Shown here one piece after another: positions 1 through 57,288 of a stretch of 57,288 nucleotides of DNA. Origin of the DNA: Vitrella brassicaformis CCMP3155 (Eukaryota > Protista > Chromerida). The first letter of the stretch is position 1. Every line of letters begins with the position of its first letter. The notes below the pieces were generated by a model. It was given only the letters and a program-made list of their open reading frames with translations. It did not search any database and was not told the DNA's origin. The DNA lies in NCBI GenBank assembly GCA_001179505.1, contig CDMY01000528.1, positions 1 to 57,288 of the forward strand. Direction: 5' to 3'. Position numbers and translations under genes: made by a program.

Positions 1-441
1 ACACATCACCGCTACCGATTTTCCTTTTCTCTTCCATACGATCGTGATCGAACGTTTTGTCTGACCGAACGTGTCGTTTCTTAAAGAAGCAAATTGGGCA
101 CTAGCCCAATTCGCGGACCTAACGCAGCTACTGAAAGCGCCACTCGAGTCAATACCGCCACAGGGTCGGGGCCGAGTTGAGTGTGCAGTTCAGCCACTTG
201 CATGTGCCAACTGGGTGAGAGCCAGAAGGTGCAAATGTGAGGAGGCCTGACGTGTGAGCAGGGTCAGTGCGGTGAAGGGCGCGTCTTACGGCTTAGACCG
301 GTAATCTGAGTGGCGGAGGAGTTCGTGTTGCGATCCAAATTGTCCCGAGTTCGAACCCAACGCAGCTACTGAAAAAAAAAATCCTCAGCTGGCCAAAAAA
401 AAAAAAATTCCTCAGCTGGCCAGGAGGGATTCCCCTGTGCA

Positions 442-1179
442 ATGTTCAGTAAGGAGAAGGCTTCCCCTCCGTGTGGCGACTCCGCCTACCCGGGCTACCC
501 AACCTTCGATGAGGAGGTGCCCGCAACGCCCACCAGATCTGCCGCACTCGCCAGCATCTTCGCCGCCTCACGTGACCTGCCCAGCCGCAGCCACATCATG
601 CAAGAGATCTCCATGGACACTCACGAGAGTGGCGCTTCCGACACCCCCGCTCCCAGCCGCGGTCGCGTGATGGAGGAGATCTCCATTGCCACCGCTCCCA
701 GCCGCGGGAAGGTCATGAAGGAGATCCAGGCCGCTCCGCGTGAGGCCCCGGCCTCTCGTGGCGCGGTGCTGAAGGAGGTTCAGGTCGCTTCGCGTGAGGA
801 TGTGTGTGAGGTGCCCTCTCGCGGCACGGTGATGCGGGAGGTAAAGGCTGCTGGCGGGGACGGGGGGCGCACACAGGGGGGAGTGGCGTACGGCTGGGCG
901 TGGTGGTGGGTGGGGCATGGCCATGGCGGCCGGAACAAGTGCCATAAAGAGGAGATCCAGGCGGCCGCGTGCTGCCTTGGAGGTAAGTATGCTAAGGAAG
1001 AACCACGACGGACCGTGTTTGTCTGTGCATGTCTTGTTGCAATGGGTGCAGTGTTGTTGGTGAGCCTCCTGGCTCTGGTATTGGTGGCGGTGTGTGCGCA
1101 CTTTGCTCCGGTGGCCCACAAGACATCCCACCACCTCGCCGGCCATTTCACCGTGTTAGTGTGTTGTGTGGAGGGATAA
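442..1179 (+). CDS. ORF with five PSRGxVMxE(I/V)-type repeats; either a stand-alone protein with a C-terminal hydrophobic segment or the first exon of the downstream gene
   Basis: 245-aa ORF with repeats PSRSHIMQEI, PSRGRVMEEI, PSRGKVMKEI, ASRGAVLKEV, PSRGTVMREV. Candidate donors at 841 (GAG|GTAAAG) and 983 (GAG|GTAAGT), but I could not close the phase to the 1239 acceptor. Confidence 0.55.
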   Translation: MFSKEKASPPCGDSAYPGYPTFDEEVPATPTRSAALASIFAASRDLPSRSHIMQEISMDTHESGASDTPAPSRGRVMEEISIATAPSRGKVMKEIQAAPREAPASRGAVLKEVQVASREDVCEVPSRGTVMREVKAAGGDGGRTQGGVAYGWAWWWVGHGHGGRNKCHKEEIQAAACCLGGKYAKEEPRRTVFVCACLVAMGAVLLVSLLALVLVAVCAHFAPVAHKTSHHLAGHFTVLVCCVEG

Positions 1180-1238
1180 GGGAAACAAACAATGCAATGC
1201 ACCAAAAGGACGATGTGTGTGGTGGTTTGCGTGTGCAG

Positions 1239-2975
1239 TGTCCACCATGCGGCCCCCTCTGCCCCGGCTCTCCCGCCCCCTCCCCAGCACCCCGCCCCAC
1301 CTGTGCACAAGCAGACCAACCACCAGGGCGACAAGAAGATGGAAGCCATCCCGCCCATCCCGCCGATGCATCCGGCAGTGGGGCAGCCGGTGCCGGTGCC
1401 GGTGCCGCCCCGGCAGGACCTCCCCCCGTCAGCCCCGGCATGCACAGACACAGCCTCGGGCAAGTGCGACCGCATCAACTTCTCTGAGCAGGCCCACCAC
1501 CACCACTCTGCCGCGATGCCCCCGCCGTCAGCTCCACAGCAGGAGCCGGAGGCTGAGCCAGAGCCCGAGCAGGCAGAGCAGCAGAGTGCCCCGGGTGGGG
1601 CGGACATCGCATATAGGTGCGCACAGATGGCCACCGCCCATGACACGGGTGGATGCGTTTGATTCCTGTGTCTGTGGGTGTGGGTTCAGTGTGGAGATGG
1701 AGGCGATGGGTCGGCTTGCCCGTGCCGGCCATGTGTATGAGATATCCTATGCGTCTGACGTGACCCGCAAGACCCACCGCATATTCATCGACGAGAAGGA
1801 CACGAAAGAGCTCACCTCAGTGGTCGTCGACACACAAGACGTACGTACGCAGAGCAACAGAGACGAAGGGCGGGTATATGTGTCAGTCTCTGTCTCTGTA
1901 TGTGTGTGTCAAGGTCCCGCTTTCTCAGTATGACAAGGCGATGCTGGCCCAGCAGGGCCAGAAGCTCGATGCCGCACTGGCTGAGACCGAGAAGCGCATC
2001 AAGGCCGACCCCAGATACCTCGAGAACAACGAAACTGACAAACGCAATTACGCCTCGGTACACACGCCAGCCCTCACACAGACCTGTGTCTCATGCGATG
2101 TCTTGCGTTGGTGGTGCAGGCTGTGTTAAATTTCGATGCCATCGCCAAGGCCGTCGGCAGCGGCGGGTTCAACAAAATGCGTGTCGACGAGACGGCCGTC
2201 GTCCGTGCGAGCCAGCAGGGCCACAAGGACATTGTGGTGATGGTGTGGCCACAGGAAGCACTCAAGCTAAGGTAAGTGGGCACACACAGAGAAAGAGACA
2301 CAGAGAGAGAGGCAGACACAGACAAGGCATCTCTGCTTGTGTGTTGCTGCAGTAGTCTGGTCCGAGCCGCCCGTGCCGGCCAGGTGTATGAGCTCTCGTA
2401 TGTGTCTGACGTCACGCACAAGACCCACCGCATATTCATGACCGACAAGGATATGAACAACATGAGAGGAGTAGTGGCCAACGACCGACAGGTGCGCACC
2501 TGTGTGAATCCGTGCCTCCATCGTTTTCTGTCTGCCAACCTGCCTGTCTGTCTGCCCCCTTCCTCTCCATTTGTAATGGTTCAGGGTTCGCTTCGTCAGT
2601 CGGACACGGCGATGCTGGCGCAGCAGGCCCAGAAGCTCGATGCAGCACTGGACGAGACCGAGCGGGCCATCCAAAAGAACAAGAACTATCTGACAAACGA
2701 CGAAAACAAGAAAGGACAATACGCCACGGTGAGGACAGGAAAATGGGGACTGGCAGCCCACCCACGCGCAGATGCGCCTGTCTATGTGTTTGGATGGATA
2801 GATGGATGGATGGTCGTAGGCGGCTTTGAAGTTCCATTCGGTTGCCACCGCTCTCGGCAATGAGGGTTTCAAGCTCAACAGAGTGACCGGCAGCACCCTC
2901 ATGGCGGCTGTGCGAGACGATGGCCGACAGAACGATATTGTGGTCATCATATGGCCGCAGGCCGCCATCGCATGA
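1239..2975 (+). CDS. Multi-exon hypothetical protein: Pro-rich N-terminal part plus two tandem copies of an unrecognised ~150-aa domain (5' end uncertain)
   Basis: In-phase exons ~1239-1616, 1690-1840, 1914-2057, 2120-2271, 2353-2491, 2585-2728, 2820-2975 (TGA). Repeat 1 ARAGHVYEISYASDVTRKTHRIF...AMLAQQGQKLDAAL...DIVVMVWPQ vs repeat 2 ARAGQVYELSYVSDVTHKTHRIF...AMLAQQAQKLDAAL...DIVVIIWPQ. Confidence 0.8.
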
Positions 2976-3294
2976 GACAAACGGAGATAGATAGATAGAA
3001 AGACAGACATACGGACGGCACAATTCCGTCACCCACGCACTTAATTTTCGGTGGTAGTGATCAGCACGTGTGCATGTGTGCGCAGGCGTAAGACATGAGA
3101 CGTGTTGGTGTGTTGAGGTGTCTTGAGCGCATAGCATACAGGGTGCCCGCCCGACGGACGAACGAGTCATGCCACTGCTGCGTGCATCTTCCCACACAGG
3201 CACGCACAGACACAGACGTATCGTATCTACAAGATAGCTGAGGTCTGTACAGCCACACGCGCACCAGCTCTCTCTCCAATAGCCATTCATCGCT

Positions 3295-5051
3295 TCACTC
3301 ATGTCTGCCTCTCTTGCCGCTCTCTGCCCAGGGCACTCTCCTGCTCTCTGCAAGCCGCCTCATGGCCTGCGACACACCACCACGGCCACCACCACCAGCA
3401 GCAGCTCTCGATGGCTCCTCCTCGAAGAGGCCCTCCTCATCTGAGTCATCGTCACGATCCCCCCAATGCATTGGGTCGTTGGCAGGGCTGCACGACAGGT
3501 AGCAACACATGCAGCGCACTCACCGCCAATTCTCGTGTGTTTCCGGCTCATGCTTACTCACCGTTCTTTGCCAGTGATGGTTGCGGCACGGTCCACCTGT
3601 GTCTGAAAGGCCTTCTGAAGGCTCTGCAGGAACGAACACACAGTCGGGTCAATCAACATAGGACAGACCGTGGTGGTAGTATGCCGCCTACCTTCATCTC
3701 TTGCGCCATCCGCCGCGCGTCGTGCTGCATGTCGGCCGGCACGGGCGGCGCTGATGGCGGCGCCGGGCTGTCGAGATGGCACGTCGCGTCAAGCAGCTGA
3801 AGCCACGATGTCAGACGCCTGAATGAGAGCAGAGAGGACGTGTGTGCGTGATTTGTGTGGTGTGTGGCATTGCCGGCTGTGTTTCCTTCCTCTCGTACCG
3901 ACCTGCTCCATTTTCGCCTCCATATGCCGCAATCCTCCTTCATGCCCTCAATCAGCACGTGTGCGCCCTCCTCCGGGTCATCACCATGCCCACTATCAGC
4001 CAGATCCACGTAGTCATGCTGGATGGCAGGCAACAGACATATGGCGCCGTCTGTGGGTCCATTTATCTCACTGACTGACCAGTCGTTTGATGGCGTCCCT
4101 GATATCTCCTCTGCCCTGCGCCCACTCTCGCCCCACCCGCTGCACCACATCACGCACACTCTCCTCACGCCGCCGCCTCGCCGCCTCATGAGCTGCACGG
4201 GCGTCGGGCACAGCAATCGTCGTGGCGTTCCTCAGATACCTACACACACACACACACACACACACACGGACGGTAGACAGACGAGAGAGGTGGGGAGGGA
4301 CACAGTGTGGTATCTGCCTCTCTCTCCGACTCACTTGACGGCATTGCTGAGTGCGGCGTGTGTGTGTCCGTATCGCTCGTTCCACTCGACGAGCATGGCT
4401 GTGGATCTCTCCTGCAGCGACGTCCATTTGGGGTCCTCACGCGCCCGCTTATTATGCGACGGCATACCCTGATGAATCGGATCCGTGAGAGAACGCGGCG
4501 ATACCAAAACACACACACATACGCATAGACACACACACACACACACACACATGGGACAAGGGACAAACGATCACACACAGACCGTGTTAGATCTCACCCT
4601 CCGGTGCACACAGAGGTCCAGCCACGTCTTGATGTCTTCACACACGACCGTGCGGAAGGCCGCTGACTTGACGAACAGCTTCTCAGTCAGATCAAGCGCG
4701 GCGAGGCGAGAGGCCACGGATGCCGAGGACAGATGCGTCACCAGGATCTGCCTGCACAGCACAGCCACAGCACAGCACAGCAGCGTGACAAAATGGACCA
4801 TCTTTCCACGCCACTTTCCACGCCTTTCTCTCTGATGTTTCCCACCAGGCGTCTTTCACGTTGCTATCTTGGCGGAATAGCTCCTTCAGCGTCCCCCATC
4901 TCTCCTTCCTCACCTCCTCGTCTGCAACCCCTGGGATCTCCCCAGACTCATCCCGCCGCCGTTTTTTGGGCTTCTGGGCAGCGTGTTTCTGCCTGTTGAA
5001 CAACAGGCCCTCGACGGTGACGGCCAGCGTGCTGTGAGCCTCTGCCGACAT
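3295..5051 (-). CDS. UVSSA: UV-stimulated scaffold protein A homologue (N-terminal VHS/ENTH-like domain); 3' end uncertain
   Basis: Spliced WQILVTHLSSASVASRLAALDLTEKLFVKSAAFRTVVCEDIKTWLDLCV...PKWTSLQERSTAMLVEWNERYG...YLRNATTIAVPDARAAHEAARRRREE aligns, from memory, with human UVSSA ([36 protein letters not shown]...RAVEGWNEKFG...FLRHNKK). N-terminal KPKKRRR NLS; acidic DDDSDEE patch near the end. Confidence 0.75.
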
Positions 5052-5447
5052 GGAGTGCGTTTCCTCCGAGCGCGAGCTTCAGACCGATCGTCTTCTCAAC
5101 TATCTCACCTCTCTGAATCCTTCGCGTGATGCCGACTATGAAGGTGTGGACTCGAGTCGCGCTGTGAAGTGTGCCTGACTGATTTGCTGGCTGCGCTTCT
5201 TATCGTGCCCGCGCGGTCCCTGTCTATCTGCCTAGGCAGCCGCATCACAACACCTTTTTGATTATTGCAGCCGCAGGACCCTTCAGCCCTCCCACTCGCC
5301 TCAGTCGACCCTCGCTGACACAAGGCACCCGTCTCACGGACGCGCGCATCTCATCCATCTCACCTACGTCTGAGAGGCTGGTCGGTGCGGGTGATGCTGG
5401 CGGGTCGCCGGGTGCGTTGTTGAGCCGCCATCGTCTGGAGGAGCGCT

Positions 5448-7528
5448 GTGGCGGCCACCCCATTCGCACCCATGGTGATGGGTTTTGAGTCATTCGACAA
5501 TGAGGACGCCGGCTCTCTCTCGCGGCGGAATCGGCACGCCCACAACCTCCACCACCACTTCCCCTGCTCGGCTGCTGATTTGTCCAGCGAGGCCGACAGC
5601 AGCCTGCTGATCCCGTCCCCATCGTCATGCGGCAGCCGGCAGCGGACCCTCCCCGCCATCCCCGGCGCGCCCCGGCTGCCCGGCTCGATGCGCTTCCCCC
5701 CTGTGGGTCGGGCAGGCACCCACTGCAACCGGCTGCCGTCCCTGTCAGGCAAGACGCATGACGAGATCGACGAGCAGAAAGTCGCACTCGTGCTGCCCGT
5801 CCTGTCGGCTGTCAGCACCCACATTCCCGATGGGTCGCCCGACCCCCTCTCGCCCACGGCCTTCACGCCTTCGATGGGCAACCTGATGTTTCCGCAACTC
5901 GATGGCGCCAGGGAGGGGTTCGGCGATGGCGATATGGGGGAGGCTGACATGGATGGGCCGCCTGTCAAGAAAATGGTCGCGCCCACACCGGCAGCCAAGT
6001 TCAGGAGCGCCCCGGCGGCCGAGACCATCCCCGCTGAGCCTGCTGCTCGTGGGGTTGCTGGTATTGGCGGTGTTGCCGTGGGGACGCACCTGCCTGCGGT
6101 GCACATGTCGTCACGCGGCCACCTTCCAGAGAAGAAAACCACTGGTGTGGCCGCGCTGCTGCAGATGAGCGGCCGGGGAGGGGCGGGGGGCGGACACACC
6201 CACACCCACAACCACAACCATACCCACAGCCATACCAACCACCACTACAGCCACCACCACTCCACACCGTCCCCCCTGCCGCATGTCAACAGTGAGCGGG
6301 GGATGGGGCTGCAGCGGGTGAGCAACGCCGTCCGCGGCCTCTTTGGTGCCAACAACGCCGATAGAGAGAGGGAGAGGGAGAGGGAGCGGCCCGCCAAGGC
6401 CCCGGTGAAGCTCGCTGCCGTGATGCCGCCGCCCAGCAAGCCCACCCACCACCACAAGCGGCACGCCAGCCTGCCTGACATCGGCAGCATGGGCGTCAAC
6501 AGCAACTCGGGCATGGGCATGGGCATGGCCAGGGGCGGCATGGGTGTGGGTGCGGGTGTGCGTGGGGGTGGGGCTGGGAGGTCAGTGGACGAGGACAACG
6601 TGTTTTTGTCGGTGGACGACAGCGCCAAGGGCGACAAGAAGGTGGAGCGACTGCCCAGCGTCAAGAGGGGCGGGGGCGGTGGTGGTGGTGGTGTGGGTGT
6701 GGGTGACGGCCTGGGGTGCGATGCGCTAGTGGATGCTATCTGCAACCTCATGTCGGCCGTCACCACATGCGAGAGGGAACCTGGACAGGTACAGACAACA
6801 CTTGGGTGGTTTACTGGGGGATCTCCGGTGACATTTCTCTCTCTCCTCGTGTCTGTGTGTGTGGTGCAGGTGACCAAGTTCGATGCAGTGAGTGTGCCGG
6901 GGATCCCTGTGCGCGACTACTTCATTCGGTGAGCAAACCGCCGCACGCATACGCACCCATGCGCCATGGTGGAGCCCTTCTCTCTGTGTGTGTGTTCATG
7001 TGGGTCATCAGTTTGTCTGAGTACTGCTATTGTTCGCCCACGTGTCACCTGCTGAGCCTGATCTACATCGACCGGCTGGTCAAGCGCGTGAGGGACTTCC
7101 GAGTCGACGCACTCAACATTCACAGGTATACACACACACACAGAGAGACGTGTACAAGACAGCTAGTAAGGAAGGGCATGCGTGCGGGTGTGTGTGTGTG
7201 GATGTGGGCAGGCTGCTGGTGACGACCACCATGATCGCCGCCAAGTTCTACGACGACAAATTCCATGCCAACAGCTTCTATGCACACGTATGAGTGAACT
7301 GCACTGCACGCCTCGCCCTCCTTCGCCCCTCCCTTCCCCTCCCCGCCACACACACACACACACCTGTGTCTCTCTCCCTCCGTGTGTCAGGTTGGCGGGG
7401 TGTCCACGCGTGAGATGAACCGTCTGGAGGTGCGGCTGCTGTCTCTGCTCGACTACCGGCTGGTCGTCTCGCCCGAGGAATTCGCTCAGTACACCCAATA
7501 CGTCATGTCGCTCGCATCAAGTAACTGA
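5448..7528 (+). CDS. Pho80/PCL (cyclin U/P-type) cyclin with long disordered N-terminus
   Basis: C-terminal exons give KFDAVSVPGIPVRDYFIR|LSEYCYCSPTCHLLSLIYIDRL...VDALNIHR|LLVTTTMIAAKFYDDKFHANSFYAH|VGGVSTREMNRLEVRLLSLLDYRL, a classical Pho80-like cyclin box; TGA at 7526-7528. Start could be 5448 or 5472. Confidence 0.9.
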
Positions 7529-10153
7529 CCAACAGACACACACACACACACACACAGGGAGAGCCCAGCCGCAGATTGACAGACAGAAATCGACACCGTG
7601 TGCGGCGCGTGTGTGTGTGTTGGTCAGTGGTGCGTCCGACGTCCTGTCCTTTGCCGTCGAGCACCATCCCGCCCCCCGACGCAGACACAGAGCCGCCCAG
7701 GAAGAACATATCCTTGAAGAGAAGCAAGAAACGGCTCACTGCCGCCTAGAAAGGCCTGATCATAGACAGGACAGCCTGCCTGACATCACACCACACCACA
7801 CCACACCATGGCTGCCTGCCTGCCTGCCTGCCGACCGGCTCCCTCTCTCTCCCCTTTTTTTTATTTGTCCTTTGTGTGCATAGAATGAGTGCGTCTGTCT
7901 GTCTGTCAGTCAGTCTGTGTGCCCTTTTTGTGTCCATCTGATTGTCGGATGCCACGCTCGACAGACGGGATGGACGGAATGGACGCGCAGAGGGAGAGGT
8001 TTTGTATTAGCCGGCTTGGGTGGCGGCTTGGCTTGGCCTGGCTGGTGCGGTGTGGCTGGTGCGGTGGTTTGTTTCACGGACAGTGAAAGACAAGACGACG
8101 TTTATCTTTATTTCCTTTCCTTTTCTTATACGGCTGTTATGGCTGTACGCACCGTCTATGTGTCTATGTGTCTATGTGTGTATGTATGTGTATGTAAGCA
8201 GACAGAGACGATTGGTCGTCTTTCTTTCCTTTCTGTGCATGCCATGCGTGTGTGTGGTGGGTATGTGGTGGGCGGGGCGGTTGTGTGGGTGTGGTGTGGT
8301 GTTTGGGTGGGTGTGTGGGGGTGCCTGACAGAGAGGCGGCCAATCGCCTGACACACAAAGGCAGACAGACAGACAGACAGAAGGAAGGCAGATAGAGAGA
8401 GATAATGACAGATAGAGGGAGAGGAGCTTATTTAGAAGCTCACGGGGCTAAATGATGACTGACTCGCTTGGGGGGGCCTGTGGGCGGGTTGGATTGCCCG
8501 ATGGATGGATGGATGGACAATCGCATCAACCGCCGCTGATCGAGATAGCATAGCATGGCCGGCCGGGAATGGATGGATGGTGTGGTGTGGCCAGGGGCAC
8601 TCACACGTGCCTTCCGGGAGGGAGGGATGGATGGACAAGTGAGAGGTGAATGGTGTGTATCTTATCTGTCTATCCGTGCATCTGTGCCTCACATGTGTAC
8701 GCGCGCCAGTGCCCTCCCACCCCTCCCCTCCCCTCCCCTCCCCGCCCCCTTGCCGATCGTAGCAACCGTGACTACTTTGTTCTTCCTCTCTCCCTCCCTC
8801 TCTCTGTGGTGCGTTTGTATCTATACAACGGTCTGTCTGACGGCTTGCCTCACTGGACTCTCCTTGATTGATTGATTGATGGGATTGTATGACTGCGTTT
8901 TTGCCGACGTCTGACTGACTTGACGTGACCCTCCCTCCCTCCCTGTGTCCCTGCCTGCCTGCCTCTCGACTCACTGGGATCCCTCCTGTGTGCTGTCTGG
9001 CTGCGTGTGCACATGGAACGACAAGTAGGTGCCTGGAAGCCAGCCAGCGCTTTCACGGCATCCACACAATTCACTCACGCACGCCAGACAGCAGGTAGAG
9101 GGCCCGGTGCAGTCAGTCACTGTCTGGCAGATAGACGGGCAGACAGGCGGATGGTGGTCAGAGATAGGTGGGCGGACGAACGGATCGGATGGATACCGAT
9201 CGATCGGATCGATCTGCATCATTGCATTTGTATACGTATACGTATGTGTATGTGTCCCCGATCCATGTCGTGCACGTGTGTGTGTATGTGTGTATGTCAG
9301 ATCGAGGAGAGAGTGATTTGTACGGATCGGATGGGCGCATTAATTGCGCTACGCAGACGTGTGCGCGTGCCACTCACTATATATAACGATAGATATCAAT
9401 CGACTGACTGGCGGCGGCGTGGGGTTTGGCTGACTGACTGACTGGTTGGTTGACTGATTTGATGGATGGATGGATGCATTTGGACCAGCTCTGGCACTCA
9501 TTGCCTCACCCAGACTCTGTTGAGTGAAAGAAAGCAGTGGCTTATTTGCAACAAAGAAACGCACCCACAAAATCGAAGCAGCCTTTGATAGCATGAGGCT
9601 TCGTATGTACTTTTCGCATGTACTTCCCGGGTAGGCGGAGTCATCGGCACACGGCGGGGAAGCGCCCTCATGGCCGAGGCGAGTATTCTCGCCAAAGGAG
9701 CTCGCATTACTTTGGCGAACAGAGTTTTAGTTTGATGACAGGCATGTCTGATGCCTCCACAATTCCTCTCATCACCATCATCGGTAAGACCTCTCGGCCC
9801 ATTCACTCAGTGAGCCAGTGCGCTACGCCTTCCCATCAGCGAGGCCAACTGAGGGAGGCGGGCAGACAGATGATGCATGAGAGATGGAAACGACAGGCAA
9901 CACATTCCCTTCCCTCCCTGCGTGGCTGTGCGGTCTGTGTGCCGTCAGATCTGACGGTGACGGGCTGAGTGAGAGGTTCTGGACGGCTCTGACGGGCAGC
10001 ACTGATCAGTCGGGCTGCTTCTTGATGGCTGACGCCAAAACTCACACACTGAACTGTGAGTCGGCAGACTGAGAGCACAGGCACACTGATGACTGCATCC
10101 CATCTCGCTGTGTGGCTGCTTCCTTGGTGCAGGAGGTTGACCGTGTTCGTCAG

Positions 10154-11904
10154 ATGGACAGTAGCCACGACGCCCCGGCTCCCTCGAGACGTGGGCGCCA
10201 AGAAGAGACCGACAGCAACAAACAGCATCGCGAAGCGGTGCGCACAAGTCCACACCCACACCCACACAGACACACAAACTCATTGATGTGTGTCGCTGGT
10301 CAGGTGCCTGATGATGACGGCGGCGCCAAGAAGCGTAGACGCGTAGACATCGGCCCTGCAGCTGGTGGTGGTGGTGCTGGTGGACACAGTGGAGGTACGC
10401 AAAGCATCGGCTGCTGTTGGTGGACTGCACATCGTCATGACCCTCCTGTGCTGTGTGTTGTGGTGCCTTCAGGTGGCTCGGTTGGTGCGGGTGGTGCTGC
10501 GGCAGAGTCACAGCAGCAACAGGGAGGTGCCATCTCACTGTCGGCAGATCTGACGGCCCCCATGCAGCACCCCAACCAGCAGCAGCAGCAGCAGCACCCC
10601 GTGTGGTACGTCTGCGCCCACCGCGGCAGCGATTTTCCGCTGCGGGATGTGCTGCATCTGAGGAAGACCTGCAAATGGGCCAGCGGCCTCTTCGGAGCGC
10701 CTCAGCTGCGGCAGCTGCTCAGCCAATGGACAACTGACGATGAACTCAGCACACAGGCGGGGCTGCGACGGACGGCCAACGGACAGCAGCTGCTGACATT
10801 CGACGACCAGCAGATGGGCGAGGGTGACCTGCTGGCAGCGCTGTGTGTGGCGGAGGCGGGCGGCTGGAGTGAGATGAGCGAGGCGGTCGAGCTGGCGGGG
10901 CAGTGCGGCAACTGCCAGCTGCCTGTGAGGCTCACTGCGGCCGATCTGCACCAATACCCAAACAAGACGGTAAGCCAACCGAGTGAGGGAGGGAGGAAGG
11001 GAGGGAGAGAGGGAGGGAGGATGGCTTTCAATCGGTGTGTGGTGTGTTGATGTGTTGTGTGTGCAGGCGTATTTGGCCGCTCCCCGTGTGTTGGCTCAGC
11101 TCAAGATGGTCGGCCCCCACATCCACTTCGGCGACAACACGACCTTTGAGCTCTTCCGCTACGGCAACACACTGCGGGCCATCAAGAACCAGGCCGCCTA
11201 CGAGATGGACATCAACCCGCCCCTCCCTGCCAACCACCTCTACCAACAGCACCGACAGCAGCACGACCCGCCAGTCCGCAGCCGCATCGGATATGCCCCG
11301 TCTGCGGGCTGGGTGGTGGCCGTGACTCCTTACAACTACTCATCTGTGTCGTCGTTTGTCAAGAGCATCGTCATCGACCACTTCGCGGGCACTCACCAGA
11401 TCAACACCACTGCCCGTACAATGGACAGGTCAGGCAGGGCATCACTCTGTTTGGCCATTGCCACGTCACATACGAGTGTGTGTACGTTGTGTGTGTGTGT
11501 GTGTCAGGCATGTCGACAACAACCAGCTGCACACCCTCATGACGCAGTCCCCCCACACACCAGTGGAGGGGTGCACCACGACCACATCATTCCGCCTCAC
11601 TGACTTTTTCGCTTACCGTCGTCTCGTCCTGACGGGCACCGGCCGCTCGTTCGTCGCATGGATCACCGTCGAGCTCCACCAACATCGGTCAGCCCAGCTC
11701 GGCACAGCGAGGGGGAGGGAATGCGGTGTCACTCTTATCTCTGTCCTCTGCTGTCATTTGGTTGCAGTGAGTGTTAAGGTCTTCACCACCGAGTCGGCTG
11801 TGTCTGGTGTGGGCGGCGCCTTCAAGGACCGCTTCCCAGTGACTTATCGGCTGGCGCGTGCGGTGCTGGGGACCGTCATCTCAGCCAGGATCTTCGGCCA
11901 ATAG
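10154..11904 (+). CDS. F-box-like lineage-specific family, copy A (in frame only if the last 80-nt intron is retained)
   Basis: Exons MDSSHDAPAP..|VPDDDGGAKKRRR..|GGSVG..HPVWYVCAHRGSDFPLRDVLHLRKTCKW..YPNKT|AYLAAPRVLAQLKMVGPH..|HVDNNQLHTL..|..FKDRFP..RIFGQ*; strongly similar to five other copies in the window. Confidence 0.7.
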
Positions 11905-13035
11905 CCAGCTGAGGTATGTGTGCATCAAACACGACTGAGACGAGCAGGTGATGCCGACACGACGTACCCAATGGTGTGCCTTCTATCATTCGGTGTGTGT
12001 CAGGCCGGGCGGCGGTGCTGATATTGGAGCGATCCGCCCGACATATTCTCTCTCGCCAGTGTGGGTTACCGGTAGATAGAGGCGGGCGGGCGGGGACTTC
12101 CTCTCGAGCCGTGTGGTCGTGTGGTGCCATGGTGTTGGGTGATGGATAGCTGGATGGCTCGATGGAATGCCTCTTCCTCTCCTCATGACACGTAAAGCTG
12201 TCAATCGTTTCCTTACACCTCTCTGCCCGTCCGTCTGTCTGTCTGTCTATCTCGCTCGGCCCTTTCTCTCTGTCGTGCTGCTGTCCCCTCCCCTCCGCTC
12301 CCCTCTCCCACTGCTCCCCCTCATGTGCAGTGGCCGACCAGACCGGTGAGGTGTGTGTGGGTCGGAGAGAGAGGACAGACAGACAGCACCAGAGGGGAGA
12401 TGGGCATACACAGCAAGGCACACACACGGTGGCCTGATTGAAGTTAAAGGGCGGTAGGTGCTGATGCCCTCGGCGAGCCCAAAGGCAGGCAGACAGACAG
12501 ACAGCCAGACAGCCAGATGGAATGATGAACGTGTTTAGTTGCATTGAGTGAGAGGAACGGTGTGCGTTTGATGGACGGCCGTATGGGGGATGTGTGTGTT
12601 CGTATGGCTGAATGCCTGGCTTTGCAATGCAACGAGTGAATAGTCTTACCTAATCTGATCGCATCCATCCGAAGCGCACCAAACATACGGTGTCTGTACC
12701 ATTACACGGGTCTCCATCTGTCTGTCTGTCTGTCTCTCGACGCCGCTGGGTGGCGGGCGGACAGGGAGCAGCACAACGTCAATCCATTCGCAGGCACGAT
12801 CTATGCACACACACACACATCACATACAAGGGGAACACCCACCACACCCACATCTGTCTGTCTGTCTGTCTGCCCCTCTCTCTGCCAGCTGCTTACTGAC
12901 TGTACAAGACACATAAAGCGAACAGCCGGCATGCAGACAGACGGGGAGGCAGGCAGGCAGGCAGGCAGGCAGGCCAGAGTGCACGCCAGCCACTAGCTAA
13001 GCTAACTAACGAGCTACGAGCGGGCAGCGAGAGCA

Positions 13036-14012
13036 TCAGAGCTCCTCAAAGATCGACCCAAACACGCCCGCGAAGGGGTCCACGTGCGGCTGTTGTCCCC
13101 TGTCCTCTGCAACCGCCGTCTTGTCGCTCCCTGCCACTGCCTGGTGCTCCTTGTTGTGCGCCTCCTCGGTGATGTACTCCTGCCCGTCGCTGGTCTTGCG
13201 CGTGGTCTTGGTCTTGACCGTGCCATTCGGCTCGGTCCACTTCTCTGTCACGATGGTCTCCTGCTTGCCGTTGACATTGCGGTGCGCCACGCTCTTGCTG
13301 TATCCCTTCTGGCTGGAAAACGACCCCCCGGAAGACGACGAGAATGACGAGAACGATGAGCTGCTCGAGCTGGAGAAAGACGTTGAGAAAGACGCCGACC
13401 CGCCCCCTCCCCCGCCACCGAATGCCGCGAAGGGGTCGGCATCGAACCCTTTGAACATGTCCTCAAATCCCTTGAAGAAGTCTTTGAACATCTCGTCGGC
13501 CTGGGCGAAGCTGAAGTGGTGCGCAGCGCCGAAGTCAAAGCCGCCAGCACCGCCAGCGAGGGAGGCGTCGTACTGTTTCCGCTTGTCGGGGTTGCTGAGG
13601 GTCTCGTATGCCTCGGCTATGCGGATAAACCGCTCCTCGGCCTCCTTCTTGTCACCTGCAGTGCAGCCACACAGCCGGCCACCGGTGACGTAATGGGCGG
13701 TAAGATATCTTCTCGCCAGGTGCGCAAGCGCTGACCTTGGTATTTGTCAGGGTGGTACTGCACGGCCATCTTGCGATACGCTTTCTTGATCTCGTCGTCT
13801 GTGGCCTTCTGCTCGACTCCCAACACGTCGTAGTAGGTCTCCTTCTCCTCGCCCGCCAGCGCCTGCGGACACACACATCACATCACACACAAAGAGATCG
13901 GGTCGTTCTCATTCATCGGCTGGCTGGAGGTGGGAGATGCGCTGACCAGGAAGGCACAGACGCCCAGCAAGATGCCGAGGAGCAGACGGAGATGCGATGC
14001 TGGAAACGCCAT
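13036..14012 (-). CDS. DnaJ/Hsp40 (J-domain + G/F-rich + Ser-rich), signal peptide, ends FEEL; probable ER-luminal J-protein
   Basis: [22 protein letters not shown]|ALA then YYDVLGV...[15 protein letters not shown]...[24 protein letters not shown] (HPD motif); G/F and poly-Ser region; C-terminal GSIFEEL*. Confidence 0.92.
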
Positions 14013-14329
14013 TGAGCCCACACACCACCTGTTGCTTTCGTACAGATCTCCCAAAGGACAGTCCTCGAGAGCTATCCAAACGCACCAGAAACCGCTGAGC
14101 ACGTCACTTTCTGCGATCGGCCGACGATGGCAAGCTTGCAAGAGGCGGGCCTTTCGAACGTGTGTGTGAGTGTCTGGAGTGCTCTCCTTGCTGTCGGGGC
14201 CATGGATCTACGCTGCCGATGATTCGACGCTGCAGAGTGGTACTCAAGGAGAGAGCGCACATCTTCCGACTGCCCGGATCTCCTCAACAGCACATCGACG
14301 AAGCATTCAGAAGCGCCGGTGCCCGCAAT

Positions 14330-15103
14330 ATGACCGACGCAGCAACGGAGTCGAAGCTGAGAGGTGCAGATGAGAAGAAATGACTCATGACGACGGTGTC
14401 ATTACTGTGTCTGTTCGTGCATAAGTGTGCGCAGGGTGCGTGGTGGGCTCGCTGGTTGCGGACGCTGCTGGGATGCCTTGCCACTGGGTGTATCCCAAGC
14501 TGCACAAGCCCACCTATGAGACCATGATCAGCGAGCATCCTGATGGGGCGTTGGAGTTCTCGACCACAACATACAACCCGTTTTATGGTCAGCGGCTTGG
14601 CGGATACGTGGCAGGAGTGACTGGTCAACCATTGTGATTGTGTGTATTTGTGTAGTTCTGCCTGTCGGCGACTTCTCAGGTGTGCAGTGGCCGCTCTGAT
14701 GGCCGATGGGTGTATGTGTTTCCGTCTGTTTGTCTGTCTGTGTGTGTGTGTGTGTGCGCGCGCGCGCAGGTTATGGCGACCAGAGCTACGTGTTGCTCAA
14801 GAGCCTGGTGGAAGCGAAAGGATGGAACAAGGTACGTGTGCCAATCAATGTCGAACAACGTCTCACAGGCACTCAACGGTCTCTTTCTCCCTCTCTGCCT
14901 GTGTGTGTGTGTGTGTCAGGAAGTGTACAAGAGGCTGTTATACGAGCATTTTGGCCCCGGCAGCAAGTACGAGCCGTCAACTATGGCGACGGACAGCTAC
15001 GAGCACGACGGCAAGACGGCCCAGAAGATCCCCGTGCACGTGAGTGTTCTATCGCGAGTGGTGGAGTATGTCGTCACACGATTCATTGTGAAGCGCAGAA
15101 AGG

Positions 15104-15139
<36 letters not shown>

Positions 15140-16172
15140 GAGGTCGATGTGTGAACATCTACATATCATGCACTGAGATGGCCACACCCACACAGACAGA
15201 GAGAGATCGCTCTTTCTTCGCCTGTGTCTTTTGCACCCCACCCAAATCCACCAGGGCGGCTGGCGGCACGCGTCCATCAAGGAGTTCCTGAAGCGCTACG
15301 GCGAGAGCGCATCAGTGACCGGTCTGGCCAAGGACGCCCAGATGGACGGCGTGGCCAAGGTGGCGCCCATGGTGGCTCTCTACGCCGGCAAGCCGGAGCT
15401 GCTGACGGCCGTGGAAGAGATGGTGCGCGTCACGCAACAAGACCCAATCGGTATGGATGGATGGATGGATGGATGGCTGGACACCAGGCCCTGCACAATG
15501 AAACACGTGTGTGTGTGTGTGCCTTTGTCAGCTGTGGAGTGCGCCAAGACGGCTGCCCACATCATGGAGCGCATCTTGCTGCAGGGCACGGGCGATGATG
15601 TGCCGTCTATCATGCCGGATCTGTTGCGCGAGGCCGACGAGGGGCTGCCAGACGGAGAGGCCACGACCAAACTGAAGAGGGGCCTGAAAGAGGTCAGACA
15701 GACAGACAGACCGACAGACTGGCGGGGATGAGCGTGTGTCTGGTGGGTGGATGCTGCTTCCTCATCTGCAGGTTGTGTCCTCCCTGGATGAGCCGTACGC
15801 CACCTTTGCCGTCAGAGAGACTGTTGGCCTCTCGTGTGAGCACGCAGCCATACACACACCCATCCGTCCATCCATTCATTCATTCATTCAGCAACCTGTC
15901 CGTGCGTGTGTGTAGGTACGGTGCCCAACAACCTGATCAACTCTCTCCACTGCTTTGCCACCGCCACCGCCACCGCAACGCTGTCATTCGAGCGCGTCAC
16001 TCGTGCGACCATGAAGGCTACCGGCTGCACCTGCTCGCGGCTCCTTTTCCTGGGCGCGTGTGTGGGTGCTGCAAAGGGCGAGGTGGCTGTGCCTGACGGG
16101 TGGCTGGCCAAGACCACCAGAGGCGAGGAAATAAGGGAGCTTGCCAGGCAGCTGGTCGACATGAGAACTTGA
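14330..16172 (+). CDS. SELENOJ: Selenoprotein J / J1-crystallin family protein (ADP-ribosylglycohydrolase fold), Cys form
   Basis: Spliced RGCVVGSLVADAAGMPCHWVY...NPFY...YGDQSYVLLKSLVE...HFGPGSKY...GGWRHASIKEFL...QMDGVAKVAPMVALYAGKPELL...VRVTQ...GCTCSRLLFLGACVGA; these motifs match my recollection of fish SelJ/jellyfish J1-crystallin. TGA stop at 16170-16172. Confidence 0.85.
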
Positions 16173-16703
16173 ATGTGACGGATAGCGAGCCGCGAGGGCG
16201 GTGCGTTGTATGTGTGTATCGTTTGTCTGTCGGCGTGTATCTATCGTGTGTGTTTCCTGTTTTTCCAGTTTGTGTGTGGATTGGCGGATTGGACATTATG
16301 AGCGTACGTGCGGACTCCACACACGGGCATTCAGCAGCAGTGTCCATCAGACGCATGGGTGTGCAAATACACACGCCATACTAAGCTGCGCATACGCCAC
16401 CTATCGATCACGCCGTCAGTCTTTCCTTCGAACGAGCCAGACAGACGGACACTCTGGTGTGAGCGGACATTAGGAAGAGGCAGACCATCCATTCATCCAT
16501 CCATTCATCCGGCTAGCACCACAAAACGGAGAGGAGGCTCACCATCTCCTCCCTCCGTCCACCACCCACACATTACAAGAGCGACAGATGCTAACACCAC
16601 CGCGCAGTCTGACACACACATGGAAAAACAAACAGCACCGAGCAGGTCATGAGCGCATGCATCATCGGATGGTGTCGTGGTGTTTGGTGCATACCTCGGC
16701 TGT

Positions 16704-18462
16704 CTATTGGCCGAAGACCATGGCTGAGATGATGTCCCCCAGCACCACACGCGCCAGCTGAGTGGTCTGCGGGAAGCGGTCCTTGAAGGCGCCACCCACA
16801 CCAGACACAGCCGACTCGGTCGTCCTGACGAACACACGCACTGCAAATGGATGACAAGAGAGGACAGAGATGAGAGTGAGTGCTGTATGTGTGGTGTATA
16901 GGCTTGTAAGCCCTGCCCCTCGCTGTGTCATGCTGGGCGCACCATTATTGTGATAGACCAGATCCTTGACGGTGATCCACGCGACGAAGGGGTGGCTGGC
17001 GTCGGTGAACACGAAATGACGACAAGTGCCAGTGCCACTGAAGCGGTCTGATGCGGTTGTGGTGCATCCCGCCACTGGTGTGTGGGGTGACTGTGTCAGC
17101 AGAGTGTCCAGCCGGTTGTTGGCAACACGCCTGACACCCACAACCCCCCCCCCCCACACACACTCATAACACACTTTCCTGTGTCGTGGCAACGCCCGCA
17201 TAGAGTGATGCCCTGCCTGACCTGTCGATGAGGATGTTCGGTCTGTTGATCTGGTGAATCGTCGCGAAGTGGTCGATGACGATCCTCTTGACACACGACG
17301 ACACTGACGAGTAGACCCAATCAAAGCGCAACGGCCGCCAGCCCTCGGGCGACAACGGCCGATAGTCGATCCTGCTGCGGACGGGCGGGTCGTGCGGCTG
17401 TCGGTGTTGCTGATAGGGGTGGTTGGGAGGGAGGGGCGGGTCGATGTCGATCTCGAAGCCGTCCTGGTCCTTGATGGCCATCAGTGTGTTGTCGTGCTGG
17501 AACAGCTGGAAGGTCACGCCGTCGCCGAAGTCGATGTGGGGGCCGACCATCTTGAGCTGAGCCAACACACGGGGAGCGGCCAAATACGCCTGCACACACA
17601 ACACATCAACACACCACACACCGATTGACAGCCATCCCTTCTCCCTCCCTCCCTCCCTCCCTCCCTCGGTTGGCTTACCGTCTTGTTTGGGTATTGGTGC
17701 AAATCAGCGGCCGTGAGCCTCACAGGCAGCTGGCAGTTGCCGCACTGCGCCGCCAGCTCGACCGCCTCGCAGATCTCACTCCAGCCGCCCGCCTCCGTGA
17801 CACACAGTGCCGCCAGCAGGTCACCCTTGCCCATCTGCTGGTCGTCGAATGTCAGCAGCTGCTGTTCGTTGGCCGTCCGCCGCAGCCCCGCCTGTGTGCC
17901 GAGCTCATGGCTGAGCCGCTGCCGCAGCTGAGGCGCTCCGAAGAGGCCTCTTGCCCTACTGCAGGTCTCCCTCAGACGCAGCACATCCCGCAGCAGAAAA
18001 TCGCTGCCGCGGTGGGCGCAGACGTACCACACGGGGTGCTGCTGCTGCTGCTGCTGGTTGGAGTGCTGCATGGGGGCCGTCAGATCTGCCGACAGTGAGA
18101 TGGCACCTCCCTGTTGCTGCTGTGACTCTGCCGCAGCACCACCCGCACCAACCGAGCCACCTGAAGGCACCACACAGCACAGGAGGGTCATGACGATGTG
18201 CAGTCCACCAACAGCAGGGGATGCTTTGCGTACCTCCGCTATGTCCACCAGCAGCAGCAGCAGTATGGCTGATGTCTACGCGTCTACGCTTCTTGGCGCC
18301 GCCGTCATCATCAGGCACCTGACCAGCGACACACATCAATGAGTTTGTGTGTCTGTGTGGTTGTGGACTCGTCCGCACCGCTTCGCTATGCTGTTTGTTG
18401 CTGTCGGTCTCTTCTTGGCGCCCGCCTCTCGAGGGAGCCGGGGCGTCGTGGCTACTGTCCAT
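16704..18462 (-). CDS. F-box-like family, copy B (apparently intact)
   Basis: Same exon structure as copy A; no stop or frameshift found across ORFs 17956-18504, 17514-18248, 17164-17619, 16704-17324; ends AMVFGQ*. Confidence 0.8.
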
Positions 18463-19578
18463 CTGACGAACACGGTCAACCTCCTGCACCAAGGAAGCAG
18501 CCACACAGCGAGATGGGATGCAGTCATCAGTGTGCCTGTACTCTCAGTCTGCCCACTCACTGCTCAGTGTGTGAGTTTTGGCGTCAGCTTCTGGGCTGAA
18601 TCTGACACCAGCCATCAAGAAGCAGCCCGACTGGTCACTGCTGCCCGCCGCACAGGTACAGAACCTCTCACTCAGCCCGTCAGATCTGACAGCCCACACA
18701 CCGCACAGCCACGCAGGGAGGGAAGGGAATGCGTTGCCTGTCGTTTCCATCTGTCATGGATCATCTGTCTGTCTGCCTGTTTGTGTGGTTTCGACCTCGC
18801 TGGTTGAATCAGCACTGTGAAGCAGCGGCTCACGAAGCAGCGGGAGGTCTCGTGGTCTTACCGATGATGATGCGAGAGGTCGACCATCAAACCGAACCGT
18901 TTGTGCGACCTGCCAATCGATATCGCGAGCATTTGGGGAATTGGCCAGGAAAAATTTGCGTTTTGCACGACTGAGCCTACGTGCAGCATTCGCACGTGCT
19001 ACCAGCATGGGATTGCCGCCTGGGAAGGAACTCCTCGGGCCTCGGCGTGGCATATGTATCGGGCCTGGCAGCAGGATGACGCCACCAGAGAGCTCTCGAC
19101 TCATCGCTGGTGCCTTCGAGTTCCTCGAACCTATGTTGCTCAGCCGGTCGTGCGATGCTGCAGCAGCAGCAGCCGACGCTACATGACAACTGCTACATGG
19201 CCTGCACCTTGCGAAATACGGAGGAATCCACCCTTTGCTCACATGGTCCGTTTTGAGCGAAAGAATAGGGTACGCTGAAAGCCAGATCCAGGAGCCGTGC
19301 TGTCGCACTCCTGCTTGTTTACGCTTGTTGTGGAGTGCAAATACCCAGCAAGAAGCTCGTTGGCCGAGCAGCCGACGGGTTCGCTGGGTTCCCCCTGGCG
19401 ACGTGTGTGGCGTGGGTGGCTGCGTGACTGAGAGGGCATCGTCATCTCGGCACTCAGAGTTGCTCATTTGCACCGACACCACCCGCAGCGGATCAGGTAC
19501 GAGTGCACAAAGAGAGGGTGGATGCATGTGCCTGTCGGCGATGCAGACGGCGGCTGTGTTATGCTGTCACATCAGATT

Positions 19579-20529
19579 ATGGACGGCTACGGCTACGGTG
19601 CCCATCCCCAGAACGACTACATCAATCAGGATACGCCGCCATACGCTCAGCCAGATGACATCAACGGTAGGCATTTCCCATTGTCAGCTGGGTGCTGCGT
19701 CGCTGTACATGCCCTCTCTGTCTGTCTGTGTGTGCAGAAGTCGCGGCCAACACGCTCGTTGCCGACTGGCAGAGGGCCACAGAGAAGCCGACCATCGTCT
19801 ACATAACGCCAGACGGCACCTGGGTGGCCTACCAGCAGCGCTCTCACACCAAGCTGCCCCGCCACACGCCCGTCTGTCTGAGACTCAGAAGCCTTCCCCA
19901 TTGGCCACAAGACACCACAATCTACATCACACCCACACGGAGAGACGACATGATGACAGACCAGCAGAAGGATGACAGCCGCCAGCGCGGTGGGCGGGGC
20001 CGCGAGTTCGACTACGACCAGATCGTGTTTGGGAAGATTGGCCGACTCAGTGACGACGAGAGCCATCCGATGGCGCGTGGCCGGTGGGGCGGCAAGCCTT
20101 TTTCCTTCCGCTATGCGCCCGACGAGGCCGTTGGGGCGGGGCGGCTGCGCAAGACGGTCAACCGCTGTGTGTGCGGGATGCTCAACATGAAGCAGGACCA
20201 CCACCAGACAAACCACCACAATGCAGCGAAGAAGACCGAGGCCAAGAAACGACGCAGTGACATCAAAGTGAGGCAGGTCGGGCGTCACTGCGTTGTGTCA
20301 TGTGTTGGCTCGTGCGTGATTTCTCGGCTTGTGTGTCAGGCGGCCAAGGCGGCCAAGGTTCTCAAACACACCAACCAGACAAGTGGGAGCACACCAATGC
20401 ACGGTGCAAAGCAGCATCCTCATGTGTCTTGTTTGCACTGCTGTGGGTGCAGTGCCGCCCGAGACGCCATCCAATGGGGAATCATCGGCCGACAACTTCG
20501 TCGACAACGTATTCAACACGCCACTGTGA
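19579..20529 (+). CDS. Hypothetical protein (5' exons probably further upstream)
   Basis: In-phase exons MDGYGYGAHPQNDY..ING|EVAANTLVADWQ..EFDYDQIVFGKIGRL..KKRRSDIK|AAKAAKVLKHTNQT|MPPETPS..NVFNTPL*; no family recognised. Confidence 0.6.
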
Positions 20530-21042
20530 TGATGATTTTGGTTTACGAGGAGGTGTCTAGCTACCGGAGAGGTGTGCACCTGTGCCTGTGTATGTGAGTG
20601 CGTGAGGGTGTGTATGTGCGTGTCCGTGTTGACTCACTGTTGAGCGGTTTTGGTCCTACCTTTATCTACTATCGAGCACTGATAGAATGAGGGAGGACCT
20701 CTCTCATTCTATTGAATGAATGTAACGTCCGGTCTGCGCGTCCACACAGCACATTGCCCACACCACGAAGGGGGCAACGCGCAAGAGTTCCCATACGAAA
20801 CATACACAGGTCCCCAAGAAATGCCTTCGATGGCTTCACGCACATGCGCGGGGTCCGTACTGCAAGATGCACATGATGCATTATGCACATGCAAAGAATA
20901 CAGCAAGCAGAGAAGGCGAGGAGTGCCAATTGAGTGCGTGTACCGATTAGACACGCTTATCTATCTACAGCAACAAACCAAAGGCAGGTGTGTCTCCCTC
21001 CCTCCCGGGTGGGGTGTGTGCATGACACACGCCTCCCACCCA

Positions 21043-24000
21043 TCATCCCATACTGTCAGCCTCCTTTTCCACAGAAGACTTCCACAGCGTGTACAAGGCC
21101 TCGATCATCTTAGCAAACCCCTCCACGTTCACGTCAAATGTCTTCACCGACGGGTACGCCGCGCTCTTCATCCCCCTGGACCTCCTCGCCACCCTGCCCA
21201 TGTCTTCCAAAGCGCTGATCCAGTAGTCCTTGCTGCCGATCATGTGCAGACCCATCAAGCTCTCACCCGGGATGCTGATCGTCACCGTCGGCGGCCCTTC
21301 CAGCACCGGACGCCCCCTCGGCTGGATGGCCTTGATCGCGGGGCTCAGTCCAGTGTTGCTCGGCTGCTTTGCCGGCCGCTTGAAGACAGGGCTGCCCTCT
21401 TCACCCAGCTCTCCGATTTCCATGCCGCTCTTCTTGCCGCCCTCGGCCACACGGGAGAGAAAGGTGCCTGGAATAGCGTGCACGCTGGCCTGGCTGGATA
21501 CGGACGCGCGGCGAGCACCTGAGCCGCGTCGCTGTGGGGTGTGTGGGGGCTGTGGCGTGGCGGGCTTCTTGTAGACGTCGAAGAGGTTAAGCTTGATGCG
21601 CCGCTTCTGCTGCAGCCGCTGCTGCCGCTTGATGAACAGATCGAGGCGCTCGCGGATGAGCCGCTCGGGCAGGAGGAAGTGCTCGAAGGGCAGGTTCATC
21701 TGTGCAGAGAAGACAAAACACATATGGGCGACGTGTTTTCACACACGTGTCTCACTTGTTGACCTGTTCCGCTAGCAGGGCGGGGTCTTGTGCTGTCGCC
21801 CCTGTTGTGGCTTTTTTTCTCTTGGCAGCGAGGCCACCCTTGCCGTTCTGCCCCTTGGGTGTGGAGGGGGCCAGCTTGACCAGCCCGTGTTTCTCAAACA
21901 GGGCCCGGGCCACTGGGTCCGCCTTGGCGATCACGTAGGGCTCCAGCTTCCGCCAAACTCTGTAGTAGGCTTCGCGGCGGGCCAGCCGACGCACCTGCAC
22001 ACGCATGAGACCTGTCCATTGCCTTACATCCGAATGAACGGATCCCTCCTCTGTCACCTTGAGTGATCGAAATGCCCGCTGCACGGCGACAACGCTCTTG
22101 CGGAATGTGCGGATGAGATGCGGGACGGACACCTGAGGCACCGCCTGCAAAGAATGCCATGGCAATAGAGACACGCCATAATCACGTAGAGGGAGACATG
22201 GATGGAATTGTTGTGGGCAGAAAAGACCCACTGAACCACTCACGCGCATCTCGAGGAAGTGGATGATGACTTTTGCCGCGTGGAACATGTCCGCCATATA
22301 GAGGTGCCGTGTCATGACTACCAACGCCGCTCTGATCATCACACTGTGCTCCTGCACTGCCTTGACACGCACTCTTGTCAGGTGCCGCAGCCAGGCCCGC
22401 TGGATCCGCGACGCAGCGGCCATCATCACATCGTGTTTCCTCTCCGCCTCGAGGGCCAGCAGATAGGACGACTCGCAGCCGCCGGCGAAGGAAGCCAAAG
22501 CGAGAAATATCAGCCACTGGCGTGTGCGCTCTTCGCTCAGCTCTGCTTCCAGCTGCTGCCTCTCGAGCTCTTCTCTCTCCTCCCTACGGACGTCTCTCTT
22601 CCGGAGGAAGGCCTCGTGGTGGGCGAGGGTCGCTGCGGCGATCTCTGCTTTGGCACTAAGGGTGCGGTGGATGGAGTCGCATTTGAGCAAAGCGCGCTCG
22701 CGAAGACGCTCATACTGACACCAGGGAGACTGATCATATAAGATACATAAAGAGACATGCAAGAATGTGGGAAGCCTGGTGATGTCCTTACTGATGTGGC
22801 GGGTATTATCTCTTTGTTCAGGGCGACTAGGTCTTTTCCCCCCGAGTAGCCCATCAGCTCCTCCCTTCTTCGCCTGGTCAGCGTCTTGAGTTTCTCGTCG
22901 AACTTCTGCCGCTTGGTTGGGTTCCGTTTGAGGTCTTCAAGCTTGGCCTCCCACCCCCGGTGGATCCGCTGCAGCCGCTGCCTCAGCTCCTCCCGAGACA
23001 TGACCACCTTCACCTTGCCGAAGGTGCACTTGATCTCGAATTTGGTGTCCACCAGTCCCTCCACGCCCACATAGAGCTCAGAAAATGGCGGGGCGACGTG
23101 TGTGGGACCGCCCCGGCCCCCGCGGGAGGCCTCCTCGCCTTCCAGTCCCTCATCGCCCTCCCCCTGTGGCGCGAGCATGGCGTGCTGGTAGACAAGGGTA
23201 AGAGCGGCCGAAGGGCTAGAGGGGTCTACTGCTTCGCTGGTGGCCACTGCGGGGTTGATCCATTTGCCCCGGAAGGTCGCTGTCTTGGTCGTTGGCCGCT
23301 CAGTCTCGAGCGAGCCGTAAAGGTTGATGAGAGGCGTGCTGGGCGAGCCTGTGGGGGGCGGGTTGGCGGGCGCTGTCGCAAGACCCTAGAAGAGAGAAAA
23401 GGAGGGGCTGAGCACCTCCAGAAGGTGTGCCCTTCCTCATCATGGGATCATCACCTGTGTTTTGCGAACGACCTCGACCTTGACGGAGACGGGCTTGTTT
23501 GGCAGATGGATCTTGTAGAACTTGTGCGCATTGGCGGTGATGTAGCCCAGCAGGCTCACGTCCTTCGGCAGAGTAATCAGCGAGCTGACTGTCCCGCCCA
23601 GTAGACCCGTGATAGTCGAGGCCAAGAGGTTGAACTCCTCTGCCGAGATGGCGGTCGATGCCGCGAGCGTCTCTTCATGGGGATGCGATGCCGTCAGTCG
23701 CTCGTCCGCGAGGCCGCTGAGCTTCTGCTTGCCCTCGAACGACTCGATTCGACGGTTGGCCAGCCGACTGAGGGCACTGACAGATGCAAATTCCGTTGGC
23801 TGCTCCGTCTTCTCAGTACTTGCGACAGTCTTGGTCTTGGATGCCTGCGCCCTTCCCCACCATTGCCGTGTCGTGACGAGGGCGGGCGGCAGGGTGCGTG
23901 TGGAGAGGGAGGGGTCGGTTGCGATGTGCTCATGGTCCTTGCCGGGCTGACGCTCAAATGAGGGGACGCCCGATGGCCACCCGGCTCTGCAAGCAGATGA

Positions 24001-24491
24001 TTGAATTGATTGACCTCATCCATTCAAACAAGCGTCTCGTCATTTTGCGTCAGCTTGGTTCACCTTGCCGTGTGCCTGCCCCGTGTTGCCCTGGTGGCGC
24101 TATCGGGCGGCGTCTGCGAGGGAGGCAGAGCGAGAGTCAAGCTTAGTGTTTCGTGGATGGGCGGGGGCGTCGGCGTGCTGCTCTCAGGGCACTTTATTCC
24201 CATTCTGCCGGATAGCTTGACCCTGCGTGGCGCGGAAAGAACACACGGAGAAAGAATGCTACGCCATGCATTGCGGTGTAATGCTCGTTCCGCTAATACA
24301 CAGACGTACCTGCTGTATATGCCTTCTCGGCCGGTTCTGTGCTGTGGTGCTGTCTCTTTCGATGCATCTTCATCTTGTCGGGGAACTGCTGAAGCTGCCC
24401 GCCGACCGGGGCTGCTTGCGGACGAGTCTTTGACAAGGGATCTCCTTGGGTTTGTGTGGACCGCAGAGCCTCTCGTGCTTGGCGACGACAT
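21043..24491 (-). CDS. Large IQ-motif / coiled-coil protein
   Basis: In-phase chain from MSSPSTRGSAV (24491) through long exons; IQ-like motifs AASRIQRAWLRHLTR and VVAVQRAFRSLK|VRR; E/R/K-rich coiled coils; ends EKEADSMG* (TGA). Confidence 0.75.
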
Positions 24492-24590
24492 GCTTGCGAG
24501 ACGGGAAACGAGGTGGGGGCGTGGAGGGGGCCCGGGGGAGCTCGCCGTCGAATGCGCAGCGTTGGTGTTGTGTGGGTATCCTTGGTCATC

Positions 24591-27500
24591 ATGGACGTCT
24601 TTGACGACCACGAAGACGACGAGCTTCCTCTTCCACCGCTCAGAAGCCCAGAGGAATGCGACGCGTATATGAAGTATGATCAGGCTCAGCGAATACAACG
24701 CTGCACAGAAGGCACACACGTCAGTCTGTGTGTGTGGATTCAATGCGTTCATTCGTGCAGGAAGACGTCCACGGGGCTGTTCAGCCTCACCTGGTTCGCA
24801 TCGCCTCTTTTTTTCTGGAAGCGCCCAGGTAAGCTGGAGGGGTAATATATGAACACGAGAGGGTATGGTGACACGCTCGATGTCTCTTTCTCTCCACAGA
24901 CACACTCAAGCGGGAGAGCGTTTTGGGTGAGAGATACAAGAACATACATACAAACGAATTACGTACTTGCACGCAACGCACCATGTTTGGCCTTCGCCTG
25001 TCTCGTCCTGTCTGTCTGCATCTGCAGGGGGCCAGCACGACATTGCCAATGCGCTCCCAGCAGCAAAATCCGGCGTGCCACCAAGATGGTCACAGACCGA
25101 CGCCGACGTTCTCCTCAAAAACTCAAAGCTCATCGATGTCGCCACACTCAACAACTATGCCGCCTGGCTTTTCATGTAAGAAGAAAGAGATACACCTGCT
25201 CGCCGCGCTAAGCTGCATGTGGAACTGATATCTTTACAGGGTGGTTGTGGTCTTAATCGGCTGTCTCAGAGCTTCGGCAGAGCAATGGGTAGAGGCGGAC
25301 ACCCCCATATTGCTGCATCTGCATATTCGACGGTCTCTTGGTGTACATATGTGTGCCTACGTGTGCAGATGCAGGAAGTGCCTGGCTTTCTGGACGAGCG
25401 GGGTCTCCAGCGGTATTCGAGCACGCAGGAGTACATCGACGTGTCAATCAGACGCGCCGAGGTCAAGCAGCATGTGAACACCCCCTCCATCATCATGGGC
25501 GCGGTCTGGCTGCTGCTGCCTTTCTCCGCGACCATCATCATACTCAACCACTTATTCGGATACCGACGCACAATCGACGTAAGCAAGCAAGCCGGTGAGT
25601 GACATATCCGCTGCTCTCCGTTGTTTGTTTGTTTGTTTGTTTGTCAATCAGCATTGGAACTTCAAGAGGTGGAAGGACAGGGCGCGCGAAGTGAAGAGGC
25701 AGCTGCGGCTGAACCCTCCACGCGTCCGCAGGGGCACAGTGATGATCATGGATATGTCCCAGGGCAGTATCAAGTTCGATTGGATGACTCAATTCAACTT
25801 CTTTGTCCGTCGGATTCGCCGCTGCCTCGAAGACATGTCCTTCAGCTTCGGTATCGCCGGCAGATTCTTCTGGTGCCCATACGTTTTTGTCGAGGTGATG
25901 AGAAGAGGCGAAAGGACGTGACGGGTGACGAATTGACGCGTCCGACTGTCAGGCTTTGACGATGGCCTTCCAGTCGTTTCGGTGTCTGCGGCTGGCTGGC
26001 TATGATTTGGTTCAGTGGGACGAGGTGCCAGCGGAATTCTTCTCGGTGCACTTTGCCCTGGCGGCGCTCATCGCTTTGCATTCTTCGGTGGTCATTATCA
26101 ACTGCCTAGTTGGGCGGAGAGGGTCAGTCAAAAGCGACAAATCATAAATGAATGCAGTGCGTGCGCCTTTGCCTGTGCATGCATGTGCAGGCTGGCCATC
26201 ATCCTGTCTCTGGTGCTTTCGCTCCTCTACACAGTGCACTCTGTCTTCCTGCGCACCGACCTCATGTCGCACGACACTCCGTTGCTGGCCATCCTGGCAG
26301 CAATGCGCTCCAACCAAGAGCTCGACTTCTGTGCCGAGTACCTGCCGCTCATGTCGGCGCTGTACTCTCTGCGGACAGTGGATGCGCTGCTGCTGCTCAA
26401 GAGCTACAAGGACTGGACAAAGGCCAAGGCAGGGGGAAAGCTGGGTGGAAAGCACGGCGCGATGACCAAGTCCCTCTCGAAGCTGGGTGACTCTGAGGAA
26501 AGCTCAGAGCCACAGGAGAGCCCCAAAGAGAGCCCGAAGGCTGACACGGGCTGCCGGCAAAAGTTCAGGAGGTCCTCATCGACACTCTCACAGCTAGTCG
26601 ACCCTCAGGTGAGAGTGAGTGAGGCACGAATGGATGATCTATGTGTCTCCGTCACTTTCCCACCTTTCAGCGCCTCAAAAAGCAATGGACTGGCGTGTTC
26701 CATATAGATGAAGTGCTGGAAGACGAAATCCAGGAGCCGACGTCATGGAGCTTGCGACGCGACAGCGGCCGCGCGTCCGTAGCCTCCAGCAGGAGGACCA
26801 GCGACGGCCTCAAAAGAAGATTCGAAGTGCCAGTCACCATCAGAGTACATATGCAATGCATTGCCGCCAGCAGAAGAATCGTCGTTCATGTTTGTCTCAT
26901 GCGCAGGCTCTGACTGGGCTGGATGACCCCGGCCGAGAGCACGTCGATGCCTCCCCATTCTCCTCCCCGATCACTGCAGCCCCCCCTACCCGAAACCTCT
27001 TTCCCCCCCAAGTGACTGTCCGTGGAGGCCAGTCCGTCCACCCCGGTCCCCTCACCCCCGTCCCAGAAGACAGCGCGACAAAGGGCGGATTCCCCGCGGA
27101 AAGCAGGCGAATATCGTCAGCGTCGAGAACTTCCGTCTCGTCCCCGTCCGGGCCCGTGGCAGCCTTTGGCGCCGAGCAATTGTGGGACATCAGTCTGCGC
27201 ACCAGCGAGGCCGATTACGAGGCGGGCAGCATCCCGGACGAGCTCTCGACTGACTCTCAGTACGCTTGCCGATATCTGTGTATCCGTGGCGAAGAGACCG
27301 TAGGCCGGATCTGTGTATCCATGACTGCAGAGGCACGTCCCCCTCATCACAACGGGATGCGTTGGAGGAGATCGGCTCCCCCAGGCGGCGGATAACGGCC
27401 GTCAGTATCATGACAGAGGAACAGGTCGCATCAGAAGCGTCATCAATGGATCAAGCCTCGTACAGGCGTCGGTCGGCGGAGTTTGAGCAGGATGAACCGT

Positions 27501-28996
27501 CGGCGGCACCACAGACGGGGGAAGCCGAGAAAGTAGTGGAGGCCTCAGCGCGCAGAGCGTCGCGGCGTGTCTCGCTGCTAGCGGAAGCAGAGGACAGGGA
27601 CCCAGAACCCAAAGACGCTGCGGCCGGGGAGTCGACCAGCAGGACGCTCGACACGCGCAAGACGTACAGGGAGAGCCAGCTGGGCGTCATGGGCTTCAGC
27701 CTGTCGCGTGCGTCGTCTCTCAGCCACAGTAGCAGCGCCAGCGAATGGCGCAGGACGGACCTGACGATGGCACGGACGATATCGATTGCCTGGGGAGTGA
27801 TGATGTTCTTCTCGGCAGCCATCCAACTCATACAGCGCCTACGTGGCGATTTCATCTGCCCTCACCTCCCTGGATGGCGGCTGTGTATGCTCAAGGTGAC
27901 TGACAAACGGACAGGGAGACATCAGTGGTGAGGAGCTCCTCTCTCTGTGTCTGTCCAGGTGTATCCTCCGTATGGCCGCCGAAATGGCAAGAGCATTCAG
28001 GGCATCTGGTCCCCATGCAACTGCAGGTGAGCACCACACTGAGGACTAGGATTTCTCCACTCTTCGTCCTCCATGCGTGTAGATATATCAACATGGACAC
28101 GATGGATAGCGAAGACGATGTGAAGGCCTTCGAGTCGTCAGCAAGTGATTTCTCCACTCTCCAGGTGCGCTCGCTCAGTCGATTGTCAACTCTCGTCCGC
28201 TGCTGGATTGATCGACGGATGGTTGGATCGATTTGTACAGGGGATCGCCTTCCTGCCGTCGGGGCTGCAGCCAGAGGGGCTCCAGATCGACCGTCTTGAG
28301 ATCTCACACCAGAGACACCTGGACTTCCTTCTCGTCGGATTCGGTGAGACAGGCAGGCCGCAGGCATGTTGTTGCGTCTTCGGTCATGCTGACGGCTGGC
28401 TGTGCATACAGGTCGCATGACCGAACACGCAATCCCACGGGACCTGAGCAAGCTGACTCGGCTGCAGTACATCGAGTTCCCGGCAAATGCCTTCGAGGAA
28501 TTCCCCGCCGGTCTCCTGAAAGCGTCAGATCTGAAAGTTATCGACTTCAGGCTCAACAGCATTGCGACGATCCCGACCAACATCCACGACAAACTGCCGA
28601 CGTTGACGTACCTGTATCTGCCTGCCAACCCCGTGTGCTCGTCGAATTTTCTGACGGACCCGTCGCACTCGCGGGACTTCCTTGACGCGATGGAGCGCCT
28701 CGACCCGTGCTTGAGGCGGGGCGGCGACCACACGAGGGTTGGACACAGGTGTCTCGATGATTGCCTCACTGTCTACGCAATCTGCACGAAGCTGGACACT
28801 AACAATGACTGGAGGGTAAGCAAGATCATGTCAAATCCGAGAAGTGGTGGGTGTATCAATCGGCTGTGTGTCTCATCCAGTTCTGCTGGGAGGAGCTTCA
28901 GGCTGCGGGGCTCAGTAAGGACAGGCAGACAGAGCATGGGATGGATCCCAAGGCCAGCACATGCTGTGCATGCATTCAACACCTTTAATCTCTCTC

Positions 28997-29029
<33 letters not shown>

Positions 29030-29264
29030 ATATGTCATTCATGCAGTCACTTACGAGACGTACGTCGGCATATTGCGTGACTTCCAGCCGGGTTCGATTC
29101 GCGAGGAGCCGGACGGCTCGGTGACGATCTTTGAGTGCCCCTCCTGGCGCACACTGGCCATCTACGCGACAAGCGGCGACAGCGACTGTTTCGACTGCGT
29201 CTCTCTGGGCCACATCGACCCCCTCGCATACGATGCACCTAATCAACTTCCCACGAGCCAATGA
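24591..29264 (+). CDS. Multi-pass membrane protein with C-terminal Cys-rich cap, leucine-rich repeats and an EF-hand-like loop
   Basis: Hydrophobic segments (IIMGAVWLLLPFSATIIIL; FFSVHFALAALIALHSSVVIINCLV; LAIILSLVLSLLYTVHSVFL; ISIAWGVMMFFSAAIQLI), a long Ser/Arg-rich insert, LRRs (LSKLTRLQYIEFPANAFEEFPAGL; LKVIDFRLNSIATIPTNI; LTYLYLPANPVC) and DTNNDWR|FCWEEL; TGA at 29262-29264. May be two genes if an internal junction is wrong. Confidence 0.7.
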
Positions 29265-30080
29265 TCGGACATGAGGGGGAAGGGACAGCGTCAGGGCTCG
29301 CTTCTCTCTCTAGGCGGTGTGGTGGCAGCTTACGTAGTGGCAGAAGATGGGACGGGACGTCGGATGGTCAGCCTATTGCTTAGTCTCAGTCAGTGTGTCT
29401 TGGGACGTGTGTGGATCAGAGCAGAGGGCTTCCTTCATGTATGTGTAATGACATGACATGTCATGTGTGGCACTTACTCTCACACCTGATTGTACACTAA
29501 TCGACGCTTGCAAATCCACCCTATGAAGTCCCGACTCTGCGCACACGGATAGAAGAACCTACCGCTGCAGCACGTCTTTGTCTTCATGCTGCCTGTCTGT
29601 GTGTGTGTGCCAGGGCACATGTTCCTCGATTGAGCGTCAAAGACCATCCCAGTAAGGGGCACGGCATACAATGCGCTTCTCTGTGTGTGTCTCTCTCTCT
29701 GTTGTGTGGTGTGTGTATTGTGTCTTCGTTCCACACCCCCACTCCCCCACCAACCAGCCATCGGAGTGTCGCCTCAGATTCTAGTGTCGCCTCGTCACCT
29801 CGTCGGTGTGTCTCTGTCTCGCTGCCTGCCTGCGTTCAGTGCACTGTGTGACTAGCGGAGGCAGCTGACACGAATGTGTGCAGGGAGATGTTTTCCACTT
29901 TCTGGCGATGCATGGTCAGCGATGGCTAGCGATCATATAGCCTCTGACACCTTCGATGCAATTGAGCGGTGCATACACCTATAGGGTGTCGTTAACATAT
30001 ACATGGGTGGTTGATTGATTGACCAGCGTATGTGTGCACGACCATTGACACGTCAATCATCAAGTGACACAAATAGCACA

Positions 30081-31545
30081 CCAGCGTGAGTCCGCACCGC
30101 ACGATCGAACAGGCAACATTTACTTGAGGAGAGAGAGGCCATGGGTGCATGGCATGGATGTGCGTATGCACATTATACAAGTGTGTGTGTGCAGACATAC
30201 AAATAAGTATAGAAGACATACAGAGATCGACAGACAGACAAGGCAGCAGAGATGGATGGACCACAGGCGCATGTGAATCTCACCCCACCCACCTCATGCG
30301 GCAACCATCACACACAACACCACCGAGACGCCACATGTACCCGCACAGCCTCAGCAAGGAGGACTGGACCGCATCGCCACACTGTCCATTCGCATGGCAA
30401 TGAGAGCGGTCAGCAAAACGCCTCGGCGACCGACTGCGATGCATGGGGTCACACAAAGACAATATGGAGTCAGGACCACACACAGAGAGAGAGGAAGGTA
30501 AGCCCACCCACCAGCCACCCACACACATCAATCAACCGCCGTACACCCACAAGGAGGCAAAAATGACCGACTGCATGGGAACAGCCGGTAAGTCTATGTC
30601 TGTCTGTTGTGATGTGTGCATGTGGATGGGCAACGGGTGTGAAACATACCGCCGTGTCTGTATGTGTGGATGCGTGTGTAGAGCAACGAATTCGCCACTG
30701 TGGACACAGACACAGAGAGAGAGGGAGAGAGACAGGGGAGAGAGGTCAGTGATCAGCCACAACGTGCAGCAAAGACCAACAGACCACCGACCGCCCAGCC
30801 GTTCGGTGCATTCAGTCGGTCAGTCAGGCAGATGTCTGCTCCAGCGTGAGTCCGCACCGCACGATCAAACAGGCAACATACTTAATGAGAGAGAGGCCAT
30901 GGGTGCATGGCATGGATGTGCGGATGTACATTATACAGGTATGCACATGTATACTTGATGTATGTGTATAAGGGTGTGTACAGAAGACATACAAATGTGT
31001 ACAGACATACAAAGAGAGAGAGAGGGGGATGGGGAGCCGACGCGAGGGGAGGAAGCAGACATGGATCAAGGGCACATGCATCCCACCCACCCCATACAGC
31101 ATCCGCACTGCATCACAGCATGAGTAAGATCTAGAAGGATTGGAGCACATCGCTCCAGTACGTACGTATGCATTGCATGCATATCACAGCATACAGCAGA
31201 AAGGCGCCTCGTATGGAGGCCTCCAGGGACCGCACACGACACGAAATCAGTAAGCACATGTAGACAGACACACAGAAAGTAAGCCCTCCCGCCCGCCCAC
31301 CAACCCACCCACGAAGCAGGCAAAAACTGATCATGACTGACTGCACAAGGGCAGTCTGTCTGTCTGTCTGTCCGGTGCGATGATATGTGTGTGGGTGGGC
31401 AACGAGTGTGAAACGAAGTACACATTGTACCGCCACAGTGTGTGTGTTTACGTATGTGTGCAGGCAGCAACAAATTCGTCACGGAGGGATGCGTGGATGG
31501 GTGAACACACATGGTGGGTGATCGGTTGGTCTGCCTCTCTCTCTG
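30081..31545. repeat. Two tandem copies (~30081-30840, ~30841-31545) of the non-coding module found downstream of family copies
   Basis: CCAGCGTGAGTCCGCACCGCACGATC(G/A)AACAGGCAACAT...GCCATGGGTGCATGGCATGGATGTG starts both copies; GAATTCG(C/T)CAC recurs at ~30689 and ~31472. Confidence 0.8.
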
Positions 31546-31763
31546 TGCTGATACATGTCTGTCCACACCCCCGCTGCCCTCATCATCATCATCATCATCT
31601 TCATCGTTCTCGAAGTCGTCCTCCACATCGTCCTCCATATCATCGCCATCGCCATCGAAATCTGCATCACACATAGGAGGATAGAGAAGGGCGTCAACCA
31701 GCCACCTAGTGCGTGCCTCCCTGCTCGTGTCAGTCGTGTTTGATGCAGTCATACCTCAGCTGT

Positions 31764-32996
31764 CTATCGGTCGAAGAACATGGCTGAGATGACGGTCCCC
31801 AGCACCGCCCGCGCCAGCCGAGTGGTCTGCGGGAAGCGGTCCTTGAAGGCGCCACCCACACCACACACAGCCGACTCGCTGCAGATCCATGATGGTGATC
31901 CACGCGACGAATGAGTGGCTGGTGTCCGTCAGGACGAGACGGCCACAAAAGCCGTCAAAAGTTGAGCGTGATGCAGTGGTGGTGCATCCCGCCACTCGTG
32001 TGTGGGAGGACTGCGTCAGCAGGTTGAGCAGCCGGTTGTTGGCGACATGCCTGACACACACATATTATACAGAAATAACACTCGCGTGACGTGGCAATGC
32101 CCTCTCAAAGTGATGCCCCGCCTGACCTGTCGATGAAAGTGTGAGTGGAGTTGATCTGGTGAGTGCCAAAGAAGTGCCGGAGGACGATGCTCTTGACACA
32201 CAAGGACACGGACGAGGAACTCTAAGTTTCCCCAGTCATCGACCGCCAGCCCAGGAACCGATCATAGTCGATGCTGCTGCGGACGGGCGGGTCATGCTGC
32301 TGTCGGTGCTGCTGGTAGGGGTGGTTGAGAGGGAGGGGCGGGTCGATATCGAGCTCGAAGCCGTCCTCGTCCTTGATGGCCCGCAGTGTGTCGCCGTGTT
32401 GGAACAGCTGGAAGGTTACGCCGTTGCCGAAGTCGATGTGGGGGCCGACCATCTTAAGCTGAGCCAACACACGGGGAGCGGCCAAATACGCCTGCACACA
32501 TAGCACATCACACACAGAGAGAGAAGAATGAACAAGACCCTCTCTCTCCCCTCCCGCCCCTGTGTATGCGTCTCACCGTTTTGTTGGCGTGTCTGTTGAT
32601 GTCGTCAGCAGTCAGCCGCACCGGCAGGGTGCACCGGCCGCACTGCTCCGCCAGCCGCAGTACGTCGGCGACCTCGTCCCACCTCTGCTCCTCCACCATC
32701 CAGATGGCCGGCAGCACCACACGTGGCTCAGACACCGTCTGGGCGTCGAAGACCAGCACGGTGTCGAGCCGTGACCCGTCGGCGAGCCGTTTGCTGTGCA
32801 GCGAGTGGGTGAGTCGTTTGCGGAGTGCATCGGGAGGGAAGTCGACGATGCTGTGCTGGCGGGTTGCCACTCTGAGGCTGCCGACGTCTTTGATCTTGAG
32901 CAGCCAAACTCGCGAGTGGCGGAAGATGCAGGGGACCGCCTCGCCGTTGACGACCGGCGAGTCCGTGTCGCTGCTCCTGCTGCTGATGGCTGACAT
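31764..32996 (-). pseudogene. F-box-like family, copy C (divergent N-terminus; premature TAG plus deletion/frameshift)
   Basis: Core AYLAAPRVLAQLKMVGPH exon present; in-frame TAG at 32222-32224 where paralogues have Tyr; the last intron and flanks are deleted near ~31883, shifting the frame. Confidence 0.8.
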
Positions 32997-33548
32997 GACA
33001 CGGAAGCTGCAGTGACTCAGACCTGCACACAGACAGACAAGGAAGGACGCCAAACACACACAGCCGCTGTGAATGATGTGTGTGAATGAATCGCTTTGCT
33101 TGTGGAAGGCAGCCGACCTAGCGATCTGACGCAATGAAGCGGAGCGACCGACACACACTGCGCGCCAACTTCGCTTAGGGCACAGGTCAAACACAACTAA
33201 CGCTGACAAGGCTTTTTCCCATTGCAGGAGCGTCCGGGGGCAGCTGGCATGTTCATTTGGACCCTACTGATGCGCCGTATGTGTATCTGGTGTGTATGCG
33301 TAAGACAGCGCACACTCACGAACCGAATCCAATACATATCAATGCGCACTAACGTCGACGTGAGGCAAAGCAGCAGAGATGGACCGATCGAGGGCACGTG
33401 CGTTCATTCATTCCAGACAGACCGAGCGCATCAAAGAATGAGTCCGCACAGCTGCAAGACAGTCATTACCGTAGCTCGCAAATCACGATGTGAGGAGAAT
33501 TTCTCCTCACGTTGTCTGTGGTGGGCTCCGCAAGCGCCACCATCACGC

Positions 33549-33848
33549 NNNNNNNNNNNNNNNNNNNNNNNNNNNNNNNNNNNNNNNNNNNNNNNNNNNN
33601 NNNNNNNNNNNNNNNNNNNNNNNNNNNNNNNNNNNNNNNNNNNNNNNNNNNNNNNNNNNNNNNNNNNNNNNNNNNNNNNNNNNNNNNNNNNNNNNNNNNN
33701 NNNNNNNNNNNNNNNNNNNNNNNNNNNNNNNNNNNNNNNNNNNNNNNNNNNNNNNNNNNNNNNNNNNNNNNNNNNNNNNNNNNNNNNNNNNNNNNNNNNN
33801 NNNNNNNNNNNNNNNNNNNNNNNNNNNNNNNNNNNNNNNNNNNNNNNN
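33549..33848. other. Assembly gap (300 N)
   Basis: Run of N. Confidence 1.
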
Positions 33849-34189
33849 AGGGTTGATAATCTATGACGGACTCGGTGGGTGGTCGGGCAGAGGGTTACAT
33901 TTGGCATGCTTGCAGTGATTGAATGGAAGGGACAGCTAGCTAGTTTTTAGTTTGCATTCTTGATGGACTCCTCGTGCTGACACGCTTTCCGTTAATCCCG
34001 TGCACACACAAGACAGTCATCCTTACGATCGACCCACTTCGACAGAGAAGCCGTACTTTAATAAATCAGCGCACGGATGTCAGCCGTTCACTCAGAGAGA
34101 CACACAGACAGAGAGAGAGAGAGAGAGAGCACAGCCAGGCAGCGTCAGCAAGAAAGCCGACATTGCTATGGGTAGACGTCGACACAGAT

Positions 34190-34905
34190 GGATGTGAGTA
34201 TGTCCATTATATATCTATGTGAGTCAGTGTATATGCACACGTCTGTGTACACCGATACAGAGGTGTGTACAGAAGACATACAAATGGGTACAGACATGCA
34301 GACAGAGAGAGAGATGGATGGAGGAGGCGACGTGAGGCAAGGCAGCAGACAATACGGACCAAGCGCACATCACATGCATCGGATCCCGCCTGCAGCCAGC
34401 TGTCCCTCCACCATTCACCACATGTCATGTGTCCGCACAGCATCAGTAGGCAGGATTGATCGGAGCACATCGCTCCAGTATGGATGCATTGCGTGTACAT
34501 GAAAGCATTCATTCACGAAGAACGCCTCGGCGATCGAGTGGCATTCGTGAAGTCACACACAATCATGATGAATTCAGGACGACACTCAGACAGTGAGAGA
34601 GGAAGGCAAGCCGCCTCCCCACCAGCAACCAGCCACACACATCAATCGCCGAGGACCAACAAGCAGAGAGAAACGACTGACTGCATGGGAGCAGCCTGTC
34701 TGTCTGTCTGTCTGTCTGGTGTGGTGACATGTGCGTGGGTGTGTGGGTGGGCAACGAGTGTGAGATGAAATACACACCGCACCGCCACAGTCTATGTGTA
34801 TACGTATGTGTGCATCCCATGCAGCAACGAATTCGTCACGGAGGGGTGGCTGGACACATAAAGTTCATCGTGCATCCATCGGTCGGCCGGCCTGTCTGTC
34901 TGTCT
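34190..34905. repeat. Downstream non-coding module, copy behind family member D
   Basis: Shares CAACGAATTCGTCACGGAGG..GGCTGGACACATAAAGTTC..GTGCATCCATCGGTCGGCC with 44375-44440 and other blocks with 30900-31500. Confidence 0.75.
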
Positions 34906-34985
34906 GTCTGTCTGCTTTTGAGCAAATGCCAGTCCGCACGCCCCCCCGTGACGTACACACACCCATCCATCCATCGCGAGGCAGC

Positions 34986-36721
34986 CTAGCCCACAGACGC
35001 CGATGCAGATGCAGACGCCGCCGCGGCCTCGCCACCTGCTGAGATTGCATCAATCAGGTGGCACAAACAGGCAGACACACGTGACGTGCCCCCCTTCTTT
35101 TGCTGCGTACCTCTGCTGCCCTCTCCGCTGCTGCCGTCATCATCAGAGTCCTCCCAGTCGTCCTCCATATCGTCATCATCGCCATCGAAATCTGCATTAC
35201 ACACACGGACGATAGAGAAGGGGTCATGCATCCATCCATTCATCTGTGTCTGCTTCCGTACCGTCGTTATCGTCCAGATCGTCGCTATCGGAATCTGCAC
35301 CGCACGCCAACAGCAGTGAAGACAATCCATCCATCCATCCATGGGCGTCCCTTCTCGTGTGTCCTGTGTCCGTACCTTCGTCACTGTCGTCCTCCGGCTG
35401 CTGTCCCGGTTTCGGTGCGCCGTCAAACAGGATGGCTGAGATGATGTCACCCAGCACCACACGCGCCAGCTGAGTGGTCTGCGGGAAGCGGTCCTTGAAG
35501 GCGCTACCCACACCAGACACAGCCGACTCAGTCGTAATGACCCACACACGCACTGCAAACGAATGACAGCAGAGGACAGAGATGAGAGTGGCACTGCATT
35601 CCCTCCCCCCTTGCTGTGCCGTGCTGGGCTGACCAATGTTGGCGACATCCGTGACGGCAATCCACGCGACGAACGATTGGCAGGCGTCGGTCAGCACAAG
35701 AGAACGACGGAGGCCGACATAGGGGAGGTACGATGTTGTTGTGGTGCATCCCTCACTGGTGTGTGGGGGGACTGTGTCACGATGGTGTGCAGCCGGTGGT
35801 TGTCAACATGCCTGACACACACAATACATAACGTACACTCGTGTGTCGTGACAGTGCCCACACAGAGTGATGCCCCGTCTGACCTGTCGATGAAACTTGT
35901 AGTGTAGTTGATCTGGTGAGTGCCCTCGAAGTGGCCGAGGACGATGCTCTTGACGAACGACGACATAGATGAGGAGACCCGAGCGCACATCGGCATCTAG
36001 CCCTGGGGCAGCCGATATGTGGCGCTGCGGACGGGCGGGTCATGTGGCTGTCGGTGCTGCTGGTAGAGGTGGTTGGGAGGGAGGGGCGGGTCGATGGTCA
36101 GCTCGAAGCCGAACTGGTCCTTGATGGCCCGCAGTGTGTCGCCGTGGTGAAACAGCTTGAAGGTCACGCCGTTGCCGAAGTGGATGTGAAGGTCGACCAT
36201 CTTGAGCTGAGCCAGCACACGGGGAGCGGCCGAATACGCCTGCACACACAACACACCACACACCGATTGAGAGCCATCCTCCCTCCCTCCCTCCCTCCCT
36301 CCCTCGGTTGGCTTACCGTCTTGTTTGGGTATTGGTGCAGATCGGCTGCAGTGAGCCTCACAGGCAGCTGGCAGTTGCCGCACTGCCCCGCCAGCTCGAC
36401 CGCCTCGCTCATCTCACTCCAGCCGCCCGCCTCCGTCACACACAGCGCCGCCAGCACGTCACCCACACCCATCTGCTGGTCATCGAAGGTCAGCAGCTGC
36501 TGTCCGTTGGCCGCCCGCCGCAGCCCCGCCTGAGTGCTGAGGGAATGTCCGAGCCGCTGCCGCAGCTGAGGCGCTTTGAAGAGCTCTCTGAGCCAGCGGC
36601 ATGTGGCCCTCAGCTGCAGGACATCATCGAGGCTGAGAAGGAAGAAGCTGCGGCGGCCGACGAAGATGTACTCGATGGGGTGCTGCTGCTGGTTGGGCTG
36701 CTGTTCTTGTGTGTCCTGCAT
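34986..36721 (-). pseudogene. F-box-like family, copy D with acidic C-terminal mini-exons; premature TAG and -1 frameshift
   Basis: MQDTQEQQPNQQQHPIEYIFVGRRSFFLLSLDDVLQLRATCRWLRELF; TAG at 35997-35999 (GGC TAG where paralogues have GGC TGG); -1 deletion at ~35750-35759; tail exons EDDSDEG|DSDSDDLDDND|DFDGDDDDMEDDW|..SVG*. Confidence 0.8.
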
Positions 36722-36880
36722 CACGGCAGTCAAGATCTGCCGAGAGGCAGATGGGCGAGAGAGAGGAAGGGCGGGCGGGGGAGGCGATGCCTCAAGACGA
36801 GATGCCGGGCAACCAAAGATGGGCGTGGGCACTCCTAGGGTATGTGTTCTGTGACCTACGACTGCCCAGGGCTGCTCGAA

Positions 36881-36963
36881 GGGTTTCTGGGGTTGCAGGG
36901 TATGAAACCCCGAAGAATGCTCGCAGGAAATCCGGGTTTCAGACCCTACAGCCAGACAAACCC
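36881..36963. promoter_or_regulatory. Inverted pair of a 30-bp GGGTTT...AAACCC element upstream of copy D (third, exact copy at 43515-43544)
   Basis: 36881-36910 and the reverse complement of 36934-36963 match at 24/30; the regulatory role is inferred only from position. Confidence 0.4.
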
Positions 36964-39222
36964 TAATGTTCTCACTCCGCCGCAGTTGGCCTGTCCGCTG
37001 AAGGCGTTGGAGAGCGGTCGAATGCAATGCAGCAGATAGACCGATTAAGCGTTAGTTAACACACAGCTGACTGAGTGCGTCACGACCATTGTCAGTCACC
37101 GCACCAACCGCATCACATCACGCACACGGCCCGGCCGGCAAGGAATCAATGAACCCCATCACATGAACAGACCAGAAAAATCATTGGCACACAAGTGGCA
37201 CGCACACAGGCAGGCAGGCAGACGGGCAATTGGGCGGCCAGAAATGGCGCAGCAGGGCAATCATGGCGTTGCAGTGGCAGCGGGACTATATCAACACAGC
37301 AGACAGACAGACAGAGAGAGAGCCACCAGCCATCTCACCTTGCCAGCCGTCCAGGCACACACCCACCCAGCCATTATATTATTGAATTACATTGGCAGCA
37401 ACAGAGTGGATGTGATGTGATGTGATATGATATGTGTGGTGTGTAAAGTGATGTGCATCATGTGTGTGTTGTGGGCTGTGCAAAGCTATACACGGCCCCT
37501 TGCATCTTCTGTGCGTCGGGCAAATCACCAAGACCGATATCATGCAGACAGACAAACGACAGACATGCACCTGACGCGAGACCGGTCCGCCAATCTCTCC
37601 CTCCCTCCCTCCCTCCCTCCCTCCCGCCCTCTCTCTGTTCGCACAGGCAGGCAGGCCGGCGTGGCTTACCTTAGCTTAGCTTACAACGACAACAAAGGAG
37701 CCATTGGACATTGGAGACTACACACACATTAGTTAGACATTACAGAGAACACACCCCAGCCCCCCACACACCCCACCAGTCACCCGGTTTGAATGAAGCT
37801 GGGGCTGGTTGGTTGGTCATTGAATGCATTGCGTTGGCCGTACCGTATGTGCGTGGGAATCGGTCGATTCATTCAGCAAAAGAAACAAAGAGAGAGCAGA
37901 GATGGGCGGGAGGGCGGGAGGCACACACACGAGAGAAAAACACACACATCATCGTTGAGTTACCTATATGGGTGTGTCTGCCTTTGCGTGTGCGTGATCC
38001 GTACGTACCATGCTGCTGTGCTGTGCTGCCGTCATGGTTCATGAGGCAGCCACACGGCAACACAGACGGCGACACACACCCACACACGAGACACACACAC
38101 ACACAGGTCACACTCTCTCTCTGTCAGGTTATCTCTCTCTTGCGACGGGTGTGTGTGTCGTGTCGTGTGTGCGTTGTACACAGGTCGCTGTGCACACGAG
38201 CCTGCCTGTCTGTGTCTGATACCGCGGATAAAGGCAGGCAGGTATTTTATCATTGCAAATCCGGTCCGGCCAATCAATCGTGTCATACCAATTCATTCTA
38301 TCAGACAGCAGACAGTCAAGGCAGCCACCGGGTCTCTCTACACTATACACAGCCACAGCCTCCGTCCATCCCAGATAGTCACGCGCGGCCACGCCATCAA
38401 CACTCAATCACTCACTCACTGATGCCGCAGGGAGGCGGGGAGGAAAAAGACAGGCGCAGGATAGAATCGACGTAACAGCAACAGCAGCCAGGCCAGGCCG
38501 GGCCGGGCGACCAAGCAGGCAGGCACACGCAATGCCCTGCAAGGATCGGTTGTGCGAACATGAGAAGGGGGAACGAGCCACACGTGTGGGTGTCTGTGTG
38601 TGTGTGTGTGTGTGTTGCAGGTGTGATGTGTTGCGCGTGAGAGTGCGCATGGTTAGTTGCTGGTCTGTCTGTACTGCTAGCAGCTGATCTGATCTGATCT
38701 GTGGCCGGCAAGACTCTCTCTCCCTCTCCCTCATCCATCCATTCTGTCTGTCTGTCTGTCCATCAGCGCGTGTCGTTATTCGTGTGTCAACGAGCCGACG
38801 GCGAGACCTGATCCATCGCGCCTTAGCTGAAGACACCATAGACCAGACAGCCGTCGACGCGTTCACACGCGAAGAATCCACACGACGAGTGTGTGTGTGA
38901 GTGAGTGGGTAGGGTTCTGTTCGTCCAGACCAATTCAGCTACCTACTTACTGTATCCCTCCCTGGCTCTCTCTCTCTCTCTCTCTCTCAGTCTCCCTCCC
39001 TCCCTGTAGTATCTCCATCCACTGCTCCTCCCTCTACCAAACAATCAGACAGACAGACAGACAGACCATCCGTCAATGAGTGTATTCACATAAGCAGGCA
39101 GGCAGGCAGGACACCGGTGATTATTATTGGCTGTGTCACTGAGGCATTTATTGAGCAGGCGGCCGTGGAGAGATGGCGCCTCGTAAATCACACTGTCCGG
39201 CACGCAACACGTCTGCACCATA

Positions 39223-39267
<45 letters not shown>

Positions 39268-39947
39268 CCATAGCAAGGCAGGCACCCATGAGTGAGTCAT
39301 TCGGCCAATGTACAGTACATTTGCAGTGTGCGTGATGTTGGTCTTTCGCCTCAGTTTGGCGATGATCCATCCAGAGGTCCGAGCAGCTGATGATTCCCCG
39401 CTGCTGCAGCTCATCCGTTGCATGGAATCGACTGAAGCACTCGGCACTCGACGCCATCCAAATCACTGCAAACACACACACACACACACAAGCAAACACA
39501 CTCACTGACATGAGTCCAGCGCTGTCTTGCCGCTCTTTGCCTGTCTGTTTGACTCACTCACTCACTCAGAGCCGAAGAGGCGAGCCATAGAACTCTGCAC
39601 CCGGCCAGGCGGCCGAGCCAGCCATAGATTGAAATGAACTGAATTGATGGATAGTCAATGTCATGCAATGCGACAAAATCCATCATAACAGTCTGTCTCA
39701 CCCACATAAGTACATTGATCCCAGGTGAGACAGACACCATACAGTCACATCTACATCAGGTCACCTTAGTGACAGTCACATCTGCCGGGCCGGCTGAATT
39801 TTGAGCTACGTACCGCAGAACTGCTCCATTTGATGCGATACATACGTGTCTACACATTCAGAGAGAGAGGGAGAGAGAGACGGTCAGCCGTCAGCCACTA
39901 CGTGCAACAAACACCAACAACGGCAGATGGCGAGAGAGAGAGGCAAA

Positions 39948-39981
<34 letters not shown>

Positions 39982-40232
39982 ATGGCCGCCAGCCACTGAT
40001 AAACGCACACACGCATATCGAGTGGCAGATAGACAGAGACTGGCCAGTCGGAAAACCCCACGCGCACCATTGAAGCCGTCTATGCAGCCGGCAGTGCTCC
40101 TCACACTGTCACCACCACCGTCCGGCCTGACACACACATGGAAAGACACATAGACAGCATTGCGGTCGTCGTGTGTGTGCGAACATCTTCTGCTCGTGTC
40201 GGTCGTCTTTGGTGCAGACATACCTCAGCTGT

Positions 40233-41542
40233 CTATTGGCCAAAGATCCTGGCTGAGATGATGGGCCCCAGCACCGCCCGCGCCAGCCGAGTGGTCTGCG
40301 GGAAGCAGTCCTTGAAGGCACCACCCACACCAGACACAGCCGATTCGGTGGTATTGACGTGGACATCCACTGCAAATGAAGGACAGGGGAGGACAGAGAG
40401 ATGAGACTGAGTGCTTATGTATGACGCATGGGTTTGTCACCCTCCTCCCCCTCGCTATGCCGTGGTGGGCTGACCGTCATTATACGAGTTCTCCGACATG
40501 TAGATCCATGCCACGAATGAGTGGCCGGCGTCGGTCAGGACGAGACGACGAGAAGTCAAGCCACCGGCAGTGGAGCAGAATGATGTGGTGGTGGTGCATC
40601 CCTCTACTGGTCTGTGTGAGGACTGTCAGCAGGTTGAACAGCCGGTTGTTGTTAACAAGCCTGACACACACACAATACACACACACACTCGTGTGTCCTG
40701 GCAGTGCCCACACACATTGATGCCCCGCTTGACCTGTTGATAGCACGGAAAGTGCCGTTGGTTTGGTGAGTCCTCTCGAAGTGGCTGAGGATGGCCCTCT
40801 TGATAGACGACGACACAGATGAGTAGTCCCAAGCGCCCAGCGACACCCAGCCCGTAGGCGGGAGGTATCCGATCCTGCTGCGCACGGGCGGGTCATCTGA
40901 CTGTCGGTGCTGCTGGTAGGGGTGGTTGGCCAGGAGAGGCGGGTCGATGGTCAGCTCGAAGCCGTCCTGATCCTTGATGGCTCGCAGTGTGTCGCTGTGT
41001 TGGAACAGCTGGAAGGTCACGCCGTTGCCGAAGTCGATGTGAGGGCCGACCATCTTGAGCTGAGCCAACACACGGGGAGCGACCGAATACGCCTGCACAC
41101 ACAACACATCAACACACCACACACCGATTGAGAGCCATCCTCCCTCCCTCCGTCCCTCGGTTGGCTTACCGTCTTGTTTGGGTATTGGTGCAGATCGCCC
41201 GCAGTGAGCCTCACAGGCAGCTGACAGTTGCCGCACTGCCCCGCCAGCTCGACCGCCTCGCTCATCTCACTCCAGCCGCCCGCCTCCGTCACACATAGCG
41301 CTGCCAGCAGGTCACCCTTGCCCATCTGCTGGTCGTCGAATGTCAGCAGCTGCTGTCCGTTGGCCGTCCGCCGCAGCCCCGCCTGTGCGCTGAGCTCATC
41401 GTCTGTTGTCCAGTGGGTGAGCCGCTGCCGCAGCTGAGGCGCTTCGAAGAGGCCTCTCGCCCAGCTGCAGGTTTCCCTCAGACACAGCACATTCCGCAGC
41501 GGAAAATCGCTGCCGCGGTGGGCGAGGACGTACCACACGGGG

Positions 41543-41575
<33 letters not shown>

Positions 41576-42621
41576 GAGTGCTGCATAGGGGCCGCCAGAT
41601 CTGCCGACAGTGAGGTGGCACCTCTTTGTTGCTGCTGTGACTCTACCGCAGCACCACCCGCAGCAATCGAGCCACCTGAAGGCACCACAACACACAGCAC
41701 AGGAGGGTCATGACGATGTGCAGTCCACCAACAGCAGCCGATGCTTTCCGTACCTCCGCTGTGCCCACCAGCAGCAGCAGTAGGGCTGATGTCTATGCGT
41801 CTACGCTTCTTGGCGCCGCCGTCATCATCAGGCACCTGACCAGCGACACACACCAATGAGTTTGTGTGTCTGTGTGGGTGTGGACTTGTGCGTACCGCTC
41901 TGCCCTGCTGTGCATTGTTGTCGGTCTCGTTCGGTCCCACAGCACCGCCCGCCCCCCACTGACGAGCTCCGCTGTCAGCAGCCATGCGCTGGGACGGAGA
42001 CACACAATAAAGGGAGTGGCCGGCCTGTGTGTGCCACTCAGTCATTGGCCATTCAATCCATTCTCACATGTGTGTTGCAGTCAGTGGTGATCTGCGCCAG
42101 CTGCCTGCCGAGGGCCGAGTGGGTATCGCTGAGAGTCTCCAGAACGGTCGACAGGCTGCCGTCCACCATCTCATCATCCTGCAAGAAAGGCAGAAGGACG
42201 GGCTGACCAGTGAGTGCAGCAGCTCGGCCGTGCGGTCTCTGTGACGACCTGTTTGTTGTCGGTATGTGTGGCTATCATCTGCTCGGCCAGATCAACAAAC
42301 GACAGAAACTTAGAGGCATCCTGAAAGCCAGAAGCAGCGCAGCAATGTCAGTGTGGAGCCCTCCCCTTCTCCCTCCCCATCTCACCGAGCGCATCGCTCG
42401 GATCTTCTGCAGAAGGTCACCACCGCTACCACCGCCACTCCCACCTGTGTGTCACATTCCCGTCAGGCAATGAATGACACACAAACGGGTCGCCACTTCC
42501 ATCAGTCAATTGTGTGGTTACACTGCATGTGCTGTCCATCCATTCACCGCTGACCTCTGGCGGACGGCGCCGGGCCGTCACCGTCATTGTCGGTGTCCAT
42601 CGGGAGAACACGCTCACCCAT
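40233..42621 (-). pseudogene. F-box-like family, copy E with private 5' exons; 2-nt deletion frameshift
   Basis: In-phase 5' exons MGERVLPMDTDND..|GSGGGSGGDLLQKIRAMRS|DDEMVDG..|RMAADSG..|VPDDDGGAKKRRR join the family core; GACTGTCAGC at 40621 vs GACTGTGTCAGC in copy B gives a frameshift; ends RIFGQ*. Confidence 0.75.
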
Positions 42622-43764
42622 CTGCACCCACCGAAGAGCCAACAACACACACAAGGAAATGCGATGAGCGCACCAACAGTAGGGACAACGTTAACTCAAA
42701 GCGCAACGGCAGGCAGAGTCTGTCGGTCTCTCATGAAAATTCTCATGAAATGAACTGCCGTCGATGGGGTGTGGGGGAGGGAGGCGGAGCACTTCTTCAC
42801 CCGCTTGACTGAGCAGCTGTTGACGAGGCAGGGGTGGTCAGATAGGGGGCGAGGGCGGGTGCATGGGTGGCTGCGTGCTCGTTTGTCTGTTGCATTGGTG
42901 CGGGCTGCTAGCCTGTGTTTGAGGGGCGGGAGGCAGTCATGGCGTGGTGTTGGGGCGATGGACGGGGCTGGGGTGTTCTCATCGGATGAGTGAGCGTGCC
43001 CTTTGTGCATAGGCATATGTGGATAGATTCATGGAGGCGATTTGGACAAGCGAGTGCATGGATGCCATCTGTCAATTATCTCTTCCTCAATCGACCAACC
43101 CTCAATCATGCGACAAACATGATGAGCGCACCCACAAACCCTCTGTGATTGTTTGTGTGTATCTTCTGCTCTGAGTTCGCAGGGAGGCGGCTTACTGCTT
43201 GGATTTCGGCAGCAGCCTTGCAGCAGCTGGCCCGTCACAGCTGCAAAACCTCTCACTCACGCCGTCATCAAATCTGACACGGAGGCCACACACACGGGTA
43301 TTCATGAAGGGACGGGAGGGCATGTGTGTGTTTTTGTTTGTTGTTGTTTCCTCGTGACTAAAAATGGACTGACTGCACCCAGTGCTTTCTCACTGAGTGT
43401 TCTATCGCTGGTCGCTGATGGACTTCAGTGCATATGCCTACCGATGATAATATATGGCAGGAGGATGTTCTGAGGCATTCACAGACTCATGGCTATTGGC
43501 GGCAACTTCTCAAAGGGTTTCTGGGGTTGCAGGGTATGAAACCCAGACAACGCAACGATCGCTACAGAGATGCGCCAGACCTGCATCTCGGTCTCTATTG
43601 TCTGTCCTCTCGTCCAATCATCATGCGACACACAAACACAAACACAAACACAAACACACGCAGAGAGAGACAGGAGGCATCAGCTGTGTCAACTCACCCA
43701 GAGGAAGCAAAAAGCCAATTGAACCTCGATGTATTGCCGATCCAGCCATTCATGTCATGCAAAG

Positions 43765-44128
43765 AGAGAGGGGGGCCATGGCCATGGCCATGGGTGCATG
43801 CCATGGCATGGATGTGTGTATGCACATTGTATGAGTGTGTGTGTACAGACATACAAATAAGTATATAAGACATACAGAGATCTACAGGCAGACAAGGCAG
43901 CAGAGACGGATGGACCACAGGCACGCGTGAATCCCACCCCACCCACCTCATGCGGCAGCCATCACACCGCCACCGAGACACCACATGTACCCGCACAGCA
44001 TCAGCAAGGAGGATTGAACCGCATCGCCACAGTGTCCATTCGTATGGTAGTGAGAGCGGTCAGCAAAAACACCTCGGCGACCCGGTGGAATGCATCGGGT
44101 CACACACAAACAACATGATGTCAAGACG

Positions 44129-44161
<33 letters not shown>

Positions 44162-44455
44162 CAGGAAGGGATCCCCGCCCGCTCACCAGCCCATCACCAC
44201 CCACACACATCAATCGGAACCAACAAGAAGGCAAAAACGACTGACTGCATGGGAACATCCGGTCTGTCTGTCTGTCTGCTGTGATGACATGTGTGTGGGT
44301 GTGAGTGGGCAACGAGTATGAAATGAAATGCACACTGCACCGCCGCAGTCTATGTGTGTATTTATGTATGCCTGCAGCAACGAATTCGTCACGGAGGGAT
44401 GGCTGGACACATAAAGTTCGTGGTGCATCCATCGGTCGGCCTGTCTGTCTGTCTG
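43765..44455. repeat. Downstream non-coding module, copy behind family member F
   Basis: Near-identical to 30135-30600 (GCATGGATGTG..CAGACATACAAATAAGTATA..CCCACCTCATGCGGCA..TGAGAGCGGTCAGCAAAA). Confidence 0.8.
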
Positions 44456-44469
44456 TCTGCCCTTGAGAA

Positions 44470-45810
44470 AATGCCATGCGCCATCAAACAGGATGGCTGA
44501 GATGGGGCCCCCCAGCACCGCCCGCGTCAGCTGAGTGGTCTCCGAGAAGCGGTCCTTAAAGGCGCCGCCCACACCACACACAGCCGCCTCGGTGGTCCAG
44601 ACCGACACACCCACTGCAAACGAATCACGGGGGAGGACAGAGATGAGAGTGACACCGCATTCCCTCCCCCTCGCTGTGCCGAGCTGGGCTGACCGTTGAA
44701 GCCCAGCTGGACGGTGATGCACGCGACGAACGATTGGCAGGCGTCGGTCAGCACAAGAGAACGACGGAGGCCGACATGGGGGAGGTACGATGTTGTTGTA
44801 GTGCATCCCTCACTGGTGTGTGGGGGGACTGTGTCACGATGGTGTGCAGCCGGTGGTTGTCAACATGCCTGACACACACAATACACAACGTACACTTGTG
44901 TGTCGTGACAGTGCCCACACAAAGTGATGCCCCGCCTGACCTGTCGATGAAACTTGCAGTGTAGTTGATCTGGTGAGTGTCCCTGAAGTGGTCGATGACG
45001 ATGCTCTTGACGAACGACGACACAGATGAGTAGTCCCGAGCCAACAGGGTCAGCAACCGCCAGCCCTCGGGCGGATGATAGTCGATGCTGCTGCGGACGG
45101 GCGGGCGGGTCGTGCTGCTGTCGGTGCTGCTGGTAGGGGTGGTTGGGAGGGAGGGGCGGGTCGATGTCGACCTCAAAGCCGTCGTCGTCGTTGACGGCCC
45201 GCAGTCTGTTGCCGTGGTGGAACAGCTGGAAGGTTACGCCGTTGCCGAAGTCGATGTGGGGGCCGACCATCTTGAGCTGAGCCAACACACGGGGAGCGGC
45301 CAAATACGCCTGCACACACAGCACATCAACACACCACACACCCATTGAGAGCCATCTATTGTCCCTCCCTCCCTCCCTCGGTTGGCTTACCGTTTTGTTT
45401 GGGTATTGGTGCAGATCGGCCGCAGTGAGCCTCACAGGCAGCTGGCAGTTGCCGCACTGCCCCGCCAGCTCGACCGCCTCGCTCATCTCACTCCAGCCGC
45501 CCGCCTCCGTCACACACAGCGCCGCCAGCAGGTCACCCTCGCCCATCTGCTGGTCGTCGAATGTCAGCAGCTGCTGTCCGTTGGCCGCCCGCCGCAGCCC
45601 CGCCTGTGTGCTGACTTCATGGGTGAGCCGCTGCCGCAGCTGAGGCGCTCCGAAGAGCTTTCTGAGCCAGCTGCAGGTCTTCCTCAGCCTCAGGATGTCA
45701 TCGAGACTGAGGAGGTAGAATGTGCGGCGGCCGACGAAGATGTACTCGACGGGGTGCTGCTGCTGCTGGTTGGGCTGCTGCTGGTTGGGCTGCTGCTGGT
45801 TGGGCTGCAT
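44470..45810 (-). pseudogene. F-box-like family, copy F; 4-nt duplication frameshift and -1 frameshift shared with D
   Basis: MQPNQQQPNQQQPNQQQQHPVEYIFVGRRTFYLLSLDDILRLRKTCSWLRKLF; coding strand GACCCGCCCGCCCGTCCGC at ~45100 (extra GCCC); CCAGTGAGGGATGC at ~44807-44816 as in D; 3' end abuts the non-coding module. Confidence 0.8.
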
Positions 45811-45924
45811 CACGGTCGAATCTGCGGAGGGGAGGCGATCTGTCGCAGCAGCGATCTGTCGAAGTTGCGATCTTGAAGCCGAGCTGAGAACAGAAGAGCG
45901 CTTTCTGCCTTTCCACAGCCAGCC

Positions 45925-48775
45925 ATGCACCTACTGATAGCGCGAGGCCTCATCCTTCAAGCATCTTTACCGGTGCTCTCACACGGGGCTGTCCATGCTC
46001 ACGCTCACGGCCTTCGAGCTCTTGCGTTTTTCGCGCGATGCCGGGTGCTCAAGAAGAAGATCAAACCGCACACGAGGGACACTCAGAAAGGAAGATCTTG
46101 CAGACAGAGGTGAGGTTGGCGGCCTGCAGCCATGATTGATTGATTGATTCATTCACTGGTTGTTTGCTTGCGTTTGCTTGTGTTGTGTGTGCTGTATGTG
46201 TTCATTTGCAGTGCTGTGCGGACAGAGGAGGCGCCATTCCATGCGGGAGAGGTGTGTGTGGGCGCACTGCGGAGGATCTATGACAGGCGAGGCCGGGGCA
46301 ATGCTGAGAACGCAGTCAAGAAGGCGATTGCCCAGCTGGGAGATCATGAGCAGAAGGTGCCTCTGTCTGTCTGGTGACGACGCCTGACTGCATGGCCATC
46401 CACTTGTGTGTGTGTGTGTGTGTGTGTGTGTGTCTGCAGGACCCAGTTTCGCGTGCCTTCGTTGCCGACTCGGTGCTGGGTGTGGTGGTCAGGTGGCTGA
46501 CGCTTCACTTTGTGCTGGTGACGCTGCTCACATCGGTGGCACAAAGCGAAGCGGCGGCAGGTCCGCATGACGCATAAGTAAAAGTAGTGGGGGTGCCGGT
46601 TCTTCTGTAATACATGCAGGTGCATTATCGCGAGAGGGGAATGGCCTGTCTGCAGCCGATGTCGGTGTCCTTAATGGTTTCCAGAGGTATCCACTCGTGT
46701 ACCAGCCACGTACGCGTGCAGGTTGACACACACACACTTCCCTCTGTGTGTGTCAGGCCAGGAGAGGGCAAGGCGTATGAGGGCCTCACAGCAGAGGGGA
46801 GGGACTTCCTGGTCCGTGCTCTGCTGCTCATCTATTGGGACACTTTCATGCCGGCACACCTGCGCGGCTGCTGTGGCCCCAAAAGCAGAGATGGCCAGGT
46901 GCGTCGTGATGCACATTCGCACGCCCCCAGTGTGTGCGCTTTGAGTGCCTGGATCGGTGTACGGTGCGCAGGCGGCCTTCCTCGACGGCAGGAGTGCAGA
47001 GGATGAGTCGAGAAGGGCCCTTGCCGAGGCGATTGTCGATGCGCAACGACAGATGTGCACAGATCAGCTGCTTGCAGGGTTGGCAGTGCACACACGGACT
47101 CTATGTGTCTCTCTATGTATATGTGTGTGTGTTCATGCACACAGGCAGCCTCTGTGGGTACGCAGCAGCCTTCCCGAGTGGCTGGTCAGCAAGTGGGAGT
47201 CCGAGTACGGCACCGAGACGGCCGAGATGGTCGCCATGGCATCCTGCCAGCGGGGCACGACGACACTCAGGCATGTATGTGCTGACGAATGGAATCATAT
47301 GGATCGACTCTGTATCTTGTGCCGTGTGTGGGTGTCTGTGTGGGCGCAGGGTGAACAGTCTCAAGACGACGCGCGAGGCCTTTCTCGCCTCCCTTCGTGA
47401 ACGCAATGTGAACGCCTCGCCGACTAAGACGTCGCCATACGGCGTCACGCTCGAGGTGCCGCACACACATCCATACCATATAGAAACGTGGATCTCTCTC
47501 CCTCTGTCTGTCTGCAGGCAAGGCGGCCGCGTGGCGTGTCATTGCGTGAGCTGGGCGGCTGGCACTCGGGCGATTTCGAATTGCAGGTGCGTCGACTCGA
47601 CGCACCGACCACCGTGCCTCCATCTATCTAGACAGATGTGTGTGTGTCAGGATGAGGGCTCCCAGCTGATTGCGTGTGCGTGTCGACAGCTGGACGGCCC
47701 GCAGGCGGCCACCAGTCCACTAATCATCGACCTGTGTGCAGGTAGGGATGGATGGAGGGATGGACATCCACTCGTACGGTACCTGTGTGTGTGTTGTCCT
47801 GGTGCGATGAGAGCAGGAAGGGGCGGGAAGACGCTCGCCTTGGCGGCCATGTACCCGTCCGGGAGGATCTACGCATACGACACCGACCACACACGACTCG
47901 ATGACATAGAGGTCTAACACATGATTATACCGATCCATCCGACAGACCGAACAATCGGTGTCTGTCTCTCTTTGTGTCAACCTTGGGTGTGCACAACCCT
48001 ACAGTGGCGGCTGCCGCGGTCGCACGCCAGCTCGTGTGTGTCAGTGGTGAGAGATGGGCAGCAACTGGCGGCTCTGAAGGTGCGCAAGGCAATAAAGGCC
48101 ACACAGTCAGCGAACCGGTATGTGAATCCTGTGTGTGTGATGTGAATGACGTGTGAAGGGCAAGGCCGACATTGTGTTGGTGGACGCTCCCTGCTCGTCA
48201 CTCGGGGCCCTCAGAAGACACCCAGGGTGCATACCTCCCGCCGCACTGAGAAAAGCCACGCCATCCATCCATCCATCCTGCGCTCTTCTCGTGCATTGAA
48301 TGCAGTCTTCGGTGGCAGCTCAACCAGACGGAGACCACACTGCCGGCACTGCAGACGGCCATTTTGCGTAAGTAAGAGTGAATGGAATGGCCACACACAC
48401 AAACCCATGTGAGCATCCATTTTGTTCATTCAGTTGGCGCCCGTGATTATGTGCGTCCGGGCGGCCTGCTGGTGTACGCCACCTGCGCCCTCTCCCGGCA
48501 CGAGAACGACCACGTGGCTGCCGTGATGGACCGACAGAGCGGCTTTGCCCCCTGCCCATGCCCACTGCTGACCAGTAAACAGGCAGTAATACACTGCGAT
48601 GGATCACGTATGGATGTCGGTGTGTTTGTGTGCAGGTGCAATTAATGCTGGCGAGTTGTGTGGGGAGGTGGGTCGGTCGGGCCACTGCACGCTCTTCCCC
48701 AGCGGCGGTGGTGGCACCGATGGGTTCTTTGTGGCGAGATGGACGAGGGAGGACACTGGAGTGGCAGAGATGTGA
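45925..48775 (+). CDS. rsmB: RsmB/Sun (NOL1/NOP2/Sun family) RNA m5C methyltransferase with N-terminal extension
   Basis: Spliced motifs SLPEWLVSKW, TLR|VNSLK, ELQ|DEGSQL, IIDLCA..GGKT, YAYD, DIVLVDAPCS (motif IV), LLVYATCA (motif VI), TDGFFVARW; both catalytic-type Cys present. Confidence 0.88.
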
Positions 48776-49138
48776 TTATTGAGCACTAGTAGCCCGACAG
48801 ACAGACAGACAGACAGGTGCCTGATACCACAATGGGATCATCCCGTGTCGGTCATATGAATTGTCTCGTTTGGTGTGGTGAGCAACATCGATCAGCCTTG
48901 TGTATATCATGCATTTGCATGCCTGCGTGTGTATCTGATGGATGGACCACACGACGTTAAATCCAGTGAAAAGTTCTGGATGAATGGAGTGGTAAAGTAC
49001 TCATGTGTCCTCCGCCACTATCATTCTCTCTATCTTTCCATGTGCCGACGAGGGCCATGATGGGCCAGGTGCCGGCACACAGCCGAAGGCCACCTGCTCA
49101 AGAGTCAGAGGGAGCCGGAGAGCCAGAGTCAGACGTCA

Positions 49139-50534
49139 TCACCATCCGTCCTCCATATCGTCATCATCGCCATCGAAATCTGCATTACACACACAGATGA
49201 TAGAGAAAGACGCCATCCGTCCATCCATCCATCCATTCATCCACCTTACTCGGAAGTGGCCCCCTTGGAGACACAGCGCCCCAGTCATCGTCAGAGTCTA
49301 TTGGCGAGATACCCGATTGCACCGGGCCGCCCGATTGCGGCGGGCCGGCCTTCATTCGGGCGGCCATCGTCTTCTCGGCGCGCTTCTCGGCCTCATCAGC
49401 CACGAGGAACGCAATCTTCCACACGAAGCTGATTGATGGACACAGCACATGCACACCACTCGTGGATACATTTTGGGGGCCGTTTCGTGTGTGGGTCGAG
49501 TGATGAAATCAGACCTGTTTGGCATGGCCTGCAGGTCCTTGGCCATCTCGGCCCACTTGCGATCGGGTGCACCCTTGAGCTTGCGGGAAATGGTCTCGGC
49601 AGCACGCGTCAGCGGAAAACCCTCACTCTCCTTCATAAACAGATGCATAGGGTCTGTCTGTCTGTTAGCAGCACACAAACATACCATGATGTTCGACAGT
49701 CTGGTGACAAGGCTGGCGATCTCCGCCACCTCCAGCCTGTGAATATGCTCGTATATGGTCGTCAGATATATGGTCGTCAGAACGGTCTCAGCAACCCCGT
49801 GCAAGTGCGGCTCCGCACACGCCAGCTCAGCCAGGCGAACCACAGGCATGCTGTGGAGCTCGTTATCACTCTCCCACTGCCGGAAATGGCCCTCCAACAC
49901 CCGCACAACCATCTTCCGCACCCATGGCCTCTCGAAGAACTTGGGGTTGAGAAGCACCAGATAGCTCACGTGGTCGGCGGTGAGAGAGCGATGGTTACGA
50001 GCCATTGTCTCGAGGATGGCGTCGGCGAATGTGTCGAGCTGCAGGTAGTTGCAGAGCTTCAGCAGGGCCAGCACACTCCTAGGGTCAGAGTCCAGCGAGT
50101 CGACGTCATTCAGAGGGGGAGGCGCCGAGACAGGGTCGTGAGGCCCGGTTCTCTGTGCCATCCTTTCGATGTGAAGAGCCAGGGAGGAATGGTCCGTGCG
50201 AGGAGCTTCGGGATGCAACAACCGCTCGACTGCACGGAGGCACACAAAATCAACACAAGCAAGGGTCTCTGCATGGCTTGCTGTCGTCGACTTGAGCAAG
50301 GGCGAAGAGTTGCATGAGGTGGCAGTAGGTGAGAGGGTCCACCTCGGGCAGCGTGACGGTCTGCTGCTCCTTCTCTCTGCGATGGCCCTCGCCGTCGAGG
50401 AGGCACGAGAAGAAGGGGTACTTGACGAGATCGCTCTTAAGCGAGAAGAACGTTTGCTGCTTGCCGTCGCGGCCCACGACCACCTTCACCACGCCCTCCT
50501 CACAGTCTGACGCAGCCCCGGGCTGAGCCATCAT
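49139..50534 (-). CDS. BTB/POZ-domain protein with acidic terminal mini-exon
   Basis: VKVVVGRDGKQQTFFSLKSDLVKYPFFSCLLDG..EKEQQTVTLPEVDPLTYCHLMQLF followed by VLALLKLCNYLQLDTFADAI (BTB fold pattern); last exon (N)FDGDDDDMEDGW* by phase-1 splicing. Confidence 0.8.
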
Positions 50535-50821
50535 CGATGGGGACGGTCCCTGCAGGCACGATACATGTATATACATGATGAAGGCAATGGCATACAGAAG
50601 CACTTCTGAATCATTACCTGATGCTGCCTCTATTGTGCTGCCCTGCGCGTGCCAGTGTCCACAGCCGCGCTGCGAAGGCCCCCAGGTCGAGACGGGGGCG
50701 AACAGAAAGCTCGCAGTCTTCCTCAAGGAGCGCATCCCCGGCCTCCCACTGTACTCTATGTGGCCTCATGAGTCACTCACTGCGCTGAGTTTGCTTTTCG
50801 GAGTGATTTCCTGACCTCGGG

Positions 50822-52941
50822 ATGGGCGACAAGGTGGGTGGCTGATGGCGGCTCTCATTTCAGTGTGATCATGCCGTTCTTGTGTGCGTGCAGGGGTATT
50901 TCACCGAGCAGGACGCCTACCACATTTTCCGGGACGTCTTTCTCCGACGGCGTGACTATGGGGGAGCGGACCCCTTCGAGGGCATAAGCCTGCAGAGGCA
51001 CGTCGGGGCGCTTCGCAACGGGTCAGTGAGGGTCACTTCACTGTGGGCGTGTGGAGGTGCACACCGACGGACACACCGCACGCGCGTCTTCATCGTTGTG
51101 TGTGTGTGTGTGTGTGCAGTTTCTTGACGAACAAGCTGTACAGGAAGGAGCTCGAGAAGATCAGCCTGTTTGAGGATCCCACGGCGTTGCGCCCGCCACC
51201 CCCCCGTCCGAAGTCACCAGGATCCCGGTCATCATCCCCACCAGCAGCAGCTCCGACGCCGACAACACCGCCCACTCTACCTCTGCCCACAAGGGTATGT
51301 ATGTGTGTATGTCCGTGGCCACAGCCGACGAGCCATTCATTTCCCCAGTCAGTCTGCAGCCTCTCCTGTGTGTGTCGTGTGTATCACATCAGAGTGGTGA
51401 CGGTCGCCGTCGCCAACGCCATCACCCCGGCGATGAGCCGCTGGACTTCTCTTCGTTGCCCGAGCTGGAGGACAAAGGCAGCGACATCGACGAGGAGAAG
51501 GACCAAGGTGAGAGAGTGAGGGAAGGAAGAAAGAGTGTGTTGGGGGTGTGTGGACGGACATTCCTCCGTTCATTCGGTGATGGGTGTGTGTGTGTTCCGG
51601 CCTGCCTGTGGCTGTCACGTCAGGCTGCCTCTCCCCATCTGGACACCGAGACTCGTCGGCAACAAACACGACGCGGGCGTCGACAAGCGAGAGCGACAAC
51701 TCACCCACGGCGCCCAACGTACCTATGCAACCCCACACCAACAGACAGAGAGGCGCACCCACACGCACGAAGCGCGGCGCTTCCTTTGTTTGTTCCCCTT
51801 TCCCTCAGGCCGACCGGTCGCCGCCCACACTGCCCTCGCCGGTTAAGGTGAGTGAGAAGGAGAGTTTCCGTGTGCTTGGGGGTGCTATGTGTGCACGTGT
51901 GGCGTGTGTGTGTGTGTGTGTGTGGTTCTTGTGCAGACACAAGAGGCTGCTCGCTCGGCTGATCGGAAGACCTCTTCGCGCAGCCCAAACACCGATGTGA
52001 GCCGAGTGCATGTGTGTGGGTGGGTGGGGGCGAGTGACCGTGCTGTTTGGCCGTCCACTGTGTGTGTGCGCGTCGCGTCTTCGTGTGTGTGTGCAGGCCG
52101 TGGTGCGCGAGATGGAGAACACCTACGAAAACACCTACATTCTCAAGTGGGAGCAGGGCAGTCCCAAGCGCGTCGAGGTCGCCGGTAAGCGCATTTACCC
52201 CCCCCCCCCNNNNNNNNNNNNNNNNNNNNNNNNNNNNNNNNNNNNNNNNNNNNNNNNNNNNNNNNNNNNNNNNNNNNNNNNNNNNNNNNNNNNNNNNNNN
52301 NNNNNNNNNNNNNNNNNNNNNNNNNNNNNNNNNNNNNNNNNNNNNNNNNNNNNNNNNNNNNNNNNNNNNNNNNNNNNNNNNNNNNNNNNNNNNNNNNNNN
52401 NNNNNNNNNNNNNNNNNNNNNNNNNNNNNNNNNNNNNNNNNNNNNNNNNNNNNNNNNNNNNNNNNNNNNNNNNNNNNNNNNNNNNNNNNNNNNNNNNNNN
52501 NNNNNNNNNACACACACCGACATACACACACGCATTCAGCTGCACGTCTATGGCTGGATCGATCAGGCTCATTCACAGAGCCGCCGTGGGTGAGAAGGAT
52601 GCCGCTCGCATACTGCCCACGGTCAGTCAATGAGTGAGTGAGAAGGAATGAGCCATCAAAAACATGGGTCTGCACACCTGTTTGTGTGTGTGTGCATGGA
52701 CTTGCAGAACGTCCACCTACTGGATCTCGCTACAAGAAGCCGTCCCGGAGCTGCGGCCCGGTACCTGCTCACACACACGTGAAAATGTCCGACGAGCAAC
52801 GTGGGTGTGTGTGTGCGCGTCCGTGTGTGGGCCATCAACATGTGAGCAGGGTCATATCAGTTCAAGTATGTCGTCGACGGCGAGTGGAAATGCGACATGT
52901 CGCTGCCCACACAAGACGTAAGTGCCGTCATGCAACACACA

Positions 52942-52974
<33 letters not shown>

Positions 52975-53019
52975 GCACATAGACACACGCACGAACACAC
53001 ACATGGGTCCATGCATTTA

Positions 53020-53066
<47 letters not shown>

Positions 53067-53742
53067 GATGGCAACGGGCATATCAACAACCTCCTCGTGT
53101 GTCCAACCTTCATGCGCAAGCGATCCTCAAGACGTTTCAAGTAACCACACACAAACACACATTCACACAAGCACACGCGCACACAAGTACATGAATACCT
53201 CTCTCTCTCTGCACACACGTCCACCCACCCATCCAAACAGGCGCTATGCGACAGAGGAGGGCGCTGGTCCCCGGCAGGAGGACTCGTCCACACACACCTG
53301 TCCAGAAGCAGCCAGAGGGATCGGTCTCCGCCCTGCAGACCTGCCAGGCATCAACACACCGGTACCCCCCCCCCCCCCCCCCCCCCNNNNNNNNNNNNNN
53401 NNNNNNNNNNNNNNNNNNNNNNNNNNNNNNNNNNNNNNNNNNNNNNNNNNNNNNNNNNNNNNNNNNNNNNNNNNNNNNNNNNNNNNNNNNNNNNNNNNNN
53501 NNNNNNNNNNNNNNNNNNNNNNNNNNNNNNNNNNNNNNNNNNNNNNNNNNNNNNNNNNNNNNNNNNNNNNNNNNNNNNNNNNNNNNNNNNNNNNNNNNNN
53601 NNNNNNNNNNNNNNNNNNNNNNNNNNNNNNNNNNNNNNNNNNNNNNNNNNNNNNNNNNNNNNNNNNNNNNNNNNNNNNNNNNNNNNCACACACACACACA
53701 CACACAACCGCACAACCGCACCCACTCACACGCACTCGCCCA

Positions 53743-53780
<38 letters not shown>

Positions 53781-56700
53781 TGTCCTTGCGTCAGCAGCAG
53801 CATGAGGATCGGCAGCAGGAGGGTCAGTCGTCTGCCTCTGCGTCTGGTGCTGCCGCTGCTGACGATGAGGGCCCTTCGGAGACCGACTTAGACATAGAGC
53901 CGCTCCAACTGCAGGGCAAGGGATGGGCCCGAAGACGGTCAGTCAACCAAACCAGCACCGTTGCGGCCCACACATGTGTGTGTGTTGGTGTGTGCAGGGC
54001 GTCTGTGGGTACGCCGAATGCGGGTGGTGCAGCTTCGAGCTCGGGCACTGCTGGGGGGCTCCGAAGAACGTCGGGAGGTCTGCGCAGATGGTCGGCCGTG
54101 GCCACCACTGACGCACTCGGGTACGTCTGCAGCCTCCCCCCCCCACCACCCCGGCCCACAGCAAAACTGTGTGTGCGTGTGTGTGTGTGTGCAGGCTCCG
54201 CGGCTCTCTCGCCCCGCCCAGCCCTCTGAACGTACTTACACCCCAGACACAGCGCCCAAACAGTGTCTATATCTCTGTGTGTGTGTGTGTGTGTGTCGGT
54301 GTGGATGGATGGATGGCTGCAGGCACTGACGCGGTCTCGGGCCAACACGTACGACAACGCCATCGAGCACCAGCAACAGCAGCACGCCCAGAACCGCGAC
54401 GATGAGCTGTTCCCTGGCGGAGATGCCGACAAGGCGGCCATCACCAGGTGCGTGGGTGTGTGGACATAGAGAGAGGAGCTTGATTGTGTGTGTGTGTGTG
54501 TCTTCTGTGCGTGTATAGGTGTCCTTCCGCGTACCAGCCGTCGAACCTCTCCCTGCGTGAGGACCGGCTCAGGCGCGTCGCCTCCCTGTAAGTGCTCGTT
54601 GTCTGTTGCGGACAGACAGCACATTCTATGTATGGGGGTGTGTTGCTGTGTGCGTTATGGTCTTGTGGTCTGCAGGTCTTTGAACCACCAGTGGCCGGAG
54701 TCGGTGACGGGCCACCTGCACCCGCCCGAAGTGCTCATCGACCTGCACATGCCCGTAGGTGCACTGTCACTGTCCATCGACACACATGAGTGCTGTGTGT
54801 ATGTGTATATGTGTGTGTGTGTGTGTGTCTGTTTGCAGGACGCCCGTCTGAGCACCAAGTTGCGCCTGATTGCGGGAGCCTTCATGTGCGTCTGTCTCTT
54901 GCACCCCCCAGACCAACCACACCAGACACGCACTGCCGTCCACCCATCCATCCATTCATCTCTCTCTCCCTCTCTGTGCGTGTGTGTGTGTGTGTGTGTG
55001 CAGGATCCCTCACCCCGAGAAGGTCGAGACGGGCGGTGCCGACGCGTATTTCATATGCGAGATCGCCGGTAGGCACACCCCTCCATCCATCCATCCATCC
55101 ATGTGTGTGTGTGTGGGTGGGTGTAGGCGGTGGTGCCGTTGGTGTGGCTGACGGTGTTGGCGAGTGGGACTCGTTCGGCCTCAACCCCAAGATGTTCGCC
55201 GACGAGCTGATGCTGGGGTGCCAGCACGCCGCCATCCTGGCACTCACTGACGGGGACAGGCCCACCTCCACACCCACATCGGCTGCAGCTGCTGCCGCTG
55301 GTTCTGCTTCGGCTTCGTCGAGCGCTGCTTCCGCTGCTTCCGGTGCAGCTGCACAAGAGAAAGACTCCTCTGGTACCCTTACACACACACACACACACAC
55401 ACCCCACCGACACACGGAGGGTGCAAACAAACAGGCTCGCCGACCTGCTCACTGACCCCACTCTCATCGGCATCGACGGCCTCGTCCAAGACCCATCGGC
55501 CAGCCCCGAGCAACGGCAACGGCGGCAGCAATGGCGACAGTGGCAACACTGGCACGATGGACGAGGGCGCTGCTGGCGATGGGGCGGAGGGTTCTGGTGG
55601 CTCTGGTGGTGTCATTGGCAGTGCTGGCGGCGCTGGTGGTGGCAGTGAGATTGTGGTTGTCGAGGAGGGCGAGACCTACCTGGAGGAGATCAAGCGCATG
55701 GACCTGCCGCCCGAGGAGATCGCCCTCAGGTAAGAACATTCTGTCTGTGTGTGTGAGTGTGTTGACGGAGGGAAGGGATGGCTGGGGTGTGTGTGTGTGT
55801 GTGTGTGTGCAGGATGTTGCAATACGGGTACACCTGCACCCGCTCCTACGGCTCATCCACGGCACTTGTCGCACATCTCGACAAGAAGGTCAGAGACAGT
55901 TCTTTCTTCACACATCCATCCATCCATCTGTGTGTGTGTGTGTGTGTGCAGGGCGAGAAGCTGGGCGTCGCCAACCTCGGCGACTCGAGCATGATCCTCC
56001 TCCGGTAAGTCAGGCAAGGCACCTGCCTCCATCCATCCATCCATCCATCCATGTGTGTGTCTTGTGTGTGTGTGTGGGCGCTGCACATGCAGGCGGCAGA
56101 AGGTCTACAGCATGACGGTTGTGGAGCGGACCAAGGAGCAGCAGCACTCGTGGAACTGCCCATACCAGGTGTGTGGCTGTCTGTCTGTCTGTCTGGATGG
56201 ATGGATGGATGGATGTGTGTGTGCAGCTCTCTCGACTCCCTGACGAGAGCCGATACGAAGAGCTCGAGAGGGAGGGCAAGGTGCGCTCTCACACACACAC
56301 GCAGAGAGAGGGCACACACACAGATGGATGGATGGATGGAAGTGTGTGTGACCTGCCTGTACTGTGTGCACCATCATCAGGAGACGCTCGTCAGCGTGTG
56401 CAAGAATGCCAGGCAGAGGAGGGACGGCGTCATCCCTGAGGTATGTGTGGATGTCACGTGCGCACACAACACACACCAAGCCACCTTCCCTCTCCCTCTC
56501 CCTCTCTCTCTGTGTCTGTGATGCGCGCAGGACAAGCCGGAGATGGCGCAGCTCTACTCGGTCAATGTCCGCGAAGGGGATCTTCTCATCCTGGGCACAG
56601 ATGGTACACTCCTCTCACACACACTGACATGCACACAGCCCAGCCACACACATGCATTCGGTTATGTTAATGCGCCGCGCCCCGGTGTGTGCAGGCGTGT

Positions 56701-57146
56701 TCGACAACCTCTTCGACTATGAGATCTGCAACATCGCCAATCTGGCCCTCTCACCCTACGAGTCCCTGGTGGGCAAATGCCCACAGACACACATACACAC
56801 ACACACACACACAGACAGAGAGAGAGAGAGGGGCACATATGTGTACGTTTGTGTGTGTGTTTGCAGGTGCTCCACGAGAAGTCTCTCGTCACCCCTGCCC
56901 GCAATGTTGCCATCGCCATTGCAGAGGCAGCGCGGCACAAGAGGTACACACACACACACACACACACAAAGCAAAGCCCATCCATCCATCCATCCATACA
57001 TATGTTTCTCCCTCTTCGTTGCTGGCTGCAGCAAGGACCCGCTGTCCCGCTCGCCCTTCGCCAAGAGCGCCCGGCAGAACCACACCCACTACATGGGCGG
57101 CAAGCTCGACGACATCACGGTCATCGCCGCCTGGGTCATTCGCTGA
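50822..57146 (+). CDS. PTC7: PTC7/PPTC7-type PP2C phosphatase fused to an AMPK-beta-like CBM48 carbohydrate-binding module (5' end uncertain; two gaps inside)
   Basis: CBM: YILKWEQG..VEVAG|..GSFTEPPW..M..|..LRPG|SYQFKYVVDGEWKCDMSLPTQD|DGNGHINNLL. PP2C: IPHPEKVETGGADAYF..VGVADGVGEW..YGSSTA..VANLGDSS..QQHSWNCPYQL..GDLLILGTD|GVFDNLF..GGKLDDITV. Intervening low-complexity exons splice in phase outside the N gaps. Confidence 0.82.
52210..52509. other. Assembly gap (300 N) following a poly-C tract
   Basis: Run of N inside an intron of the CBM48-PP2C gene. Confidence 1.
52935..53062 (+). repeat. Intronic compound microsatellite inverted repeat (AC)12(AG)8 ... (CT)8(GT)13
   Basis: Arms 52935-52974 and 53021-53060 are exact reverse complements within intron 52918-53066. 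Confidence 0.9.
53387..53686. other. Assembly gap (300 N) following a poly-C tract
   Basis: Run of N after ~22 C. Confidence 1.
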
Positions 57147-57288
57147 TTGATGGATGACGTGACCTGACCCACACAACGAGCGGTGGTCATGGACGTCTCT
57201 ATGGACTCATTTGCCAATATGTCGGCACGTAACCGAGGGAAGCGGTATGGATGGATGGAGGAGGGGGGGAGGGAGGGAGGGGGGGGGG

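What the first reader, a model, noticed from the sequence alone, without database searches (positions are those of the whole stretch)
9700..45810. Six-copy modular F-box-like gene family with shared core, swappable ends and rapid birth-and-death (candidate undescribed ubiquitin-adaptor repertoire)
Seen: six homologues (A 10154-11904 +, B 16704-18462 -, C 31764-32996 -, D 34986-36721 -, E 40233-42621 -, F 44470-45810 -) share intron positions and the core LRQRL..AGLRR.ANGQQLLTFDDQQMG..LCV.EAGGWSE..EAVELA.QCG.C.LPVRLTA.DL..YPNKT|AYLAAPRVLAQLKMVGPH. Their N-termini differ: A/B/E have HPVWYV.AHRGSDF.LR.VL.LR.TC.. plus NLS (AKKRRR) exons; D/F have HP(I/V)EYIFVGRR.F.LLSLDD.L.LR.TC.WLR.LF; C is divergent. 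Their 3' tails also differ. Established: the P-x-E-x-IF...L..D...L...C+.W..L pattern resembles the F-box motif that binds SKP1, and large, fast-evolving F-box/BTB families in nematodes and plants are linked to recognition of foreign proteins. Inference: this is a lineage-specific, combinatorially diversifying CRL-adaptor or defence family, or alternatively a selfishly amplifying unit.
Basis: partly seen in the sequence, partly recalled or inferred. Interest (0 to 1): 0.85.

Follow-up and report, generated by a model that had tools for sequence, protein, structure and literature searches.

The report
Alga-only F-box-like gene family cluster
Six neighbouring copies of a gene found only in the alga Vitrella belong to a family of about 150 members that pairs a worn-down, probable ubiquitin-ligase docking motif (F-box) with a protein domain of unknown shape; five of the six copies do not give the full-length protein when spliced like the intact one.

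Summary
The window is a Vitrella brassicaformis CCMP3155 scaffold with six DNA-level paralogues (75-96% identity by segment) that share intron positions.

The copies are mosaics. A/B/E are about 94% alike up to intron 3 but about 78% after it. C is about 54% like the others before exon 4 and 88-91% after it.

Only B (447 aa) is intact. C and D carry in-frame stops, D, E and F carry frameshifts, and A is out of frame unless another acceptor is used. A spliced transcript matches F exactly, and a D-like one also exists.

The family has at least 147 proteins. All 120 listed are Vitrella or unnamed transcripts.

The F-box reading is suggestive, not proven:
- Pfam F-box-like hits stay below threshold (12-17 bits against 24.3).
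- A family N-terminal profile finds nothing in PDB.
- Distant members carry a canonical LPPEV...LRRTCK motif, and UniRef names two of them F-box proteins.
- Language-model and ESM-structure look-ups of both N-terminal types return F-box clusters.

The C-terminal ~300 aa models confidently (pLDDT 89, pTM 0.87) but matches nothing in PDB, Swiss-Prot, viral or ESM Atlas libraries.

No transposon signature was found. Selection is purifying in the exon-3 core and near neutral elsewhere. Nothing supports a defence role.

Verdict: a lineage-specific, probable SCF-receptor family with an orphan domain. Interest is moderate.

The parts
10154..11904 (+). Copy A (annotated P0001, 407 aa). Exons are 10154-10237, 10304-10394, 10473-10969, 11067-11428, 11508-11687 and 11768-11904. 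It has an NLS-type N-terminus and an HPVWYV motif. Exon 5 is 8 nt shorter than B's (at 11673/11674), so with the homologous splice sites the last exon is out of frame and the model ends ...HQHREC. An AG at 11770-11771 would keep the frame; whether it is used is unknown.
16704..18462 (-). Copy B (annotated P0006, 447 aa), the only copy with a fully intact frame. Exons are 18462-18379, 18318-18234, 18160-17679, 17589-17222, 17130-16943 and 16840-16704. The F-box-like stretch is residues ~98-135, and the orphan domain runs from ~150 to 447.
31764..32996 (-). Copy C (annotated P0218, 229 aa). Its exon 3 belongs to a different subfamily (54% identical to B), while exons 4-6 are 76-91% identical. 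It has an in-frame TAG at 32224-32222 in exon 4. A deletion (31886..31878) removes the end of exon 5, intron 5 and the start of exon 6, so the frame is lost.
35422..36721 (-). Copy D (annotated P0017, 215 aa), HPIEYIFVGRR type. It has an in-frame TAG at 35999-35997 in exon 4 and a 1-nt deletion in exon 5 (35755/35754) that F shares. The usual stop is lost, and the frame runs into acidic tail sequence (to about 34986).
40233..42621 (-). Copy E (annotated P0004, 509 aa). It has extra upstream exons (42621-41893) plus NLS-type exons. A 2-nt deletion in exon 5 (40627/40626) puts the C-terminal ~100 residues out of frame.
43521..45810 (-). Copy F (annotated P0014, 265 aa) with its transcribed 3' extension. 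It has a 4-nt insertion in exon 4 (45109-45106) and the same 1-nt deletion in exon 5 as D (44812/44811), and the usual stop is lost. Transcript contig L001 matches exon 4 (from 45025) and exon 5 at 100% and exon 6 onwards at 98.6%, spliced at introns 4 and 5, then runs unspliced to 43521.
33549..33848 (.). Assembly gap in intergenic sequence between C's 5' flank and D's 3' flank. It is not part of any copy.
30137..31497 (-). Two partial copies of the 3' flank or UTR that follows D (34262-34931) and F (43786-44476), lying downstream of C. They mark the extent of the D/F-type duplication unit.

Best explanation
The six units are tandem and inverted paralogues of a very large gene family that, as far as the databases show, is confined to Vitrella brassicaformis.

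The ancestral protein has a short N-terminal three-helix motif that most probably descends from an F-box, followed by a ~300-residue alpha/beta domain with no recognisable relative.

Inferred mechanism: the F-box-like helices dock on SKP1 of an SCF (SKP1-CUL1-RBX1) ubiquitin ligase, and the orphan domain holds the protein to be ubiquitinated. Its most variable beta-hairpins would be the likely contact surface. Variable add-ons would set where or with what the receptor works. These add-ons are the NLS-bearing exons of A/B/E, MGxxxS starts, cyclin C-terminal domains and acidic tails elsewhere in the family.

Shown for this locus: it evolves by duplication and by exchange of segments between paralogues (unequal crossing-over or gene conversion, with breakpoints near intron 3/exon 4 and at exon 6), and by rapid decay. 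Only B is intact and A is doubtful. C, D, E and F carry stops or frameshifts. A spliced transcript contig matches F exactly, and a D-like one carries D's stop and frameshift.
For: Paralogy and shared introns.

Family size and restriction: 147 proteins, and all 120 listed are Vitrella or unnamed transcripts. A profile search found 117 clusters at 50% identity. All 30 hits looked up singly are Vitrella, MMETSP or JGI.

Real folded domain: AF2 with a 60-sequence family alignment gives pLDDT 89.4 and pTM 0.87.

Orphan fold:
- Foldseek against PDB gives E > 0.1.
- VIA-align wide gives best Z 5.6.
- ESM Atlas gives TM < 0.3.
- The viral and Swiss-Prot libraries give nothing.
- All 30 listed AFDB cluster hits carry A0A0G4/A0A7S1 accessions with no organism shown; those that can be matched to proteins looked up here are Vitrella.

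F-box:
- PF12937 is the only recurrent Pfam family. It hits 7 of 60 members, best E 0.0037, always in the same register.
- P0117, P0130 and P0132 carry LFDLPPEV/DV...LRRTCK. P0117 and P0134 are named F-box domain-containing by UniRef.
- The best PDB hit of P0134's N-terminus is the F-box of FBXW11 (E 0.22).
- Atlas features score 0.94 (P0019 1-75) and 0.92 (P0006 88-160), with about 83 of 100 hits in F-box clusters. Structure TM is 0.5-0.6 to F-box proteins.

Mosaicism: A-B 94% against 78% (p=8e-18), and B-C 54% against 88-91% (p<1e-14).

Decay.

Transcription and splicing: L001 is F, with 100% identity in exons 4-5. L002 is D-like and carries the same stop and frameshift as D. A paralogue contig ends exactly at the exon 3 donor.
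Against: No F-box profile reaches its curated threshold. The family's own N-terminal profile finds no F-box protein in PDB at E <= 10, and P0117's N-terminus finds none either.

In the AF2 model the N-terminal 40 residues have low confidence (pLDDT 43-77), and helices 2 and 3 are drawn as one long helix. The A/B/E type lacks the Glu and the leading Leu of LPxE, and B has lost the Trp.

Atlas scores below 0.95 can arise by chance, and they were not calibrated for parts of proteins.

SKP1 binding, substrates and protein expression are all untested. RNA support for B itself is weak: only 0.15 of its words are in the RNA run, and no clean B contig was listed.
Confidence: 0.6

Rival explanations
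1. Orphan-domain family that does not work through SCF. On this view the N-terminal helices are not a functional F-box: either only a degenerate remnant, or a different motif. The conserved ~300-aa domain then acts on its own, for example as an enzyme or a regulatory or structural binder. Its near-invariant His274, Asp/Asn284-Pro285, Ser312, Cys362, Thr-Thr-Glu409-411 and Arg433 would form an active or binding site.
For: All F-box profile hits are below threshold and there is no PDB hit. The N-terminal confidence in the model is low. The C-type subfamily has lost LPxE altogether. A small set of polar residues is conserved across the whole superfamily.
Against: The motif sits at the same place in every subfamily and is most canonical in the most distant members. 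Atlas features and structures point to F-box for both types. No fold similarity to any enzyme class was found.
Confidence: 0.27
2. A non-self-recognition or defence repertoire. The family would be a diversifying set of SCF receptors that target foreign (viral or bacterial) proteins, as proposed for the nematode and plant F-box expansions. The hypervariable hairpins would be under positive selection.
For: The family is large, lineage-specific and arranged in tandem arrays, with rapid turnover. Variability is concentrated in beta-hairpins at residues ~290-310, 366-378 and 392-405. Segments are exchanged between paralogues.
Against: There is no positive-selection signal here: dN/dS is about 0.5-1.2 in exons 4-6 among copies that are mostly dead, which is what neutral decay gives. 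Both in-frame stops of C and D lie in the variable loop. There is no expression or infection data and no known pathogen of Vitrella in hand.
Confidence: 0.1
3. A selfishly amplifying unit. The gene would be carried by, or would itself be, a mobile element, which would explain the copy number and the many dead copies.
For: There are many copies and many fragments (106 of 141 retrieved proteins are partial). Introns are as conserved as exons. A weak hAT-dimerisation hit exists (E 0.29).
Against: No transposase, RT or integrase domain was found in family proteins or in the 10 ORFs scanned from the rest of the window. There is no viral fold match. The duplicated unit is just the gene plus about 300 bp upstream and about 110 bp downstream. 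The copies lie in local tandem or inverted arrays, as expected of unequal crossing-over. The hAT hit is noise (11 bits).
Confidence: 0.03

Closest known systems
F-box proteins, the substrate receptors of SCF ubiquitin ligases (Pfam PF00646 / PF12937). The closest parallels are the lineage-specific expansions in plants and nematodes, such as FBA/FBD, F-box-Kelch and C. elegans FBXA.
   Same: A short N-terminal helical motif with a P-x-E ... L..L ... (T/V)C(K/R)W pattern is followed by a separate C-terminal domain. The family is a large, tandemly arrayed, lineage-specific expansion with many pseudogenes. N- and C-terminal modules vary. Distant family members have a near-canonical LPPEV...LRRTCK motif.
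   Different: No member tested reaches a Pfam threshold. The C-terminal domain is not LRR, WD40, Kelch, FBA or any other known receptor domain, and has no structural match at all. The A/B/E and C types have lost key F-box consensus residues. SKP1 binding is untested.
Cyclin F (FBXO1)-like combination of cyclin and F-box modules
   Same: At least nine family members carry a Pfam Cyclin_C domain in the same polypeptide as the F-box-like motif.
   Different: The order is cyclin_C then F-box-like then orphan domain, whereas cyclin F has the F-box first. Only the C-terminal cyclin fold is detected. None of the six copies in this window has it. The gene models are unverified.
Helix-grip / TBP-like alpha+beta folds (adaptin appendage platform, phosphoglucomutase domain 4, Bet v 1/START)
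   Same: The last ~130 residues give the best, but weak, structural alignments to these folds (Z 4-5.6; Foldseek E about 0.1).
   Different: The scores lie in the range the tool's notes call common for unrelated models. The alignments cover a third of the domain or less, and there is no sequence signal.

Membership tests
F-box protein (SCF substrate receptor) | Significant match to an F-box profile (Pfam PF00646 or PF12937 at gathering threshold) | tested here: not met
   The best hit is PF12937 at 17.4 bits (E 0.0037, P0134) against a cut-off of 24.3. D/F-type members score 12-15 bits. B, A and the window's exons score nothing.
F-box protein (SCF substrate receptor) | A ~40-50 aa motif LPxE(I/L)..I(F/L)..L....L.....(V)C(K/R)xW placed N-terminal to the target-binding domain | tested here: inconclusive
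   Near-canonical in distant members P0117, P0130 and P0132 (LFDLPPEV..LRRTCK). The D/F type keeps P-x-E, the LL.L..D.L.LR run and TC(R/K)W, with a 3-residue insertion. A/B/E keep HP...LLRDVLRLR.TC. The C type is largely lost.
F-box protein (SCF substrate receptor) | Three-helix F-box fold | tested here: inconclusive
   ESM-Atlas models of P0019 8-73 and P0006 95-160 align to F-box proteins at TM 0.5-0.6 by query. In my AF2 model this stretch has pLDDT 43-77 and two, not three, clear helices after H1. The family profile has no PDB hit. P0134's best PDB hit is the FBXW11 F-box at E 0.22.
F-box protein (SCF substrate receptor) | Binds SKP1 and assembles with CUL1 | not testable with these tools
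   No multimer prediction or experiment was available.
F-box protein (SCF substrate receptor) | A separate C-terminal domain that recruits substrates | tested here: inconclusive
   A separate, confidently folded ~300-aa domain exists (pLDDT ~90-97), with variability concentrated in hairpins. Whether it binds substrates is unknown.
Multigene family evolving by birth-and-death with inter-paralogue exchange | Tandem or inverted local duplicates, a mix of intact and disabled copies, and mosaic similarity along the gene | tested here: met
   Six copies lie within 36 kb. One is intact, one doubtful and four disabled. Segment-wise identity shifts have p from 1e-5 to 1e-21, and nearest neighbours change by segment. 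D and F share a frameshift, so a dead copy was itself duplicated.
Transposable element or virus-derived gene | Transposase, integrase, RT or capsid domain, or a fold match to viral proteins | tested here: not met
   No such Pfam hit was found in 60 family members or in the 10 ORFs scanned from the rest of the window. The BFVD best hit has E 0.014 and TM 0.18.

The most novel reading that the evidence does not exclude
The ~300-residue C-terminal domain is a new protein fold that Vitrella uses as a rapidly diversifying target-recognition module on an SCF ubiquitin ligase. That would be an alga-specific receptor repertoire of about 150 genes, analogous to the F-box expansions of plants and nematodes but built on an unrelated scaffold, and possibly used against foreign proteins.
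Probability: 0.15. Interest if true: 0.75.

Novelty: new variant of a known kind. Interest (0 to 1): 0.45.

Why it matters
Chromerids are the photosynthetic cousins of apicomplexan parasites. F-box proteins in this group are hard to find from sequence alone, as PMC11570480 notes for Toxoplasma.

A ~150-member F-box-like family confined to Vitrella, with an orphan and confidently modelled domain, would be one of that genome's largest lineage-specific expansions. It would offer a new receptor scaffold for structural and ubiquitin-ligase work.

The locus is also a clean example of exon-scale exchange between paralogues, and of pseudogenes that are still transcribed and even duplicated.

It does not open a long-standing question, and its function is wholly untested.

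Tried and rejected
- Pfam scan of copy A's exons: nothing, apart from noise hits to PWP3A-B_C and hAT dimerisation.
- First AF2 run with 27 close paralogues: poor (pLDDT 51).
- Family profile against PDB sequences: only polyQ noise from huntingtin fusions.
- N-terminal profile against PDB: no hits. P0117's N-terminus against PDB: none.
- Fold searches of the good model in PDB (Foldseek and VIA-align wide), ESM Atlas, BFVD and Swiss-Prot: no convincing match.
- Language-model look-up of the C-terminal domain: scores <= 0.75, uninformative.
- Read laying on 12850-18840: dominated by microsatellite and paralogue cross-mapping. It confirmed splicing of the neighbouring gene in RNA run X12 but gave no clean B transcript.
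- Transposon idea: rejected for lack of any hallmark.
- Literature: two searches found no description of this family.
- Profile-profile comparison with a bona fide F-box alignment: not run, because no independent F-box sequences were available by reference.


Full report
**What the window is.** The window is GC-rich (about 58%), has short GT..AG introns and is full of microsatellites. Protein searches identify it as the whole 57,288-bp scaffold of Vitrella brassicaformis CCMP3155.

**The observation.**
A spans 9856-12017 on the plus strand, and B to F lie on the minus strand. A six-way alignment shows the same GT..AG intron positions throughout.
- The public annotation already has a model for each copy: P0001=A, P0006=B, P0218=C, P0017=D, P0004=E and P0014=F.
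- The three N-terminal types are as described. A/B/E have the AKKRRR exon and HPVWYV. D/F have HPIEYIFVGRR...TCRWLRELF. C has a different exon 3.
- The 3' ends also differ. A, B, E and C keep the family stop (F-G/D-Q/R-stop), whereas D and F have lost it.
- The assembly gap (33549-33848) is intergenic. It lies about 550 bp upstream of C's ATG and below D's 3' flank repeat, and no copy crosses it. I could not test its continuity with reads.

**State of the six copies.** I took B's exon structure, which reproduces P0006 exactly, as the reference.
- B is the only intact copy.
- A: exon 5 is 8 nt shorter, so the last exon is out of frame and the model ends HQHREC. An AG 4 nt further on (11770-11771) would rescue it.
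- C: a TAG at 32224-32222, and a deletion fusing exon 5 to exon 6 out of frame.
- D: a TAG at 35999-35997 and a 1-nt deletion at 35755/4.
- E: a 2-nt deletion at 40627/6.
- F: a 4-nt insertion at 45109-45106 and the same 1-nt deletion as D, at 44812/1.
- The lesion shared by D and F means an already disabled copy was duplicated together with its 3' flank (34426-34931 matches 43984-44476).

**Transcription.**
- A transcript contig from JGI sample 3300017148 (L001) matches F's exons 4-5 at 100% and its exon 6 and 3' extension at 98.6%. It is spliced at introns 4 and 5, carries the frameshift, and runs unspliced to 43521.
- A second contig (L002) is a D-like spliced transcript with the same TAG and frameshift. 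It is joined to B's 3' UTR and to the antisense of the neighbouring gene, so it is probably an assembly chimera.
- In RNA run X13, a paralogue contig ends exactly at B's exon 3 donor.
- The neighbouring gene at 14145-16398 is cleanly spliced in RNA run X12, so the RNA data are sound. B itself is only weakly represented.

**Mosaic evolution.** Identity changes abruptly along the gene.
- A-B: 94% through exon 3 and intron 3, but 78% from exon 4 on (p = 8e-18).
- B-C: 54% before the end of intron 3, but 88% in exon 4 and 91% in exon 6 (p < 1e-14).
- D-F: 96% in intron 4 and exon 5, but 83% in exon 6.
- B's nearest neighbour in exon 6 is D (93%), not A (88%).
- Introns are as conserved as the adjoining exons.

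This pattern is what exchange between paralogues gives, by unequal crossing-over or gene conversion.

Nei-Gojobori dN/dS is 0.27-0.54 in the exon 3 core and 0.5-1.2 in exons 4-6. That fits past constraint on the core followed by near-neutral decay of mostly dead copies. It gives no sign of positive selection.

**The family.**
- A profile of 27 members finds 117 clusters at 50% identity among 1.84 billion representatives.
- A search with a 60-member alignment finds 147 proteins of 197-626 aa. All 120 listed are Vitrella CCMP3155, or unnamed JGI or MMETSP transcripts.
- All 30 hits looked up individually are likewise Vitrella or such transcripts.
- Many scaffolds carry several members, so tandem arrays are the rule.
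- Of the 141 proteins I retrieved, 35 span the whole domain and 106 are partial.
- Add-ons recur in the gene models: a cyclin C-terminal domain in at least nine, CBM20, RRM, ubiquitin, acidic tails, and MGxxxS starts in the C-like subfamily, which look like N-myristoylation sites. The myristoylation reading is from my own knowledge of the motif and is untested.

**The C-terminal domain.**
- With the diverse alignment, AF2 models B residues 90-447 at pLDDT 89.4 and pTM 0.87. A helical part (residues ~168-235) is followed by two beta-rich alpha/beta parts.
- Nothing convincing matches it: Foldseek against PDB gives E > 0.1, VIA-align wide gives best Z 5.6 on an adaptin appendage, ESM Atlas gives TM < 0.3, and BFVD and Swiss-Prot give nothing.
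- All 30 listed AlphaFold-DB cluster hits carry A0A0G4 or A0A7S1 accessions, with no organism shown. The ones I could match to proteins looked up here are Vitrella. One of the 30 is named F-box domain-containing.
- Across the superfamily, the conserved positions are W183, LP201-202, G233, LPxxH270-274, (D/N)P284-285, S312, C362, TTE409-411 and R433.
- The most variable stretches are hairpins at ~290-310, 366-378 and 392-405. The in-frame stops of both C and D lie in the first of these.

**The F-box question.**

Against:
- No Pfam F-box hit reaches threshold.
- The family's N-terminal profile and P0117's N-terminus find nothing in PDB.
- The AF2 confidence there is low.

For:
- PF12937 is the only recurrent Pfam family, hitting 7 of 60 members, always over the LL.L..D.L.LR.TC.W stretch in one register.
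- The most distant members carry a near-canonical LFDLPPEV...LRRTCK at the same position. UniRef names two of them F-box domain-containing.
- P0134's best PDB match is the F-box of FBXW11, in register.
- The Atlas language-model look-up gives F-box clusters as top hits for both the D/F type (0.94) and the B type (0.92). About 83 of 100 neighbours are F-box clusters, and ESM structures align to F-box proteins at TM 0.5-0.6.

I read this as a probable, degenerate F-box. I put common origin at about 0.7, and retained SKP1 binding in the A/B/E type lower than that.

**Other readings.**
- No transposase, RT or viral signature was found in the family or the window.
- No evidence bears on a defence role.
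- Two literature searches found no description of the family. One paper notes how hard alveolate F-box proteins are to detect by sequence (PMC11570480).

**Verdict.** The defence and selfish readings are unsupported. The cluster in this window is mostly a graveyard with one intact gene. What is new is the orphan domain and the size of an F-box-like expansion known only from Vitrella. Interest is moderate.

Noticed in passing
window 14145-16398 (+): A gene with an ADP-ribosylglycohydrolase domain (PF03747), convergent with copy B. RNA contigs show it spliced (exons 14145-14361, 14926-15094, 15253-15443, 15531-15690, 15921-16398). Transcript contig L002 joins its antisense to B's 3' UTR, so either the 3' UTRs overlap or the assembly is chimeric.
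   Followed up: partly
window 13036-13874 (-): A DnaJ/J-domain gene with at least one intron lies between copies A and B. The A-B inverted pair brackets two ordinary housekeeping-type genes.
   Followed up: no
family members on other scaffolds (P0035, P0166, P0169, P0172, P0186, P0188, P0191, P0192, P0197): At least nine gene models put a Pfam Cyclin_C domain in front of the F-box-like motif and orphan domain, often with long acidic tails. This is a cyclin-plus-F-box combination reminiscent of cyclin F, but in a different order.
   Followed up: partly
family members P0041, P0049, P0057, P0059, P0060 and others; window copy C at 32996: The C-like subfamily starts MG(A/N)xxS/T, which looks like an N-myristoylation site. 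Copy C's homologous start is MSAISS, so the glycine is lost.
   Followed up: no
P0117 residues ~445-520, compared with window 42553-42068 (E upstream exons): The coiled-coil-like module DLLQKIR..THTDN..LS.L..L.D..SAL sits at the N-terminus of E-type members but at the C-terminus of the distant member P0117. Either the module is mobile, or P0117's model runs into the next tandem paralogue.
   Followed up: no
window 31614-31699, 35143-35244, 49129-49233: A short acidic exon (DFDGD..MEDD..) is shared downstream of C and D and with an unrelated gene near 49.1 kb. Intact paralogues such as P0028 and P0035 end in similar acidic tails.
   Followed up: partly
window 10970-11066 and homologous introns: Intron 3 is built of (GGGA)n and (TG)n microsatellites, yet it is 88-99% identical among A, B, D, E and F, about as conserved as the flanking exon 3 core and far more than exon 4.
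   Followed up: partly
sequencing runs X11, X14-X18: Marine sediment metagenomes of 2023-2025 hold near-identical Vitrella sequence (up to 0.54 of the words of a 1.8-kb stretch). Vitrella or a very close relative therefore occurs in those sediments.
   Followed up: no

What the first reader, a model, noticed from the sequence alone, without database searches (positions are those of the whole stretch)
11275..11345. CDR-like hypervariable loop framed by invariant anchors in all six copies
Seen: between HDPPVRS and YSS(V)SS the copies read A RIGYAPSAGWVVAVTPYN, B RIDYRPLSPEGWRPLRFDWV, C SIDYDRFLGWRSMTGET, D ATYRLPQG*MPMCARV, E RIGYLPPTGWVSLGAWD, F SIDYHPPEGWRLLTLLARD. Length and sequence vary around a fixed GW, while flanks are highly conserved. 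A second variable patch follows GCTTT (A TSFRLTDFFAY, B ASDRFSGTGTC, C ASRSTFDGFCG, D/F TSYLP(Y/H)VGLR). Inference: these are surface loops under diversifying selection that set ligand specificity, analogous to antigen-receptor CDRs.
Basis: partly seen in the sequence, partly recalled or inferred. Interest (0 to 1): 0.75.

Follow-up and report, generated by a model that had tools for sequence, protein, structure and literature searches.

The report
Hypervariable recognition patches, Vitrella gene family
The variable stretch is real: it is one of six fast-changing patches on a previously undescribed protein domain of a gene family with hundreds of copies, found only in the alga Vitrella. At these patches amino-acid-changing mutations are fixed about twice as fast as silent ones, the pattern expected of a surface that recognises changing targets.

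Summary
The window is Vitrella brassicaformis CCMP3155 scaffold DNA. However, five of the six window copies are broken (A, C, D, E, F); only copy B (public protein P0010, 447 aa) is intact.

The loop lies in exon 2 of a four-part conserved gene. That gene has at least 151 scored matches (331 candidates) in the genome. No relative was found outside Vitrella, no Pfam family matches, and no solved fold matches clearly.

The loop is one of six hypervariable segments, not two. It is more variable than introns: pi is 0.28-0.42, against 0.09-0.25 for introns.

In a non-circular test, the 35 most variable sites were chosen in 41 distant paralogues. In 21 independent intact copies those sites give omega 2.07, against 0.43 for the rest (LRT versus omega = 1, p = 3e-8). 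Loop lengths change almost only in multiples of three.

A confident AlphaFold model places the patches on hairpin tips, alternate strand residues and one helix face.

The head shows only a weak F-box-like signal. Contiguity of the patches in 3D and any ligand remain untested.

The scan had already noted this family on other DNA of the same genome (s1-201670, s1-209537 and others).

The parts
10154..11904 (+). Copy A gene. Exons: 10154-10237, 10304-10394, 10473-10969, 11067-11428, 11508-11687, and 11768 onward. It is disabled: exon 3 is 180 nt, so exon 4 is read out of frame and the public model P0001 ends ...HQHREC at 11777. The family reading frame would run to the TAG at 11902-11904.
11262..11282 (+). 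5' anchor HDPPVRS of copy A. It is conserved at protein level, with purifying selection on neighbouring codons.
11283..11336 (+). Length varies in steps of three nucleotides.
11337..11354 (+). 3' anchor YSSVSS of copy A, which runs into the start of helix 313-328 (P0010 numbering).
11355..11390 (+). Helix with one hypervariable face. The variable codons are 11355, 11364, 11376, 11385 and 11388, which correspond to P0010 residues 316, 319, 323, 326 and 327.
11400..11420 (+). Hypervariable segment at the end of exon 2 (I-N-x-T-x-R-x), a strand with alternating variable residues.
11590..11622 (+). It is the distal half and turn of the hairpin formed by P0010 residues 364-383. It includes the strongest single site, the codon matching H378 of P0010.
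11665..11687 (+). Hypervariable segment at the end of exon 3 (after FVAWI). It has alternating strand residues followed by a length-variable turn.
11770..11784 (+). Hypervariable segment at the start of exon 4 (x-V-x-V-x before TTE). It contains no indels and shows strict alternation between hypervariable residues and conserved Val.
16704..18462 (-). Copy B, the only intact copy in the window (public protein P0010, 447 aa). Exon 2 is 17222-17589, the loop 17314-17373, exon 3 16943-17130 and exon 4 16704-16840.
32219..32275 (-). Copy C loop. An in-frame stop follows GET. This copy also lacks the end of exon 3, intron 3 and the start of exon 4.
35976..36023 (-). Copy D loop. The W of the G-W motif is a stop codon, and the public model P0016 ends there.
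40826..40876 (-). Copy E loop, which is itself open. The gene is broken by a 2-nt deletion in exon 3 (P0006 is frameshifted).
45033..45089 (-). Copy F loop. A 4-nt insertion in the HDPP anchor shifts the frame (P0012). The loop DNA is 89% identical to that of a paralogue on another scaffold (C437:56135-56225) but only 64% identical to its closest overall relative, copy D.

Best explanation
The stretch is one of six hypervariable segments in the C-terminal alpha+beta domain of a Vitrella-only multigene family. The family has hundreds of loci, and about 60% of the sampled copies are open.

Each protein has three parts:
- a low-complexity N-terminus with a KKRRR basic cluster;
- a strongly conserved helical 'constant' region that begins with a weak F-box-like motif;
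- a C-terminal domain of a hairpin, a helix and a beta-alpha-beta4-alpha unit.

The hairpin tips, every second residue of three strands, and one face of a helix differ in nearly every paralogue.

Shown: these sites fix amino-acid changes about twice as fast as silent changes. Loop length changes stay in frame. Segments are exchanged between paralogues, so each gene carries its own combination.

Inferred: the variable sites form the target-binding surface, and the constant part docks each variant onto a shared partner. If the F-box-like motif is real, that partner is most likely an SCF-type ubiquitin ligase. On this reading the family is a germline repertoire of adaptors with different specificities, evolving by birth-and-death, segment exchange and diversifying selection.
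For: - Organism and family. There are 151 scored matches and 331 candidates. All named relatives are from Vitrella.
- Real coding genes: transcript contigs are spliced at the same three introns, and MMETSP transcripts exist. Exon 2 length is 2 mod 3 in 47 of 49 copies despite ranging from 341 to 389 nt.
- Hypervariability above neutral markers.
- Selection: a tree-based count gives N/S ratios of 1.24-1.65 in the patches against 0.39-0.91 elsewhere. In the site test, 11 of 50 patch codons against 5 of 171 framework codons show beta > alpha (Fisher p = 5e-5). Cross-validated omega is 2.07 against 0.43, LRT p = 3e-8.
- Structure: the AlphaFold model has pTM 0.73, with residues 130-447 mostly above pLDDT 90. 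Variability alternates in strands and is one-sided on the helix. Variable columns are enriched in R, S, Y, D, E, N and W.
- Segment exchange.
- F-box-like head: hhalign probability 49%, E = 1.7e-4, at the expected position. Three of 28 members give weak Pfam hits.
Against: - Averaged over whole contiguous patches, ML omega is only 1.03. The case for omega above 1 therefore rests on subsets of sites.
- Recombination among paralogues is evident and can inflate site tests.
- The loops are indel-rich and partly misaligned. For example, F versus L009 is 71% identical in the multiple alignment but 89% by BLAST.
- About 40% of sampled copies, and five of six in the window, are broken.
- The F-box assignment fails Pfam thresholds and no F-box protein appears in the PDB profile search.
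- No binding partner, location or 3D surface map is available.
Confidence: 0.6

Rival explanations
1. Neutral decay. The family is largely pseudogenes, and the loops are simply unconstrained, indel-prone stretches whose apparent hypervariability is inflated by misalignment.
For: Twenty of 49 sampled copies and five of six window copies carry stops or frameshifts. Framework omega is fairly high, at 0.37-0.43. Pooled patch omega is about 1. Misalignment in the loops is documented.
Against: - Omega is 2.07, significantly above 1, at sites chosen in independent paralogues and tested only in intact copies.
- Indel-free positions (x-V-x-V-x and the helix face) show the same hypervariability next to invariant residues.
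- Loop length changes are in frame in 47 of 49 copies.
- Family members are transcribed and spliced.
Confidence: 0.07
2. Mosaic ancestry without positive selection. Gene conversion homogenises the framework, while the patches escape it or are swapped in from old, divergent donors. They therefore look more diverged because they coalesce deeper, not because change is favoured.
For: The 5' framework and intron 1 are far more uniform (K = 0.10) than introns 2 and 3 (K = 0.30). Synonymous divergence is also raised in the patches, with pS 0.31 against 0.12 in close pairs. Clear mosaics exist: copy D resembles F in one block and L014 in the next, and F's loop is closest to a copy on another scaffold.
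Against: Deeper coalescence raises dN and dS together and cannot give omega of about 2. In exon 3, synonymous rates in the patches (8.4-9.8 per site) are close to those of neighbouring framework (7.4-9.2), while nonsynonymous rates are 3-4 times higher. Exchange is more likely a source of variation on which selection acts than an alternative to selection.
Confidence: 0.15
3. The variable residues line a small-molecule pocket or its gate, as in helix-grip or Bet v 1-like binders, rather than a protein-binding surface. The family would then be a set of ligand sensors or carriers.
For: The top Foldseek rows are cytokinin-binding, PYR/PYL and PR-10 proteins. The domain has a long C-terminal helix packed on an antiparallel sheet.
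Against: Those matches are not significant (E of 0.015 or more, TM of 0.31 or less, rmsd 12-15 A). The variable columns are polar or aromatic (R, S, Y, D, E, N) rather than hydrophobic pocket-like. Variable hairpin tips and length changes fit an outer surface better than a cavity.
Confidence: 0.08
4. The exposed face of the beta-sheet binds nucleic acid in the nucleus, in a TBP-like way. The family would then be a repertoire of sequence-specific DNA or RNA binders.
For: There is a KKRRR basic cluster near the N-terminus. The weak structural neighbours share the beta-alpha-beta4-alpha layout of TBP-like domains: adaptin appendage platform, phosphoglucomutase domain 4, and TBP itself at Z = 4.0. 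Arg is the most enriched common residue in the variable columns.
Against: The best Z of 6-7 is at the level the tool reports for models with no true match. Acidic residues are also enriched at variable sites. There is no known DNA-binding motif and no Pfam hit.
Confidence: 0.08

Closest known systems
Expanded F-box adaptor families of nematodes and plants (F-box plus FTH/FBA substrate-binding domain; Thomas 2006, PMC1524861, as summarised in PMC8120010)
   Same: Both have hundreds of clustered, lineage-specific paralogues evolving by birth-and-death with many pseudogenes. Both have a conserved head under purifying selection and a C-terminal recognition domain with positively selected sites. 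Both are intracellular proteins without a signal peptide.
   Different: The head here is only marginally F-box-like: it fails Pfam cut-offs, and hhalign gives 49% probability over 32 of 47 columns. The C-terminal domain matches no FTH, FBA, LRR, WD40 or kelch model, nor any Pfam family. The organism is a chromerid alga, where no such family has been described in the papers I could search.
Antigen-receptor CDRs (immunoglobulin and T-cell receptor variable domains)
   Same: Both have several short, length-variable loops and hairpin tips on a conserved beta framework. Variable positions are enriched in Tyr, Ser, Arg, Trp and Asp, and are framed by near-invariant anchors.
   Different: The fold is not immunoglobulin-like. 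I saw no recombination signals and no evidence of somatic diversification. The diversity is germline, with one variant per paralogue. The proteins appear to be intracellular.
Solvent-exposed beta-strand residues of LRR immune receptors (the xxLxLxx motif of plant NLRs and receptor-like proteins)
   Same: Hypervariable and conserved residues alternate along beta-strands (here x-V-x-V-x). dN/dS is above 1 at the exposed positions. The genes form clusters and exchange sequence between paralogues.
   Different: There is no leucine-rich repeat or solenoid, only a single compact alpha+beta domain. There is no NB-ARC or TIR signalling module.
Variant multigene families of apicomplexan parasites (var, SICAvar, rif and similar)
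   Same: The organisms belong to the same wider lineage (the sister group of Apicomplexa). Both are large families with mosaic exchange between members, and pseudogene copies may act as sequence donors.
   Different: The apicomplexan families encode exported or surface antigens with signal or transmembrane segments, used for immune evasion in a host. The Vitrella proteins lack such signals, and the alga is free-living or coral-associated.
TBP-like / adaptin-appendage platform alpha+beta domains (the nearest solved folds)
   Same: Both have the beta-alpha-beta4-alpha order of elements with an antiparallel meander sheet packed on helices. The appendage platform is a peptide-motif binding module.
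   Different: The similarity is only Z = 6.1-7.1 at rmsd 3.2-3.7 A over about 100 residues, which is the background level for this aligner. Sequence identity is about 10%. There is an extra N-terminal hairpin and helix.

Membership tests
F-box proteins (SCF substrate receptors) | Match to the Pfam F-box (PF00646) or F-box-like (PF12937) model above the curated cut-off | tested here: not met
   Exon pieces of copy A match no family at E up to 1. Only 3 of 28 full-length members match PF12937, with best E = 0.026. A genome-wide PF12937 scan hits no window copy.
F-box proteins (SCF substrate receptors) | Profile-profile alignment to bona fide F-box sequences across the 40-48 residue motif | tested here: inconclusive
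   The family profile was compared by hhalign with 14 Vitrella sequences that do match PF12937. Probability is 49% and E = 1.7e-4. Residues 111-140 of P0010 align to motif columns 14-45, and the first helix (LPxE...) is not matched.
F-box proteins (SCF substrate receptors) | Binding to Skp1 | not testable with these tools
   This needs an interaction assay.
Immunoglobulin-superfamily antigen receptors | Ig-like beta-sandwich V domain | tested here: not met
   No Ig Pfam hit was found. The model is alpha+beta with long helices. No Ig domains appear among the structural neighbours. Two antibody fragments in the PDB profile search have E above 4 and fall on the low-complexity N-terminus.
Immunoglobulin-superfamily antigen receptors | Somatic generation of diversity (V(D)J joining, hypermutation or templated conversion in the soma) | not testable with these tools
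   Only one genome assembly is available, and all the diversity seen lies between germline paralogues.
Bet v 1-like / START helix-grip ligand binders | Significant structural match to the helix-grip fold | tested here: not met
   The best Foldseek E values are 0.015-0.04, with TM of 0.31 or less and rmsd 12-15 A.
TBP-like fold (adaptin appendage platform, PGM domain 4, TBP) | Structural alignment clearly above background (Z well above 8) covering the domain | tested here: inconclusive
   The best Z values are 7.1 and 6.1 over 101-107 residues. The tool states that models with no true match typically reach Z of 7-8.
Gene families under diversifying selection at recognition sites (a general kind) | dN/dS above 1 at a defined subset of sites, exceeding neutral markers, with purifying selection on the framework | tested here: met
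   Cross-validated omega is 2.07 against 0.43, LRT p = 3e-8. Positively selected sites are enriched in the patches, Fisher p = 5e-5. Loop dN of 0.64 exceeds intron K of 0.10-0.31.

The most novel reading that the evidence does not exclude
Vitrella carries an intracellular, germline-encoded variable-receptor repertoire built on a protein domain with no known relatives. Hundreds of adaptors would each have a unique combination of six recognition segments, renewed by diversifying selection and by segment exchange. The many broken copies would serve as a donor archive. The repertoire would be used for surveillance of non-self or selfish targets (viruses, transposons, symbiont or competitor proteins) or for self/non-self or mating recognition. 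This would be an innate-immunity-like system in the closest photosynthetic relatives of apicomplexan parasites.
Probability: 0.25. Interest if true: 0.85.

Novelty: new variant of a known kind. Interest (0 to 1): 0.62.

Why it matters
Large families with conserved scaffolds and positively selected recognition sites are usually signs of molecular arms races. Examples are immune receptors, ubiquitin-ligase adaptors aimed at pathogens, and parasite antigens.

Finding one with hundreds of members on an undescribed domain is notable because Vitrella is a free-living or coral-associated sister of the Apicomplexa. It suggests that the genomic machinery for variant gene families (tandem birth-and-death, mosaic exchange, pseudogene reservoirs) existed before parasitism arose.

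It also gives a concrete, testable set of proteins for asking what such an alga needs to recognise. The 35 sites, the confident model and one intact copy in this window (copy B) make binding and patch-swap experiments straightforward.

Tried and rejected
- Pfam on the exon pieces and on 36 full-length members gave nothing above threshold.
- A profile search of PDB sequences gave nothing.
- Foldseek against PDB with two models gave no hit at E of 0.001 or below.
- The exhaustive VIA-align search gave only background-level Z of 6-7.
- The ESM Atlas gave no usable hit.
- The first AlphaFold run, with 28 close paralogues, was poor (pLDDT 51). It was replaced by a run with 59 sequences.
- Nei-Gojobori ratios of 1.5-2.0 for whole patches are not used as proof. 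A random-codon control gives 1.15 at saturation, and ML with codon frequencies gives 1.03.
- A PHI-like compatibility test for recombination was uninformative (p = 0.54). Nearest-neighbour discordance between segments may reflect weak signal in short segments, so only explicit mosaics are cited.
- Pfam on ten neighbouring ORFs gave one unrelated hit.
- The paper searches found no description of this family.
- The GC dip at 52-54 kb is caused by runs of N.
- I did not search or fold a joined spliced model of my own. Exon pieces were searched by reference. Full-length work used the public annotated proteins returned by the tools. Exon pieces were concatenated only inside scripts, to count frames and stops and to pool codon columns.

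Full report
**Where the window comes from.** The sequence has GT-AG introns and about 59% G+C. Its whole assembly has 72,700,666 bases in 1064 scaffolds. That is exactly the Vitrella brassicaformis CCMP3155 assembly described in PMC4501334. The proteins encoded here are public 'unnamed protein product [Vitrella brassicaformis CCMP3155]' entries.

**The observation.** Copy A is on the + strand (gene 10154-11904). Copies B to F are on the - strand.

The stretch 11275-11345 lies in exon 2 (11067-11428) of copy A. The public gene models and my alignment show that only copy B (P0010, 447 aa; 16704-18462) is intact. The other five are broken as follows:
- A has a one-base frame discrepancy at the end of exon 3. 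Its exon 3 is 180 nt, where intact copies have lengths of 2 mod 3.
- C has a stop after the loop and lacks the exon 3/4 junction.
- D has TAG in place of the W of the G-W motif.
- E has a 2-nt deletion in exon 3.
- F has a 4-nt insertion inside the HDPP anchor.

So 'invariant anchors in all six copies' is approximately right.

**Size and distribution of the family.** The translation of exon 2 matches at least 151 places in the genome at E of 8e-19 or below, out of 331 first-look candidates. The matches are often clustered on the same scaffolds.

A full HMMER scan of 1.84 billion cluster representatives with P0010 finds 104 clusters. The ten I looked up, including the most distant, are all Vitrella or unnamed JGI records.

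A profile search with 59 members finds 127 proteins. Every named one is Vitrella; the rest are JGI or MMETSP transcript records.

No Pfam family matches, and a profile search of PDB sequences finds nothing. I found no paper that describes the family.

**These are genes, not just repeats.** JGI contigs that encode a family member align to scaffold C681 in four blocks at 98-100% identity. Three short gaps sit where introns 1-3 of this family lie, so the contigs are spliced transcripts. MMETSP transcripts also appear among the hits.

Among 49 copies sampled from the genome, 29 are open through exons 2-4. Exon 2 ranges from 341 to 389 nt, yet its length is 2 mod 3 in 47 of 49 copies. The frequent loop indels are therefore almost always in frame.

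**Is the loop hypervariable beyond neutral expectation?** In a DNA alignment of 22 close copies, diversity per 30-nt window is 0.28-0.42 in the loop and 0.04-0.15 in the flanking exon. Intron divergence is K = 0.10 for intron 1 and 0.30 for introns 2 and 3. Loop dN is 0.64.

- the loop (11283-11336);
- one face of the following helix (codons 11355, 11364, 11376, 11385, 11388);
- the end of exon 2 (11400-11420);
- the segment after GCTTT (11590-11622);
- the end of exon 3 (11665-11687);
- the start of exon 4 (11770-11784).

The last of these has no indels and reads x-V-x-V-x. Its entropies are about 3.3 bits at the x positions and below 0.7 bits at the Val positions.

Forty-seven of 49 loop sequences are distinct.

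**Selection.** Simple Nei-Gojobori ratios for whole patches are 1.5-2.0, against 0.3-0.8 for the framework. The same values are obtained from the 17 copies outside the window. I do not rest on these figures, because a random-codon control gives 1.15.

A parsimony count on a 49-copy tree gives N/S rate ratios of 1.24 (loop, p = 0.014), 1.65 (second patch, p = 4e-5) and 1.52 (exon 4 patch, p = 0.008). The framework gives 0.39-0.91.

An ML codon model on 28 intact copies gives omega 1.03 for the contiguous patches, conserved anchors included, and 0.37 for the framework.

I ran my own fixed-effects site test on the same 28 copies. It finds beta > alpha at p < 0.05 for 11 of 50 patch codons but only 5 of 171 framework codons (Fisher p = 5e-5). 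One site survives Bonferroni correction: the codon matching H378 of P0010, p = 6.8e-6. Fifty-seven framework codons are under significant purifying selection.

The cleanest test avoids circularity. I chose the 35 most variable positions in 41 distant family proteins (below 56% identity to P0010). I then estimated omega for those codons in 21 close, intact copies; none of the 41 proteins is encoded by those 21 loci. The result is omega = 2.07, against 0.43 for the other 190 codons. Fixing omega at 1 costs 15.3 log-likelihood units, p = 3e-8.

Caveats: recombination among paralogues can inflate such tests, and the loops are partly misaligned.

**Structure.** With 59 diverse members as the alignment, AlphaFold gives pTM 0.73, with pLDDT mostly above 90 from residue 130 to 447. 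The elements map as follows:
- The loop is a beta-hairpin (strands 287-293 and 301-310) with the G-W in or next to the turn.
- Helix 313-328 follows.
- Then comes a beta-alpha-beta4-alpha unit: strand 335-339, helix 342-352, a meander of strands 364-370, 374-383, 386-396 and 402-409, and helices 421-445.
- The second patch is the tip of the first meander hairpin.
- The exon 3-end and exon 4-start patches are the two strands and the turn of the next hairpin.

In a meander, those two tips lie on the same edge of the sheet. The alternating variable residues of paired strands face the same side. This is an inference from topology.

Variability on helix 313-328 is confined to one face (permutation p = 0.01). 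Variable columns are enriched in Arg, Ser, Tyr, Asp, Glu, Asn and Trp and depleted in Val, Ile and Pro.

The tool returns no coordinates. I therefore could not test whether all six segments form one surface.

Fold searches give no convincing relative. Foldseek's best E is 0.015-0.04, to Bet v 1-like proteins with TM of 0.31 or less. The exhaustive aligner's best Z is 6.1-7.1, to adaptin appendage platform and other TBP-like alpha+beta domains, which is the stated background level.

**The constant part.** Residues of about 130-285 are very conserved, and unusually so at the DNA level. Synonymous divergence is 0.10-0.17 and intron 1 divergence is 0.10, against about 0.3 further 3'. This suggests homogenisation by gene conversion.

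The motif at residues 111-140 resembles helices 2-3 of an F-box. It aligns to a profile of 14 genuine Vitrella F-box-like sequences with hhalign probability 49% and E = 1.7e-4. Pfam itself does not recognise it. I treat the F-box head as plausible but unproven.

There is no signal peptide or membrane segment in P0010. There is a KKRRR cluster near the N-terminus (read by eye).

**How diversity arises.** Besides point changes and in-frame indels, segments move between paralogues:
- Copy D is 94-99% identical to F from the end of exon 2 to mid exon 3. In the exon 3-end patch and intron 3, however, it is 95-96% identical to a copy on scaffold C437 and only 38% (patch) and 89% (intron 3) identical to F.
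- F's loop DNA is 89% identical to another C437 copy but 64% identical to D.
- L003 and L025 are 96-100% identical in the loop, introns and 3' patches, but only 62-69% identical in two other patches.

Copy B's loop has no match better than 78% anywhere in the genome.

**Comparison with known systems.** The closest analogue in logic is the expanded F-box adaptor families of nematodes and plants. These have a conserved head, a positively selected substrate-binding domain and tandem birth-and-death evolution (PMC8120010, citing Thomas 2006, PMC1524861). The difference is that neither domain here belongs to a described family.

The resemblance to CDRs is functional analogy only. The alternating strand pattern recalls the exposed residues of LRR immune receptors.

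I therefore class this as a new variant of a known kind.

**Earlier notes of this scan.** Other agents reached similar readings of the same family on other scaffolds. I consulted those notes only after my own analysis, and I do not count them as evidence.

Noticed in passing
window 10760-11120 (end of exon 1, intron 1, start of exon 2 of copy A) and the same part of the other copies: This block is nearly uniform among 22 paralogues (pi 0.04-0.10; intron 1 K = 0.10, against 0.30 for introns 2 and 3; synonymous divergence 0.10-0.17). Because it includes an intron, this looks like homogenisation by gene conversion rather than protein-level constraint.
   Followed up: partly
window copies A, C, D, E, F (see parts): Five of the six copies are disabled, and several lesions sit in or beside the variable segments: a stop in the loop of C and of D, an insertion at the loop anchor of F, and a frame error in the exon 3-end patch of A. 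The assembly is from short reads, so some lesions may be assembly errors.
   Followed up: partly
window 11403-11411 and the equivalent position in other copies: A conserved N-x-T motif (I-N-x-T) has a hypervariable middle residue. It has the form of an N-glycosylation sequon, although the protein has no signal peptide.
   Followed up: no
window about 10322-10342 (copy A) and about 10560-10600: The low-complexity N-terminal region contains a basic cluster, KKRRR(V/I)D, that looks like a nuclear localisation signal, and a poly-Q run just before the conserved region.
   Followed up: no
proteins P0040, P0156, P0163, P0172, P0177, P0196 (other scaffolds): Six family members carry a Cyclin C-terminal domain (PF02984) in front of the family module. 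One member (P0035) carries RRM domains. These are either alternative 'heads' or fused gene models.
   Followed up: no
window 30137-30644 / 43786-44323, 30973-31497 / 34262-34854, 34426-34931 / 43984-44476: Further repeated blocks (70-80% identity) lie downstream of copies C, D and F and are absent from A, B and E. Copies D and F also diverge from the others after ...SAILFD and continue into an acidic tail.
   Followed up: no
window 11787-11948 versus 31720-31881: The exon 4 body and the first 45 nt after the stop codon are 89-90% identical between A and C (and between C and E), far above the 75-76% seen over the rest of those pairs.
   Followed up: no
window 33549-33848, 52210-52509, 53387-53686: Three runs of 300 N (scaffold gaps). 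The last two cause the apparent G+C dip at 52-54 kb. The first lies just upstream of copy C.
   Followed up: yes
window 13617-13874 (-) and 13036-13491 (-): An ORF with a J-domain-like start (YYDVLGV...YHPDK), followed by a Gly/Ser/Phe-rich ORF, lies between copies A and B. It is probably a DnaJ-type chaperone gene. I read this from the ORF translations only.
   Followed up: no
window 46934-47914 (+): An ORF with a match to the RsmF/B-like methyltransferase ferredoxin-like domain (PF22458, E = 1.2e-6).
   Followed up: no
L069 (ENA metagenome assembly ERZ893790, contig k147_6347326, 5981 bp): An environmental contig encodes a protein (P0017, 180 aa) that is 72% identical to the constant region of copy A. 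Relatives of the family therefore exist in environmental samples, presumably from Vitrella-like algae.
   Followed up: no
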